The notes under the pieces: model-generated
What the model was told of the DNA's origin: nothing
Seen by the model: the letters and a program-made list of their open reading frames with translations, nothing else
Database searches by the model: none
Program-made: the position numbers and the translations under genes
Source of the DNA: Podospora anserina
Taxonomy: Eukaryota
DNA: 64,000 nucleotides
Assembly (NCBI GenBank): GCA_017654855.1
Contig: CM030337.1
Location: forward strand, 4,030,001 to 4,094,000
Direction of reading: 5' to 3'
Shown: positions 1 to 64,000 of the stretch, in pieces
Numbering within the stretch: position 1 is the first letter of the stretch
Layout of the letters: every line of letters begins with the position of its first letter

Positions 1-149
1 TCGTAAAAAAAAGCTTCATGCCAAGACCGCCTGAGCTGTGTAGCTAGATCCTTTGGTTACACGTCTACTTCTCGAGTCTACTCCTCCAAGCCGTGGCCGC
101 AGACTTTCCCGCCACTTGTCCCTCGTTTCCCAAAGAATCATCCCAAGAA

Positions 150-1315
150 TTATTGCAAAAAGGTGGGTGGCACCTCGGGACCTGACATGAGGTGTAACGG
201 GTTAGCATTAGATAGGTAATCACTGATCAGCCCAGAACACTCACCCCAGACATGCAAGTTGTCGGGCGCGGCCTTGTTGTGGTGCGTTGGCTCGTTCATG
301 TCCAGCAAATCACCGTCCACATAGTGCTCCAAGATGAAGTTGGACGGATCAAACCAGTAGTCAAAGATCTGGCTGCCCATGACGTGTCTCCCAACACCCC
401 AGCAGTTGGTGTATCCTTGATGACGTAGCCAGTCGTGACCCAGTACCTGAGCATCGAAGTCGTGTGTCTCAAAGGAAGAGTGGTGAACGTGCATCTTGGG
501 GCCTTCGAAGAAGAAGAAGCAGTGGTGGTCAACAAACTCCTTGCCACGGTCTAGGCGAAAGAAGACAGTCACATCCACGCCTTCATCGTTGTGGACGAGC
601 TGAAAAGAATTGGTTAGTCTTTCCGCCAGGAGCCTTTTCATACGGAGAATGCAAACCTCGCTGGGATGAAAGTTGAAATAGGTCGAATAAAACTCGTAGC
701 ACTTGGCAAAGTTCGTCACGCACATGCCAAAATGTCCAAGCTTGTGTACGGGCGCCGGCCGCTTCTCGAAGCGCTGGAACTTGTTTGGCTCGCGGTTCTT
801 CTCGTTCGGCTATCATTACAAGACGCAACATATCAGCGACTGTCATGGCCTTTTGAAAGATTTTCACTCACGTAGTTGAACTTGAGCACCGGGAAGCCAG
901 GGTCTCTCCTTTCAACCTCAGTCTGCCCGTGAACCAAGTGGAATGGGAACCCATCCACCGGGTCATAGAAGGTCACTCTCTTGCCACCACCCGGCACATC
1001 CTTGAGCTCATGTACTTCGGTCGCTCGGCACTCTTTTGGAAGCGACTGCTGGGCGTAGACGAGATCCTCCTCAGACTCGACAACAAATGCTGCTCCCCCA
1101 AATTCCGGCTTGTCAGAAGCCTCGAGGGCTAACACAAAAGGCTCTGCTCCATATCCTCTGAAGAAGGTTGTCTTTCCGATCGTCTCGGTCTCGTAGAAGC
1201 CAAAGTCGGCAGCAAATCGTTTGGCGGCTTCAATATCCTTGTGCTTGTACCAGACATGTGCTGGACGCACCAGCTGGATCTTCTTTAAGGGGTTTGATGG
1301 GAGTCCGGCGGCCAT
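150..1315 (-). CDS. Glyoxalase/bleomycin-resistance/extradiol dioxygenase (VOC) family protein, 4 exons (1315-872, 809-658, 599-245, 181-150)
   Basis: ORFs 833..1315 and 150..725 join via GT-AG introns. Two VOC modules with metal-ligand motifs KLGHFG, HVHHSSFE, WGVGRH..GSQIFDYWFDP..FILEHY. Confidence 0.85.
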
Positions 1316-2924
1316 GATGAAACTTTGGATGTGATTGTTGTTCAGTTGATCGTGTTGGGAGCGGATGGGACAAGAATGTTGATAACAAATCTTTTGGACA
1401 AATTAATGACACAGAGGCAGGCTGCCCGGGGGATATATCTAGAGTCCGGCCGACGGCCCAAGGCAACCAAGATGGGACGAACTGGGCTCTATTTTCTAGC
1501 GCTCACGCGGGGATGTGGTGGGGTAAAAGCGATGGTGACGCAGGTCGCGGCAATTCAAGGGAGAAAAGCCAATGGTGATGTTCCGATCGCGCGACGGTAT
1601 TTTGCCATTGCCCAATAGCGGGCGCCGGGTAATGTCGAGCGCCCGTTCTTCGGTGTCTCATCATTCGACTCGTGTTGCCCCGACCTGCGACGGTGTACGA
1701 GAGAAACACAAGAGTTCGGAGTCCCGGGGGGGTTTTATGTTAGAGCGAAGCCACTGTCATGTCAGAGGCAGCATATGAGCCACACTCCGATCTCTGTGGC
1801 TGCGATTCGAGACCTCCTACCATTATCCCGATGCCACGTCATTGGTGCGCATACTTGCAAGATCTCTCATCCTCATTGCCGGGTAGCTACCTGAGGTAGA
1901 TAGCCCGCTTTGCTGCACAATTTCAACCTACCTCGAACTCTATGGCCTGGCGACTTGATTTCCTTCGTTACTGAAAGATAGACGACTTTGAAGTTCGTCT
2001 TCATCAACGAGGTGCTCGGGAGGATTCCACCTCGGTGGTGCGGGGAAGCTTCAGTTGTCATCAAGGATGTGGCGGGGCAACAGCTGAAGTGCCAAGATCT
2101 GGGGGTAAACAAGCTTAAAAGGGGGGGACAAGGGGCAACTGGCAACATGCAACAATTTCCATATTGTCACGCGACCACAGCCAATTGCTTTCCCACCATT
2201 AATTTATTTCTCAGTCCACCCTGGATTTTGAAAACACTCGAGATTGGCTGGAACTTCATTCCCAAGCCCCGGTGTCTGGTTCCCTCCAACTTTAATCTGA
2301 CTTGGTAGCTTCCTCGGTCTAGGCCTACAGCTTTGCCCCTCCAAGCGTTGCAAGAAAGGGGTCAAGGGGTAAAAGGACCGTCTTCTGGTCGCACAACATA
2401 TTCGCTTCATAACTCTTCTGCAGCACCCAGTGGACGGTTCACTACGCCGGTAGTTTGGTTAGTCCGTCTTACTGCTCGCCAACCCCCCATCAATATACTT
2501 CAACCCGGTGGTGAAGGCTTCATTCTACATGCCATACAGCAATCAATTGGCTCTCAAGCCTGTCAGAGGCCAAGCCACAGCTATCACCGACTCCCTGATC
2601 GAGTCTAGACGACATTGTGGTTGCAGAAGACCTTGCAATCCCCCCATGCAGTCAATATCTGTTTACGTACTCATTGGTCTCATTACCTGTTTGCTTGCCC
2701 GTGTCATCACACCACCATCACTCTACAAGCCTTGGAGAATTATCAAGACGGTCCCCGGAGCTGAGAATAGAACAGGGCGATGCTTGAGAAGAGGGGTCTG
2801 GAGTTGAGTACTTAAAGCCAGCTTCGTCGCCCCAGATCACAACATACTTGACCATTCTCACAACATCCTTCGAGCTATACCTGCCCATTATACAAACCTG
2901 AGCTTCACCAGCACTCCAATCAAA

Positions 2925-3314
2925 ATGCAGCTCCTCCACATCCTCGCAGCCTTCCCTCTCACGGCCCTTGCCGCCCTCAACGGCCGATGCACTGGTTCCG
3001 AAGCCACGGGCGAGTGGGGCTCCAAGGGCATCTGCATCAGGACTTCGACCTGCAGCAGTGCCGGCGGTGCTTACAAGACTGGCGCCTGCCCGTCTGACCC
3101 TGCCGATGTCAAGTGCTGCCTGGTGGGCCGTGGTCCTTCCGTTGGCACCAACCCTTGTGGTGGTGCTTCGTGGTGTGACTGGACCTCCAACACATGCAGT
3201 GGTAGCCGACTGACTGGTAGTTTTTTATCATGCCCTCGGTCCATCATGCATGTACTAACCAAATCCATAGGATACTGCCCCGGCGGATCCAACTACAAAT
3301 GCTGCAGGCTCTAG
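2925..3314 (+). CDS. Small secreted cysteine-rich protein (111 aa after splicing, 12 Cys in two 6-Cys modules), intron 3217-3270
   Basis: Hydrophobic signal peptide MQLLHILAAFPLTALA; pattern C..C..C..CP..CC twice; GTAGTT...CTAAC...TAG intron; paralog at 8483. Confidence 0.85.
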   Translation: MQLLHILAAFPLTALAALNGRCTGSEATGEWGSKGICIRTSTCSSAGGAYKTGACPSDPADVKCCLVGRGPSVGTNPCGGASWCDWTSNTCSGSRLTGSFLSCPRSIMHVLTKSIGYCPGGSNYKCCRL

Positions 3315-3546
3315 ACTCTGGACCTACGACAAAACGGGAATCAATATCTGGACAGGAATGATGCTAGTGGGAACGGGAGAGGTGAACCGAAAATGTTTTG
3401 AAAGGCTGGGACAGGTACCTGGAAGCACTGTTGCACATAGTGCTGAAGAATATCGGAATGCCATTCGTTTGTACCATATTGTGAAGGCTCAAAACCCAAG
3501 CCAGAGCTTCAATAACCTACCTACACCATGCAGACTCCATCCCTTT

Positions 3547-4527
3547 TCATGTAGCATCCTTGACCTTGGGCAATCTTGCCACCACGATGACGGCTCTGAC
3601 CACCTTTGACACAGCAAACCAGCCAAACACCTTCCTCGCCACCCTGAACCCCCCACCGAGAGAGATACCAAACTCTGCCAGCGCCTTGTCATGCCTCTCC
3701 AGAAAAGCAACCAGGCCCGGGAAAACATCCACCGACACGTCCTTGATGACAATCGAGTCCCTGTCATAGCCACATGCTACCAACTGCTCTCTGTATTGCT
3801 CCACAGTCAAGAACGCCTTCCATGGACAGCCCATTAGCGCCCCAATCGTCCTTGCCAGAGTCTTCTCCCTCCAGGTTGCCGTGTTGGACATACATAAGTC
3901 AGACCCCATAAAGTTCATGCCGAGATTCCGGGCAGCGTACTGCCAGAGCGGCATCCGTGACGGTGAAAAGTGATACATGCAGTCCGACGCCAGTAGCCAC
4001 TTCCCTTTGAGCTTGGGGTTTTTGAGCTTGTCCACGGCGGAGCGTATCTCCTCTGGCCAAGCATGTGGCTTGGACGCATCCGCGCAAAAGAGATGGGATG
4101 TGTCGAGCTCCTTGTGTAGGTCCCGGCATCGTCGTGACGCAGCCTGCAGCTGGACTTGGTTGTTTGTCACCCCTATGTATGCCCCTCCGAAGATGATGCC
4201 ACCTAGAATTGTCGAGGTCTGGTCGCCGCAACCGAAGCCAACGTCGAGGATGGCAATCGACTTTTGGGGGGTGGTGATGTCGGCTGTTTCGAATACTTGC
4301 TGCAGATAATTCCTGCATGCTTCGGCGAACTCAGACGTGTCTTTCCAGTAGCCCAGATTCATCCACAATGAGACTGGCATCTGCAAGTTCAGCTTCCAGT
4401 GGTCGAGGCCATAGTGGTCGCGGGAGAGCAATAGACATGCTGCGAGTCCGACGAAGAGAGTGAAAGTAGCGAAGACTCCTGCAAAGAGTCCCGCCACGAA
4501 TGTCGGGTCATTGAGCCATGATATCAT
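3547..4527 (-). CDS. SAM-dependent methyltransferase with N-terminal membrane anchor
   Basis: 326-aa ORF; N-terminal hydrophobic helix; WMNLGYW and ILDVGFGCGDQ (motif I). Confidence 0.85.
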   Translation of the reverse strand: MISWLNDPTFVAGLFAGVFATFTLFVGLAACLLLSRDHYGLDHWKLNLQMPVSLWMNLGYWKDTSEFAEACRNYLQQVFETADITTPQKSIAILDVGFGCGDQTSTILGGIIFGGAYIGVTNNQVQLQAASRRCRDLHKELDTSHLFCADASKPHAWPEEIRSAVDKLKNPKLKGKWLLASDCMYHFSPSRMPLWQYAARNLGMNFMGSDLCMSNTATWREKTLARTIGALMGCPWKAFLTVEQYREQLVACGYDRDSIVIKDVSVDVFPGLVAFLERHDKALAEFGISLGGGFRVARKVFGWFAVSKVVRAVIVVARLPKVKDAT

Positions 4528-4671
4528 TGTGGTAAGGGAGTTGCATTTGTCGGTTTGGTGTGGTGTATTGGTGGGGATTCAAAGATTTGAATCAATCAAA
4601 CTCGCCAAGCCTTCTTATCGGGTTCTTATCGTGAGCATCCCTTGCTTCATACAATCAAGTCTTATGTAGTA

Positions 4672-6209
4672 TCATTTCCTCCACGGAATCTCAACTCCAA
4701 ACTCGTCAGCTACACGCATAGCCGATACGACACATCCTTCGAGCAGTACCATTCCATCCCAGCACCACGACCCAGTCAGCCATACGTTATTCTCGCCATT
4801 AACCCAGCCATCAGTTGTTCCACCACTACCATCCCGGAATATCCGCTCAACTGTTGCTCGACTCTCCACAGTCCTCAACGTCCTCCTGAACCCAGCTGTC
4901 TTGAGCGTTCTTTTCTGAGTTGCCGCTGACTCCCCATCCAATGGGCAGGTGCTCACCACCACACCGCTCGGCATAGTATGCAGCGCTTCTGATCGAGCGC
5001 CGCCGAGCCCGGAAAACTGCGTGCGCAAGGTGATGACCTGTGTAGATGCAGATTCCACCTCGACCGCCGCGTGATGCATGCATGTCACCTTCCCTTGGCT
5101 CGTCCTGTCATCTGAGTCCACCAGCGAGTGCGCACGAGATGCATTGGTCAAGACCGAACTCTCCACCCATGTTGTTGGAATCTTGTCCAGTCCTGTCGTC
5201 TTCAGCGGCGCAAAGAGCCTGCTCGCGACATCCGGTGATACCGCTAGGACAGCTCTGTCGAACACCTCTTCTTGTGCGCCAACTGTGTCCTGCCATCGTA
5301 TCAGTACCTTGCCGCTTGAACGCGGCAGAACCTCCAGCACTCTCGACCGCACACGGATATCCTCTATGCCTCGAGATAGGCGAGACTGGACCTGCTTCAC
5401 GCCGCCGCACACTGTGTAGTGCTGCTGACCATACGAGAATTTGTTGTAGTTAACCAAGTCGCTCGCTGGAAAGGCAAGAAGCTCGTCATGCGTGCAAGTC
5501 GACACACTGCTCATCAAGGGGAGGATGTAGTGTGTGGTGTACCGACGAGGCAGCCATATCCTCTCGAGATACTGGGCAAAGGACTCGTCGTGAGGCCGGA
5601 CAAGGAAGCAAGCGGCTCTGAACCAGGCGTGGCAGATGATGAGGTACAGAATCTCCAAGAGGTACCGCCACGTGCGGTATGCCGATGGCCGTGGTGGCGG
5701 GAGTTGGTGAAGGTTGGAGGCATGGACAAAGTACCCATCAGGGACTGCTGACGCAGCTGCTGAAGGACTTTGACTCAAGTCCTGACAATTGCCTGCCTCG
5801 GTCCCCCTTTGCTTCAAAGCCTTTGCAAAGACAAACAGAAAGCGCACTGGGTGCATGGGAACTTCCAGATGGTGATACATTCGGTTCAGGTTGGCGTAGT
5901 ATCCGCCCGCGGATGCACGCATTGGGAGATCGACGCGTTCGACCGCGCCCGTCTCATGGCTCTTGACGGCAACAGAAGCAGAGTCGAACGAGAGCGAATC
6001 AGCCTGAGTGGTGGTTGGGTGAGGTGTGAGCAAAACACAAGTTCATCGCAGACGGGATCTGAGTTTGTTTGGTTGCGGGAGTGACCCACCTGTTCCAAGA
6101 GCGTGACGGCATACCGTTTCTTGGGGTCGTTTTGTAAGAGATGCGCCGTGGTCAGTCCAGCCAGCCCGGTACCGATGATGGCTACCCGTTCTCTGGCCGT
6201 TTCAGTCAT
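4672..6209 (-). CDS. FAD/NAD-binding oxidoreductase (amine oxidase / COG2907-like), intron 6089-6004
   Basis: Exon 1 carries the Rossmann motif VAIIGTGLAGL and splices in frame to ORF 4672..6033; C-terminal VWLTGSWCWDGMVLLEGCVVSA. Confidence 0.85.
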
Positions 6210-6481
6210 GACAAACTCTGTCGATATGGTTATCTTCGGATGGCCATCAGTGAACGGCGGTCTGCTGATTTTCTGCCAGTTTTTGGCTTCTCTCGCCGCC
6301 AAGCCTCGGCTGCTCCACATGGGTTTTGAAATGGAGTAGCCAGATCAAGCAGGGGTAGGGGGGGCGATTGGCGGCAACAGAGACTGCGACATCAGATCGC
6401 CAAGGATCCTGATTTTGATCAAGTTTATGCCATCATCAACCCCGACAAGACTGTGTACCTTACCTTAGGTAACCCGCCATC

Positions 6482-7460
6482 ATGGTATCCAACGCGAGAC
6501 CTCTAGCCATCCTGGCCAGCTACATGGTCACGGCTGCGGCTCTCACCGTCCGCTGTATTGGCATCGTCCGTCGTCACCCAGTCCAGAAGGCCAAAAAGAG
6601 CGCCGGATCATTAGTGCTTTTCAGCGCGCTGGCCGCGGTCAGCCTCGCAACAACATGGTCGTATATGTTTGGCTATTTCAGGTGGTCCTACTTTGACTGG
6701 GCTGCCAATACCCCAAGCGCGACTGCTGATGACCAGTTACACTTGGGAGAGTGGCTGCGGGACACATCACTGTTCAAGCAAGCCTGGTTCTCCGCTCTAG
6801 AAACGCCAGCCAGAGCATGGTGGACACTTCAGATTTTTGGTTTCTGTGCTATCTGGAGCGTGATGCTCTCTGTCCAAGGTCAATATTTATCCATTCACTA
6901 AAAATACCTCAGCACTGACATTTCAAGCAGCCAAGAAGAGAAACATCCCCCAGATCTGGGCTTTTATGCTTCTGGGGCAGATTGTTGCCATATCCTTTGC
7001 CAGCAATCTTTTCTTCCTTGCTGTGCTTGCACACGATGTCAAGGATGAGAAGAAACCAGCTCAAAGTAAACAAAAGCCATCATCGCGGACTTCAGATATC
7101 CTGATCCTCGTCGTCAACCTGGCTGTGACCCTCTTTCTGTTCGGAAATCTGGACAGCCCTTACTTTCTCTTTCTGCTCCTTGCGCCACACGTTTTGGCCT
7201 TTGTGCCACTTTTGAGGGACGGTATATCATCCGGGAGCACAGAATCCAGCCAACTTCGCGAGCCATCCAAGGTATTGCAGTTCGGCATTCTTGCGGCAGT
7301 CCTGGCTGCCGGGACATCGCAACCCATTGCCAGCGGGGAGACTTGGAAGAGCATCCTGGACACACTGTATGAGCACCCAGCTGTGAGCAGCGTAGGATGG
7401 GACGTGATCTGCTGCTGGGTGAGCTATACCGCGTGGTTCCTTGTCCGGGATTCGGAGTGA
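6482..7460 (+). CDS. Multi-pass integral membrane protein of unknown function, intron 6879-6930
   Basis: Two ORFs join in frame via GTCAAT...CTGAC...CAG; many hydrophobic helices; C-terminal HPAVSSVGWDVI motif. Confidence 0.8.
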
Positions 7461-8482
7461 GCAAGTCACAAGACAGGACAAATTTGTTGAATTCATTGGG
7501 CATATCGCTTCAGTCCTGCGTTAGAACTATTGAAGATATGCTACAACATTGGCCGGATAGAACGGCTCAAGTAGTCCTGACGCCAAGTCTCTGCCACCGA
7601 AATTTCGAACTGTCATGAGCGGCCCGGCCCCCGGGATCAACCCGAAATGCTACCCTACCACCAGGACTTTGAGCTGACCTGCCGTTTGTGGTTGAACTCG
7701 CCTTGCAGTGCGCATGTATTTGAGCGATAGAATAGCGATCCAGTCAACTACCAATCGACTAAAGTCTTGGTCGAGTAGCCAACTGTTACTTCTCATCATG
7801 ATTGGTCACAAATATTAAAGCTTTAGTTCAACCTCCTGGACAGGGCGAAAGGCAGGGGACAAGCGAAGCAGAGAATCTCATATCACATACCTACCTCGTA
7901 GCACTGCATAAAAAGTCCTTTCCGCACTCTCTCTCTTCCGCCTGGTAGTCCCTCTGCATACAGCCTGCAAGCTGAAGGGCTAATCCCGCCCTGAGACCTG
8001 AGAATGATTGGCTGATCTGGTCCAGGGACAAAGACCCCCCCCAATATGGGTTCCCGCAGTTCAGGCGAGACCAGACCGTTGCACGGCTGCCAGTTGTGGA
8101 CGGGAATATCATCAAACTGCAAGCCACAATGGTCACTTAGTCGGACAAGAAGTCGATTGTCTCCCTGTTATGTAACTTCGTCTCATGCTGTCCACGATCT
8201 AGAACAGTGTCAGTCCATGGTTATGGCTGAAGCAGACGACGATCAGCACCTCATCTGGGGTCCTGCTTCAAACCTGGGGAGGGGACGGTGGCGATAGCGC
8301 TTTTGTTGCTGTATTAGGAACTATCAGGCGAGTCTTTCCAGCATGGACGGTGACCCAGGGCTTTGGGAGTCGTCATGGTTGTCTCTCGGGGGCTAAGAAA
8401 CGGGTATTTAAGGGGTCGTTGTGTCCTCAGATCACGACATCCATCCCCCATCTCAACACCCACTTTCAAACCCACCTCCACC

Positions 8483-8872
8483 ATGCAATTGCTCGCCATC
8501 CTGACCACCTTTCCCCTAGCCGCCCTCGCGGTGGTGAATGGCCGTTGTTCCGGCAGCGCCGCCACCGGCACCTGGGGACAAAGCGGCATCTGCATTTCGA
8601 CCGGCACCTGCAACTCTTTCGGCGGTGTCTTCAAGAGCGGTGCTTGCCCTGGTGACGCGGCCGATATCAGATGCTGCCTCATCGGCCTGGAGGGGTCGAC
8701 CAACAAGCCATGCGGTGCTCCTCGATCATACTGCGACTGGGACGGACATGCCTGCTGGGGGGTTACGCACAGCGGTATATTTTTGACTAGTCACCATGGT
8801 GTCCAGTCGACTAACATTGGTGCAGGAAAATGTCCCGGTCCGGCAAATTATAGGTGCTGCCAGAGTCTGTAA
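8483..8872 (+). CDS. Small secreted cysteine-rich protein (112 aa, 12 Cys), paralog of 2925..3314, intron 8775-8825
   Basis: Signal peptide MQLLAILTTFPLAALA; near-identical Cys spacing and same intron position as the 2925 gene. Confidence 0.85.
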   Translation: MQLLAILTTFPLAALAVVNGRCSGSAATGTWGQSGICISTGTCNSFGGVFKSGACPGDAADIRCCLIGLEGSTNKPCGAPRSYCDWDGHACWGVTHSGIFLTSHHGVQSTNIGAGKCPGPANYRCCQSL

Positions 8873-9193
8873 ATAGGCACCTATGCCTGATGCTCGGGAG
8901 ACTTTCGGTATTGCAGTTGGGCTTCGTGTACAGTGGGGAAAAAGCCATATATATGCATGAGGGTCTTCAGTAATGGAGCGCAATACAGCAACCATTTTGC
9001 GTCTTGTGATTACCAGTGTGGTTCGGTCATACAAAGTTAGTGATCCGAAATATGTTCAGCTGAGCAGTCAGCCTACCTGAAATTCCCTTGGTATTAGCCT
9101 TTGCTGTGGACTAGTTCCTCAAACGTCTGTTGTGATTTGATTGCACTAGAGCCAACCCTATCTCGGGATACTCTAGTAATCCCAGACCTGCCC

Positions 9194-10332
9194 TCAGTTA
9201 GGCTGAATAATCTCCCCCTTGATCAAAAATGGCACCACATTCCCCGGCTCAACAAAGAAATCCTCATGCCCCGTCGCCTTGATCAGCGCAGCTATCGTCC
9301 CCGAATGAGTCGAAAAGCTGATAATCTGCTCATCATCATGCTCAAATACATCCTCAAGCAAAGCCATCGTACGTGCGGCATGCTCCTGGAGCGTCTCTCT
9401 CCCCTCCGTCTTCCAGTATACATCCTCATCCACAAACCCCTCCTCAAACTCAAACTCGGGAAAATTCTCCCTGATCCAGGTGCCATTACGGCGGCGATCA
9501 CACGTGTGAAAATGTAGTCTTTCCCTAAGCAACTCCTTGATGATGGGCTTGAAGGGTGGTTTCTCCTGGCCGGGGGGTAACTCGATGCCTTCAAATGAGA
9601 GCTTGCAAGTCTCGAGACAGCGGGCAAGAGGGCTGGCGTAGTAGCGCCTGGGAAGAGGGAGTTTGAGCGTGGTTGCGGCATCCTGCCAAAAGGCGTTCAT
9701 GGTCATGGCTTGACGGATGCCTTCTAGGGTGAGGTGGGAGTCGAACCAGGTCGAGTTGTCGTCTCCATTGAGCATCACCCATCTTGTCTAGTCAAGGGTG
9801 TGGACGTTGGTTAGCATTATGAGATAAATTGGCCAACAGTGATTGCTTCTCACCTCCCACTCGGCTGAGCCGACATCAGACTCTTTGGCATTGTGGTAGC
9901 CCTGGCCGTGGCGGGTGACATATATGAGTTTATAGGCCGCTTTTCCTTTCTCGCTTTCATTCCACGAGTTGAGGAGATTGACAAACCTCTCCCATGGCTG
10001 TTTTGAGCGATGGGGGTCGAAAGCCTCGTCGGTGGGGTAGGGTTGATCAATTAGACCCATACCCCGCATCGTAGGCTGATGATTGTAAGCAATCATGTCA
10101 TGCTCAATGAGACCCAAGAGATCAAGAGACATACCACCTCATTCCTCGGGCCGCGGCCTTCCATTTTGAAGTAGCCGGGAACGGCTGTGAATCGATATTT
10201 GGGTGCCATGGTCTTCAGTGCTGCCAAGGATTTCATAGATTCAGATTCAGATGAAGCGATCGGATGAGAGACAGATGGTGGGGCAGTCAATGAGAGTGTA
10301 GGGAAGGACGTCAGGAGAAGCAGCTTGAGCAT
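9194..10332 (-). CDS. Histidine phosphatase / phosphoglycerate mutase family (PMU1-like), 2 introns; start uncertain (10332 or a downstream ATG near 10210-10257)
   Basis: VTRHGQGYHN catalytic motif, SPLARCLET, ELLRE, STHSG; exons in ORFs 10093..10389, 9788..10132, 9194..9778. Confidence 0.85.
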
Positions 10333-10748
10333 GGACCAGGCTGACCAATGCCCCGCACCCGTAGCATGCTGTCCAATCATTGTGAACATGTGCGAAGTCT
10401 TGGGTGTTGCAGATGGCGATGCTGTCTGATGTTGGGAATGCAGAGGGAAAACATCACACAGCCATATTAGCTCATATTCTGTCGAGGTTTCTACATGTGC
10501 GTAAGCCCTACTTAAAATTCATGGCTTGATGGCTTGACGGTTTGAAGTGAAAATTGATGTGATGTCACCTGCGAAGGACCCTAACCGTACAACTGAACCA
10601 AACCTGAGAAACGCCCAGGGTGGGGCCCAAGCTGTTGACGGGGAACCGCCATCCTGGGATCACAGCGTCATCGCTCGGTCCCCATCCCACTGAACACCAT
10701 CGTGCCTTACTATTACCAGCAAACTCAAGCCACCGGAATCCCCAACAA

Positions 10749-11520
10749 ATGGCCAAAGCAAAGAAACTCTCCAAAGCTCCAATCTCGGACACTGCCTCCA
10801 CAAACAGCGCCGGATCCTCCTCCTCGGCGCCAACTACCACGCCCTCCTGGTATGTACTTTTACTCTTCCATAATCGATATATCCTCACCTACTAATTAAT
10901 CTTCCATTCCCAGGTTGACCGACTCCCTCCCCCTCCCCGCCCTCATCGTCCTCGATCTAGACTACACCCTCTGGCCCTTCTACTCAGACATCCACATCTC
11001 GCCCCCCATCCGCTCCCTCTCCCCCTTTGTACTATCCGACCGAAACGGCGAGCACTTCTCCCTCTTCCCCGACGCCCCCGCCATCCTCCGCCTCCTCTCC
11101 TCCCCACAATGCAACATCCGCCTGGCTGTCGCGTCTAAATCCCCAGTCGGCGATCTATGTCGTGAAGTGCTCAAATCACTACGATTACCCGAGACGGAGA
11201 TACGAGGGCAGCCGAAAAAGGTGATTGATGTCTTTACAACAGGCGGGGGCGGAGGGCTGGAGATTTATGAGAGCTCAAAACTACGGCATTTCGAGGTGAT
11301 TGCCAAACGGACGGGGGTGCGGTACGAGGATATGCTGTTTTTTGATGACGAGAGGCCTAATTTCGAGGTGGAGAGCGTAGGAGTGACGATGAAGCTTGTT
11401 GGCAGGCAAGGGCTGTGCTGGGAGGAGCTGGAAAAGGGGATACAGCTTTGGAGGGAGAGAAAGGGTATTGTTCCAGCTACTGCTGGCGGTAGCGGTTCAT
11501 ATGCTGGAGGGAGATGGTAA
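10749..11520 (+). CDS. MDP1: Magnesium-dependent phosphatase 1 (HAD family), intron 10850-10913
   Basis: DLDYTLWP (HAD motif I), VASK, MLFFDDE.N. Confidence 0.88.
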
Positions 11521-11821
11521 CTATGCATTTGTCATGGATAAAGCATGGCGTCGGGGTGTTTTGTTACTGAAAGAAGAATACTACGGCTATTTATGCTGAT
11601 ATGATATACACACAGCGCAGCTGGACCCCCAAAAAAGAGCTGCATTTCTATTGCTGCACCCAAAACATATGCCATCAACGGAAGAAAAAGGAGAGGTATC
11701 AAACTGCGCGCGCTCAAGAGCCCAAATCCCAAGCACAAGCACAAGGAGGAAAAAAGCCCGCAATGTTCTACCCTTAGCCAGAAACACAACACCGGCAACA
11801 AACACCATGCAATGCAACCTT

Positions 11822-13332
11822 CTAAGCCTTGACCGCAGCCGGCTTCTGCTCCTCCGCAACCGCATCAGGCACCGCAGCGGCGGCAACCTTTTCCGAAATC
11901 TCCGCCGTAGACGGCTTGTGATCCGACGAAGAGACCGACAGCGCCTTGACGCCCTCCATCGCAGCCTCGATCTTGGCCTCCTGCTCCTCCTTCACGCCAG
12001 CAACGGCCGCCGCCGGCTCTTCCACCTTGGGAAACGGCGACGGAATGCTGCAAATCTTTTCTCTTCTTTGCTTTCCGTCCTGTCTGCCGACCGCATACAA
12101 CTCGAGCGTGTTGCCATCCTCGGACGGGACCCAATAAGCTGGCCCCCTGGGGAAGTCGGTGTGCCCCTTTTCCCAGGTGATCGCCTCTTTTATCCTGGGG
12201 TCGACGTTTGGCCGGTCAAAGAATTCGAATTCCAGCTCGCCACCGTACGCCTTGGGGATGTTTCTCGGCTCCATGAATCTTTCCAGCTCGGTCTTGACTT
12301 CTGCCGCGGAGAGGATGAAGATCTTGGAGACGGTGATGGGGTCGAACCACCTCTTGATCCAGCCCCAGACTGTGCTAAAGAAGTAAGGGGCGCCGATGAT
12401 GAAGATGCGGTCGAGGGTCTCGGGGTAGTGGGCTGTGGCGAGTGTCGAGGCGGCCTGCATGTGTGACTTTAGGTTCCAGAACATGCGCAGCGATACCTGG
12501 GAGACGTCAACGATGTTGGTGCTGAGGGTGATGGGGGTCTCGGCGTTGTCGCGGTCTTTCATGGCCGAGCAGAGGGGCTGCGCAAATCGGGTGAGGTTCT
12601 CGTACAGGGCAAACAGCCTGAGGAGCTTCTCGGGTGTTGACCCATCAGTCTTTGCCAGACTGGCGCTCGTCGACTCGGCCTTCTTCTCGTAGTTGGCGAC
12701 CGTCTTACCGTCGAGATGGCGGATCTGGAAGAGGTAAATCGGGATGCCGCGCCTGTCTCGTCTGCCCGTCCATTGGGGGTACTGTTACTGGCTGTCAGAG
12801 TGCGCTTCCTGATTGTTCAAACACAAAGGACCTACCAAGCTCCTCGTCTCCTCGTACGCCTCCACATCAATCGTGTCATACAGCACCTCCAACTGGTTCG
12901 CCTTGCGCCAGTCCTCGGTGTCCTTGAACTGCTTGTACGCATCCTCCACAATCCACCTCCTCGCCCGCAGAAATCGTCTGTCAAACCGTGCATTAGCCGT
13001 GCGCCCATCAACACTCCGTACCTGCGCCGCTTTGCACTGCGGTGCTCTCCACCCCCATATGTGACATCATAACCAAGAGAAATAAGACGAAAAATATAAA
13101 AAAATATAGAAATAAAAAAAGAGTCTTACAGCAAAGTCCAATCCTCATGCGACGGCTTCTCCCCAGGCGCATGTGTATACAACCCCTTCTCCCCCAAGAA
13201 CATCTTGAAATCCTGCAGCGCCTTCTCCTGCTCGGTGGTCAAGTGTCCGAAATGTCCATGAGGGTACCCGAACTCGTCTCCGCCGGTGGTGGCCGTGGCA
13301 GAAGGTACTTGTTCCACTGGTGAGCCCGCCAT
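11822..13332 (-). CDS. Sec14/CRAL-TRIO lipid-binding protein (introns near 13127-12980 and 12830-12782)
   Basis: GHFGHLTTEQEKALQDFK, RFLRARRW, HYPETLDRIFIIGAPYFFSTVWGWIKRWFDP, NIPKAYGG. Confidence 0.9.
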
Positions 13333-14171
13333 TGTGTTTTCTTTTGTCTCTCAAGTAACCCCCTAAAATATGTTTATACCTGAGACTGCCTCGCTGACAA
13401 TGGTGACAGAATTCCACAGAGTTTTTCGATCACGAATACCAACGGCGCAGCAACAGCAGCAGAAGCAGCAGCGCGCAAATGCAAAAATGCGGGGTGCTTG
13501 TGCTGGCTTAGGTGAGAACGGTTCGCGCGCGCAGAGTCAAGTCGATGACAACCTGGAAGTAACGACGTTTAGCCTCCCCCCCAAAAAAAGATGATCGAGG
13601 TCGATACACAGAGAGCGTGAGATGACGGGTGGACTAGTTTAAACCAAGATTGAAGAGGATGACAAAAGGGACCAGAAAATGCTTCCGATTCCTGTCGCAG
13701 GTCCGGAGTCCCAACTCGCCGAACAGGCCGAGAAATAGGAAATGAATTGCCCACGCGCGCCCGCAGAAGCCCCACCAAGCGCTGGAATCGCAGCGTCCTC
13801 GTTGGCTCCCGACTCACCTACGCCGCTGTCCCGCACCAGCCGGAGCTCGGACCCGGTGCCCCAAAATGTGATTGCTGACAGGTAACTCCGTAAATGCTCA
13901 CTGCCTCGCATCGCTTCTCGCTTTGAAGCAAGCCGCAACCAACAAAACAAAACAGAAGCAAAAAGGGGGCTGGGCCAATGTATCAGATTCCAATCACTTC
14001 GCTTGACAGAGGCAGCTACCAAAGATAACAAGCACCAATGACACAACATCCATGACCATATTCTAGCCCGAGGCAACCAGCCCTCACATTCCATTGCCGA
14101 CGAGAAGAAGCTTTTTTGGTTCTCAATAGCCCCCCAATGACGCCAATAATCACAAACCCCCTGTCTGCCCT

Positions 14172-17100
14172 CTACTCTTCATCCGCACTCTCTTCCTCGT
14201 CGTCTTCCTCCTCCGCTTCCTCCTCTGCAGCCTCTTCCTCGGCAATAACAGGACCCTCCTTCTCCAGTCTGAGCCACTCGTCCCATTCTGGGAAGAGCTC
14301 CTCATCCTCCACTGGGACACCGAGAGACTTGGCCACGCGCCCCTTCTTGTTCTTCTCCAGACTGTCCTTCCACTCAGCTACAATGGCAGGGGCAAGACTT
14401 GGCTTGTATGTCTGCGCGAAGAGCACTGCCTCGGCGTGACGGTTTGTCTTGGTGAGGATCTCGACACACCCGGGCACATCACCCAGGAGCCACTTGCTGC
14501 TGAAAGCAATGTTGTGAGCACCCGCAGCCGTCGCCTGCTCCGCCAGCTTGGCGAGACCTTCACGGTCCGACGTGGAGCTGTAGACCAGCAACAAGGAGCC
14601 GAGATCCTTGGAGTTGACGAAACACTCGGTGGCAAGAGGGATATCCCAGGCGGCGAGACCGGCGTCGCCCAAAGTCTTCCACTTGTGGTCCGAGTCAGAC
14701 TGTCTGGCCAGTTCAACCGCAACATCCAGCTGATTCAGGGCAAGAGCGAGGTCAAACTTGTGCTCAGGATCCGTAGCCACTTCAAGCGCCAATTCCTTGT
14801 GACCCTGTCCTTCGAGGAAGCGGGCGATTTTGTTGAGTTGGTCTTGGGGGATGCTGGGGAGGAGTTCGGCCGCCGTCTCCATGTCCTGACGGAGCACCAA
14901 GGTTTGATACTCAAGGACTGGGAGGGAGAGGGCGAAGGATGTGACGGAGAGGTCCTTGTCGGTCAAGTAAACGCGGCTATCACGCTGGAGGTACCCAAGA
15001 ATATACATGGGCTTGTCGAAGTGAGACACGGTGTAGGTCTGGTCACCCACAAGGTAGTTCAGCCTATTGGTGCCATTCGTGTAGATGAGGACATCACCCA
15101 GCCATTCGGCCGATCGGATGCTGTGGCCTTGTTAGTAATGTTGTGGAAAGTGTACAAGCCGATTGACACATACCTTTCGCTAATGTCGGTAATGACATCG
15201 AAGGCCTCCTCGACGCCATCCTCCTCGACCTTGCCGGACTGCACAGCTTCGTTGTAGTTCTCACGGGAAAATCTGAGAACATAGCAAGAGTCCTCGCAAG
15301 CCAGAGCAACGAGCTCACCACTTTCGCTCCAGTAGACCTGCTTAGGCTCAACCTCGATGCGTCGGACAAGACCACCCGTTTGCCAGTCAAAGAACGAAAT
15401 ACCACCCTGGCCCTTGACACCGAGCAACACGCCACCAGTGAGCCCGTCGGCAGCAAACGGCACGTCGAGACCGCCCTTCTTCTCCTGGAAGTTCTTGAAC
15501 ACCTTGATGCTGGTTGGCGATTCGCGGATCGCAAAGTCGTTCGAGTTCTCCTTGGAGGCCCAGACGAAGTCGAGAGCCGAACCGAAAGCCTTGTTGCGCC
15601 ACGCCAGGGCAGTGTAGATGATGTACTCGCCGTCGCCGCAAATGGCGGCGAAACGGCCGTTGGGTGAGTGAAGCAAAGCCTGAGGGTAGATTTCGGCGTT
15701 GCCTAGCTCCTTGGTGGAGAAGGTGATTGGCTCGTTATCCTTGGTTGCGTCGCCCGCCTTGATAACGGCGGAAACGACCTCGTTGTGTCTGGCCCAGATA
15801 ATCTTTCCAGACCCATCCATGGACACCGCCGGTTCTTCCCTGCCAAGTTTAATCACCACGGATCCCTCATCGAAACCAACCGCGATGCCCTGCTTGCCCT
15901 TCTGGTAGGCCACACACCAAGCCCTCTCAAGCCCATAGTTGAGGGTTTGCTCATGACGGTAGGTGTTGGCGTTCCATATCCTCACGGTGCCCTGCAAGTT
16001 GGTATCAGCATCTGATCAAGCGAGAGATCTCATCCAATAACCCTACATCTTCGGAACCAGAAATGATGATTGGAAGCTCGGGATGGTAGCACGCAAAAGA
16101 AACGTTATTTGTGTGGCCCTCAAGCGTCGCAATCAAACTCTTGGTGGTGTAATCCCACACTTTCACCGTGCGCTATAGCAGCTCGTCAGTAAGATTGTCC
16201 AGTACCCAAGGACATCCAAACCTACGTCATCTGAGGTGGTAAGAAGGTAGGGCTTGTCGCTGTGAGGGTAGTAGTCGACATGGTTGACACCCTTGGTCTC
16301 GTGGGCTTCAAGTTGGAAGTTTGGTGTGGAGGAACCCAAGCTCCAGATCTTGACCGTCCTGTCCAAGCAGGCCGAGGCGAAGGTGTTGGTGTCTTTCGGG
16401 TTGATGGCGAGGGACATGACATAGTCTGAAAGCACGTCAGTCATTCTGGCGGCTTCATAATTGGCTCCCAAAACCTACGCGAGTTGCCCTCGAACACCCT
16501 GACGTTTTTCCACCCCTTCTCCCAGTCCCAGAGCTTGATTGTCATGTCATCACTGGCCGTGAGAACAAAGGGCTGTGTTGGGTGGACGGCGATCGCACGG
16601 ATGTAGTCGGGATGCGCCTCAAAGGTTGTGATCTTCTCGCTGGTGTTGTAGTTGTATACCCGAATTTGGCTGTCGTCCTCGGTCAGCTCTCTGCCCAACA
16701 CCACACCACCCACGCAACCTCGGGTATGCCATACAAATCATCGGAACCACAGACAATCCAGTTCTTTCGCGCAACGAAGCGACCAGCGCGCACTGGAACA
16801 TCGGTAAGCTCGAAGGTCTTGACGACCTGTTGCGTCTCGTACGACCAAATGTAGACATGGCCGCTATAGAGGGTAGCTGTTCGAAATAGGGGTCAGTCTC
16901 GTGTCGTCTCGAGCGGAGGTCGCGCGAGGGCATACTCAAGATCCATGGCTCTGTCGGATGGAAGTCGATGCCTTTGACACGCTGTCGGCAAACTATGTCA
17001 GCAACATGGCGGTTGCGCGCCGGGCCCCCATGGCCAGGGCTGGAGGGAGATCACGAACCTCAGAGCGAGCAAAGAGTTGGCGCTGTATGTTTAGAGACAT

Positions 17101-17332
17101 GTTAGCCGGTGTAATGAACAAGACACTCAACCACAAGTATGGCAAGAAAAAATTGCCAAGGGATCAGAGGCTGGACGAGCATGAGAGCGTCGTGAGCAGC
17201 CGCCAGCCGTGGTGCAAGACAGCGGATTGTACGCAGGGGGACCTGGAGCTTGTGGCCAGATCATGGGTGACACAGCCCGGCATTCAAGGGAGCGAAAGCA
17301 AATGTGCGACTTGCCTTGACGTCCAACCTCAT
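14172..17332 (-). CDS. SEC27: Coatomer subunit beta' (WD40), many introns including 18-nt and 24-nt first exons
   Basis: Spliced N-terminus [68 protein letters not shown]; acidic tail. Confidence 0.95.
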
Positions 17333-18349
17333 GTTGGGCAATGTGTATTATCTCGAGTCTCGGTGTGGGATGTTTGAGAAAGAAGCGGCTCTCGAGCTCG
17401 GGGGAGCTTGTTCGGCGGGGTGGATCGGTTCACGCTGCTTGACCGCAAAAGGGGAATCTCGAAATCGTCACAAGGAGGCAGCAGTTCGTCAATTATACGT
17501 CAGGCGACGGCAGTCGTGTAAATAAATCTGGCTGGAAGATGGTCGGGCCAGATGTCACTGCCACAGAGTGTGGGAAGCCAGCGATAAGGGGGGGATGGAT
17601 GCCGTTGTTGTTTAAGTTGCCGGCCACGTATCGAGAGGTTCTGGACGCAATTTCGCCGATGTGGTCTCAGCAGCAGCTGCAAGTGGGTGGGCTCCAATAT
17701 TAGGTAAGGTTCAGGTTCGTGCTCCAGTCCAACTGGGGAACAGTTTGCAACCTAAAATTCCAGGCTAAAAGCGCACAGACCACGTTCGCTGTTAATGAAA
17801 TGCCAAGGTCTCCAGCTGGCCTGAGTTCTTGACTGCAGCTGCTCCTCATCAATCAACTCGGCAGTTCACGATAGCTTCAATTGTGCCCAGCCGGCATTTT
17901 TCAATCGCCGCAATTTTTGGCCATGTAATCCAACGGGGGACACTGCGGATAGGTACGCTACACTACCGTGGTATGGACCATTTAACATTACATATCTAGC
18001 TAGCTCACAGAACGCAAAGACGCAAGACAGCAAGTGAACAAACATCAAGTCAAGTACAAAACAAAGTCTTCGACATTTCTCCAAGATATGCTAGCTCTTA
18101 CTTGTCTAGTAACCGAAACTCCCAATTAAAACACCAACCCGCTCTAAGAAGCATACTTTGTTATAACACGTATCATCATCAACCAATGCCAGAAAAAATA
18201 CCAAACGCCGTGTCCATGTGTCCCGGGATCGACTCCGCGATGTTCCCTTTCCGACGCTAAATGAACCCTTCGCTTTATCCCATCAAGGAGCCTTGACCAT
18301 CAACGCCGTCAAATGACAAGAACGAACCGAAATTCAACACAGCACGACC

Positions 18350-19681
18350 TTACTCCTCATTCGAATCGGCCTGGACACGCTTGACAATGTCGACCACCTG
18401 AGGGTAGAGCTTTTCACTTGGCTGCAAACCGCAAACTTCCTGGACAACCTCTTCAGGCTTCTTCTCCTCCATGATTTTGGCAAGCTCAAACGACTCGTCG
18501 TCGCCCTCGACGTTCTGGAAGCGGAATGCCATCTCGGCAGCATCAAGTAGGGCTGAGCAGTCCTTGCCGTTTTCCGCGAGCTCGGCAGCGGGGCCGATGA
18601 ACCGCTCTTTTCGGCTCAGCTTCCGGAGCGGGGCACGACCCACACGCTCAACCGCATCCTCCAAGTGGGGGTTGCTGATGCGCCTAACAATCTTGTCGAC
18701 GTACTGCTTCTGCTCCTCCTCGTCGATGCCGTGCTTCTCGGTGATGAGGTCAGCCGTCTCCTTAAGAGCGTTCTTGACCTCGTCCCGGATGTCCTTGTCT
18801 TGTAGGGCATCGTACACGGTGCTCTTGCGGCGAGTGTAGCCGTAGTACGCAGCAGTGGCGTGGCCAGTGTTGACAGTATACAGCTTGCGCTCAATGAAGG
18901 GCTGGAGGTTATCGACCCACTTGATGCCCTTGATGTCTGGGACGGCCCATTCCTTGAACGGGGTCTTCTCGACAACCCACTCATAGAACTTCTCAAGCTT
19001 CACATCGAGGCCGGCATCGGGGTCTTGGGCCGGGACGATGCGGTCAATGGCCGAGTTGGCAAAGGTGGCACGCTTGTCGTAATCCTCGAGGAGAGCGGGG
19101 TTGGTGTTCTCGGGAGACTTGATGAACTCGGCAAGAGTGTCGGTGGCGCCGATGGCGTTCTCGCAGGCAATGACAGCGGCGGGAGTCAGATCCGTCGAGC
19201 GGGCGGCGAGACCCTTGGCAATTACTGGCGCGAGGAACTTGAGGATGTTAGGGCCGACGGAGCAGGTGACAACATCGGCCGTCGCGATCTCCTCGACCAA
19301 AGCCGCCTCATTTGACCTCGAGTTGATGGCCCGGTAGTTGGTGATGGTCTTCTCGGTGGTGCCCTCAGCGCCAACCTCGATCACCTTGTAGCTCTTGTGG
19401 GTGTTGAGCTTGCTGACGGTGGCATCGTTGACCTCGGCAAAGATGACTTCATACCCCGATTCGTGGAGGAAGCAAGCAACAAAGCCACGGCCTACACCAG
19501 CAACGTTAGCAACCGGTCTATGACGGCGGCACCGTTGAACAGGGGAAGGCCACGGGAGGGCCACGGGAGGGCCACGGGATAGACACTGGACCGGGTCGGG
19601 ATCGGGAATAGGGAGGGGACGCCACTTACCAATGTTTCCGGCGCCAAAGTGGACAGCCTTCTTGGGGGTGTTTCTCTCCAT
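18350..19681 (-). CDS. mpd1: Mannitol-1-phosphate 5-dehydrogenase, intron 19629-19492
   Basis: [52 protein letters not shown]. Confidence 0.95.
19548..19580. repeat. Three tandem copies of an ~11-mer (GGCCACGGGAG) in the mpd1 intron
   Basis: ggccacgggag ggccacgggag ggccacggga read directly. Confidence 0.8.
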
Positions 19682-20939
19682 GTTTAGGGATATGTGTATG
19701 TGTGTGGTGAAAAAGTAGTACGAGTGAGTGGAGAGGGAAGAGTGATCAGGGCAGCGGGGATGCAAGATCAACAAGGTTTAGATCAAAGGTGGAAATAAAA
19801 AGTTGTAAGATACGACGAGGTGATGTCAAGTTCAAAGGGTTGAAGTTGAAGTGTCGGAGACTTTATGTTGTGGAGAGAGGATCTGCAGATGATGTCGATG
19901 GATTGCTGGATGCTATGGAGAAGATGGGGAGGAACGGTTTGGCACAACGAGGAAAGGCCATTTGCTTTATACTATCGTGAGATAGAAAGCGTCGCTGGGC
20001 TTTTGTGGACCTGAAGCTTGTGGTTTCCCTTTGGGGCCCCAGGGCCCATGGGCCTTGGATCCGTCAACCTACCTCTTCAGAGAGTAAGGGCATCATTGAT
20101 CGGTGGGTCCACAGTGACGGCTGTGTGGCTTGCGGTCGCTAAACGGAAGGACGGAGAGGGCAGGGTGCAGCCAAGGTGGCAGGCCTGGAGCTCCCCACCG
20201 TCCCAAAACAAGGTGCCCCCACTCTGCCTGTGACGAGGGGCGGCGCTGCACCACGTTCAGTTCCCGCTCTTCCGTTTTGCCCGCCACGACCAAAACGCTG
20301 CTTCATCAAAAAATAAAGTAGGTAAGCATTCTCGCATGCTGTGGCCTGTTGACCAGTCGTTGACCAGCAGGCGACCCATCTGCTTTGCTTTGCTTTAATT
20401 ATCTATCTACTGGGGTTGAAAACATCCATAGCAGAAAGGTGAAACTAACAGCAGCTCTACGCTTAATCCCACTCACTGGTCACCATGGCCAACGAAAGAC
20501 GTAAAGAGACTTCGGGGCCAGGGAAGCGCCAGCTCGATGACGAACATGACTACTATTGAGCTCGATGTCAAATCTTAGCTAGGTCGGGTATCATGAGCAG
20601 AATCTCGGTGTCCCAAACACCGCCGCAGCTCCCGAGACATGGCGCCTCCCCAACATGCAACGCATGCGAGCACCACGCAGGTAATCTGCATCTTTGATAA
20701 TACTCATACTAACAGTCCGACCATTTCTTGCTTCCGGCTCTCTACCTGTCATCCTTCGGCGCCGGTCACGGAGGAGGTTGTCGTCACACCTCCTGCTGTG
20801 TTACCTGAGATTCCCGTCCGGTGTGTTTACACCAGGTTTGTTGTCGACCGCCACGGTGTTGAGATCTAAGCCATACCTCAGCACCCTGCCCACAAAATAA
20901 TTGACACAGCAAAAGTAAGCTGGCCCATGTGATGTTATA

Positions 20940-21105
20940 AACTATGCCTCGAAAGTAAATCAAAAGGCCTTTGAAATATCTATGAAGGCCTCTTAATTAT
21001 CCTTAAAGGCCTATTAACTATATTCAAAGGCCCAATAGCTATTCTTTAAGGTGTAGCTCGCAATATAATATGAGCTAACCTATTCTCGTGTCTCAATTAT
21101 TTTGC
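20940..21105. repeat. AT/TpA-rich degenerate 21-bp tandem repeat, probable RIP-mutated coding relic
   Basis: AAGGCC at 20964, 20985, 21006, 21027 and AAGGTG at 21048, exact 21-nt period; local TpA excess. Confidence 0.7.
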
Positions 21106-24100
21106 GGGCGGGATTCTCAGCCGGAAGCCATTTTCACTGCTGCCAGGGCAAAAGGGTCCTGGCCTGCTGTGTAATCAGGATTCTCGATGAGGGGTAACAT
21201 CCAGGGTCCATAACTGGTCCAGGCCTTCAGGGCTGCTGTAAGCGGCCCTTTGGGGAAACGAACACTGCAGTCCCGGGTGGTGCCACGATGAAATCGCTCG
21301 TTTAATTGTTTCGGATGGCAGTAGTTGAGGCTCAATGTGTGCTATTCTCCGGTTACAAGGGTTCAGTTCAACCGTTGGAAGAAGTCTCTTGCAGACCTCG
21401 ACCTCGACATCATTCCTTCACCTCAAAATGGCGATTCGCTATGATGCCACGATGCTGACCAGACTCTCGTCATGTTGTATTGTAACCTCGTCCCCTTCTG
21501 CCTTCTCTTTCTCCTGGTTTGATGTCGATCGTGGGAACGAAATCAGCGCGGTGACGTCGAAGCGCCCACAGCGATACAGTGTGAGTCTACGCACGCTGAT
21601 AATGATGATGCGAGGCCTGCATCCGACGCCACTGCCCAGAGCCCAATTCTTCGAATGGAACGGTGAACAGTTGACTTCTGTCCGGCCCAGCCTGGTTTCC
21701 AAACGGACCGTAGTTGAAAAGGCCATAATCTCCGCCATCCACCCAGATTGTAACGGAGTCACAACGTCACCGTGGCTGACGTGGGAGAAGGTCTGACGGA
21801 ATCCCAGCCCTGGGATCGATCGAAGACAAAGAACAACCCAAAGAAACAAAGAGGACATGGACCCTTTTTTTTCTTCAGTGCCCCACGCGCGATTGCTGGG
21901 TGCGGAGCCCAATCCACCTCCCCATCCGACCCACCTATGACGACACTGGTGGACCTATCTTATCGATAGGAGGTCTCGGCAGGGTTCAGGGTTTGCGGGA
22001 CTTTGCGGGTTGTTGGTTTCTCTTTCGTGGAGCGTGTTTGACAGACACGACACACCACCGACTACGTCCAAATCATTACCGGGCGCTGAACCCGACATCG
22101 CTGTTCAATCAGTTCAATCATCGCTATTTTACGGTCCATCAAAAGCCTACGCGAACTCGCACAACCTTTTTCTCCCCTGGTTCCGTTCCTGGCCGATCAG
22201 CAGGTCCTGGGTTCCCTGGTGGCCGTTTCATGGCCCACGGCATTGGGCGGTTCGTTTCTGCTATTTTGATACGTCCTCTGTCGACAGCTTCGGGCCAACA
22301 TCATGTCGGAACTCTTCACATGCGGCCCCGACTCGGCCAGACAGCCGCCATGCTTTTTCACAGATGAATGCATTTCTAACTTCTGTCATGAAATAGGCAG
22401 GACCGAAGCCAATCCCTGGAACCGACAGGTGCCAAGTGGCCACCGCAAAACTGGCTCTCCTGTTCGTCTTTATTTTCGGCACTATCTTCGGTCCGTCCCC
22501 GTCCTATCATCCCATTGCTGTCTACGAGTTTGATGATCTTGAGGGAAATATGTGCCCCATCGTGCCGCCGGTAAACAATGTCGATCTAAGGGTCTGGGAG
22601 TTCCAGTTGCTACACTACACTGTGGTGTCTGGCGGAAAGTTATCTTGATTTCTCAAGACCCGGCAAAGTCCCTTGCTCTTAGCCGGCTTCCTCTGCTCCG
22701 CACTGTGGGTTTCTCTTGCCCATTGAGGCCAATCATGGGAATTTCCTCGAACTCCCATCCTGCCTCAAGCACGCCAAAGCTGGCACCGGTGCAGGGACTT
22801 GAAGATCTCTTCCTAATATTCCTTGTGCTGCAGAAAAATCATCTGATTTCGTCTGCGGCACATGTTCGTCCCCTGCTGTGAGCCGTCACAGAGGTCGTTA
22901 CCCCGCGTCGCGTAGGACAACTTTTGATCTATCACCATCGGTTCGGCCGTCGACAGTGCGAGGTCAGCGGCATCTTCCTCGGCTGTTTATCGTCAACTCA
23001 GAACAGGCATCGTCCCGACGTTGGCACCCTCACTTTTGTCCCGATCATCAAACACCATGCTACCGTTTTCCCCCATCACAAGTTCCACCCTCTCCCTCCC
23101 GCATCAACAGGGTATCGTCAGCCCGCATGAATCAAGGTTCTGGTCTGACGAGCCGTGGATAGCTCTCTCATGGCGACAGGCGGCCTCACTCTCGAGTCGA
23201 TCAATGTCGGTGTAGTGCCATTGATGAGATGATACGGCGAGTCGGCCCGCCACGTATCATTCTCCGCCGGTCCCGGGGGCGGCAGGGTTTCGGCGCAGGG
23301 GTCAGGCCGTTGTCGTCGGACTCGATGCCACAGCGGCGGCCGGTATCTGGGAAAACGGATAACACGGAACCATCCTTGTACGCCGGCGATATCTTTTTCT
23401 TGTGGCTGTGCTGCGTCCGTTTTTGTTGACAACAAGCTGCGTATCCTGGCTGTTGATCTGAGGATCAATCCACCTCGATCGATAGCTTGTCTAGACCGCC
23501 ATAACACGAAATCGTGGTGATTCCAGAGACAGTATTGCGATATGAAGCCTCCTCGGCTTCCAGGCATCTAGGAATCATGGTTCATCCCACCAGCACTGCA
23601 AACAGTTACGCGGCCCTTGAAAAACCTCCGTCCACCCACATGTAACTGCTGACGACGTTGCTCGAAGCATTTACAAACGGGCCAACAACACCGTTCAGTC
23701 ATGGCACCCACGTGCTCGACGCCCTGATGTTGATCAGCACAATCTTGATAGGAGTGGATCAATCCGCCAAAGGTGTGAGCGGCTCCACGGAAAATCGAAC
23801 CATAATGACGAAGGTTCCCTTTTTCGGCATCCATCCACGCATAGTGTGGAGTGCTTTAGTGTCTCTGCTTGGTACCAAGCCAATGGGTTGTACCTGGCTT
23901 CCTACCACTGTTCCATCACTATTCACTCACTTGCTCGCCAATTCGTATAGCAGTTGCCCTGTGTATGCTCGCTCCTCGATGGGGTGGTGAGGCAGTCCAC
24001 CATGCCTCGTAGTGATGAGAAGCGGTATGACTAAGGTTGATTCATGCTATCACTTACACGGTCGAAGTACAGGGTTATACCTAAAGTGCTTTCTATGCAC

Positions 24101-26755
24101 TTCAAAATCGTGGGGAAACATGAGGATCCATAACACCATTTGGATGGTCCAACCAAGAGCCCCATCGGCTTAAGCATGTCACGGCGTTGGCATGATGTGA
24201 AACGACCTTCTTGAAGATAGTTACGCGGTTAGCTAGCTGCCCACGTGCATCAGGGTCTTGATGAACAGGGAGCCATCCCTCATCACCCAACCACATTTGG
24301 AGCATGTCGCTGCTCCGAGGCATATTATGTGTACTGCCGATGCATGGTGTGTGGGCGTATATTATTCGCGCCTCGCTAACACCAAACAGTTATTAAAGCC
24401 GCTGCGGCGAGAATGTCCCGACCAATGCCCTCACCTCTGGGATCCAACAAGAAGAACACACACAAACCAAGACGCCAAGGATCTTGTGCTTGGCTTGCTT
24501 GGCTCTTTTTTCTTAGCCACGAGATCCGCTTCACCGTTTTCTGCAATTGTTTCGTGCTTTGCTATTCGCTCTTTTGCGGGCGACTTGGCAATACAATTGC
24601 TCCTGGTGGAAACGGACGGGTAGGACGGCATAGTGTCTCCCTTTTCTGACCACAGGCTGGCTTGAGAACAGGTGTTTTGTTCTTATTCATTGTTTTCTTG
24701 ATCCGATGAGCTTACATACCTACATGAGGGCTGTGTGATTTGTCTGTTGGTGCTTACATGGGTGGGAGAAGGTGATAAGGTATTTCCGTTTATTGCGGTT
24801 CACATGCTCCACAGAAAAAAGCGAACAAAGAACCAAGTTGGAAATGTATGAAAAACGAAAACGGGGCTGGAGATGGAATCATTTGAGTGCAAGATGGGGG
24901 TCAAACGGTCAAGAAGCTGAAACCCATCTCGATTGATCGAGTGCTGTCAATATTGAGTGTGAGAGATCACAAGCCCGCCGTGCTCAGCCGTGGTAGACAT
25001 GTGAAGCAGGTAAAATAATGTAAGCAATATTGCACAGTCAGCGTGGCAGTGGCTTGCTGGTCTCGTGGGGTATGAGGGGCTCGAGGGGGCGAAATACCAC
25101 CTTTTGATATTGGGAAGTTTTGGTGTCAAATTTCATGATATTGATAGGAAGTGTTGGAAGTGTTTGAATAGGTAGGTGAGTCGGGTTGGGGTTTCATTGA
25201 CGGGTGATTGTCCCTGGGGTTCGGACTTGGCTGCATGGATGTGTTGGCGGATCTCGGAGCAGGTCATCTTGAAGATCGATGGCGGCGTGGTGGGGATGAG
25301 GTTGGTAGAAGAGGCGGAAGTGGGTGATCAAAGCTTGTTTGGGTGGACTATGAAGGATATAGACTAGCATTGATGCCAACTCAAGGTAGAATAAACCTTA
25401 CACTTGACCATCTAGGATGCATATATCGAGCATCACCAAGTCGCAACATCGAAACGCCTGCCTGAGACGGCATGACTAAAAGATGCTCCTTTTCGAAGAG
25501 GATGGTGAGCCAAATCAAGCATTGTACCCACAACACCTTTCTCGAGATGTCGACAATATTTTCAAACCCCTTCTAAGTAGGAGCAGCGAACTCTTCATTT
25601 TGACGGCCATCTAAACTTTGGTAATAAATGACAATCTCGATTGTCTCTCGTGATTCCTCGCTAGGTGCTTATAGCCCCTCCTTTGTTGCATGTGCCCTCA
25701 TAACATGGTTTCACGTTGCTCGTCATCTGAGACAGAGCTTGGCTGACGAGGAAGAGGCCGTGGCTATAAGATCAATATTGACTAATGGAGAAGGAACAGG
25801 TCCGTTGAGTGGGGACGGAGTCACATATACACAGGTACTCAGGAAGCCACCGTGTCGGTATCCCCAAACTTAGCACTCCTCTCTCGTATCCATCAACCTA
25901 CACTGGGCCCATGGTCCCATACATGAAGCAATTTAAATGTACTATTCATTGATGGAGGATAGGTCCACCTACCCAAAAATGCTCCCATGCCAGATTGACC
26001 ACTAATCCATGATGAGCAACCTCATTGTACGAAGATTCGAAATGAAGAAACAAAGTTTCTCGCGAATCCATTGCGTAAAAGCGACATTATAAAAAAACAG
26101 AATGGACCAATGCTCAAAGACAACGGGTGAGTCTTGTTTGCCAACACACGACACCAACTGATGGGCCAGGGGAGCGCATGAATGGAAGGTCTGGGGATCA
26201 GAGTTGATCTCAACCAGGCGGGCATTGGACTATTGATTCTTCTCAAATTGCTAACTACCTGGCTGTGCCGGACATGGCTCACTTCCTCACAATCCTCTAC
26301 AACAGCACTAAGGATAATCCCCAGCCTGGGCATTTATCCGAAACCATGGACCACAACAACGTGGCGCCTTCTACCGAAGGCTTGTTCCCCTCCCAAGAAA
26401 GGCTTAATTCAAGTGGAATGGAGATTGGTTTTACCCCCTCCAGGCTGATTACGCCGCATTACCCCACGATAATATATGGGCATGGGAGGCGACGCCTGAC
26501 CGGCCGGGGGATTGGTGCATCTCGTGGCCTCTCACATCTGCCGATGGCGCGATGGGCCGGCTCATGGCTTGTTATTGATGAGGCGTGGCATAGAGTTGAC
26601 TCCGAGGGCGACGTAATATGGGACCGGCTGCTTCCGAGGCTGGGGTGCAGTGATGAGGCACCTGGGTATAAAGGAGGGAAGATGACTGTGCTGGCTGATC
26701 CTGGATTCCGGACTTTTGGGGCTGTCGCATCGGGAAAAGCATTTGTCTAGTCGCC

Positions 26756-27463
26756 ATGTTCTCGACTTCGTTCCTCGTTCTTGCGTTGGCCGCAACAGGC
26801 CTAGGACAGGTCGTGGTACCAGAAGGGTATCGCAAGGTGTACATCACCTCGGCGGTCGACGCCAAGTTCGTTATTGTACCAAAGGCACCGTTGCCGGTGA
26901 AGGCTGGTACTGGTGTTGTCGTGTCAGTGTTTCCAACCCCCGTCTTAGAAAACACCGGAAGTTAACCAAATCTCCCTGCCATAGTCAGATCAGGAATGAC
27001 AAGCCTGAACAACAGTGGTATCTCAAGGATGGTACCGGTGTTAGGATCCAATTGGCCGAAACCAACCTCTGCCTGGATGCCGGTGCAAAGAGTGCGTGTC
27101 GAGAGAGTCTGTCCACAAGAGAGAGAGCAAAGCTGATATCGAGAAACAGGTAACTGGAGAGATATGGGTACGCTCACCCTGAAGGAGTGCTCCGCTACCG
27201 AGCCGGCGCAGAAGTGGAACGTCATGGCAGATGGCCGCATCGCGTTGGAGGACTCACCCCAGCCCCGTAGGCAACCCTTCTCCTTGACCAGAAAAAAATC
27301 CAAGACAGAGGCTAATGACCAAACAGAACAATGCGTCGATCTGGTGTACATGCGCGCTACTCCCAACAACGCTGTCGGCTTGTATACCTGCGCGGGGCTC
27401 GGTAACACTGGCGCAAAGGATAAGGGCATCAACTGGCCGCTGGTCAACGCGACGGCTCCATGA
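26756..27463 (+). CDS. Secreted ricin-B (beta-trefoil, CBM13-like) lectin-domain protein, 3 introns
   Basis: Signal peptide MFSTSFLVLALAATGLG; EQQWY, LCLDAG, AQKWN, QCVDL motifs; introns 26923-26984, ~27092-27149, ~27266-27326. Confidence 0.85.
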
Positions 27464-28326
27464 AGAGTGTCGACAGTTCTCTCTTTGTCGGGTAGGTTGA
27501 GGTGACATACCTGTGCGAGTAAAGGCAGGTGGCTGAAAATGTAAAGCATAACCGGTAAAATTTCTTTCGAATACAGAGCATCAAAGATGCGTAGAAACTG
27601 GCCGCGAAACGTAAAATTCAGCTGGGGATTTCGGTGAGCAACCCCTTGATGTCCGCGTGACCTGGGCTTCTGCTGTTCGAACCTGAATTTTTAGGCTTTC
27701 CCCTCTGTGCTTCCATTGGCTTCTTCTTGCTGTTGCTGTTGTCATGAGATAGTACCTTGTTGACTGTTCCCGTACCATATCGGAGGTTGTTGTGCGATTC
27801 CAAGGCAGGCAGGTAGGATATCAATTCATGTGTCTGTGTAGGCATTTCTCCCAGACTGAAGAAGAGCAAGTCTTGAAGAAATGCGTGATCCAAAGGACGA
27901 CTGTGCCGCAGCGAGGGCTATGCAGTAGCCCCAGGGGAAAGAGATAAGATACCTTGAGCTACAGCCAAGACCCCAGAGCCCGGCAGAGCTGAGCCATCAA
28001 CACCAATCAGAAGAACGAATTCTCCCATTGATCGTGATAAGATAGGGGTGAAAGGTACCTGTGTGTATCGGAGAGCTCGCCGGTCCAGGAGGTGGTGCAA
28101 CAACAAGACAAGCCCAGTGACGCAGTTGCTCGTTCCCTCGTCGACTTTCGCTTCGCCGTACTCTTCAACCAAACCAAACTATCAAATCCCCATTTCCATC
28201 CTCGCTCCCAGCATATTCTATTCTAGTTATCTTTTTTACACAACATTTTCTTTTCCCACTTACAGTCTTCTTGAACGCTCTTTGTACGGCCTTCAATTTG
28301 CTTGATCGCCCAAACCACCCCGTAAT

Positions 28327-28354
28327 TCGAGAGCGCTCGTAGTAGCGCTCTCGA
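28327..28354. other. Perfect 11-bp inverted repeat (hairpin) just upstream of the metalloprotease ATG
   Basis: TCGAGAGCGCT-cgtagt-AGCGCTCTCGA. Confidence 0.75.
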
Positions 28355-28371
28355 GCCCCAGGTTTCGTCTG

Positions 28372-29759
28372 ATGGCCGCTTCTGGTAAGTTTAACGGGCG
28401 CGCGCAGACGCTTGTGGACCACCGCATCATTCCAACTCTAGGGTAACCAGCTTGCTAACTTTATTGCCTGCGTTAGACTTGTCGGTCTCGGACCGCTCGA
28501 CAGGCAGAGCGTCATCGTCGGACGAAAGCGAAACGTCCACCATCCGTACACGCACCCTCGCCGAGCCCTCAACTGCCCTCACCGTCCCCACCGTCGATCC
28601 CGTTGGAACACAGGTAATCGAAACCGAGAAGAAACACCGTAAATATAGTCGCCGCAAGTTGAAGGGTCTGGATACCGTCGCCGACAAGAAGACTCGGATT
28701 GAACAAGAGGTGGGACATGCAGCCGGTGGAGCGGGGCCCTGCCCACCTGGGGACTACTCTGCCAGCTTGGAGCTTGATGATAAGGACGAATCTGCTGTGC
28801 GCCACCTAGCTATCGAGAACAGCCCCCTGGCCGGCCGTACCGAGGCTATATTGTTGGCATCCACCACTGTCATCTTTTTTGCTATTCTCTTCAACGAAAA
28901 GGCATGCAGCAAGGTGTTGCTGATCCCGTCCATCGCTTTTTTGGTGATGCTTGGCAGGGTTTTGTCCACCCATGCAGCCAATAATCTCTCCGCCTTGCCA
29001 GATGCACCCCTCCATTGCGTGACCCAAGGGCACGGCAGCGACGGCGCGTTCCGAGCCCAGATTGGCCTGCCAGGACACCAAGTACCACGCTGGGCTGCCG
29101 GGACAAAGCTCCGCTATGTCATTTGTGCCGAGACGTTTCCCCATCCCGAGGACGCAGCCCTTGCAGCGAGCAACCTCGCCCAGGCCATCGACCAGTTTGC
29201 AGATGTTCCCGTCACCTTTGAGGAGGTGACCCGCAACACCAAGGCCCACTTCCGCGTGGTCTACAAGGATCCCGTCTGCGCAGACGAAGCCAACGTCCTT
29301 GCAAGCGCCTTCTTCCCCAACAGGGGACCCCGCAACACACGCACTCTTCACATCTACGCCCTGGCTTTCCGCAAAAGGCACATCGGAAGCCAGGTGCAGG
29401 TTCTCGCCCACGAGGTTGGCCATATCTTGGGTCTGAGGCACGAGTTTGCCCCGGAGTCAGCAGAATGCCGCTCGTTTACCTACGGCCGCCGCAACCCCGA
29501 TAGCATTATGAGTTACCCCGCCGATTGGAGCACAGCCAAGGTGACGCAGCAGGACATTGATGAGCTGAGGGGTTTATACTTGGACACACGCCTATTTCTC
29601 CAGGACGACGCCGGTGATGACTGGCACTTCCAAACCATCACCCCGCGCCCGTTTTTGTACCCTTACGAGAACACGCGCAGAAACTGGGGCTTTATGGCAG
29701 CCTTCTGGTCGTTTAGGCGGTTCCAGAGGCACCAACAGGGAAATGCCACCGCACGTTAG
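28372..29759 (+). CDS. Metzincin (matrixin/M10-M57-like) zinc metalloprotease with two N-terminal hydrophobic segments; exons 28372-28384 and 28477-29759
   Basis: ATG GCC GCT TCT G|gtaagt...gctaac...ttag|AC in frame; HEVGHILGLRH zinc motif, LASAFFP, Met-turn SIMSY. Confidence 0.8.
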
Positions 29760-30420
29760 AAACAGGTACGTTCCGCGAAGCCTATAAAGATCATCCCAGA
29801 GAGCATGGCTGGTGCTAACAATCATTGTTTACCTAGGTGGTGGTGATACTTCCAATGTCTTAACTAGTTGATCTTGAAGGTTTACGACTGGCTATGTGTA
29901 TAAACACTAGTATATATGCATTTACATCTATTCCTGCAATGTTGGAAAAACGGGGGCTTGAGGGGATTGCATTAGGTTGGTGGGACGGATGGGGCTTGTG
30001 GTGAGAAATGGAGTGATGAGTAATGGAAGCGTGGAGTTTGAGTATCGTGGGGTTCATGCAAGCAAGCGTGCATACAGCAGGTTGGTTACTGGGCATTGGG
30101 TTGGGTTTTTCGCTTCGTGTACTCGGCATCTGCTGGATTTTGTTCTCTTCATCTGGGTATATAACACTCGTTTACTGCACGACCACAATTTATGGAGGTA
30201 GCTTGGGTACTTTACAATTTACATTGTCGGTTAGAAGGGGAGAGACTATTGGTAGAGCCTGGTTTAGCACATGTGTTAAGGGTAGGTCAGCAGCTTCTAA
30301 TGGGTGAAAAAAAAATGATGAGACTACCTGATAGCAGACAAAATAAAACGATAATGTACAGCTTCCTTGTTATTAGATCCCCTCCTGCCCCTATTTACCC
30401 CCGCTGCTCCTGTTCACATC

Positions 30421-32169
30421 TTACCCCTGAAACGACCTCCTCTTCCCCTTTCCCTTTCCTTTCCCTTTACCCTTACCCTTGCCCTCTCTCGGCTCGACAA
30501 TAGGGTTGTAAAACCTAAACTTGTTCTGCGGATCATACTTTTGCTTCAGCGCCCTCAACCTCGCCAATCTCCACGGCTCTCGCCCGTACACCGTCTCCAA
30601 GTCCTCGTACCCATTGGCATAGTTGACATAGTTGTTTTCCGTCCGCGTCGGCTGCCCCGCATTCCACATATCCTTCACCTCATTCGCCCACTCCCACGCC
30701 AGTTCCTCGAGAACAGGATCGTTTGGCGGGACGACACCGTTGAAGAGCATCAGATGGTGGTCAGACCGGAAGGGGTACGCGGTATCAGCCGGGTTCCTGG
30801 CGCCAACACCGGCGGTAGAGTACCCCTCGTGAAGGATGCCCGCGCCGGCGGCTAGGGTAGGATGGGAAATGGCGCGGGCGCGGAAGCCGTTGTAGATGAG
30901 CCGCTCGGCGGTGAGGTTGTAGACTTGGAGGCCGGCGGTGGTGGTGATGCGCTTGTTGCCTTTTTGGCAGATGAAGTCGTCTTCGGCGTTGCCTTGGACT
31001 TTGGAGACGCCGCTGTAGGGCACGTCGCCTTGCTCGTTGTAGACTGATGGGATGGCGTTGAATTCGGCCAGGAGGGCCTCTGCTTCGTTGGCCGGGCCGC
31101 GGTAGGCGAATGTCCAGGAGAGGATCGGGTCGGTGGTGGAGACGGTGGTGTTCATGAAGAAGAAGCCGAAATTGAGGGCCATGTTTACCGGTGTTGAGCC
31201 GTTGTTGTGGAGGCGGTTGAGGGAGGTGAAGACTCTTTCGAGCTGGGCGCCGGTCCAGATGTAGTTGTGGTAGTGCCAGGTGTCGGGGCCGCGGGGGAAG
31301 ATGTTGAGTTCGAAGGAGGTGACGATGCCAAAGTTGTGGCCGGCGCCTTTCATGCCCCAGAGGAGGTCTGAGTTGCTTGTCGGGCTGACGCGGATGGCTC
31401 TGCCGTCGCCGAGGACGACGTTGAGCTGGAGGACGTTGTCTACCACCATGCCGTAGAGGCCTGAGGTTATTTGTCAGCTCAAAGTCTCATGTAGAGGAGC
31501 GAAATCTGACGAGCTCACCTTCATGTCTTCCATGACCGCCCCCCAACGCAGCCCCAAGGAGACCGACGCAGTCACAGGAACCGGTGGTTGTGACAAAACC
31601 CCGTTCCCAGAGGTATTTGGTGACCAAGCCGCCGTAGACACCACCTTGGAACCAAGCAGACTTTTTATTCGGCTGGATGGTAATGGTTCTCAGCAATGCC
31701 ATGCTAATTTGAACGCCAGCGAAGGTTCCCAAACTGGCACTATTCCCGTGGCCGCCATTAGTGGCCAGAAAATCGATGCCGTTGGCATTGCAGTATTGCA
31801 CCTGGTCTCCCTGTTAGCAACCATTACCTAACAAAGAAACCTCCTTGATAGCTTGAAACTCACAATCTTGGCCACATCTGCTTCGCTTGCAGGTTGAACA
31901 ACAACCTGGATCTGTGGGGGGGCAAATGTGTTCCATCTTGCTGTGGTAGCAGGGAACTTTCCATCGCTAGGTCCGAAGATGAGCGTGCCGGGTGAAAGAC
32001 GGCTTCCGAGCTCCCTTCTCACAGTATTGGCGTCCAAGTCGGCCCGAGTTCGAGCCTCAAGTTCGGAATACCTGGGGACTGAAAGGGCAGCTGCCAAGTT
32101 GAGGTGGACAAACACCAGCAACAGGGCGGTGGCAAGCCTGCCCCAAGCAAGTGAGACAAGACCTCTCAT
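30421..32169 (-). CDS. Secreted FAD-linked oxidase (VAO/berberine-bridge-like), 2 introns
   Basis: Signal peptide; NGGHG covalent-FAD His motif; TTGSCDCVG..GAALGGGHG; DLLWGMKGAGHNFGIVT; YVNY...LRALKQKYDPQNKF. Confidence 0.9.
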
Positions 32170-33390
32170 ATCGAAAGGATCTACCGAGTGTGGAGGTAAA
32201 TACGACTTAAAACACGGCCTTGGCGCGCGTGGGGAAAACGTGGGAGGACACAAGCAACGAGAATCCGATCTGCAGTGCACCGTTCGTGCATGAGACGGAG
32301 GAGGTAATCAAGGCTAGATGGTCAACTACTTCATCCTCCAAACCTACGGGTTCCGATGCTGGTATTTGAAGGATGAAATGGTCTCACTGTCCACCACCCC
32401 CAGCTCTACACAAACCGAACTCAACTGAGCTCAGAGTGGAAAGGCGTGAAGCCGAGCACACCATTTCCCTCTTCCCCTGTCCTCGTTGGACGCCACAAGC
32501 GTTGGCAGCATGTAAGAAAAAGGCTCACATCTATCCGTCAGGACCAGGCTAGTGAATGCCTCACGCCTTCGCCGGGCAAGCGATGTGGTTCAATATTGAA
32601 AGTTCCAACCTATCAAGTTTGGTGGCTCTAAGCGAGAGACGCCTCCTGTTGGACGAAAACAGGACAGTCTGTGATTCCTTCTGGTCAGATCGACATGATA
32701 CCAGCAGGCTGGTAGCTGGATATGGTTAGGCGATGCAGGAACAAGCCTCATTGCTACATCTGAGCTCAGCTCCTCTGTCAGGCGAAAGGTGGGTAAGATG
32801 ATACGTTCTCCTGCTCGGTAACCTATCAGATGAACTGGAGTTCTATGGGACATCCGGTGACTGAGCCGGGGAGCCGGCCAACGCGGATCCTGATTCCCTC
32901 CGGGACGCTTCTGGGACCATGGATCCTCCGTCCTATCCACCTTCCAAACATAGCACCCTTCGAGAGCATTCGACAGAAAAGCTTTCCATGGAACTTGGCC
33001 AATCGTCTGGCTCTGATAGCGAATGTCACGGAGCTTCTGTTCCGTATTACTGCAGGCCAACAAGGGCATTCAAAGTTACCTGGGCAGGGATTGTGCACGC
33101 TCAGCCCGGGTGACCACAAGCCGAGGAACTGAGTCCGAAGGCAGACGTTGACACGGTCTACCTTCATGCTGCCGCTGCCACACGCGTCAATGTCGTGAGC
33201 CAATCCCATCAAGTCAAGTCTGAGTCCAATCACTTATCTTTCCTGCTGTTTTTCTGAGCGGAATCTGTCTGCAATCAGGGGTACAAGGTACATCAAAGAA
33301 AGTGATCGTCCAAACATGCTCGATACGAAGAGCATCGGCGATAACAACAAGCGTGTCCATTGGATGTCGCTTTGTGGCTGCAGGATTGCT

Positions 33391-33433
33391 TCGGCCGATG
33401 CAAGTGCAAGGGGCCTGGTAACCTTCGGCCGAA
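33391..33433. promoter_or_regulatory. Two TCGGCCGA palindromes (33391, 33425) upstream of the first P450; putative Zn2Cys6 sites
   Basis: Same motif found upstream of other cluster genes. Confidence 0.6.
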
Positions 33434-33776
33434 AGATGGCTTTGGCTTGGCTTCGGCTTGACTTTCGGGTAGGGCTGAGAACAGGGGGTGGGGGGGCAAT
33501 CAAAGCCGTTGTGCCTGTGTTCTCTCGGCCCGAACTGCCACGGGCCGAAGCGCAGATCCGATCGTGGTCACACCTTGGCGGTTGACGACAGCGTTGCGAG
33601 TTGCGCCGTCTTACTAGACGATGTGCCCAAAGTCTTGGAAGAGGGGTGGAAGAGGGGTCTTCAGGAAAGACACGATGTGCGCGCCCGGATCTGCTTGCTA
33701 CTGACGGGTACCCGGGACAGCACCACTCCTCCAACTTCACGACAAGCCAGACATCACCAACTTCACCGTCGACACA

Positions 33777-35570
33777 ATGGATCGTCTCACCTCCCCCTTC
33801 GAAGATGACTCCCCACACCGCTACCTCATCGCTTTGGCGACCGTCCCAGTTCTGCTATTCGCCCTCTACCAGTACCTCCTCCCCAAACCCATCCCCGGCA
33901 TAGCCTACAATCCCTCCGCTGCCAAATCCCTCCTCGGCGACGTCCCCGAGATGATAGCAGAAGTAAGCCAAACGGGCGAGTTCCGCGTCTGGTGCGCCAA
34001 GCAAGTCCGCAAGATGAACTCCCCCATCTGCCAAATCTTCATCAAACCCTTCTCCCAACCCTGGGTGTTGCTCTCCGACTTTCGCGAGTCGCGCGATATC
34101 CTCACGCGGCGTCACAAGGAGTTTGACAAGTCGAGCTTTTTATCGGATGGCATGGCCTGCATGGGCGCGTTCCACGGTATTTACATGACCGATCACAAGT
34201 TCAGGGCGAACAGGCAGCTGATTCAGGATTTGATGACGAGCACGTTTCTGAATGGGCACGTCGGGCCGGCGATTTACAACAAGGGGTCGGAGCTGATGAG
34301 GTTGTTTGAAATGAAGGTGAGACTGGCGAGGGGGAGGCCGTTCAGTGTGAAGAAGGACTTTGAGTACGCCTCGCTGGATTGCATGTTGGAGTTTGCGTTT
34401 GGGAGGAACTGGGTTGATACGGCTGTTGGGGAGCAGGTCAAGGTAGTGGGAGGGTTGACGGAGGAGGCCCTGGTTATTCCGGTGTCGGTTGATGAGCCGG
34501 TCGACTTTCCGCTCGGTGAGATTGTGGACTTTTTGAAGTCGGTGTATGAGGCGCCAGAGGTTGTGGAGAAGACGATCAATGCGATCATGCCGAAGCTACA
34601 GACATGGTGGTGGTCGCAGCAGGGGTGGTACAAAAAGATCTTTGATGACAAGGAAAAGGCGATGAAGGCCCAAGTTGCCATCGGAATCAAAAACTTTCAA
34701 CAGGGCAAGATCGAAACGGGTGTGGAGCATATGCTGATGAGAGAAGCTGCTCGGGCAGAAAAGGAGGGAAGAGAACCTGATTTTGAGAGCCAGGTTTTCA
34801 GAGATGAGGTTTGCTACTCCCTTGTTGTCCTTCTTTGATTTGAGCTAATAGTAGGAAAGCTATTTGGAGATATAGTGGGAGGTCACCACACCACGTCTGG
34901 TGCCATGATGTGGCTTACCAAGTATCTCACCGATGACCCCACGATTCAGTCCAAGCTGAGATCTGTTTTGCACTCAACACTATCTGCGGCCCACCAAGAA
35001 GGCAGGCTGTTTACCTTTGAAGAGATCCGCCACGCCAAACTGCCCTACTTGGACGCCATCATTGAAGAAATGCTTCGCATCAATGCCGTGCCAGTTACCC
35101 GTGAAGCCGTGGTTGACACCACTGTTTTGGGGTGTCCGATCAAGAAGGGAACGCAGGTCTTCTTTATGTCGAACGGCCCAGGCTTTTTGTCGCCTTCTTT
35201 CCCGGTGGATGAAGCAAAGCGAAGTGATACATCCAGGTTATCTAAACGGGCCAACGACTCTTGGGATGAGAGGCAGGACCTGGCAAGATTCGATCCCGAG
35301 CGTTGGCTGGTGAGGAAGACAGATGGAACAGGTGTCACGGCTGATGATGTCGACTTTGATGGCGCAGCTGGGCCTCAGCTGGTGTTTGGTCTTGGGCCTA
35401 GAACATGCTGGGGCAGGAGGTTGGCGCACATGGAGATGAAGGTGATCATTGCCATGTTGGTGTGGACGTTTCAATTGGAGAGAACACCACCAGAGCTCTC
35501 TGGATATGGTGGCTTGGAGGGTATTGCTCGTGTTCCCAAGAAATGTTATGTTAGGTTAGTGAAGCTGTAG
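33777..35570 (+). CDS. Cytochrome P450, intron 34809-34859
   Basis: N-terminal TM plus LPKPIPGI; EMLR (ExxR), FDPERW, FGLGPRTCWG heme motif. Confidence 0.92.
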
Positions 35571-35690
35571 TAGCAGTTGGGTACAAAGAAATATGGGGAA
35601 CCATTTCAGTGGCTCGCATAGCTTATAGTGACTTTTACATCCATTGTCCTGCTTTTTTATCGGACACGTGTGTTACCAATCCATGTTCAG

Positions 35691-36575
35691 TTAATCAGTC
35701 ATACCACTCCCCCTGAGCAAGCTCTCATACCCCTGCTTCCACACCTTTTGCCCCTGCCCGCCAAAGCCGACCCCAATCTCATCATTGATTGACCCATCCT
35801 GCTTGGTGTTCTCCAACAGGTCAAAGAACTTGTCGATGTATTCGTCAAGCGGCATAGGCTGCACCGCCTTCTCAGGCCCGCCCTGCAGCGCATCGGTTTG
35901 CTCTCTGTGATGAGCATTCAGGGGTGTGTCGACATAGGGCGGTGCCACTTCCACAACGCTCATTCCTTTGACACCAGTCGCCTCAAGCTGCCAGCGTAAG
36001 ATCTTGCAAAAGGACGCCACGCCGGCTTTGGAAGGGCAGTAGGTTGGGTAAAATGGAACAGGGAAATACGCCAGCGAGGAGCTCGTAAGGAAGATGTTGG
36101 TTTTGATGCCTTGTTTTGCAAGAGACAAAAGATGGGCGGCAAAGGCCTGAGCGACAAGAATGGGTGCAACCAAGTTGGTTGTTAACTCTTGAATGGCTTC
36201 CTGGGCGAGATTGGGGGGTGGGTTTTGGAAGATGTCGTAGTGGTTTTGGATGCCGGCGTTGACGAAGACAGTGTCAAGCTTGGGAAAGTGGCGGAGGATA
36301 CCGTCAACTTGGGGCTGCAGTGAGTCGAGCTGGGTGAGATCCCACTGCGAACGAGGGGTTAGCGACAAGTATCATGGCAGTGTTGGTGGGGCAATACGTG
36401 CAATGCGGTACTCCAGGCCTTCAAGCTCGTTGACAATCTGCTCTAATCTCTTTCTGTCTTGCTCCCTTCCAGTTACGATGACCTGTTTACCCAGGCTATG
36501 GAATCGACGAGCTGTAGCCTCGCCGATCCCGCCAGCTGCTCCGAGGATGAGAATGGTGTTGATACGGGACGACAT
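35691..36575 (-). CDS. Short-chain dehydrogenase/reductase (DltE-like), GC-AG intron 36401-36345
   Basis: LGAAGGIG, VNAGIQ, SSSL, YCPSK (YxxxK). Confidence 0.88.
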
Positions 36576-36808
36576 TTCGTGGTGTAAGTGGGGTCACATC
36601 AACGGTCTGCGGAGTGCTGCGGGGAGGATTGGTGCCATATGTTTACATCAAGATAAGGTAGATACAAGATAAATCACCTCCAGCTCACCCCACAGCGGCC
36701 AGGTGCTGCCCGTGCTGATACTTGGAGTAGGACCTTCTACTCCACGCCCACTGGCTGGTACTACGCTGCAGATCGATCGGCTTTATTGGCCAAAGACAAG
36801 AAGTAATG

Positions 36809-36816
36809 TCGGCCGA
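36809..36816. promoter_or_regulatory. TCGGCCGA palindrome ~234 bp upstream of the SDR
   Basis: gtcggccgaag read directly. Confidence 0.55.
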
Positions 36817-37120
36817 AGACGAGTGGGGCTGTCATGAAGGGATCTGACCAATCGGAGCCCTACGTGGCACTTGTACCAATTCTTTCCTAAAGCAACGTCG
36901 CTTGAGGACATGGAGCAACCGAAACATGGCGGGTGCTCTATGACGTCTTTTCATTGGACACGTGAAAAAAGACTTGTCACAGAGAACCGGGCATTGGGCA
37001 CAGTGAGAGCCGTTGGGTGTCAATACATCCAATCATTGATTCAAGAAGTCGTAACACAAATAAATACCAGACACAAGGCTACCCCAGCCTGCCTCCTCCT
37101 CCTCCAGCCCAAACACTGTC

Positions 37121-38490
37121 TCAGCGCTTGAGATAAACCTCCAACAGTCCCAACGGTCCATTGTCAAAGACATTCCTAATCTCATACCGCGAATCAGCCT
37201 CCTTCAGCAACTGCTCAAACTCGGCCTTGGTCCTCTGCTTTCCACCACAGTTCACAATCATGACCGAGTCAACCTGTCTGACGACACGCTCTTGGTGACG
37301 GGGCCAGACACCAGGCTCGGGGATGATGATGTCGTTGATCAGCAAAGGGGTGTTTGGGCTGGAGTTTTCCAGGCCAGGAACGAAGCCCTTGAAGATCCTG
37401 ACGACGTCCTTGTCAGCCCAGTTGTGGGTGCACTGGCGGATCAAAAACGCGGCCGCGTCCTTGACTGGTTGCGGGTCGAAGAAGCTGTGCTTGGAGTAGG
37501 TCACTCTGTCGGCGAGCTCTGGCGAGAGGGATTCCTTGCCCTCGGCGAGCATGTCGGCGTTGCTGTCCTGCACGATGCACTTGATGTTGGGGTAGGCCTA
37601 TTCGAGGTCAGTGACTAGCAAGTCCGTCGCTAACTCTCACCAAGAAAACAAATACCTCAGCCAAGCTCTTGCTGATGTGGCCATTGCCTCCTCCACAGTC
37701 AACCACTGTGCCGTTGAGAGCACCCCAGTTGAAGCTGTCGTAGAGAAGGTAGTCCAGGTGTCGGTCCATCTTTCGGAGGCCAGCCATGGCTTTGGCAAAG
37801 CGTCGGGCTTTGGCGGGGTCGTTCTTGTAGAACTCAAAGATGCCAACGCCGTGGCGGGTCACGAAGGGGTTGAGGTTCTGGTGGCATTCGTATGGGTGAG
37901 CCTTGAAGGTGATGTTGCAGTCGGCGGCGGCCTTGAGCATCTCATCGAGGCTGTAGTGGACCACGGAGCGGAGTTCCTCATCTTGCTGCATGAGGAGGGA
38001 GGTGTTGCTGTGGGAGATGACCCTTGGTTGGTGCTCCTCAAAGATACGATAGGTCATCAGTTGGCGGATGATGCGCCCCGTGCGGTCCGCGTCGAGACCG
38101 GCCTTTTCGGCAAGCTCATCGATGGTGATGCTTCCATGCGCAGGGACGAGTTGGAAGAATTCAAAGTCCAGGGCAACCTCCCCATGTTAGACGTGGCCGC
38201 CGGAGATTCAGGGAGACACATACCTGAACGAGACCAAGATCATAGCCGGTGCAGCAGAACTCTCTCAGCCATTTCCGGGGACCGTCAATGAGGCGTTGTA
38301 GGTCCTCTAGACTGGTCTTGAGGCCGGCGTGGATCTCACGGTATTCTAAGGTGGCCGGAGGATCTTGAGATTCGAGTGAAAAGGTGGGAGCCACCAAGTT
38401 GTTTGCTTGGAGATATTTTGTGAGATCCTGTGTGAGGTTGAGGATGTTTTGGGCCAGGCCCAGGATAGATTCGGATCCTTGAGTAGCCAT
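37121..38490 (-). CDS. O-methyltransferase (fungal Methyltransf_2 family), 2 introns
   Basis: VVDCGGGNGH SAM motif, HSFFDPQP, LIRQCTHNWAD, GGKQRTKAEF; N-terminal dimerisation helices. Confidence 0.92.
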
Positions 38491-38881
38491 GACGATAGGG
38501 GTATGTATCGCAATTGGTAGCAGATAGTCTCACAGACGCCCGCGAGCAGTATGATTCTTTATGGCAATGTGCTGACTTTTGATGGCTTTGTTTTGGTCTT
38601 ATTCACGAGTATTGATATCTCGAAAGCATCACATGCTAGAGGCAACATCGCCCGATACGTCTCTCATGTCATGTATGCCCCTGCGCACAGTGCAACATCA
38701 AGTCTTCAGGGCCCTGCCGGCATGGTTCATGCAGGGCGGACCTCCCCCGCAGCGTGGCAAAGCCGGCATCGGGCATACCCGCCCGGGATTGTATCGCGGA
38801 GGCAGTATTCATCCGTGCTTATCAGTCCCTGGCTTATCAGGCTAAGGTGGTACGGTAGTGATGGATAAGGTACACGAAAGA

Positions 38882-38895
38882 GCTTCGGCCGATGC
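38882..38895. promoter_or_regulatory. GCTTCGGCCGATGC in the divergent OMT/PKS promoter (identical 14-mer at 33388-33401)
   Basis: Direct sequence comparison. Confidence 0.65.
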
Positions 38896-39243
38896 GACTA
38901 TCGCTTGGACCGACAGCAGACAGCCAATCCCAGATGCAGCTACAACCATCTACATCCTAAAGTAGCCTTGCCGAGGTAGTGACTAGATCGGACTGTACAT
39001 CAGCATACTGGAGATACAGTAGATAGCATCAAGAATGAGGCAATATCGGACTAGGATACGTGGACTGGCCACTGTGTTGAAGAAGTGATATCAAAACTGT
39101 CTTCCATCGCGACACTCCTCAAGAAATGGATCTTTAACAACATCACTCAACTGATATCTCAACGACAGACACATTCTACCTATCTAGGTATTCAACATTT
39201 ACGCAACCAACACAGTATTCGTTGTTGAGACCGAGCCATCACA

Positions 39244-42200
39244 ATGGCCTCCAATTCAGAACCCCAACGCGAGCAACATGAGCCAGTTGCCATTGTCGGC
39301 ATGGGTATGTCCAATGCCATTTCCTTCTACCCCTTCAAGCCACCCATAGAGAAAAGAAGGCCCTGCTAATCCTTCAACCAACGTATAGGATGCCGTTGGC
39401 CCGGCGGTAGCCACACTTCAGAACAGTTCTGGAACTTCCTCTGCAACAAGGTCGATGGCTGGAAAGAGTTTGACGACCCACGCTTCTCCTCCAAAGGCTT
39501 CCACCACCCAAACTCCGACCGCCCAGGAGGCTTTGCCATGAAGGGGGCGTTCCTGGGTCGGGATGATGCTAGGCTGTTTGATCACAGCTTCTTTGGGATG
39601 ACCCAACTAGAGGTGGAGACAATGGACCCTTCACAGAGAAAGCTGCTCGAGTGTGCTTATGAAGCCATTGAGAATGCTGGCGAGTCGCTCGAGAGTATAT
39701 CTGGGAAACAGACTGGTGTTTTTGTTGGCAACTTTTGCCTTGAGTAAGGATTTGACTTTTACCTTCCACGCTATAAGATACTAGACTGACCAGAATGAAG
39801 CCATTGGACACTGCAGTCACGAGACTGGGATAATCCGAGACCGTATGCCTTTGTGGGAGCAGGCACCAGCATTCTTGCCAACAGAATCAGTTACATCTTT
39901 AATCTCCAGGGACCAAGGTATGATCCACTGACCCACGCAATCTTGTGGTCTATTGCTAACATATTACTGCAACAGCTTGACCATTGACACAGCGTGTTCG
40001 AGCTCCATGTATGCCGTCCACTGTGCTGTCAACGCTATCCGTGCCGGAGATTGTGACTCTGCTATCGTGGCTGCAGGCAACTGGATAGCAGACCCTACGG
40101 TCCAGATAGCCCTCGATAAGCTCGGTGCTTTGTCTGCGTCGTCGAGATGCCACACCTTTGATGCCAGAGCCGAAGGCTATGCACGTGGAGAGGGGTGGGG
40201 AGCCATCTACCTGAAGAGACCCTCGACCGCTTTGGCGGATAACTCGCCTATCCGAGCTTTTATTCGAGGCAGTGCTGTCAACTCTAATGGGAGGACTGGT
40301 GGAATCACGAGGCCCAGTGCTCTCGGCCAAGAGACGGTGATTCGTGAAGCATATCGCAATGCTGGTGGCCTTCCGTTCAAGGACACCAGTTATTTCGAAT
40401 GCCATGGGACAGGCACTTATGTGGGAGATCCAATCGAAGTGTAAGGATGATCTTCCAAACCATGAACTGTGTTGGTTGTTAACAGAATATTGCAAAAACA
40501 GTGCGGCCGTGGGCAGGGTCTTTGCCTCGGTGCGAGAGCCAAAGGACCCACTCCTTGTCGGATCAGTCAAGAGCAACGTGGGACACGGGGAAGGTGCAAG
40601 TGCTCTGGCGTCCATCATGAAAGTGGTGCTGGCTCTGGAGCGTGGTGCGATTCCGCCCGTTTACGACCTCCAGACACGCAACCCCAACATCGACTTTGAC
40701 GCAGCCAATGTGCAGCCCGTCACGGAAGTTACACCGTGGCCCGAGGGAAAGATCCGACGTGCGTCTATCAACTCATTCGGATACGGTGGTGCCAATGCGC
40801 ATTGCATCATCGACCATGTCACCAACGTCTGGCCGGATTATGTCGCTCCTGGCGTTTTCAACAAGAGCAGGGCGGTGACCAACGGTCATACCAACGTCCA
40901 TGCCAATGGGCATACAAACGGATCGACAAACGGTCACACAAATGGCAATGGCAATGGCACGTCAAATGGCCATCAGAACGGTTCTGTTCAACACAGTCCC
41001 GTCGTCAAGATCAAGACGACTGCCGTGCCCGGGGCCAGCACTCGCCAATCTGTTCTGCTGCCTCTCTCAGCTCACAATGAACAATCCCTCAAGCTCAACA
41101 TCGAAGCCTTGGCCAAGGCTGTTGACCAGTTCCCCTTGGCAGATGTCGCATACACACTCAGTAACCGTCGGTCTAAATTCGCCCAGCGATCCTTTGCCAT
41201 TGTGGACAAGGACAATGTCGCCAACGACCTTCTCAGTGTAATCGACAAGAAGCCGACCAGAGCTCCGCTGCATACCGCCAGTCTTGGATTCATCTTCACT
41301 GGACAGGGTGCTCAGTGGCATGCTATGGGGTCGGGCCTTTTCCAGTACCGCATTTTCCAAAACACCATCCAGCATCTTGACCATGTCCTCGGCACGCTCT
41401 CCAACGCCCCTGCGTGGTCGTTGTACGACATTCTCTCTGGAAACTGCGATCCCTCCTTGATCCAAACCGCCGAGGTCTCGCAAGCTGCCTGCACGGCTGT
41501 TCAAGTCGCCCTTGTCGACCTTCTTGCTTCCTGGTCTATCCGTCCTTCAGGTGTGGCTGGGCACTCATCTGGAGAGATCGCTGCTGCCTATGCTTCTGGT
41601 CGGATCACTGCTGCCGAGGCCATAGTCGCTGCTTATCTCCGTGGCCAGGCTGTCTCCAGAAACAAGCAAACAGGTGCCATGTTGGCTGTCGGGCTTGGAT
41701 TCGATGACGTTGTCAAATACCTCGACGGCAAAGAGGACGAGGTCAAGGTGGCTGCCATCAACTCCCCTGGTAGCGTGACCCTATCCGGAGAGGAGCCCAC
41801 TGTCGACAGCATTTCGGCGGCCATGACAGCGGATAGTGTGTTTAACCGGAAGCTCAAGACCGGTGGCAATGCCTATCACTCACACCACATGATCCCCATC
41901 GGCCGTGAGTATGTCGAGCTCTTGACCGAGGGGACCGAGCACCTTCGTAAACTTGGCCTGGCCTCGTCCAATGATGCCGCCCGCTACCAGCCCACACTCT
42001 GGGTCTCCTCCGTAACTCCCGCGAAGAGCACATCCGGTCTCGGCAGTGATGATCTCGCTTCCTACTGGAGAGCCAACCTCGAGTCCCCAGTTCGTTTCTC
42101 AGAAGCGGTGGCAGGTCTGGTGCAGAACGCCGACGGGGTTCGTATCCACGCTCTTGTCGAGATTGGACCTCATCCTGCGCTCAAAAGCCCTCTTGAGCAG

Positions 42201-45200
42201 ATCCTGAAGGCAGCGGGTGTCAAGAATGTTGCGTATGCTGGGTCGACACTGAAGCGAGGAGAAGGCGCTCAGACATCGATGCTGCAACTTGCTGGCTCGC
42301 TCTTCGCTTTGAACAGTGAAGTGAACATTGCGGCCGTGAACGCGGTTGAATCTTCCCACGATGGGAAGGGAGATCTGGAGCATGGCGTTACATGTGTTGA
42401 CCTACCACCGTACCGGTATACCTACGGTGGTCTCAACTACCACGAGAGTCGGGCAAGCAAGGAGTATCGCTACCGATCTATTCTCCGACACGATCTTCTG
42501 GGATCCAAGATTGCGGGCAATGCCAAACTTCGACCACAGTGGCGAAACATTCTTCGTCTCAAGGACGTTCCCTGGCTCGGTGACCACAGGCTCTTGCCTG
42601 ATGCTGTTCTGCCTGGTGCAGGGTATCTGGCCATGGCCATCGAGGCTATTGCCCGTATTCACAACGAGCTACCTCCCAATCCCCCCATCGAAGGCTTTGT
42701 GCTCGCCGACGTATCCATCAAGAAGAGTTTGGTCATTCCAGAAGACGATTACGGCGTTGAAGTCTTGACCAGCTTGGAACTTGTTGACGCGCAGACACCA
42801 GCGTGGGCCACCTTTTCCATCAGCTCCGTGGGCAGAGAAAGCGAAGAGTGGATGGAACACTGCACTGGTAGAATCAAGGTCGCTCTTGAGGGCTCAGATG
42901 ACTCCGTGGAGAAGACTGCTGTTGCGCCCACCACCCAAAGGGCTCTTGATGGGCGGGTTTGGTATGAGAAGTTTGCTGAAATTGGTCTCGGTTACGGAGA
43001 GACCTTTCAGCCAATCTCTCATATCCGCAGTGATCCCACATTCAACGTCGCAGTGGCAACCCTCAACTTGCGGTCCACAGCCGGGCTTATCAAGGGTGGG
43101 GAGTCGGCCTATCCCTTGCACCCTGCTTCCCTTGATGGTGCCATTCAGCTGGGTCTGATCGCCTGCCACGCCGGCCGTTCTGAGGACGCCACCACGGCAT
43201 TCGTGCCGGTCCAGCTTCCCCGGCTCTATTTGTCGAACAATATCAATGACTTGGCCGGAGACAAGTGCACCGTCGTCGCCCATGGCGAAAAGCGTGGTAT
43301 TCGTGGTGCCCATCTTGACTTGCAGTTGCTCGGGCCTAATGGTGAAGTGATGCTTGATGCCGAGGGTCTTCGGTGCATCAGCTATTCCAGTGCAGCCAAG
43401 ACCACCGAGGACAGAACCTTTAGCAGCCCCTTCACTCGGCTGGTATGGAGGCCTGACATCCGCACTCTGCGCAATGGTCGTGCTCGCGAGATGTACCCTC
43501 CCCCAAGGGATAACGTCAAGAAGGCACCATCGTGGGGTATCACCAACAAACTAGCCCACTTTGTCGTTTACAGCATGTACATGATGTACGGCACGCTCCC
43601 TGAGGATGACATGCCTAAGCCCTCAGGGGATGTTGGTCATTTCTTCGACTGGATCAAGCGAAAGGGACAAAACGACAACTCTGAACTCATGCAAGAAGCT
43701 CGGGAATATGCCAAGCAAGGTCTTCTTCTCAACAAGATCGATGAGCTTGTCAGCGAGGCCCCGGATGTCATTGAAGTTCAGGCTGCCAAGTTGCTCCATG
43801 ACAGCATGGCCGACATTCTCTTTGAGCGCAGGACCGGTATTGATGTGCTCATCAGTGAAGGTCTCCTGACCCCATTGTACAAGGAGGGTCTCCTCATGAC
43901 GGGTATCTATCCTCAACTTCACAATGTTCTCGCTGGTGTTGCTCATAGCAACAGCCATCTGCGTGTTTTGGAGATTGGTGGAGGTACAGGTGGCGCCACC
44001 CGGATTGCCATGAAGGCCTTCAATGGACCGAATGGTATCAAGTCTTACAAGGACTACACCTTCACCGACATCTCGGCCGGATTCTTGTCCGGAGCCCGCG
44101 AATCCATGGCCGACTTGCGGGATGTCAACTTTTCCGTGTTTGACATTGAGGTTGACCCTGTTGAGCAAGGATATGTTGAGAAGAGTTATGATCTTATCAT
44201 CGCCTGTCAGGTGCTTCACGCCACCTCCAACATGAAGAGGACTTTGACCAACTGCCGAAGGCTTCTCAAGCCTGGTGGACAACTCGTTCTTGTTGAGACG
44301 ACGGAGAACTTTATCGTTCCAGGTGTGGTGGTCGGTACCTTTACGGGCTACTGGAGCGGTATCCCTGACGGTCGAGTGGATGCGCCTTTCCAAAGCCTTG
44401 CATCTTGGGACAGGACTCTCAAGGAAGCTGGGTTCCAGGGGCTAGATGTTGTCTTGGACGACTTCCCCGAGCCTCACAACACAACGTCCGTCATTCTCTC
44501 TACTGTACCACCAGAGGAGTTTCCTGTCTCTGGAGAGGGCACTGTTCATGTTCTTCATTCGGGCAGCGAGGCACCTGCACTTCTTCAACACCTTGCTCAG
44601 GAGTTCCAAGGCCGCGGCATTACTGTCAAGCCCGGCACCTTTGACGGCATAGGCGAGCTTCCCTCAGAGTCTCGCGTGGTGGCCCTCTTCGACGATGGGC
44701 ATCTCCTTCTCAACGCAAGCGAGGAGGACTTCAGCAGGTTTCAGAAACTGGTCAGGCAGTCGTCAAGTCTGGTGGCGATCACGAGCTCTGGAGTAGCCAA
44801 GGGGCTGAATCCAGATGCTGCTGTCATTCCGGGACTGCTCCGTGTGCTCCAGAACGAAAATCCCGGGGCTCAGTACATGTCTGTTGACATTGCGGCCGAC
44901 AATTTCACCATCGAAGCGGCCGAGGACCAGCAACACTTTGCCAAGTGCATCGCCGACTACGAGTCTGAGCTTTATGGCGCTACTCGGTCTCCGCCGCTGG
45001 ACGACCTCGAAGGCACCCCCAAGGATCGTGAGCTTTCCTGGCAAGACGGTTACTTTTCCGTCTGCCGTCATGTCCCTGATACAGGGTTCCACTCCCAGCA
45101 TGGCCTGGATAGCAAGAAGTTCAAACCTGATACCATGCCTCTGGGCAGCCAGGGTGCGGTGAAGGCGACATTTGAGACTCCTGGTGTGATCAACTCATTG

Positions 45201-47396
45201 TGCTTCGAGCCATACAAGGAGATTCTTCAGCCTCTCCCAGCTGGCTTCATTGATGTTGCTGTTGCAGCTGTCGGTCTCAATGCTCGAGACCTCGACACCT
45301 GGACGGGTCGTTTGGACAGCGATCACTTTTCTTCAGAGTACTCGGGCGTCATCACTGCAGTCGGTGCCAACGTTGACGGCCTGAACGTCGGCGATCGTGT
45401 GTGTGGTTTGGGCAAAGGCCAGTTCGGAACTGCCACCCGCGTACCGGCTGCCTTTGCAAGCAAGGTTGAAGATGGAGATGATCTCGTTCAGATGGCGTCC
45501 TTGCCGCTGTCTTCTGTGACAGCGGTCTATGTGCTGGATCACGTTGCTCATATTCGCAAAGGCCGGTCGATTTTGGTTCAGTCTGGTGCAAAAGATGTCG
45601 GACTTGCACTCATCTCTCTTGCCAAGGCTAAGGGCGCTCATGTCTTCGCTACTGCAGAGACCAAAGAAGAAGCCAGGTTCATTGTTGAGAAATGCGGCTT
45701 GCTCGAGTCTCATGTCTTGGCTGGAGCCACAAGCCTGGCTGCTCTTCAACATGCGGCTCAGCTGACAGCTAGAGGAAAGTTCGACGTCATCGTCAGCACT
45801 GCATCGAGAGGCCATTACCTGGATTCGTATCTGCAGGTCTTGTCGTCAGTAGGTCATTTGGTGGAGCTGGATCCTCAGGCTGTCGACTCGACACAGTCTA
45901 CCAGCATCAAAGCTTCCTATAGCTCACTCGACATCTTTTCTGCCGTCGAGTCGGACCCAGAGCTTGGCCAGGAGCTCATGCAGGCTGCCAATGAGTACTA
46001 TCGTCAAGGCATCGTCACTCTTCCTCCCAATGTGACGACCACCGATATCTCTCAACTCTCGACTGTCATTGGCGGTTTCAACAACCTCATTGGCAAGCTG
46101 GTGGTGAGATTTGACAACCCAAGCAGTTTGGTGCGAATGATTCCCGCTGCACCAGCTGTCACATTTGATCCTGATGCTGCCTACGTCATCACTGGCGCTC
46201 TCGGAGGTCTTGGTCAGTCTCTTGTTCGCTGGATGGGTGACAGAGGTGCCCGGCATCTGGTTCTTCTTTCTCGTCGTGATATCTCGACTGTGCCTGATGC
46301 TCAAAAACTGGTCAACACTCTCGCCAAGCGCGACATCCACGTCGAGTCTTTTGTGTGCGATGTGAGCAGCAAGGAGCAGGTCGACACTGTGATTCAACAA
46401 ATCTCGGCTGAACGTCCCATCAAAGGTGTTGTTCACGCGGCGGTCTCCTATCTGGACCTCACCTTTGACAAGCTCTCGGCATCAAGATGGAATGACGGTC
46501 TCTCAGCCAAGGTCCAAGGAACCAAGAATCTCCATGAGGCCACCTTGCCCATGCCGCTCGACTTCTTCGTCATGACCACCTCGGCCTTGTCTGTTTTTGC
46601 GTTTGCCACACAGGGTTCCTATACCGCTGCCAACAACTTCCAAGACGCATTTTCCCGGTATCGACGCAACCTCGGTCTCCCTGCCTCGACGGCCTCTTTC
46701 AGCTTGATCAAAGAGGTCACAGAAGTCGGCACCAGCGACCTCACGGTAGACCTCTTTGAGCGCAACAAGACCCTCACCTTGACAGAGTCGCAGTTCCTGA
46801 CCATGTTTGAGCCAACATTCCTCAACAACACGACACACACAACTGCTGGAGCGGCGGCCTGGTCTGGCAAGGACGATGATCCGTTGTCGGCAGCCAACTT
46901 GCACACCTACCTGGACCCAGCAGCCTTGATGACCAAGAAGCGACAAGACACCTCATCCTCCCAGGCAACACCAAAGTGGTACACCGACGCCCGCATCTCC
47001 CTTATGATGCGCGCCTTCCTTGATGCCCAACATCACGAGTCAGCCAACTCCGGCGCGGCTCTTGATACAGAAGGATCAAAGAACACGCCTGCCTCAATTA
47101 GAAGGAACTTTGAGGCGGCGGTTGCCGGCGGTGACAAGGCTTCCACAGTGGAGTTTGTAGAGGACGCGATTACTCGCGTGGTGGCGGACATGTTGTTTGT
47201 TGACATGGAGGGTATTGACCCGGCCAAGTCGGTGGCGGACTTGGGAGTGGATAGTCTGATTGCGGCGGAGTTGAGGAATTGGTTTTTGCAGGCGTTGGGG
47301 ACTAGTATTAGTATGCTTGATTTGTTGGATCCGAGTGTAAGCATTAGTTCGAGGGCGGAGGGGATTACTGAGAAGGCGATTGAGGTGAAGGGGTGA
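39244..47396 (+). CDS. Iterative reducing type I PKS, KS-AT-DH-cMT-ER(degenerate)-KR-ACP; introns 39305-39388, 39744-39800, 39918-39975, 40441-40501
   Basis: KS DTACSSS / ECHGTGT / NVGHGEG; AT GHSSG, AYHSHHM; DH HRLLPDAVLP, HPASLD; cMT LEIGGGTGG; KR GALGGLG, YTAAN; ACP GVDSL; no TE/R domain. Confidence 0.96.
40878..40985 (+). repeat. Low-complexity NGH(T) repeats in the PKS KS-AT linker
   Basis: TNGHTNVHANGHTNGSTNGHTNGNGNGTSNGHQNG. Confidence 0.8.
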
Positions 47397-47586
47397 AGGG
47401 GATGAGTTTGGGGATGGCGTTTTGGGGTGATACAGGGTTGGGGCGTTTGGTCTGTGATTTACCTTGAGGCGTTAATCCTTTTAGCATGATTGAATGATTA
47501 GATTGATACATGTTTTCACCAGGTGCTTGATTCTTCTATGCCACACACCTAGGTACCTATAGAGCATTCTGCCATGCTTTTAACTG

Positions 47587-50320
47587 CTACTTCTGATTCG
47601 ACACCCTGCAATCTCCCCAATTCCATGTTACTGATTCACTTGCAACCATGCCAACTATCTTCCTATCCGCTGTGTTTTGGGCTGACATGTCCTGCGTCAG
47701 GATCATCAACCCGTCAATTCTGGAACCGCGCTTAGAGCTCAGAGGGACCCTCAAGAGAATTCTTTTTCGCCACGCGACTTCGAGGCGCATTTTCCGATCC
47801 TTCATCACGCAAAGCTGTTGCTGGCTGAATTTATTGTTCACCCGGGTGCCATCTTCACACCATTTCAAGGTTTCATTCGCCAGTTCCAAGGCCCTGGCGG
47901 TTCGGCCATCCAGGTCGAGATAATAGACGAGATGGTCGGCCGCCAGAGGCATCTCGGGATGGTCAAGGCCCAGAACATCCACACCTGTCTGTAAAACATG
48001 GTGCAGAAGATCGAGTCCTTCTTCTCTCGTGTCCGGCCCTTCCATCAGGCTACTGGCCAGGTTACTCTGGCACTCCAAAACGAGTAAATCTTTGTTCCTG
48101 ACCTGCTTCTCGGTTTCTTGGCAAACCTCGCGCCATAACAATATTGCCCCGGCCAGGTTTCCCGTTTCCCGCAGGATGTATGCTAGACTTGCCTTGTACT
48201 GCAGTGTATCCGTGTGATGCCTGCCAAGTACACGTTCACTCCTCTCGACCACGTCCGTCTGCATGACCACTGATCGATCTCTTTCGCAGGTGGTTGCTAG
48301 TGCTGTGGCAAGGTGACTTTGGCTGCGCATGGTATTCGGGTGGTCCTGTCCCAGAATATCCATACGCACTCTGAGCAAGTTCTCACCCAACTCAACCCCG
48401 TCGCGTACGTTTAGTTTTCGTACTCCAAGCAGCCATACTAGCAAATCCATGGTAGACATTGTTTCCACATGACCCTCACCAAAGTGTTCTTTTTCCAGTG
48501 TCAAGCACTGTTGAAAGCAAGCTGTCCCTTCGTTGTAACCACCATTTACGACGTGATAGTATCCAACGTGGTAAAGAAGCCGGGATTGTTCAATATCAAT
48601 CTCTCTCTGTAAGCCAGCAGAGCTGCTCGTACACTTGTAGTTGAGAATAAGATCTACATGTGGCAAGAGTGATTGACTCAGTGTCCACCAATCGGCATTA
48701 CAAACCTCCAGCCCTTTGGGAAAGCGCCGCTTAATTGAACGAAGAGCCGCGAATGCCCAGTTGTTCTCTTCATCAAGGCCGTCTGTTTTGAGCCACCACC
48801 TCGTGGCAATCTGGACCAAACGATGGGTGCTCAGGGTCTGCCTCGGTGGGTTGCCGTGAATATTAACCAAAGAATAAGCGCGTAGAATAACCAACGCCTC
48901 CCTGGCATCATCTTCCGTGATTGTCTCTGCTTTCAGGCTGCCTTGATTATCACGGTAGTCGTAGTCAACATCCTGTACAAGTAAAACAGGAATGCTCTGA
49001 TTTTGAAAGAAGCTCACAAGATAGAGCAATTTGGGGGCATGCGGATTTTGGACAGCCCTGAACGAGATAGACCAGGCTTTGGCGACTGACACAAGAGACT
49101 CCTCCTGACGACCGTGATCTGTGAAGTCAAATGACAGGAGCTTGAGCTGCGTAGTATTGCTGCCGTGATATTCCTCTAGATACTCGCCGATGGTTATCTC
49201 ACGCGTCGAAATATATACCAGCGCTTGGGTCAGTGCCAAGGGAATGTGCTCTAACGCTTCGACCAGCTTTCTTATCACCTCATCATCCTGTGGGAGCCCT
49301 TCTTCCATTCGTGTTTTGACCAGTTTTGGGATTTTGATGAAGGCTCTCGGACTCGAATTGGTCACCCGCCTTGCAATGTCTTGTGATCTTATTGTTGAAG
49401 AGCAACCTGCCGCGAGGCTTTCGCGGAATGCAACCCCATAGTGTCTTGTCACTGGAGACGTGGTCCTGGAAGAGGCTCTTTGGGTCGTCGACATTGTCAA
49501 TGACCATGATCCAGGGGTTTGTATTGGTATTGTAGCCAGTCATGCACAATCATGACTTTGTCGCTGGTCGAGTCGCTCCGTTCAGTCAAACCGCAGTGGT
49601 TTGCAATGAGAGTGAATGACTCCTGGAGCCTGGTCGCTGTGGCGGCGTGGATCCAGAATACCGAAAGCTTTCCCCGCGCCCTGCAACAGTATTCCAACGC
49701 AATTTGGGATTTCCCGATACCCCCAAGACCACAAAGGGCAGCTTTGGGTTGGCTGCCCTCTTTGCCAGTGAACGCTTGGTCGAGGTTTTCAACGATGGAA
49801 TCTCTACCGACGAACAATGGATTTCGATCAAATGGAACGAGCCTGAAGGGATTTGACTTGTTGTCATCGGGTGACGATTTCGACTCCCCAGAACCAATGA
49901 GCCAGACGACATGATGAAACTCCAGAACGTTGATGTGTTGTTTGATTGCAGATTCAAGAGTGTCGATCTTTTTGTCGAGGACCAAGCTCACAAATGCCTT
50001 CATTTTCAGCCATCTGGAATCGGCGACCGACGGGAGAGCTCCAGCAATGCACTCAGCTCATCAGCTGCCTGAGAACACTCCTTGATGACAAGAACGAGAC
50101 TAGCTGCCTTGGGAGGTTAAAAAACACCAGCGATGGCCCGGTCCTTGATTTTATCCAGTCCGCTCACAATGAGCGGGAGCTTCGTCTTGACATGACGGAA
50201 TGCTCGCGGGATTTCATCGAGGGTGCCATGGAAGTCAGAGAGGCCTTTTATTGTTTTGGAACCCACTTCGATGAACTGGACAATCGCAGCTGCCAGGCCG
50301 ACGGCTGTCACTGGATCCAT
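47587..50320 (-). pseudogene. Disrupted fungal NLR: SesA/HeLo-like N-terminal domain, NB-ARC, TPR repeats
   Basis: MDPVTAVGLAAAIVQF start; in-frame TAA 50119-50117; frameshifts near 50037, 49515, 49396; Walker A GLGGIGKS, Walker B WIMVIDNVDD, IPLALTQA, HRLVQ; LGxDHPxT-type TPRs. Confidence 0.85.
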
Positions 50321-50664
50321 GTGTGGCAATGAAAAGATGATGACTGGAAGTTGAGTGTAGCTGCCAGGCCGAACGGACCCCCCCTTTATCTGGAGGGGAT
50401 TTCTAACACAAAACCTCCTCCAGTCAGATATATTGACACTGATTACGTACCCTGCCTTCCTGTAGAACCTTCGCTTCGGACCGTGACACTCTTCGCCTTC
50501 CATAGGAACCTAGTAATATTTCGGTGCCACAGAAAAGGTCCTTCCTTGTGGCAAGTTGTAGGTCTTTAATTATACATGTATTCTTGTTACTTTGCGCTTT
50601 ATAATCAGTGTCTATTACCTAAATGACTTATTTCCAAACATGCCTTACCGCTCGCATGGTCAAT

Positions 50665-52510
50665 TCACCCGCCCTGAACCTTTGCAATGTCTGTGCTCGC
50701 AGAAGTCCCGTCACTCGAAGCAGCCGCTTCTTCATCCTTCTTCTTCTTCGCTACGCCTGGTTTCTTAATCGGCTTCCAATCAAGCACAAATGTGACAAGA
50801 AACGCACAACCGGCAGCAGCCGCACTGATGTAGTATGTGTTCCTGAGGCCCAACACATATGCCGCAAGTACCCGTTCCACAGCTTCTGGACGCCCGATCC
50901 TTTCCAACACCTGTCGAATCTGCGATGCGCCACTGTTCAGAATAATTGCAGGGTCAATTCCTGGAGCATCCCGCAGCATGTTGGTCATCAACCCGTTCTG
51001 AAAGACAGTTTGCGACACGGCAATGAATACCGCTCCCCCGAATGCCTGGAAGAACTGGACACATGCCGTGGCTTGCGCGATCAGTTCTTGAGGTAGACAG
51101 TTTTGCACGACGACTATTGGTGCCTGGAAGCAGACACCGGTTCCGAATCCCATGATGATTTGGTATCCGAACCACTTTGCAAAGGGGGTGTCGATCCAAA
51201 ACGTGGCAATCAGTGCAGCGCCAGTCGTGAGAAAGGCAGTTTCGACAAACATGACGATGTTGTATGATCCGATGGCCGTGACGATTATACCACTGAGCAC
51301 AGACGATACGACCATGGCTATCAAGAAGGCGAGAAGCTTGATACCTGCCTCGACTGCATTGTTGCCCTGAACAGCTTGGAAATACAGTGCTGTGACCAGC
51401 TGTTAGTGAGTTGGGTACCTCGCCAAGACACCGAAAAGACTTACACAAATAATAGACCATCGGATAGAATGACGCGCCAAAGAACATGGCAAACATCATA
51501 GCCGCAAAGACGTTTCTGTTCCTGAAGAACCGGGGTGGAATGATCCCCTTGTCCTGCTGCCAAACCTCGACTCCCGCAAACACAGCACCTCCCACACTCG
51601 CCCCCACTAGAAGGCCAATGACTTTCGAATCACTCCACGGATACTCAAGCCCTCCCCATTGCAACGCCAAAAGCAGCATGATCACGCTGGGAAGCATGAT
51701 TGCCGTGCCTACCAGATCCAGCTGCAAAACCCTCTCCATCCTCCCCTGCGCAGGCAAACCAGAATCAGGCTTCTTGACCCGGAGAAAGAAAATAATGACC
51801 GCCATCGCCACGCCTCCAATCGGGAGATTGATGTAGAAGCACCACCTCCAAGTCACCTTCTCGGCAAAAACACCGCCCAGCAACGGCCCGGCCACGCTTG
51901 ATATCCCCCAAAGCGCACCAACCCCACCGAAAGCAGTCGGTCTTTTCCGGAGCGGCAGCAAGAGTCCAACGATGAAAAACGACCCGCTGAATATGCCTGC
52001 TGTACCCAACCCTGCGATCGCCCTGCCAACGATGAACACTGTCGAAGTCGGTGCCACGGCTGAGATCAGACTCCCCAGCTCAAAGAGAAAGACGGCGCTC
52101 AGGTAGGTGATTTTGATGTCAAAGAGTCGGTAGATTGTTCCGTAGAGGGGTTGAAGGGCGGTCATGGTGAGGAGGTAGGAGGCGCCATACCAGCCGATGT
52201 CGCGGGTGGAATCGAACTCGGACGTGATGGATCCCAAGGCCGGGGCGATAATGGTCTGATCGAGGGCGACGAGAAATATGGCGAGGCAGAGGGATAGGAG
52301 GACCAGCCAGAGTTTGAGGCCGTGAGGGTATTGTGACTCGTCATCTTCTGAGAGAGCATCGTTTTCGGTGGGTGTGATAGTGTGTCCTGAGGCCGTCATG
52401 ATGGCTGATGGAGCCAACTGTGGTCCATTGCACCCGCTTTGGGGACCGGCGGTGAGGACGGTGGTATCTGGGGGAAGCTCATCCTGAAGAGGTTTTGCGG
52501 TGGCAGCCAT
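50665..52510 (-). CDS. MFS efflux transporter (DHA2/14-TM toxin-pump type), 1 intron near 51445-51390
   Basis: LVALDQTII, GWYGASYLL, GRAIAGLG, GPLLGGVF..TWRWCFYINLPIG. Confidence 0.93.
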
Positions 52511-52877
52511 GTTGGGCAGCGTGTGGTTGGCCAAGATGTATAAGCATAACAGATTTATTTGGTCATGGCGAGGTTAACTAAAGTAGGTCAGTTGACTAAA
52601 CAAACACTACCGCGAGGCGGAGGGAAGGACACTAGGAAACAACCACTCCAGATGTGAGAGAATGGGCACCATCGTGTTTCTGGGCTCGCGTCTGTGTTGC
52701 GGCCCGCTCCACATTCACACCAGCGCATTCGAGTCTACGTCCAAGCTTCCCGGACAGCACCAATGGCAGAAGGGAACTCGAACACATTCTCCATATCCTT
52801 TCCACGTCGACACTCTTAATAATCAACAAGCTTCTCTCACCCCCTATGAGACATGGGGTGTTAGGTGTACACCATGT

Positions 52878-52887
52878 TTCGGCCGAA
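52878..52887. promoter_or_regulatory. TTCGGCCGAA palindrome ~370 bp upstream of the MFS gene
   Basis: Read directly. Confidence 0.6.
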
Positions 52888-53547
52888 GGCATCCCTGGGT
52901 TTCGGCTTTAACCACGCCGCGAGTTTCTAATCTGTCAGGGGCAGCGTCCGCTACGATCACACCCCTGTGTCAATATCGAGCTGTCGTGGCTGCTGCGCCG
53001 GCCCTAACCCTGACAACTGGACTGAACCCCTGACCCCTGAATCACTGAGCCCATTATTGTTGGCTGATGAATGAACGAGGAGACTTCTCAAGCCATTATC
53101 CAAGAAAGAGATAATATTGAGTCGAAGCTAGATCTGCCATTCTGTTTCAAGCGTCATCCATAATCAATATCAAACTTTCTAGATGCCTTCCATCTTTGGA
53201 CTTGGAAATGTGGGTTAGGGGTGTGTTGCAGGTCGGCGTCACCAACACGATCGCATTGAACCCGAAGACATGGGACTGGGTAGGTAGATGATCGGCACTA
53301 CCTACACTGAGGTTCTGGGTTTGAAACATGCTTTGTGCAGGGCATGCACATATGGGTAGTGTCCATCAGAGCCACACCCAGGCCAAGTGTGAGACATCGA
53401 GGTTACCAAAAGCCAGCTAAGGACGGTGGTGAAGGTACAAGGGATTTCTTGCAGACAGTTGGCTATATCCACAGCAAACTACGGGTACCTTACTCATCTC
53501 CACGTCTTTGGACATTCCTCCCCACACCAAGATCCGCTAAGCTCCCG

Positions 53548-55401
53548 TCACCCCTTAATCACAGCCCTAACACCTTGACTGCCCCACACCGGGAAGGGGT
53601 TGAAAAAGTCATGGTCCCAAGCAATGTCCGCTTCTGTTGTTGCGTACAGCTCCATGGTTGGGAACACTCGATCTACCAGAAGAGCTAAAAGGACGTAAAG
53701 CTCACAGTACGCGAGGCTGGATCATGTCAGACAGGGTATCTCAGAAGACGGAGGAGGTTGGATGAGGTTACTCACTTGATACCAATACAACCTCTGCTTC
53801 CCTTGGAGAAGCTCAGCAACGCTCGGTCAAGGTCCTTCCGATGCTGATTCTTCTCATCGAGCCACCGTTCCGGAATGAAGGAGTGGGAGTCGGGGAAAAT
53901 GCTCTCGTCGTGATGAGTGATCACGGCAGACATGCCGATCGCATAACCCCTGGGAATCACGTACTGGGCCTTTTCTTCCTTGTTGGCGCCCGGTCGCTTC
54001 CAGGTCCCTTGATAGAAAAGGTCCTCGGTAGGAGCAACGCGAGAGCTGCGGCTGGCGAGACCATACGACAACCTCAGACCTTCGTAAAGGACAGCACCCA
54101 AATAGGGAAGCCCCTCCAACGTTTTCCAGTCTGGCACTTCGCCATTGTTTGCTCTCACAGCCTCCCTCACCTCATCTGTTAGTTTTCTCAAGATCTCCGG
54201 CTTCGTCAGGACATGATAGGTGATGACCGTCAACGCCCAGCTGACCGTTTCCGTGCCTGCCACGAAGAGGGAAAAGCCTTCTTCCACCAGGCGCTGGAGC
54301 GTCTTTTCGGCTGGCGGCAAATCCTTGTTTTGCAAAACCGAGCCGAAAACTGTTTTCTCGCTGTCGTCAACACCCTTGTCAAGATTTGCTTGAGCACGCT
54401 TGACGTAATTTGGCATGTCGACGATAAGCACGTTGAAGAGAGTCTCCATGTCTTCTGACAGACGGCGAGTGAACCTAATTGTCTGTCAGTTCGGATGCAA
54501 AATTGGAAGTCAAGAGGCCAAATTCTTACATGGCCATTGCAAACCCGGCGTGTTTCAGCCATGGAATGAAACGAAACAAGTACACCAACTTCAGCTGCGC
54601 ATACAGAGGCTCTCGGAAGTTTGGCTCCCAACCTTTCTGAGCTACCAGTCCCAAGTTGTCACCGAGGCAGTAGCCCGTGATGACATCGGTGGTAAACAAG
54701 CTCAAGGCGGTAGTGACATCGAACGGGGCCTCTTTTCCGACCGTGAGAATCTTGTCACAGAGACGCTCGGCCAGATCTCGGATGGTTGGCTCAAGACGGA
54801 AGACTTGGGCGCGAGAAAAGAACTTGTTCAGGGCGTTTCGGCGCACGCGGTGGAGGTCGTGGCTGGTTGTAGAAAAGGTCGCGTTTTCGGCACTGAAAAG
54901 GGTTTTGAGTCAGTGATTGGGAACTTCAAGATGAATGTTGGCGTATTCTAAACTCACACCCCACTGCCTCGCACTTGATGCATTGGCTTGTCTCGCTTTC
55001 TGCTGCCCCCTGCGTATATCTCGTCAATGAAGTGACGATCAGCACAGTGGACTTCGTGAGGATTGATCCGGACGATTGGTCCTGGAATAGTGTCAGCCAT
55101 CGAATATTGAACCATAGACTGGCGCAAATCACAAACCATATTTATCGTGCATCTTCTGGATCTGCTTGGTGTAGAGCCCTGACCTCACAACATCGTACCA
55201 GAATTCTGGTATGTATGTGGCCCTCGATAGCAGAGGTCCAGGAATGTGCGCAAGAGGGTGGAAAAACAGATTGTAGATCACCTTGACCAGGTGATAAGCC
55301 AGCCATGTCCCAGAGGAAACAAGAACAAACGATGTCAATATTTCGCCCGCTGTCCTGTTTCCACTGTAGGAGACAAACAGCTCTTGCAATGACGGTGACA
55401 T
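53548..55401 (-). CDS. Cytochrome P450 (trichodiene-oxygenase-like architecture), 4 introns
   Basis: [52 protein letters not shown]; last exon ends at TGA 53550-53548. Confidence 0.92.
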
Positions 55402-55786
55402 ATTGTTGAATAGTGAGGCTCAAATGAGCAGGTGATTTCAGTTCGAGACAGTGGCTAGGTAATCTAGAGCCTCAAGAGATAGACATGTCGGATATGTAAG
55501 ACCCAATCTAGCACATGAATGCGGGGGGTGGGGGGGGAGCATCTGATAGACTGCCATGCAATGAGTACAGTGGCTATCTGCAAAGCGAAGCGACTAGGAG
55601 TGTGCTAACCAACTCGGCAGAAAATTCACCCTTGCTGAAGGGAATTTAGCCCGATCTTACTTTGAGGCTGCTCACACTGGATGTCTCCCGGACCCGCAGC
55701 ACGGAAGATGGACCACCCCGCCCCGGCCCGTGGACAGGGGTCCATCGGGCATCAGGCTGCATAACGTAGATAAACATACTTAGCAT

Positions 55787-55794
55787 TCGGCCGA
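55787..55794. promoter_or_regulatory. TCGGCCGA palindrome ~386 bp upstream of the second P450
   Basis: Read directly. Confidence 0.6.
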
Positions 55795-57735
55795 GACTGT
55801 GAGCAGTACCTAGGTACCTACCTTAGCTTGAAGAGCTGTATGATTGGCCGTTAACCGCCGTGCAACCTAGATGATACGTGTGTGGAGGCTTGCCACATTT
55901 GTTGGTTTGGGGCGCAAAAAGCTCAATAATACTCATGGTGAATGAAGACGTCTTATCCGGCTGAAGTGTAGATCTTCCTTCAATCGGTCATGAGTGAATA
56001 AGACGGCCCGGTGACGTTCTGGATAATCGACCATATCCTAATGATCTAGGCGGTACCTTTGAGCGTAGCGGCATGTATGTGTCAACGCATCCGGAGGACC
56101 GTAAAATAGGAAGGTAGGTTTGATCGTCGTCAGAACTTTGGGCGGTCGGCGATGGCGAAAATATATCAGTTCAAGTAGGTATATACTCAGGTAGTGAGGT
56201 TAGTTGCTGTTCTCATTCATTACTCACTCTGTCCGTCCATTCAGCCACCGGAATATGTGATTACTTGCCTATATGCTCGGAATTCGTATCTTTGCAGATA
56301 GTGCGATCAATTAATCACCAATCCCTCTCACTACACCATTTTTTTTAATCGTGACATAGGTACGCAACCTTGTGGCTGAAGCCACCTGACGTCACCAAAA
56401 TGCTTGTCCCCAAAAGCACTCACCTCAATACCTGTACTTTTTTCTATCCGTCTACTGTACCACACACCTTCCCTGCGCATTACCCAATCAGGTAGTCCTG
56501 GTATTGACCTCTGTTCTGAGACAGATGTTGACTTGCGCCACGGACCATTAGCTCTCGTTGTAAGAATGTGCAACGACAACACCAGAACGGGAAGTGAGCA
56601 TATAATGGCGAGTGCATCTCACGTTATCTATCAGATGATATTAAATGGCTGGTAACCAGTCGAGCATGGGGGTCCTGCGATTGCGTATTCGTGTATCATC
56701 AGCAATGATCACCAACATCGAAGCAGGTTGTTGTTGCTTGTTTCTCTCATTGGATCAGGAGATTGCTACCGTCCAGGCAGGACTCACTATTTAACTTTAA
56801 ATCATGGGTTCGTGGGGGTTTGGTTCTAGAGCCCAAGTTGTTATCTGTGTACCATACGTAGGTACGTACCTGACCACAAAGGTGATTTGATGGATTAAAG
56901 TCGGGGTTCGGCAGGTAGATAAGTCGTTGTCCAGTTGAGTAAGTACATGGGAATGACACGGAGATGGGTGCGTTCAATATAGAGGACGACAGACGTCCAG
57001 ATGCGGGAATAGGTAAAAGCCGACTTTCTGCCACTAACTCCATTAGTTCATGCCAATATGAACCTGCTTGAACAATACCTTCGTATCAGTCGTGGTTTGA
57101 TCTAAGGGTACGTGGACCGCAGGTAAAACTTCATTTATCTGACCCAAGCTTGTTCCTACGTCTTGTGATGCGGGCAGACGGCAGTTTGGGCAGCCCCTCC
57201 AGTTGCGAATAGTGCTCTTGACCACCTAACACAGAGGACTCGGAACATGGCCCACCTCGAAGCATTGGCTGTCCATCCTGTGCTGACATACTGATCAGTA
57301 AGTAGGGTAGTGAGAGACATATGAGCAGGCCAGGTAGAAATCTTGTACGTAAAACAACCTGGAAATGCATCTGAACACGTCGTTCAGGGAGCAATATCTC
57401 GCCGAGTGCTGACAGGAGTGGATCTCGAAACTGGAAGTTGTCGACAAGTTGTGGACATCGCCTTCCGACTCCCCGTTCAGGGGCAAATAAACTTCCATGA
57501 ATGCCTGCTTTGGGGTTGGAGTGCAGAGCTCGCTTTTTCAGATGCAGGACGATCCCACCCCCCCGGCGATGGGGGTATTGACTGGTGGGGGGCTCGGCAG
57601 GGCTGGCGGCTACCTGTCAGAAAACCGGGGATAACCAGCAGAAAGCCCCGGTTTCGATTTTTCAACATCCTGAAGCGTTTTACTCCCCATCGCCAGCTCT
57701 TGCTTTTTCTTGGTTTTGTTTCCAGGTTGTTGAGA

Positions 57736-60236
57736 ATGAGTTCCCGAAAACGTAGGTCAATCGCAAGCTGCTCCAACTGCTATCTCAGAAAGTTAGTAAT
57801 TGCCCCATACTTATCTCATCACTGACTGACTGACACACATTGTTGCAGGCAAAAGGTGGGTTTCACTGCCGATTCCGACCCCCGTCCCCGCCCTACCGCA
57901 GAAGCCCGTCCCCTGTTTGCTCCCCGTTAGCGCTACGGAGAGAAGAGAGCCAGCGCACTAACACCGCTAAATGCCCTGTAGTGTGATCGCACCAAGCCAG
58001 TTTGCACCTTGTGCAATCGACGTGGTGTCCCTGATGATTGCGTTTACTACTCCAACAACGACAGCCACACGTCCAGCCCGACCGCCGTCGAATCCCAACC
58101 CGAAGAAATAATACACAACCCAAGGCTTTCTGTTGCTCATGTTGCCAGACCCATCGACAAGCCAATACCACCCGGAAATGCCTTTGGCAGCGGTTTGGAG
58201 CGGGGGCCCTGGAGCGCGCGACACGAATGGTCAATATACGTCAGATCGTTAACTCCACCAACACCGTCGTCGAGACCTGTTCCGTCTCTTGCAGACTCGT
58301 TTGGATACTTCCAGTACTCCAACAGTAATACATTGGCATTGATTCAAAAGGTTGGTACCTGACTACCTTGGTTGGACACTTCTGATCGTTCTTTTCGTCT
58401 ACTATCTAGTTGGGAGCAGATCACCATGATCCTTCTTCCACCGCGACAACGCGCGAGCCGACCCTGTCCCCCGAAAGCACCGACGATGTTCACCGCATCC
58501 TGGAAAGAATACCCGACCGCCAAATCCTCGACTTCCTGGTCCAGTACTTTAGGACCGAGGTGAACTGGATGGACCACTTGGTGCATATCCCTTCGTTCTA
58601 CCCGCAATATCAGGCATGGTTTGCGCTTGAGCAAATAACAACCGTCGCCGAGGTCGACTTTGCGATTCTCGTCTTGCGTCTCTGCTCCTACACCTTGCAA
58701 TTCCTGCCGTCTCCCTTCTATACACTGGACAAGATTCGTGGAGTACTGCTGGCCGAGATACGGACGTGTTGCGACGAGACAGCCGACAGCCTCGAGAGCA
58801 TCAGCACACAGACAGACAGCCGCGGATCTCTCGTTAGGACCCAGTCTCTGGCCTTTTATGCATTGCAGTGCCAGATGGAGGGGAAGACGCGGGGTTTCTG
58901 GGAGGCTTTGAGCCGCGCTATACGGGTAGGACAGGATGCCGGTATCCATTGCGACGCTGTCAGTCATCACAAAGGCATCGACAGGGTAGAGCGGGAGATG
59001 AGACGGAGGACATACTGCAACCTCTTCGTCTGGGACTCGCTCCTTTCACGCCAACTGGATCGTATCCCGTTCATTCCTGGCCGCATGGAGGATGCAAACT
59101 GGCCAGACATACGTTTACTTCAGCCACCACATCAGAGAGACACCGAAGGGGAAATCCCAAGTGGCATGGAGCCCACCATTGCCGAGGCGCCAGATCCATT
59201 CACAGAACGCCTCCTTCAGGCCAAGTTGGCCGACTTTTGGCGCGGTGCCGGGGTGGGACAGCGCGCCGATTACGACATGAGTCTCCGAGAAGATCTCTAC
59301 GAAGTCTTCAGCCGCGAGTACATCGACCGACTTCCTCCTCCTTTCGCCCTCCACAACCCGGATGAGCGGTGGGATGATCGTTTTCCCAAGCTGCGCCTCC
59401 AGCGTAAGCTTCTGCATATGGCCATTTACGACTCAATATTGTGGAATTTCCGGCCCCTCCTTCTTCGCAAGCCTTCTCCCCTACCAGCCTACAAGTCCGT
59501 CATGTTGAGCTGCCAAAAGCGAAAGCTGGCGGCAGCGGCACTGTGTGCGCTGGAGGCAGTGACACAGCTTCACGCGCTGCTTCACGGCTGCCACACACGC
59601 CTCGCCAGCATTGTCGTCACCACCTTTGAATCGGCTGTGGTCCTCGTATATCTGGCAGCTGACCAAACCTTCCCCGAGGACTGCCCCCCGCAGCATATTT
59701 CCCCGCCGGATGCCTTCAAATCGGACCCTTTGCAAGAGGGGATCTGCAAGGTCTCGCTAACTGTAACGCTGCAAGCGATCCAAGGGGCCCTGAAGCGACT
59801 CAAGATGCTTGCCGAAGTGAGCAGCATGGCAGACGTTGCAGTCACCACTCTGATACGCCTCATGAACAAGGTGGCGGTCTTGGCTACAGAACAGGAAGCA
59901 CCAGAGCAGATCCACCACGCTTTCAGCAACAGGGCGGCAAGGCCGATGGTGCTTGGCACTACGCGGCCGCACGCCTCTTCCACCACTTCACTACCAACAT
60001 CACAGATGAGCAGCATATCACTACCACTGGCGACCTCAGCACCTGGAGCTAACAACATTAATCCATGGCTTTCAGAGACCATGTCAGACATGAGATCAGT
60101 GGACGAGTACATGTCCGGAATGAACGAGGCTATACATGCTACCTCCGGCTCAGGAGATATCTCAGGCACCTGGCCTTCTTTTGACCCGTCACAACTATAC
60201 GGACCGGGGGTTTTTGGAATTTTGGAGGAGGCATGA
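57736..60236 (+). CDS. Zn(II)2Cys6 transcription factor with fungal-specific TF domain; exons 57736-57791, 57849-57855, 57982-58350, 58410-60236
   Basis: Spliced CSNCYLRKQKCDRTKPVCTLCNRRGVPDDCVY; middle-homology motif AIRVGQDAGIH...EMRRRTYCNLFVWD. Confidence 0.92.
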
Positions 60237-61535
60237 ATTGGAAGATAAAAAAGTTACCTGGGTACAACAAACAAGACTTTTCACACACACTCGCATACCT
60301 ATTCTTGTTTCTTTTGCAACTCGTCTCCACCGTTACTGCACGAACACAATATCACCTTTAGCCGGAGAGCGGACCGGAGTGGTAATCCCGAAGGCTGTTG
60401 GCCATCTCATCGGCGATAAGAAGACAGTGCCAGCAAGGAACAAGGCAGCCATACACACACCCCCCACACACACAACGACGAACAAAGCAATGCATCGACG
60501 ATCGTATCCGCACAGCGAGTCGTCCCGTGTTCCCAGAGGGATTTTCATGATTCAAGCAATAAATACCACGATGCAAAAGATAAGCATAAAGTTTCTCGGG
60601 GAAACTTTGAAGTGCGAACAAAGAGGGGGACCAATCACGGCCAATAGTCGGCATGGAATCGTCGTTCCTCGATCAAAAAGCAGTTGCCTCTTTGAAGAAT
60701 ACACGCCATCAACATCGATACACATGTAGGCTACAACGCTCCCGGGAGGACCTTCCTGACTGGGTTCCTTGTCAGCCAAAATCCGCCGGAAGTGAAGCCC
60801 CGGACCCTGGTCCGCGGGAAGACGGGATGGGGCGTCTTTTAAACAGCCTTGGCACCTGGGCTCCCCACCTTGCGCTTGGGGGTTTGGCAGTCAATGCGGT
60901 CAAAGTTCCGCTGTCATTCCGCCCTCGTTCCGTGGTGGAAGCAGCGGGGTTTAAGGCGATGGTGAACCGATTGGCCTTTCTTTGCGAAGTTGGGTGTCAG
61001 AAGACGACGTGACGACCAAACAAACAGTCACAAGGAATTTCTCTCTCAAGGTGTCAGGACCCCAGATCAGCATGGGTCCAGCGTAACCCCCGTCGTGATG
61101 GCCGCTAATGCTGTGCTAAAACACTTGTCGTTGACAGATCCACCCTAGTTCCACGCCGCCGACCTTATTTTGACGACTTGGACTTGGCTTGCACTTGGTG
61201 GATGGTGAATGGTCCAGCTGTCGTCTTCTGGAATGTCATGGTGAGAGCCTCATTCGACTTTCACATGGCGAAAGATTACCCGAGCGCATGCGCTACCCAG
61301 CCTTGGCTGTGACCCTGCTTCCTGCGTGCCAGATCATGCCATTGTAGCCATGCGGAGATCGTGCGCTCGTGATTGGCATCTTGACGCGAGATGACTTAAA
61401 CCTTGGTGGTGATACAGCATTTGGTGTTACACGGCATGAAGCCGAAGAAATGCACATGGGATGAACTGTTTCTATTCCACGTTCGGCCTGCCAGCATGTA
61501 TTCACATGCACCTCGTCATCACCATTACTGGCCAT

Positions 61536-62416
61536 TCACCAAGGCGCGTTGGTGCCATCGTACACGTTTGCCCTCCCCGGAGCGGGCTTGTCCCAGCCGT
61601 CAACGAATACCTTGGGTAGCTTCCCGTTGACTTCTTTTTGGCTCTTGTTGAAGATGATGTCGAGAGAGGCCTTGGCGCCCTGCTCAGCGGTCAAGTCGGC
61701 CATGTCACCACCTCCGAGCTCTGTCTTCATCCACTATTTCCGGGCATTAGCATTCATCATCATTCACGGGACGCCGAGCAAACTTACGCCAGGGCAGAGA
61801 GCAATGAAAGTGAAGCCATCCTTCTCGTGGTCAAGAGCCCACTGCACGGTCAGAGCGTTGAGAGCAGCCTTTGTGATCTTGTACGCGGGACCAGGAAACT
61901 GAACGAAATGCTCTGCCAGACTGATGGAGCCAAGGGTAGTGGAAATGTTGGCCACCTTCTTCAGCTGGCCCTTTTCGAGAAGTGGGAAGAAGGCTTGGGT
62001 TACCCAGTGAACGCCTTGGACGTTGACCAGGAAGCTGGAAGAGAGGTTGTCCCTTTGGAAGTGTCAGCGCTCGTTCAGGAGGAACCGATGGATCAAGAAG
62101 GCACTCACATGGACTTTGTCCCTTGGAACGCATATTCACAGATACCAGCATTGTTGATCAGGACATCGAGACCCTTGCCGCCGAGCTTGGCCTCTGTCTC
62201 GGCAGCGGCCTTCTTGATGGACTCTTGGTCTGTCACGTCAAGCTTGACCCATTCGGCACGGCCAGAAGAGCTGTTGACAACTTCACTGAGGGTTGAAGAG
62301 TCGCTGCGGGAAGAAGCGATAATTTTGCTGACTTTGGAAGTGGGCAGAGCTAAAAGCTCCTTGACCAGAGCCAAGCCGAATCCTCTAGAGGCACCGGTGA
62401 TGAAGAAGGAAGCCAT
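61536..62416 (-). CDS. Short-chain dehydrogenase/reductase (CsgA/C-factor-like), 2 introns
   Basis: ITGASRGFG, LDVLINNAG, NISTTLGS, YKITK, LCPG|WMKTELGG. Confidence 0.9.
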
Positions 62417-62990
62417 GGTTGTGAGTTTGTGTATGCAAGCTTGGAAATGGTGTCGATTTCGTGCGTGCGTTAGTGAGTATGAGATTTCTGGTGGTTGTGT
62501 GGGCTATAGATGGACCTCACTCAGAATATGCAGTGGAGGAAATATGGGATACCCGATAATGTATAGCGGCCAAGCCATATCACGGTACGCATGCGGTTAG
62601 GGCCAGAGACGGAAATGCAGGCCATTTCCATGATCCCAGGATTTGTCAGCGAGGGGGTGGTTGAGAATGACCAATGGTTATGGTGGGGAATATGCGGCTC
62701 GATGGTGGATGATCTGCCCTTCTTTGTTTGTTTAATGGATGCATTTGCGACCGTCACCAACAAGTTTCCAACATGGCAAATGAGGATGAATACAGTTCTA
62801 TGATTGGACAAAGACAACGGGAGGATGCGTGGAAACTTTCGACCGATGCCCGATGGTTATGTCCGATATCAAATCGGATTTCGACAAACGCGATCATATC
62901 ATCCCACACCCCTGCGCTGCCTGCTTTGTTTTGGCCACAATGGCGGGTCAGGGGTTGAGGCATCGCTGTACTTGTCGGTATCAAATTTGT

Positions 62991-62998
62991 TCGGCCGA
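62991..62998. promoter_or_regulatory. TCGGCCGA palindrome in the divergent SDR/methyltransferase promoter
   Basis: Read directly; ~250 bp from ATG 63248. Confidence 0.6.
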
Positions 62999-63247
62999 CT
63001 GTGCTCGACGATACTGGATGAGCAAGTTGCACCAATCACGAAATAAACAAGGGCTCTATGAGCCTAGATGAGATACCTGATGCTATGTTCAAGACTGCAA
63101 ATAGATCGGGCATAAGGTAGGTTTGGCGCTATACTTTCTCCATCTCGATCATTTGCCAAAACTTGAATCCTCCACTGCTTTTGTGTCCACATACCTACCT
63201 GAGCAATGTCAGCAAAAGCTTCGTCCGTATCACTATCACATGAGAAG

Positions 63248-64000
63248 ATGAGCTCAGTAGGCTCAGATTGGAAACTCACCAACGGCGCAGGCTACATCCT
63301 CGACCGTGACCGCAGCCACGCCGCCGCCTCTCGTCTCAACCTCCAGTTCTACCTCTGGAAAGACAGTCTTGGATTCAACATCCACCCGACCATCTCACAG
63401 TCACTATTTCCTTCCACCAAGAGCAATGAGCTCGTCGGCAGCCAAAGCCCCGTCGCGATCTGCGAGGTAGCCTCGGGGACTGGGATCTGGTTAACCGACG
63501 TTGCTCGCTCCGTCCCGCCGTCCACCATTCTCACCGGTTTGGACTACAACCTCTCGCAGTCCCCTCCGGCAGCATGGCTTCCCCCCAACATGTCCATGCG
63601 CCACTGGAACGTTTTCGACCCCGTGCCCGAGGATTTGGTCGGCAAATACGACTATGTCCATACTCGCCTGCTCGTCTTGGTAGTCGGAGAGTCCAAAGAC
63701 CCGGGTCCAATTATAAGGAACCTCTTCAAGTTGCTCAAACCAGGCGGCTGGCTACAATGGGACGAGTTGGACACGGTGAATATGTCTATCCAAAAGGTCG
63801 ACCCGGCACTCGAGACGCCAGCGTTGGAAGAGCTGAGGAAGTGGTCTTGGGCGGATGGGAGGCTGGACTGGACGGTGAAGCTGCCTGAATTTATGGAGAA
63901 GGAGGGGTTCACAGAGGTGAAGGGGGATCTATTTGGGGATCCGCCCGCGTTGGCGAGGGCGTTCACCGAGCAGCATTTGCTGACGGCGGAGGAGTTTGCG
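63248..64000 (+). CDS. Class I SAM-dependent methyltransferase (LaeA-like/UMTA type), truncated by the window edge; absent from the ORF track
   Basis: Translated by hand: MSSVGSDWK..ASRLNLQFYLWK..ICEVASGTGIW..GKYDYVHTRLL..LLKPGGWLQWDE; no stop before 64000. Confidence 0.88.
   Translation, partial: MSSVGSDWKLTNGAGYILDRDRSHAAASRLNLQFYLWKDSLGFNIHPTISQSLFPSTKSNELVGSQSPVAICEVASGTGIWLTDVARSVPPSTILTGLDYNLSQSPPAAWLPPNMSMRHWNVFDPVPEDLVGKYDYVHTRLLVLVVGESKDPGPIIRNLFKLLKPGGWLQWDELDTVNMSIQKVDPALETPALEELRKWSWADGRLDWTVKLPEFMEKEGFTEVKGDLFGDPPALARAFTEQHLLTAEEFA

Follow-up and report, generated by a model that had tools for sequence, protein, structure and literature searches.

Most secondary-metabolite clusters of the genetic model Podospora anserina have yet to be characterised, and the locus studied here raises the question of whether the genes of one such cluster share a promoter element and, if so, which protein would act through it. 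An in-cluster Zn2Cys6 factor combined with a palindrome in each promoter is a textbook principle of cluster control. The 64-kb stretch of DNA that was analysed as a whole (64,000 nucleotides, hereafter the window) carries these 11 genes in its section from 30.4 to 64 kb:

30421–32169, minus strand: BBE-type FAD oxidase (BBE), intact, three exons; the nearest motif copy is 1,222 bp from its ATG.
33777–35570, plus strand: cytochrome P450-1.
35691–36577, minus strand: short-chain dehydrogenase SDR-1.
37121–38492, minus strand: O-methyltransferase (OMT), divergent from the PKS.
39244–47396, plus strand: HR-PKS (KS-AT-DH-cMT-ER-KR-ACP).
47587–50509, minus strand: NLR-like gene with a SesA N-domain, a weak AAA_16 and TPR; no upstream motif.
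50665–52512, minus strand: MFS transporter; intron 51390–51444 in RNA contigs.
53111–55403, minus strand: cytochrome P450-2 with four introns in RNA contigs; transcript from about 53111.
57737–60236, plus strand: Zn2Cys6/Fungal_trans factor (TF), probably of the Sol4/XilB family, between P450-2 and SDR-2.
61172–62418, minus strand: short-chain dehydrogenase SDR-2; introns 61734–61787 and 62052–62107 in RNA contigs.
63206–64000, plus strand: methyltransferase (MT), truncated by the window end.

The gene layout and start codons proposed in the first-pass annotation agreed with the Pfam domains and ATG positions. The BBE gene was absent from that annotation. At the NLR-like gene, an unspliced RNA contig of low depth spans the frame junction near 49500. 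The PKS was 98% identical to a PKS of Podospora pseudopauciseta and 66% identical to AmpB. The locus is probably an amp/sol-type alpha-pyrone polyketide cluster, and its product is probably an O-methylated alpha-pyrone akin to the amphichopyrones and solanapyrones.

The palindrome TCGGCCGA was found in eight copies in the window, compared with a mean of 0.95 and a maximum of 4 in dinucleotide shuffles, of which 0 out of 100 reached eight. Seven of the copies were intergenic, as had been claimed at first reading with about one expected per 64 kb, and the single extra copy did lie in SEC27, where it had been placed. With distances counted from the motif start to the ATG, the copies were arranged as follows:

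33391–33398: copy 1, TCGGCCGAA on the minus strand, 386 bp upstream of the P450-1 ATG.
33425–33432: copy 2, TCGGCCGAA on the plus strand, 352 bp upstream of the P450-1 ATG.
36809–36816: copy 3, 234 bp upstream of the SDR-1 ATG (36575, minus strand) and 312 bp past the OMT stop.
38885–38892: copy 4, between the divergently transcribed OMT and PKS (promoter of 751 bp), with 395 bp to the OMT ATG (38490) and 359 bp to the PKS ATG (39244).
52879–52886: copy 5, within the 10-bp palindrome TTCGGCCGAA, 369 bp upstream of the MFS ATG (52510).
55787–55794: copy 6, 386 bp ahead of the P450-2 start codon (55401, minus strand); in the other direction the TF ATG follows after 1,950 bp.
62991–62998: copy 7, in the promoter shared by the divergent genes SDR-2 and MT, with 575 bp to the SDR-2 ATG (62416) and 215 bp to the MT ATG (63206).
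15106–15113: copy 8, inside the beta'-COP (SEC27) gene, regarded as a chance occurrence.

The measured distances of 215–395 bp, with 575 bp for SDR-2, matched the earlier estimates (about 230–400 bp, and about 575 bp for SDR-2), and the 14-mer reported as identical at 33388 and 38882 was recovered at both positions (GCTTCGGCCGATGC).

Against an order-3 Markov background for the whole window, the eight observed copies of TCGGCCGA compared with 1.67 expected (p = 3.5e-4). The raw count would nevertheless fail multiple testing, because the over-representation of TCGGCCGA ranked only 21st among 25,527 8-mers. This rank, together with the GC-rich composition of the window (GC 49–56%, CGGCCG occurring 31 times) and the fact that the motif was chosen post hoc and by eye, speaks for a pattern that arose by chance or from base composition and lacks any regulatory role. 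The positions of the copies argue otherwise. Seven of the eight fell within the 5'-intergenic DNA of the cluster, which makes up 7,280 bp or 11.4% of the window (binomial 1.8e-6); they are spread over six such regions and stand upstream of eight start codons. The Poisson probability of at least seven copies in this DNA was 1.5e-9; with a Bonferroni correction for 32,896 8-mers it became 4.9e-5. When 5,428 distinct 8-mers were enumerated without bias, only TCGGCCGA and the overlapping CGGCCGAA were present in six of the six regions, the next best reaching four, and one of 1,000 shuffles gave any 8-mer in all six (approximately 1 in 1,000 after look-elsewhere correction). The 5' spacer of the NLR-like gene (50510–50664, about 155 bp), which holds 0 copies, was left out of the six-region test, and the remainder of the 64-kb window, serving as the only specificity control, contained one further copy, the intragenic one. 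What lies beyond chance is the promoter placement of TCGGCCGA, not its bare count. The ninth base common to all sites and the narrow spread of motif-to-ATG distances also speak against a coincidence, which we regard as very improbable.

With its two CGG half-sites, the motif is a discrete element restricted to promoters. All eight copies read CGG-CCG, two inverted CGG triplets with zero spacer. On one of the two strands each of them can be read as the longer TCGGCCGAA, for which the chance is 0.41 per site and 2e-3 for the seven cluster sites. The copies are not repeat fragments, because their flanks (±40 bp) were unrelated, with a mean identity of 27%. One-mismatch variants of TCGGCCGA were not enriched: the window contained 24, and three of the 14 located to the right of 28 kb were intergenic. 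The initial description of the site as a zero-spacer version of a spaced CGG pair was upheld, and the inverted CGGCCG of Schizosaccharomyces pombe Toe2 provides a precedent for it.

Of the 11 genes in the section from 30.4 to 64 kb, 8 had a motif copy within 600 bp of the ATG; the three exceptions were BBE (1,222 bp), TF (1,950 bp) and the NLR-like gene (no copy). MFS RNA contigs, from runs of two studies, stopped at 52752 and 52750, downstream of copy 5, and MT contigs began at 63088, 63085 and 63049, downstream of copy 7. The motif lay about 127 bp upstream of the contig end for MFS, 51–90 bp for MT and 235–334 bp for SDR-2, which is a weak hint to the transcription start sites; one contig of run X19 spans the copy at 62991. 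Spliced contigs of PKS, MFS, P450-2, TF, SDR-2 and MT occurred together in three RNA runs (X15, X17 and X19), and TF RNA was found in all four runs examined.

Expression was also assessed in a published microarray (supplement file 2 of PMC3125171), whose gene numbers were matched to the cluster genes by inference. The eight motif-bearing genes had A values of 7.6–12.8, compared with 5.5 for BBE and 4.4 (background) for the NLR-like gene, both of which lack the motif. All eight motif-bearing genes were up in the fpr1- versus fmr1- comparison (+1.2 to +3.12) and all eight were down in mat+ versus fpr1- (−1.1 to −3.36), so that they shared a direction in two of the four comparisons; the flanking gene Pa_6_10280 changed in the opposite direction. 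In mat+ versus mat-, the PKS value of −3.91 was followed by the left four genes only, with MFS at +1.11, P450-2 at −1.0, SDR-2 at +1.03 and MT at +1.05. Given this discordance, the motif-bearing genes do not form a tight regulon under all conditions. The fold changes of the non-PKS cluster genes were small (1.1–1.6), and the TF itself gave +1.33, +1.12, +1.2 and +1.01 in the four comparisons.

These data bear on the direction in which the element would act. It could be a repressor or chromatin-boundary site that keeps the cluster silent, as many fungal clusters are by default, whether its binder is the TF of the cluster or some other protein. The TF RNA present in every run examined would fit such a role, and it follows from this presence that TF abundance alone apparently does not set cluster output. 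However, the element-bearing genes are expressed while the two genes without it are at array background, and a review presents Sol4 as a positive regulator of its pathway; silencing through this element is therefore highly unlikely.

The proposal that the motif defines cluster membership held only in part. The inclusion of SDR-2 and MT fits both the RNA contigs and the array, and the exclusion of the NLR-like gene from the motif set is matched by the lack of an upstream copy and by its array background (A 4.4). The motif is nevertheless no clean membership marker, because the conserved BBE oxidase gene has no proximal copy. Orthologs of TF, PKS and BBE were located on the same contigs in many fungi (contigs matched by size, e.g., 50,070; 119,525; 1,119,322). 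Neither TCGGCCGA nor CGGCCG was present in any of three metagenome loci with TF relatives (41–46% identity), on contigs of only 1.8–6.6 kb, a result that counts against the motif as a site of this regulator.

The local Zn2Cys6 factor that had been named as the regulator was substantiated by a six-Cys signature, an RNA-supported splice and PF04082 (Fungal_trans, E = 7.7e-9). Exon 1 of the TF gene ends at 57792, a 7-nt micro-exon occupies 57850–57856, exon 3 starts at 57982 and a further intron spans 58349–58407. The micro-exon splits the zinc-cluster domain, and its splicing was seen in RNA contigs of two runs (joint 57792>57980, with CAAA in between). Read from the DNA, the signature (CX2CX6CX5-12CX2CX6-8C) is CSNCYLRKQKCDRTKPVCTLCNRRGVPDDC. 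The TF retains the Lys aligned to Gal4 Lys18, which we take from the Gal4 structure to be the CGG-contacting residue, as do 23 of the 23 homologs with a full signature. These 23, out of 120 annotated TF homologs, carry a full and highly conserved zinc cluster, and five more start mid-domain. The TF was 44–46% identical to database proteins that bear the automatic name sol4, the authentic Sol4 lying outside the sequences compared, and 44% identical to XilB (all with E <= 1e-110). No heptad or coiled-coil stretch was seen by eye after the zinc cluster, which counts against the reading that we prefer and makes binding as a dimer conjectural.

On balance, we consider it probable that TCGGCCGA is an upstream activating element of the putative pyrone cluster, with the cluster's own Zn2Cys6 factor as its most likely binder. 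The element, in its fuller form TCGGCCGAA, stands once per promoter and twice before P450-1, and in the divergent pairs OMT/PKS and SDR-2/MT a single copy would serve both genes. The candidate binder would be the regulator, probably of the Sol4/XilB family, encoded at 57737–60236, and its binding would activate transcription. With no copy less than 1.9 kb upstream, the TF gene would not be autoregulated via the TCGGCCGA element. The same element could instead be functional but bound by a protein encoded elsewhere, such as another Zn2Cys6 or broad-domain regulator, with the in-cluster factor acting via another site or indirectly. The data contain no link between the motif and the in-cluster TF in particular, and CGG sites are recognised by many zinc-cluster proteins; several S. 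pombe factors share CGG repeats. Furthermore, the PKS responds to mating-type regulators on the arrays while the TF hardly changes, and XilB was of little effect on its own cluster in the xil study. We find this alternative unlikely, as within the 64 kb the element is confined to cluster promoters, TF and PKS are close neighbours in many fungi, and GliZ establishes the model in which a Zn2Cys6 factor from inside a cluster has a palindromic site in every promoter there.

Under the preferred reading, in which the cluster's own factor activates through TCGGCCGA, the element and its candidate regulator offer a direct handle for delimiting the cluster, building reporters and activating the genes to reach the product. 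The motif itself is new, not having been described previously, and the arrangement is familiar, so that we see a credible new motif in a familiar kind of system (an in-cluster regulator and a shared promoter site). It would be the first binding-site proposal for the Sol4/XilB family as far as our literature search shows, since that search, in the portions of the sources available, returned no binding site for these regulators. A bolder and rather doubtful extension is that TCGGCCGAA is the recognition code of the whole Sol4/XilB/Amp regulator family found with Sol1-like alpha-pyrone synthases throughout Pezizomycotina, the reported lack of a DNA-binding domain being an annotation artefact of the 5' micro-exon. 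If true, one short motif would mark the real borders of many silent pyrone clusters and indicate how to activate them.

Among known systems, the AflR site (TCGN5CGA) and the Pdr1/Pdr3 element (TCCGCGGA) are likewise short palindromic zinc-cluster sites repeated across co-regulated promoters. The AflR site consists of the half-sites TCG and CGA with a 5-bp spacer, whereas the Podospora motif consists of CGG and CCG with zero spacer; the Pdr element shares the zero spacer but is everted (CCGCGG), while the Podospora motif is inverted.

The TF resembles Sol4 (solanapyrone, Ascochyta rabiei) and XilB (xylariolide D, Penicillium crustosum) in standing beside a Sol1-like HR-PKS, which makes alpha-pyrones in those clusters and probably does so here. 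Sol4-type factors are described as lacking a DNA-binding domain, whereas the DNA-binding domain of the Podospora TF is complete. Activation of XilB led to only a slight rise in product, and the authors of that report suspect other control. In the amp cluster of Amphichorda felina, the AmpB PKS and the AmpC OMT yield amphichopyrones A/B and udagawanone A (PMC9146101). AmpB shares 66% identity with the Podospora PKS, each of the two synthases has an O-methyltransferase next to it, and A. felina likewise encodes TF and BBE-oxidase homologs, on one contig of 2,973,164 bp; the comparison covered the PKS, OMT, TF and BBE homologs, and no promoter analysis of amp is known.

The GliZ site in gliotoxin cluster promoters of Aspergillus fumigatus and Dichotomomyces cejpii is TCGGN3CCGA (PMC7022936). 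Both systems combine an in-cluster Zn2Cys6 factor with a palindromic TCGG...CCGA promoter site with identical outer bases (T-CGG/CCG-A), but the spacer is zero here and three bases there, the two TF families are unrelated outside the zinc cluster, and GliZ is backed by genetic and in-vitro data while the Podospora site is known from sequence. The S. pombe Toe2 motif, an inverted CGGCCG found by ChIP-based discovery (bioRxiv 10.1101/2024.08.20.607873), is bound by a binuclear zinc-cluster protein and is likened to ours by motif only, both being inverted CGG pairs with zero spacer. Unlike the Podospora factor, Toe2 is no regulator of a secondary-metabolite cluster, and only the Podospora sites have the flanking T/A and the ninth base; they add a filamentous-fungus example to the zero-spacer inverted CGG architecture of Toe2.

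In the 64-kb window there are eight copies of the 8-mer palindrome TCGGCCGA, at 15106, 33391, 33425, 36809, 38885, 52879, 55787 and 62991; the coordinates and counts of the first-pass annotation proved correct when the window was searched again. Seven of the eight copies are intergenic, and the remaining one (15106) lies within the beta'-COP (SEC27) gene. The gene order was obtained from Pfam scans of stop-to-stop ORFs combined with start-codon mapping.

Genes of the HR-PKS cluster (Pfam, start-codon mapping), with distance from site start to ATG and mean microarray intensity A (PMC3125171, gene-number mapping inferred)
30421-32169, minus strand: BBE-type FAD oxidase (BBE); A 5.5
ATG 33777, plus strand: P450-1; sites at 386 and 352 bp; A 9.7
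ATG 36575, minus strand: SDR-1; site at 234 bp; A 7.7
ATG 38490, minus strand: O-methyltransferase (OMT); site at 395 bp; A 8.4
ATG 39244, span 39244-47396, plus strand: HR-PKS (KS-AT-DH-cMT-ER-KR-ACP); site at 359 bp; A 7.6
47587-50509, minus strand: NLR-like gene; A 4.4
ATG 52510, minus strand: MFS transporter; site at 369 bp; A 9.7
ATG 55401, minus strand: P450-2; site at 386 bp; A 10.1
ATG 57737, plus strand: Zn2Cys6 factor (TF); A 9.2
ATG 62416, minus strand: SDR-2; site at 575 bp; A 12.8
ATG 63206, plus strand: methyltransferase (MT), truncated at window end; site at 215 bp; A 11.1

The NLR-like gene carries a SesA N-domain, a weak AAA_16 match and TPR repeats in different reading frames. 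At its frame junction near 49500, a low-depth contig (48727-49722) reads through unspliced, which is compatible with a frameshifted pseudogene. Low-depth spliced transcripts were also present between P450-2 and TF (55908-57349): one on the plus strand has a 165-nt GT..AG intron (56358-56522), and two minus-strand introns occupy 57028-57078 and 57291-57348. The ORFs of this stretch gave no Pfam domains.

Under an order-3 Markov background, TCGGCCGA was expected 1.67 times in the window (p = 3.5e-4) and ranked 21st among the 25,527 observed 8-mers; in dinucleotide shuffles of the window its mean count was 0.95 and the largest value 4. Since about that many outliers are expected among 25,527 words, the raw count alone is not more than chance. 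The remarkable aspect of the motif is its placement in promoters. Every 6-, 7- and 8-mer was enumerated over six intergenic stretches with a gene 5' end (7,280 bp), bounded by ATG and stop positions only; the spacer of ~155 bp in front of the NLR-like gene, without a copy, lay outside these regions. Among 5,428 8-mers, only TCGGCCGA and the overlapping CGGCCGAA reached all six regions, and the next best, CTTCGGCC, another overlap of the motif, reached four. The maximum number of regions per 8-mer in 1,000 dinucleotide-preserving shuffles was three (382 times), four (607), five (10) or six (once). The binomial probability of seven of the eight copies falling within 11.4% of the window was 1.8e-6, and for at least seven copies in 7,280 bp the Poisson probability was 1.5e-9, which correction for 32,896 words raises to 4.9e-5. 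Framed as promoter restriction, not as raw count, the first-pass observation was confirmed and is statistically sound.

All eight copies extend on one strand to the 9-base TCGGCCGAA. By chance, the ninth base would be present with a probability of 0.41 at a single site and of 2e-3 at all seven cluster sites; its orientation did not follow gene direction consistently. The copy at 52879 forms a 10-bp palindrome, TTCGGCCGAA, and an identical 14-mer, GCTTCGGCCGATGC, is found at both 33388 and 38882. The ±40-bp flanks of the copies are unrelated (mean identity 27%, maximum 39%), so the sites are not fragments of a repeat, transposon or other mobile element, and such an origin was ruled out. One-mismatch variants of TCGGCCGA numbered 24 in the window, 14 of them right of 28 kb and three of these intergenic; in the absence of enrichment, degenerate copies or extra half-sites were ruled out as an extended regulon. 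The promoter element is strict.

The regulator encoded in the cluster has a canonical six-cysteine signature at its N-terminus (MSSRKRRSIASCSNCYLRKQKCDRTKPVCTLCNRRGVPDDC), whose coding sequence is interrupted by two introns flanking a 7-nt micro-exon (57850-57856). RNA contigs of two runs contain the splice, joining 57792 to 57980 with the letters CAAA between both sides. This gene has the zinc-cluster domain, and the domain is transcribed; PF04082 lies on the large exon, and no coiled-coil after the zinc cluster was obvious on reading the sequence by eye. Homologs named 'transcription factor sol4' by databases are 44-46% identical to TF, and XilB of Penicillium crustosum is 44% identical. Among the 120 matches listed, 23 have the complete six-Cys signature, which is highly conserved (CxPCYTRKQKCNRxYPCNHC...), and five further homologs, XilB included, start within the domain. 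The existing gene model for Podospora carries a low-quality flag and begins downstream of the signature. In a review, Sol4-type factors are said to have 'lacked a DNA-binding domain'; this reputation may be an annotation artefact, at least in some members of the family.

Transcription was followed in contigs of four sequencing runs compared with 44001-64000; GT..AG introns are skipped in these contigs, which identifies the runs as RNA. PKS, MFS, P450-2, TF, SDR-2 and MT are transcribed jointly, with spliced contigs in runs X15, X17 and X19. The contig boundaries are weak hints to transcript ends. In runs of two studies, MFS contigs stop at 52752 and 52750, which leaves 127 bp to the motif. Those of MT start at 63088, 63085 and 63049, 51-90 bp past it, and those of SDR-2 stop at 62657 and 62756, although one X19 contig reaches 63039, across the motif. 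Stretches without cover were not counted as evidence: contigs were absent from the NLR-like region 48003-50003 in X15, X19 and X22 and had a depth of only 2-6 there in X17, and in X22 the 3' part of PKS had no contig while TF, SDR-2, MT and part of P450-2 were covered. For 33000-42999, word shares, obtained with no contig alignment, showed that X15-X18 contain 0.73-0.79 of the sampled words; 78% of this segment lies outside ATG/stop-delimited intergenic DNA, near that share. Single RNA contigs span TF through the opposite-strand SDR-2 (58408-62657), and the convergent transcripts therefore probably overlap at their 3' ends, around 60.3-61.7 kb. The highest cluster signals in both contig depth and array belonged to SDR-2 and MT (A 12.8 and 11.1). 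Something other than the shared motif may also act on the promoters of these two genes, since their contigs appear in a run without any PKS contig.

Per-gene rows of an independent microarray (supplement file 2 of PMC3125171) were assigned to the cluster by inference, with Pa_6_10290 to Pa_6_10390 corresponding to BBE through MT. The mapping was based on the TF ortholog tag QC764_610370, the 'polyketide synthase' label of Pa_6_10330, gene order and expression ranks; gene order suggests that the PKS (39244-47396) is Pa_6_10330. The array ranking SDR-2 > MT > P450-2 > MFS > PKS equals that of X17 contig depth, itself a poor measure, and thus supports the mapping. With this mapping, BBE and the NLR-like gene, neither of which has a motif nearby, were the two at background level. 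All eight motif-bearing genes were up in fpr1- versus fmr1- (+1.2 to +3.12) and down in mat+ versus fpr1- (-1.1 to -3.36), and the flanking Pa_6_10280 was opposite in direction to them. In mat+ versus mat-, PKS changed by -3.91, with weaker values for P450-1 (-1.22), SDR-1 (-1.12) and OMT (-1.27); MFS (+1.11), P450-2 (-1.0), SDR-2 (+1.03) and MT (+1.05) did not follow PKS, and this comparison counts against a tight regulon. The TF itself changed little in all four comparisons (+1.33, +1.12, +1.2 and +1.01). In a 2011 microarray study, Pa_6_10330 was 3.9-fold higher in mycelium of mat- than of mat+ and was placed among the genes activated by FMR1; its deletion mated normally.

A protein of Podospora pseudopauciseta shares 98% identity with the PKS, proteins of Triangularia share 85% and 79%, one of Chaetomium fimeti 67%, and AmpB from Beauveria (Amphichorda) felina 66%. 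In the amp cluster (PMC9146101), AmpB and the methyltransferase AmpC yield amphichopyrone A/B and udagawanone A, which are alpha-pyrones, and AmpB is 52% identical to Sol1. The Podospora BGC paper does not mention the present cluster. Homologs of TF, PKS and BBE were found on contigs of identical length in many fungi (T. verruculosa, 50,070 bp; a JGI assembly, 119,525; C. fimeti, 1,119,322; Talaromyces islandicus, 309,386), indicating that their linkage is conserved widely. In the window the BBE gene has three exons and is intact, and its ATG lies 1,222 bp from the nearest TCGGCCGA copy; no Podospora proteins were present among its 120 listed homologs. The motif had been taken as a marker of cluster membership. 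That reading needs amending, because the BBE oxidase gene, conserved and missed in the first pass, has no proximal copy.

We propose that TCGGCCGA, a pair of inverted CGG triplets with zero spacer, would serve as an upstream activating site read by the cluster's own Zn2Cys6 factor, with one site per promoter and a common site for divergent gene pairs. As the TF gene has no proximal site and fairly constant transcription, cluster output would be set by protein activation or chromatin and not by autoregulation. We infer both the candidate binder and the sign of its effect; the factor-site interpretation is the best available, yet its key link is a proposal. Activation of XilB raised the product only slightly, a caution for the Sol4/XilB family. 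No binding site of Sol4 or XilB is stated in the accessible texts, the primary Sol4 paper excluded, and literature searches did not find TCGGCCGA as a fungal promoter element; among the papers listed for the bare 8-mer, it belonged to primers and other contexts without relation to the cluster. To look for orthologous promoters, 12 aligned TF sequences were used as the query against a metagenome collection that lacks the 119,525-bp JGI contig bearing PKS, TF and BBE orthologs. The scan returned three short contigs (1.8-6.6 kb) with distant TF relatives at 41-46% identity, none of which held TCGGCCGA or CGGCCG. The arrangement of factor and promoter sites in the Podospora cluster is comparable to that of AflR. 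It is also like that of GliZ with TCGGN3CCGA, as described in PMC7022936. Work on Schizosaccharomyces pombe (bioRxiv 10.1101/2024.08.20.607873) gives Toe2 a zero-spacer inverted CGG core, as in TCGGCCGA, and Toe1, Toe3 and SPBC16G5.17 an everted CCGCGG. What is new is the motif; the kind of regulatory system is well known.
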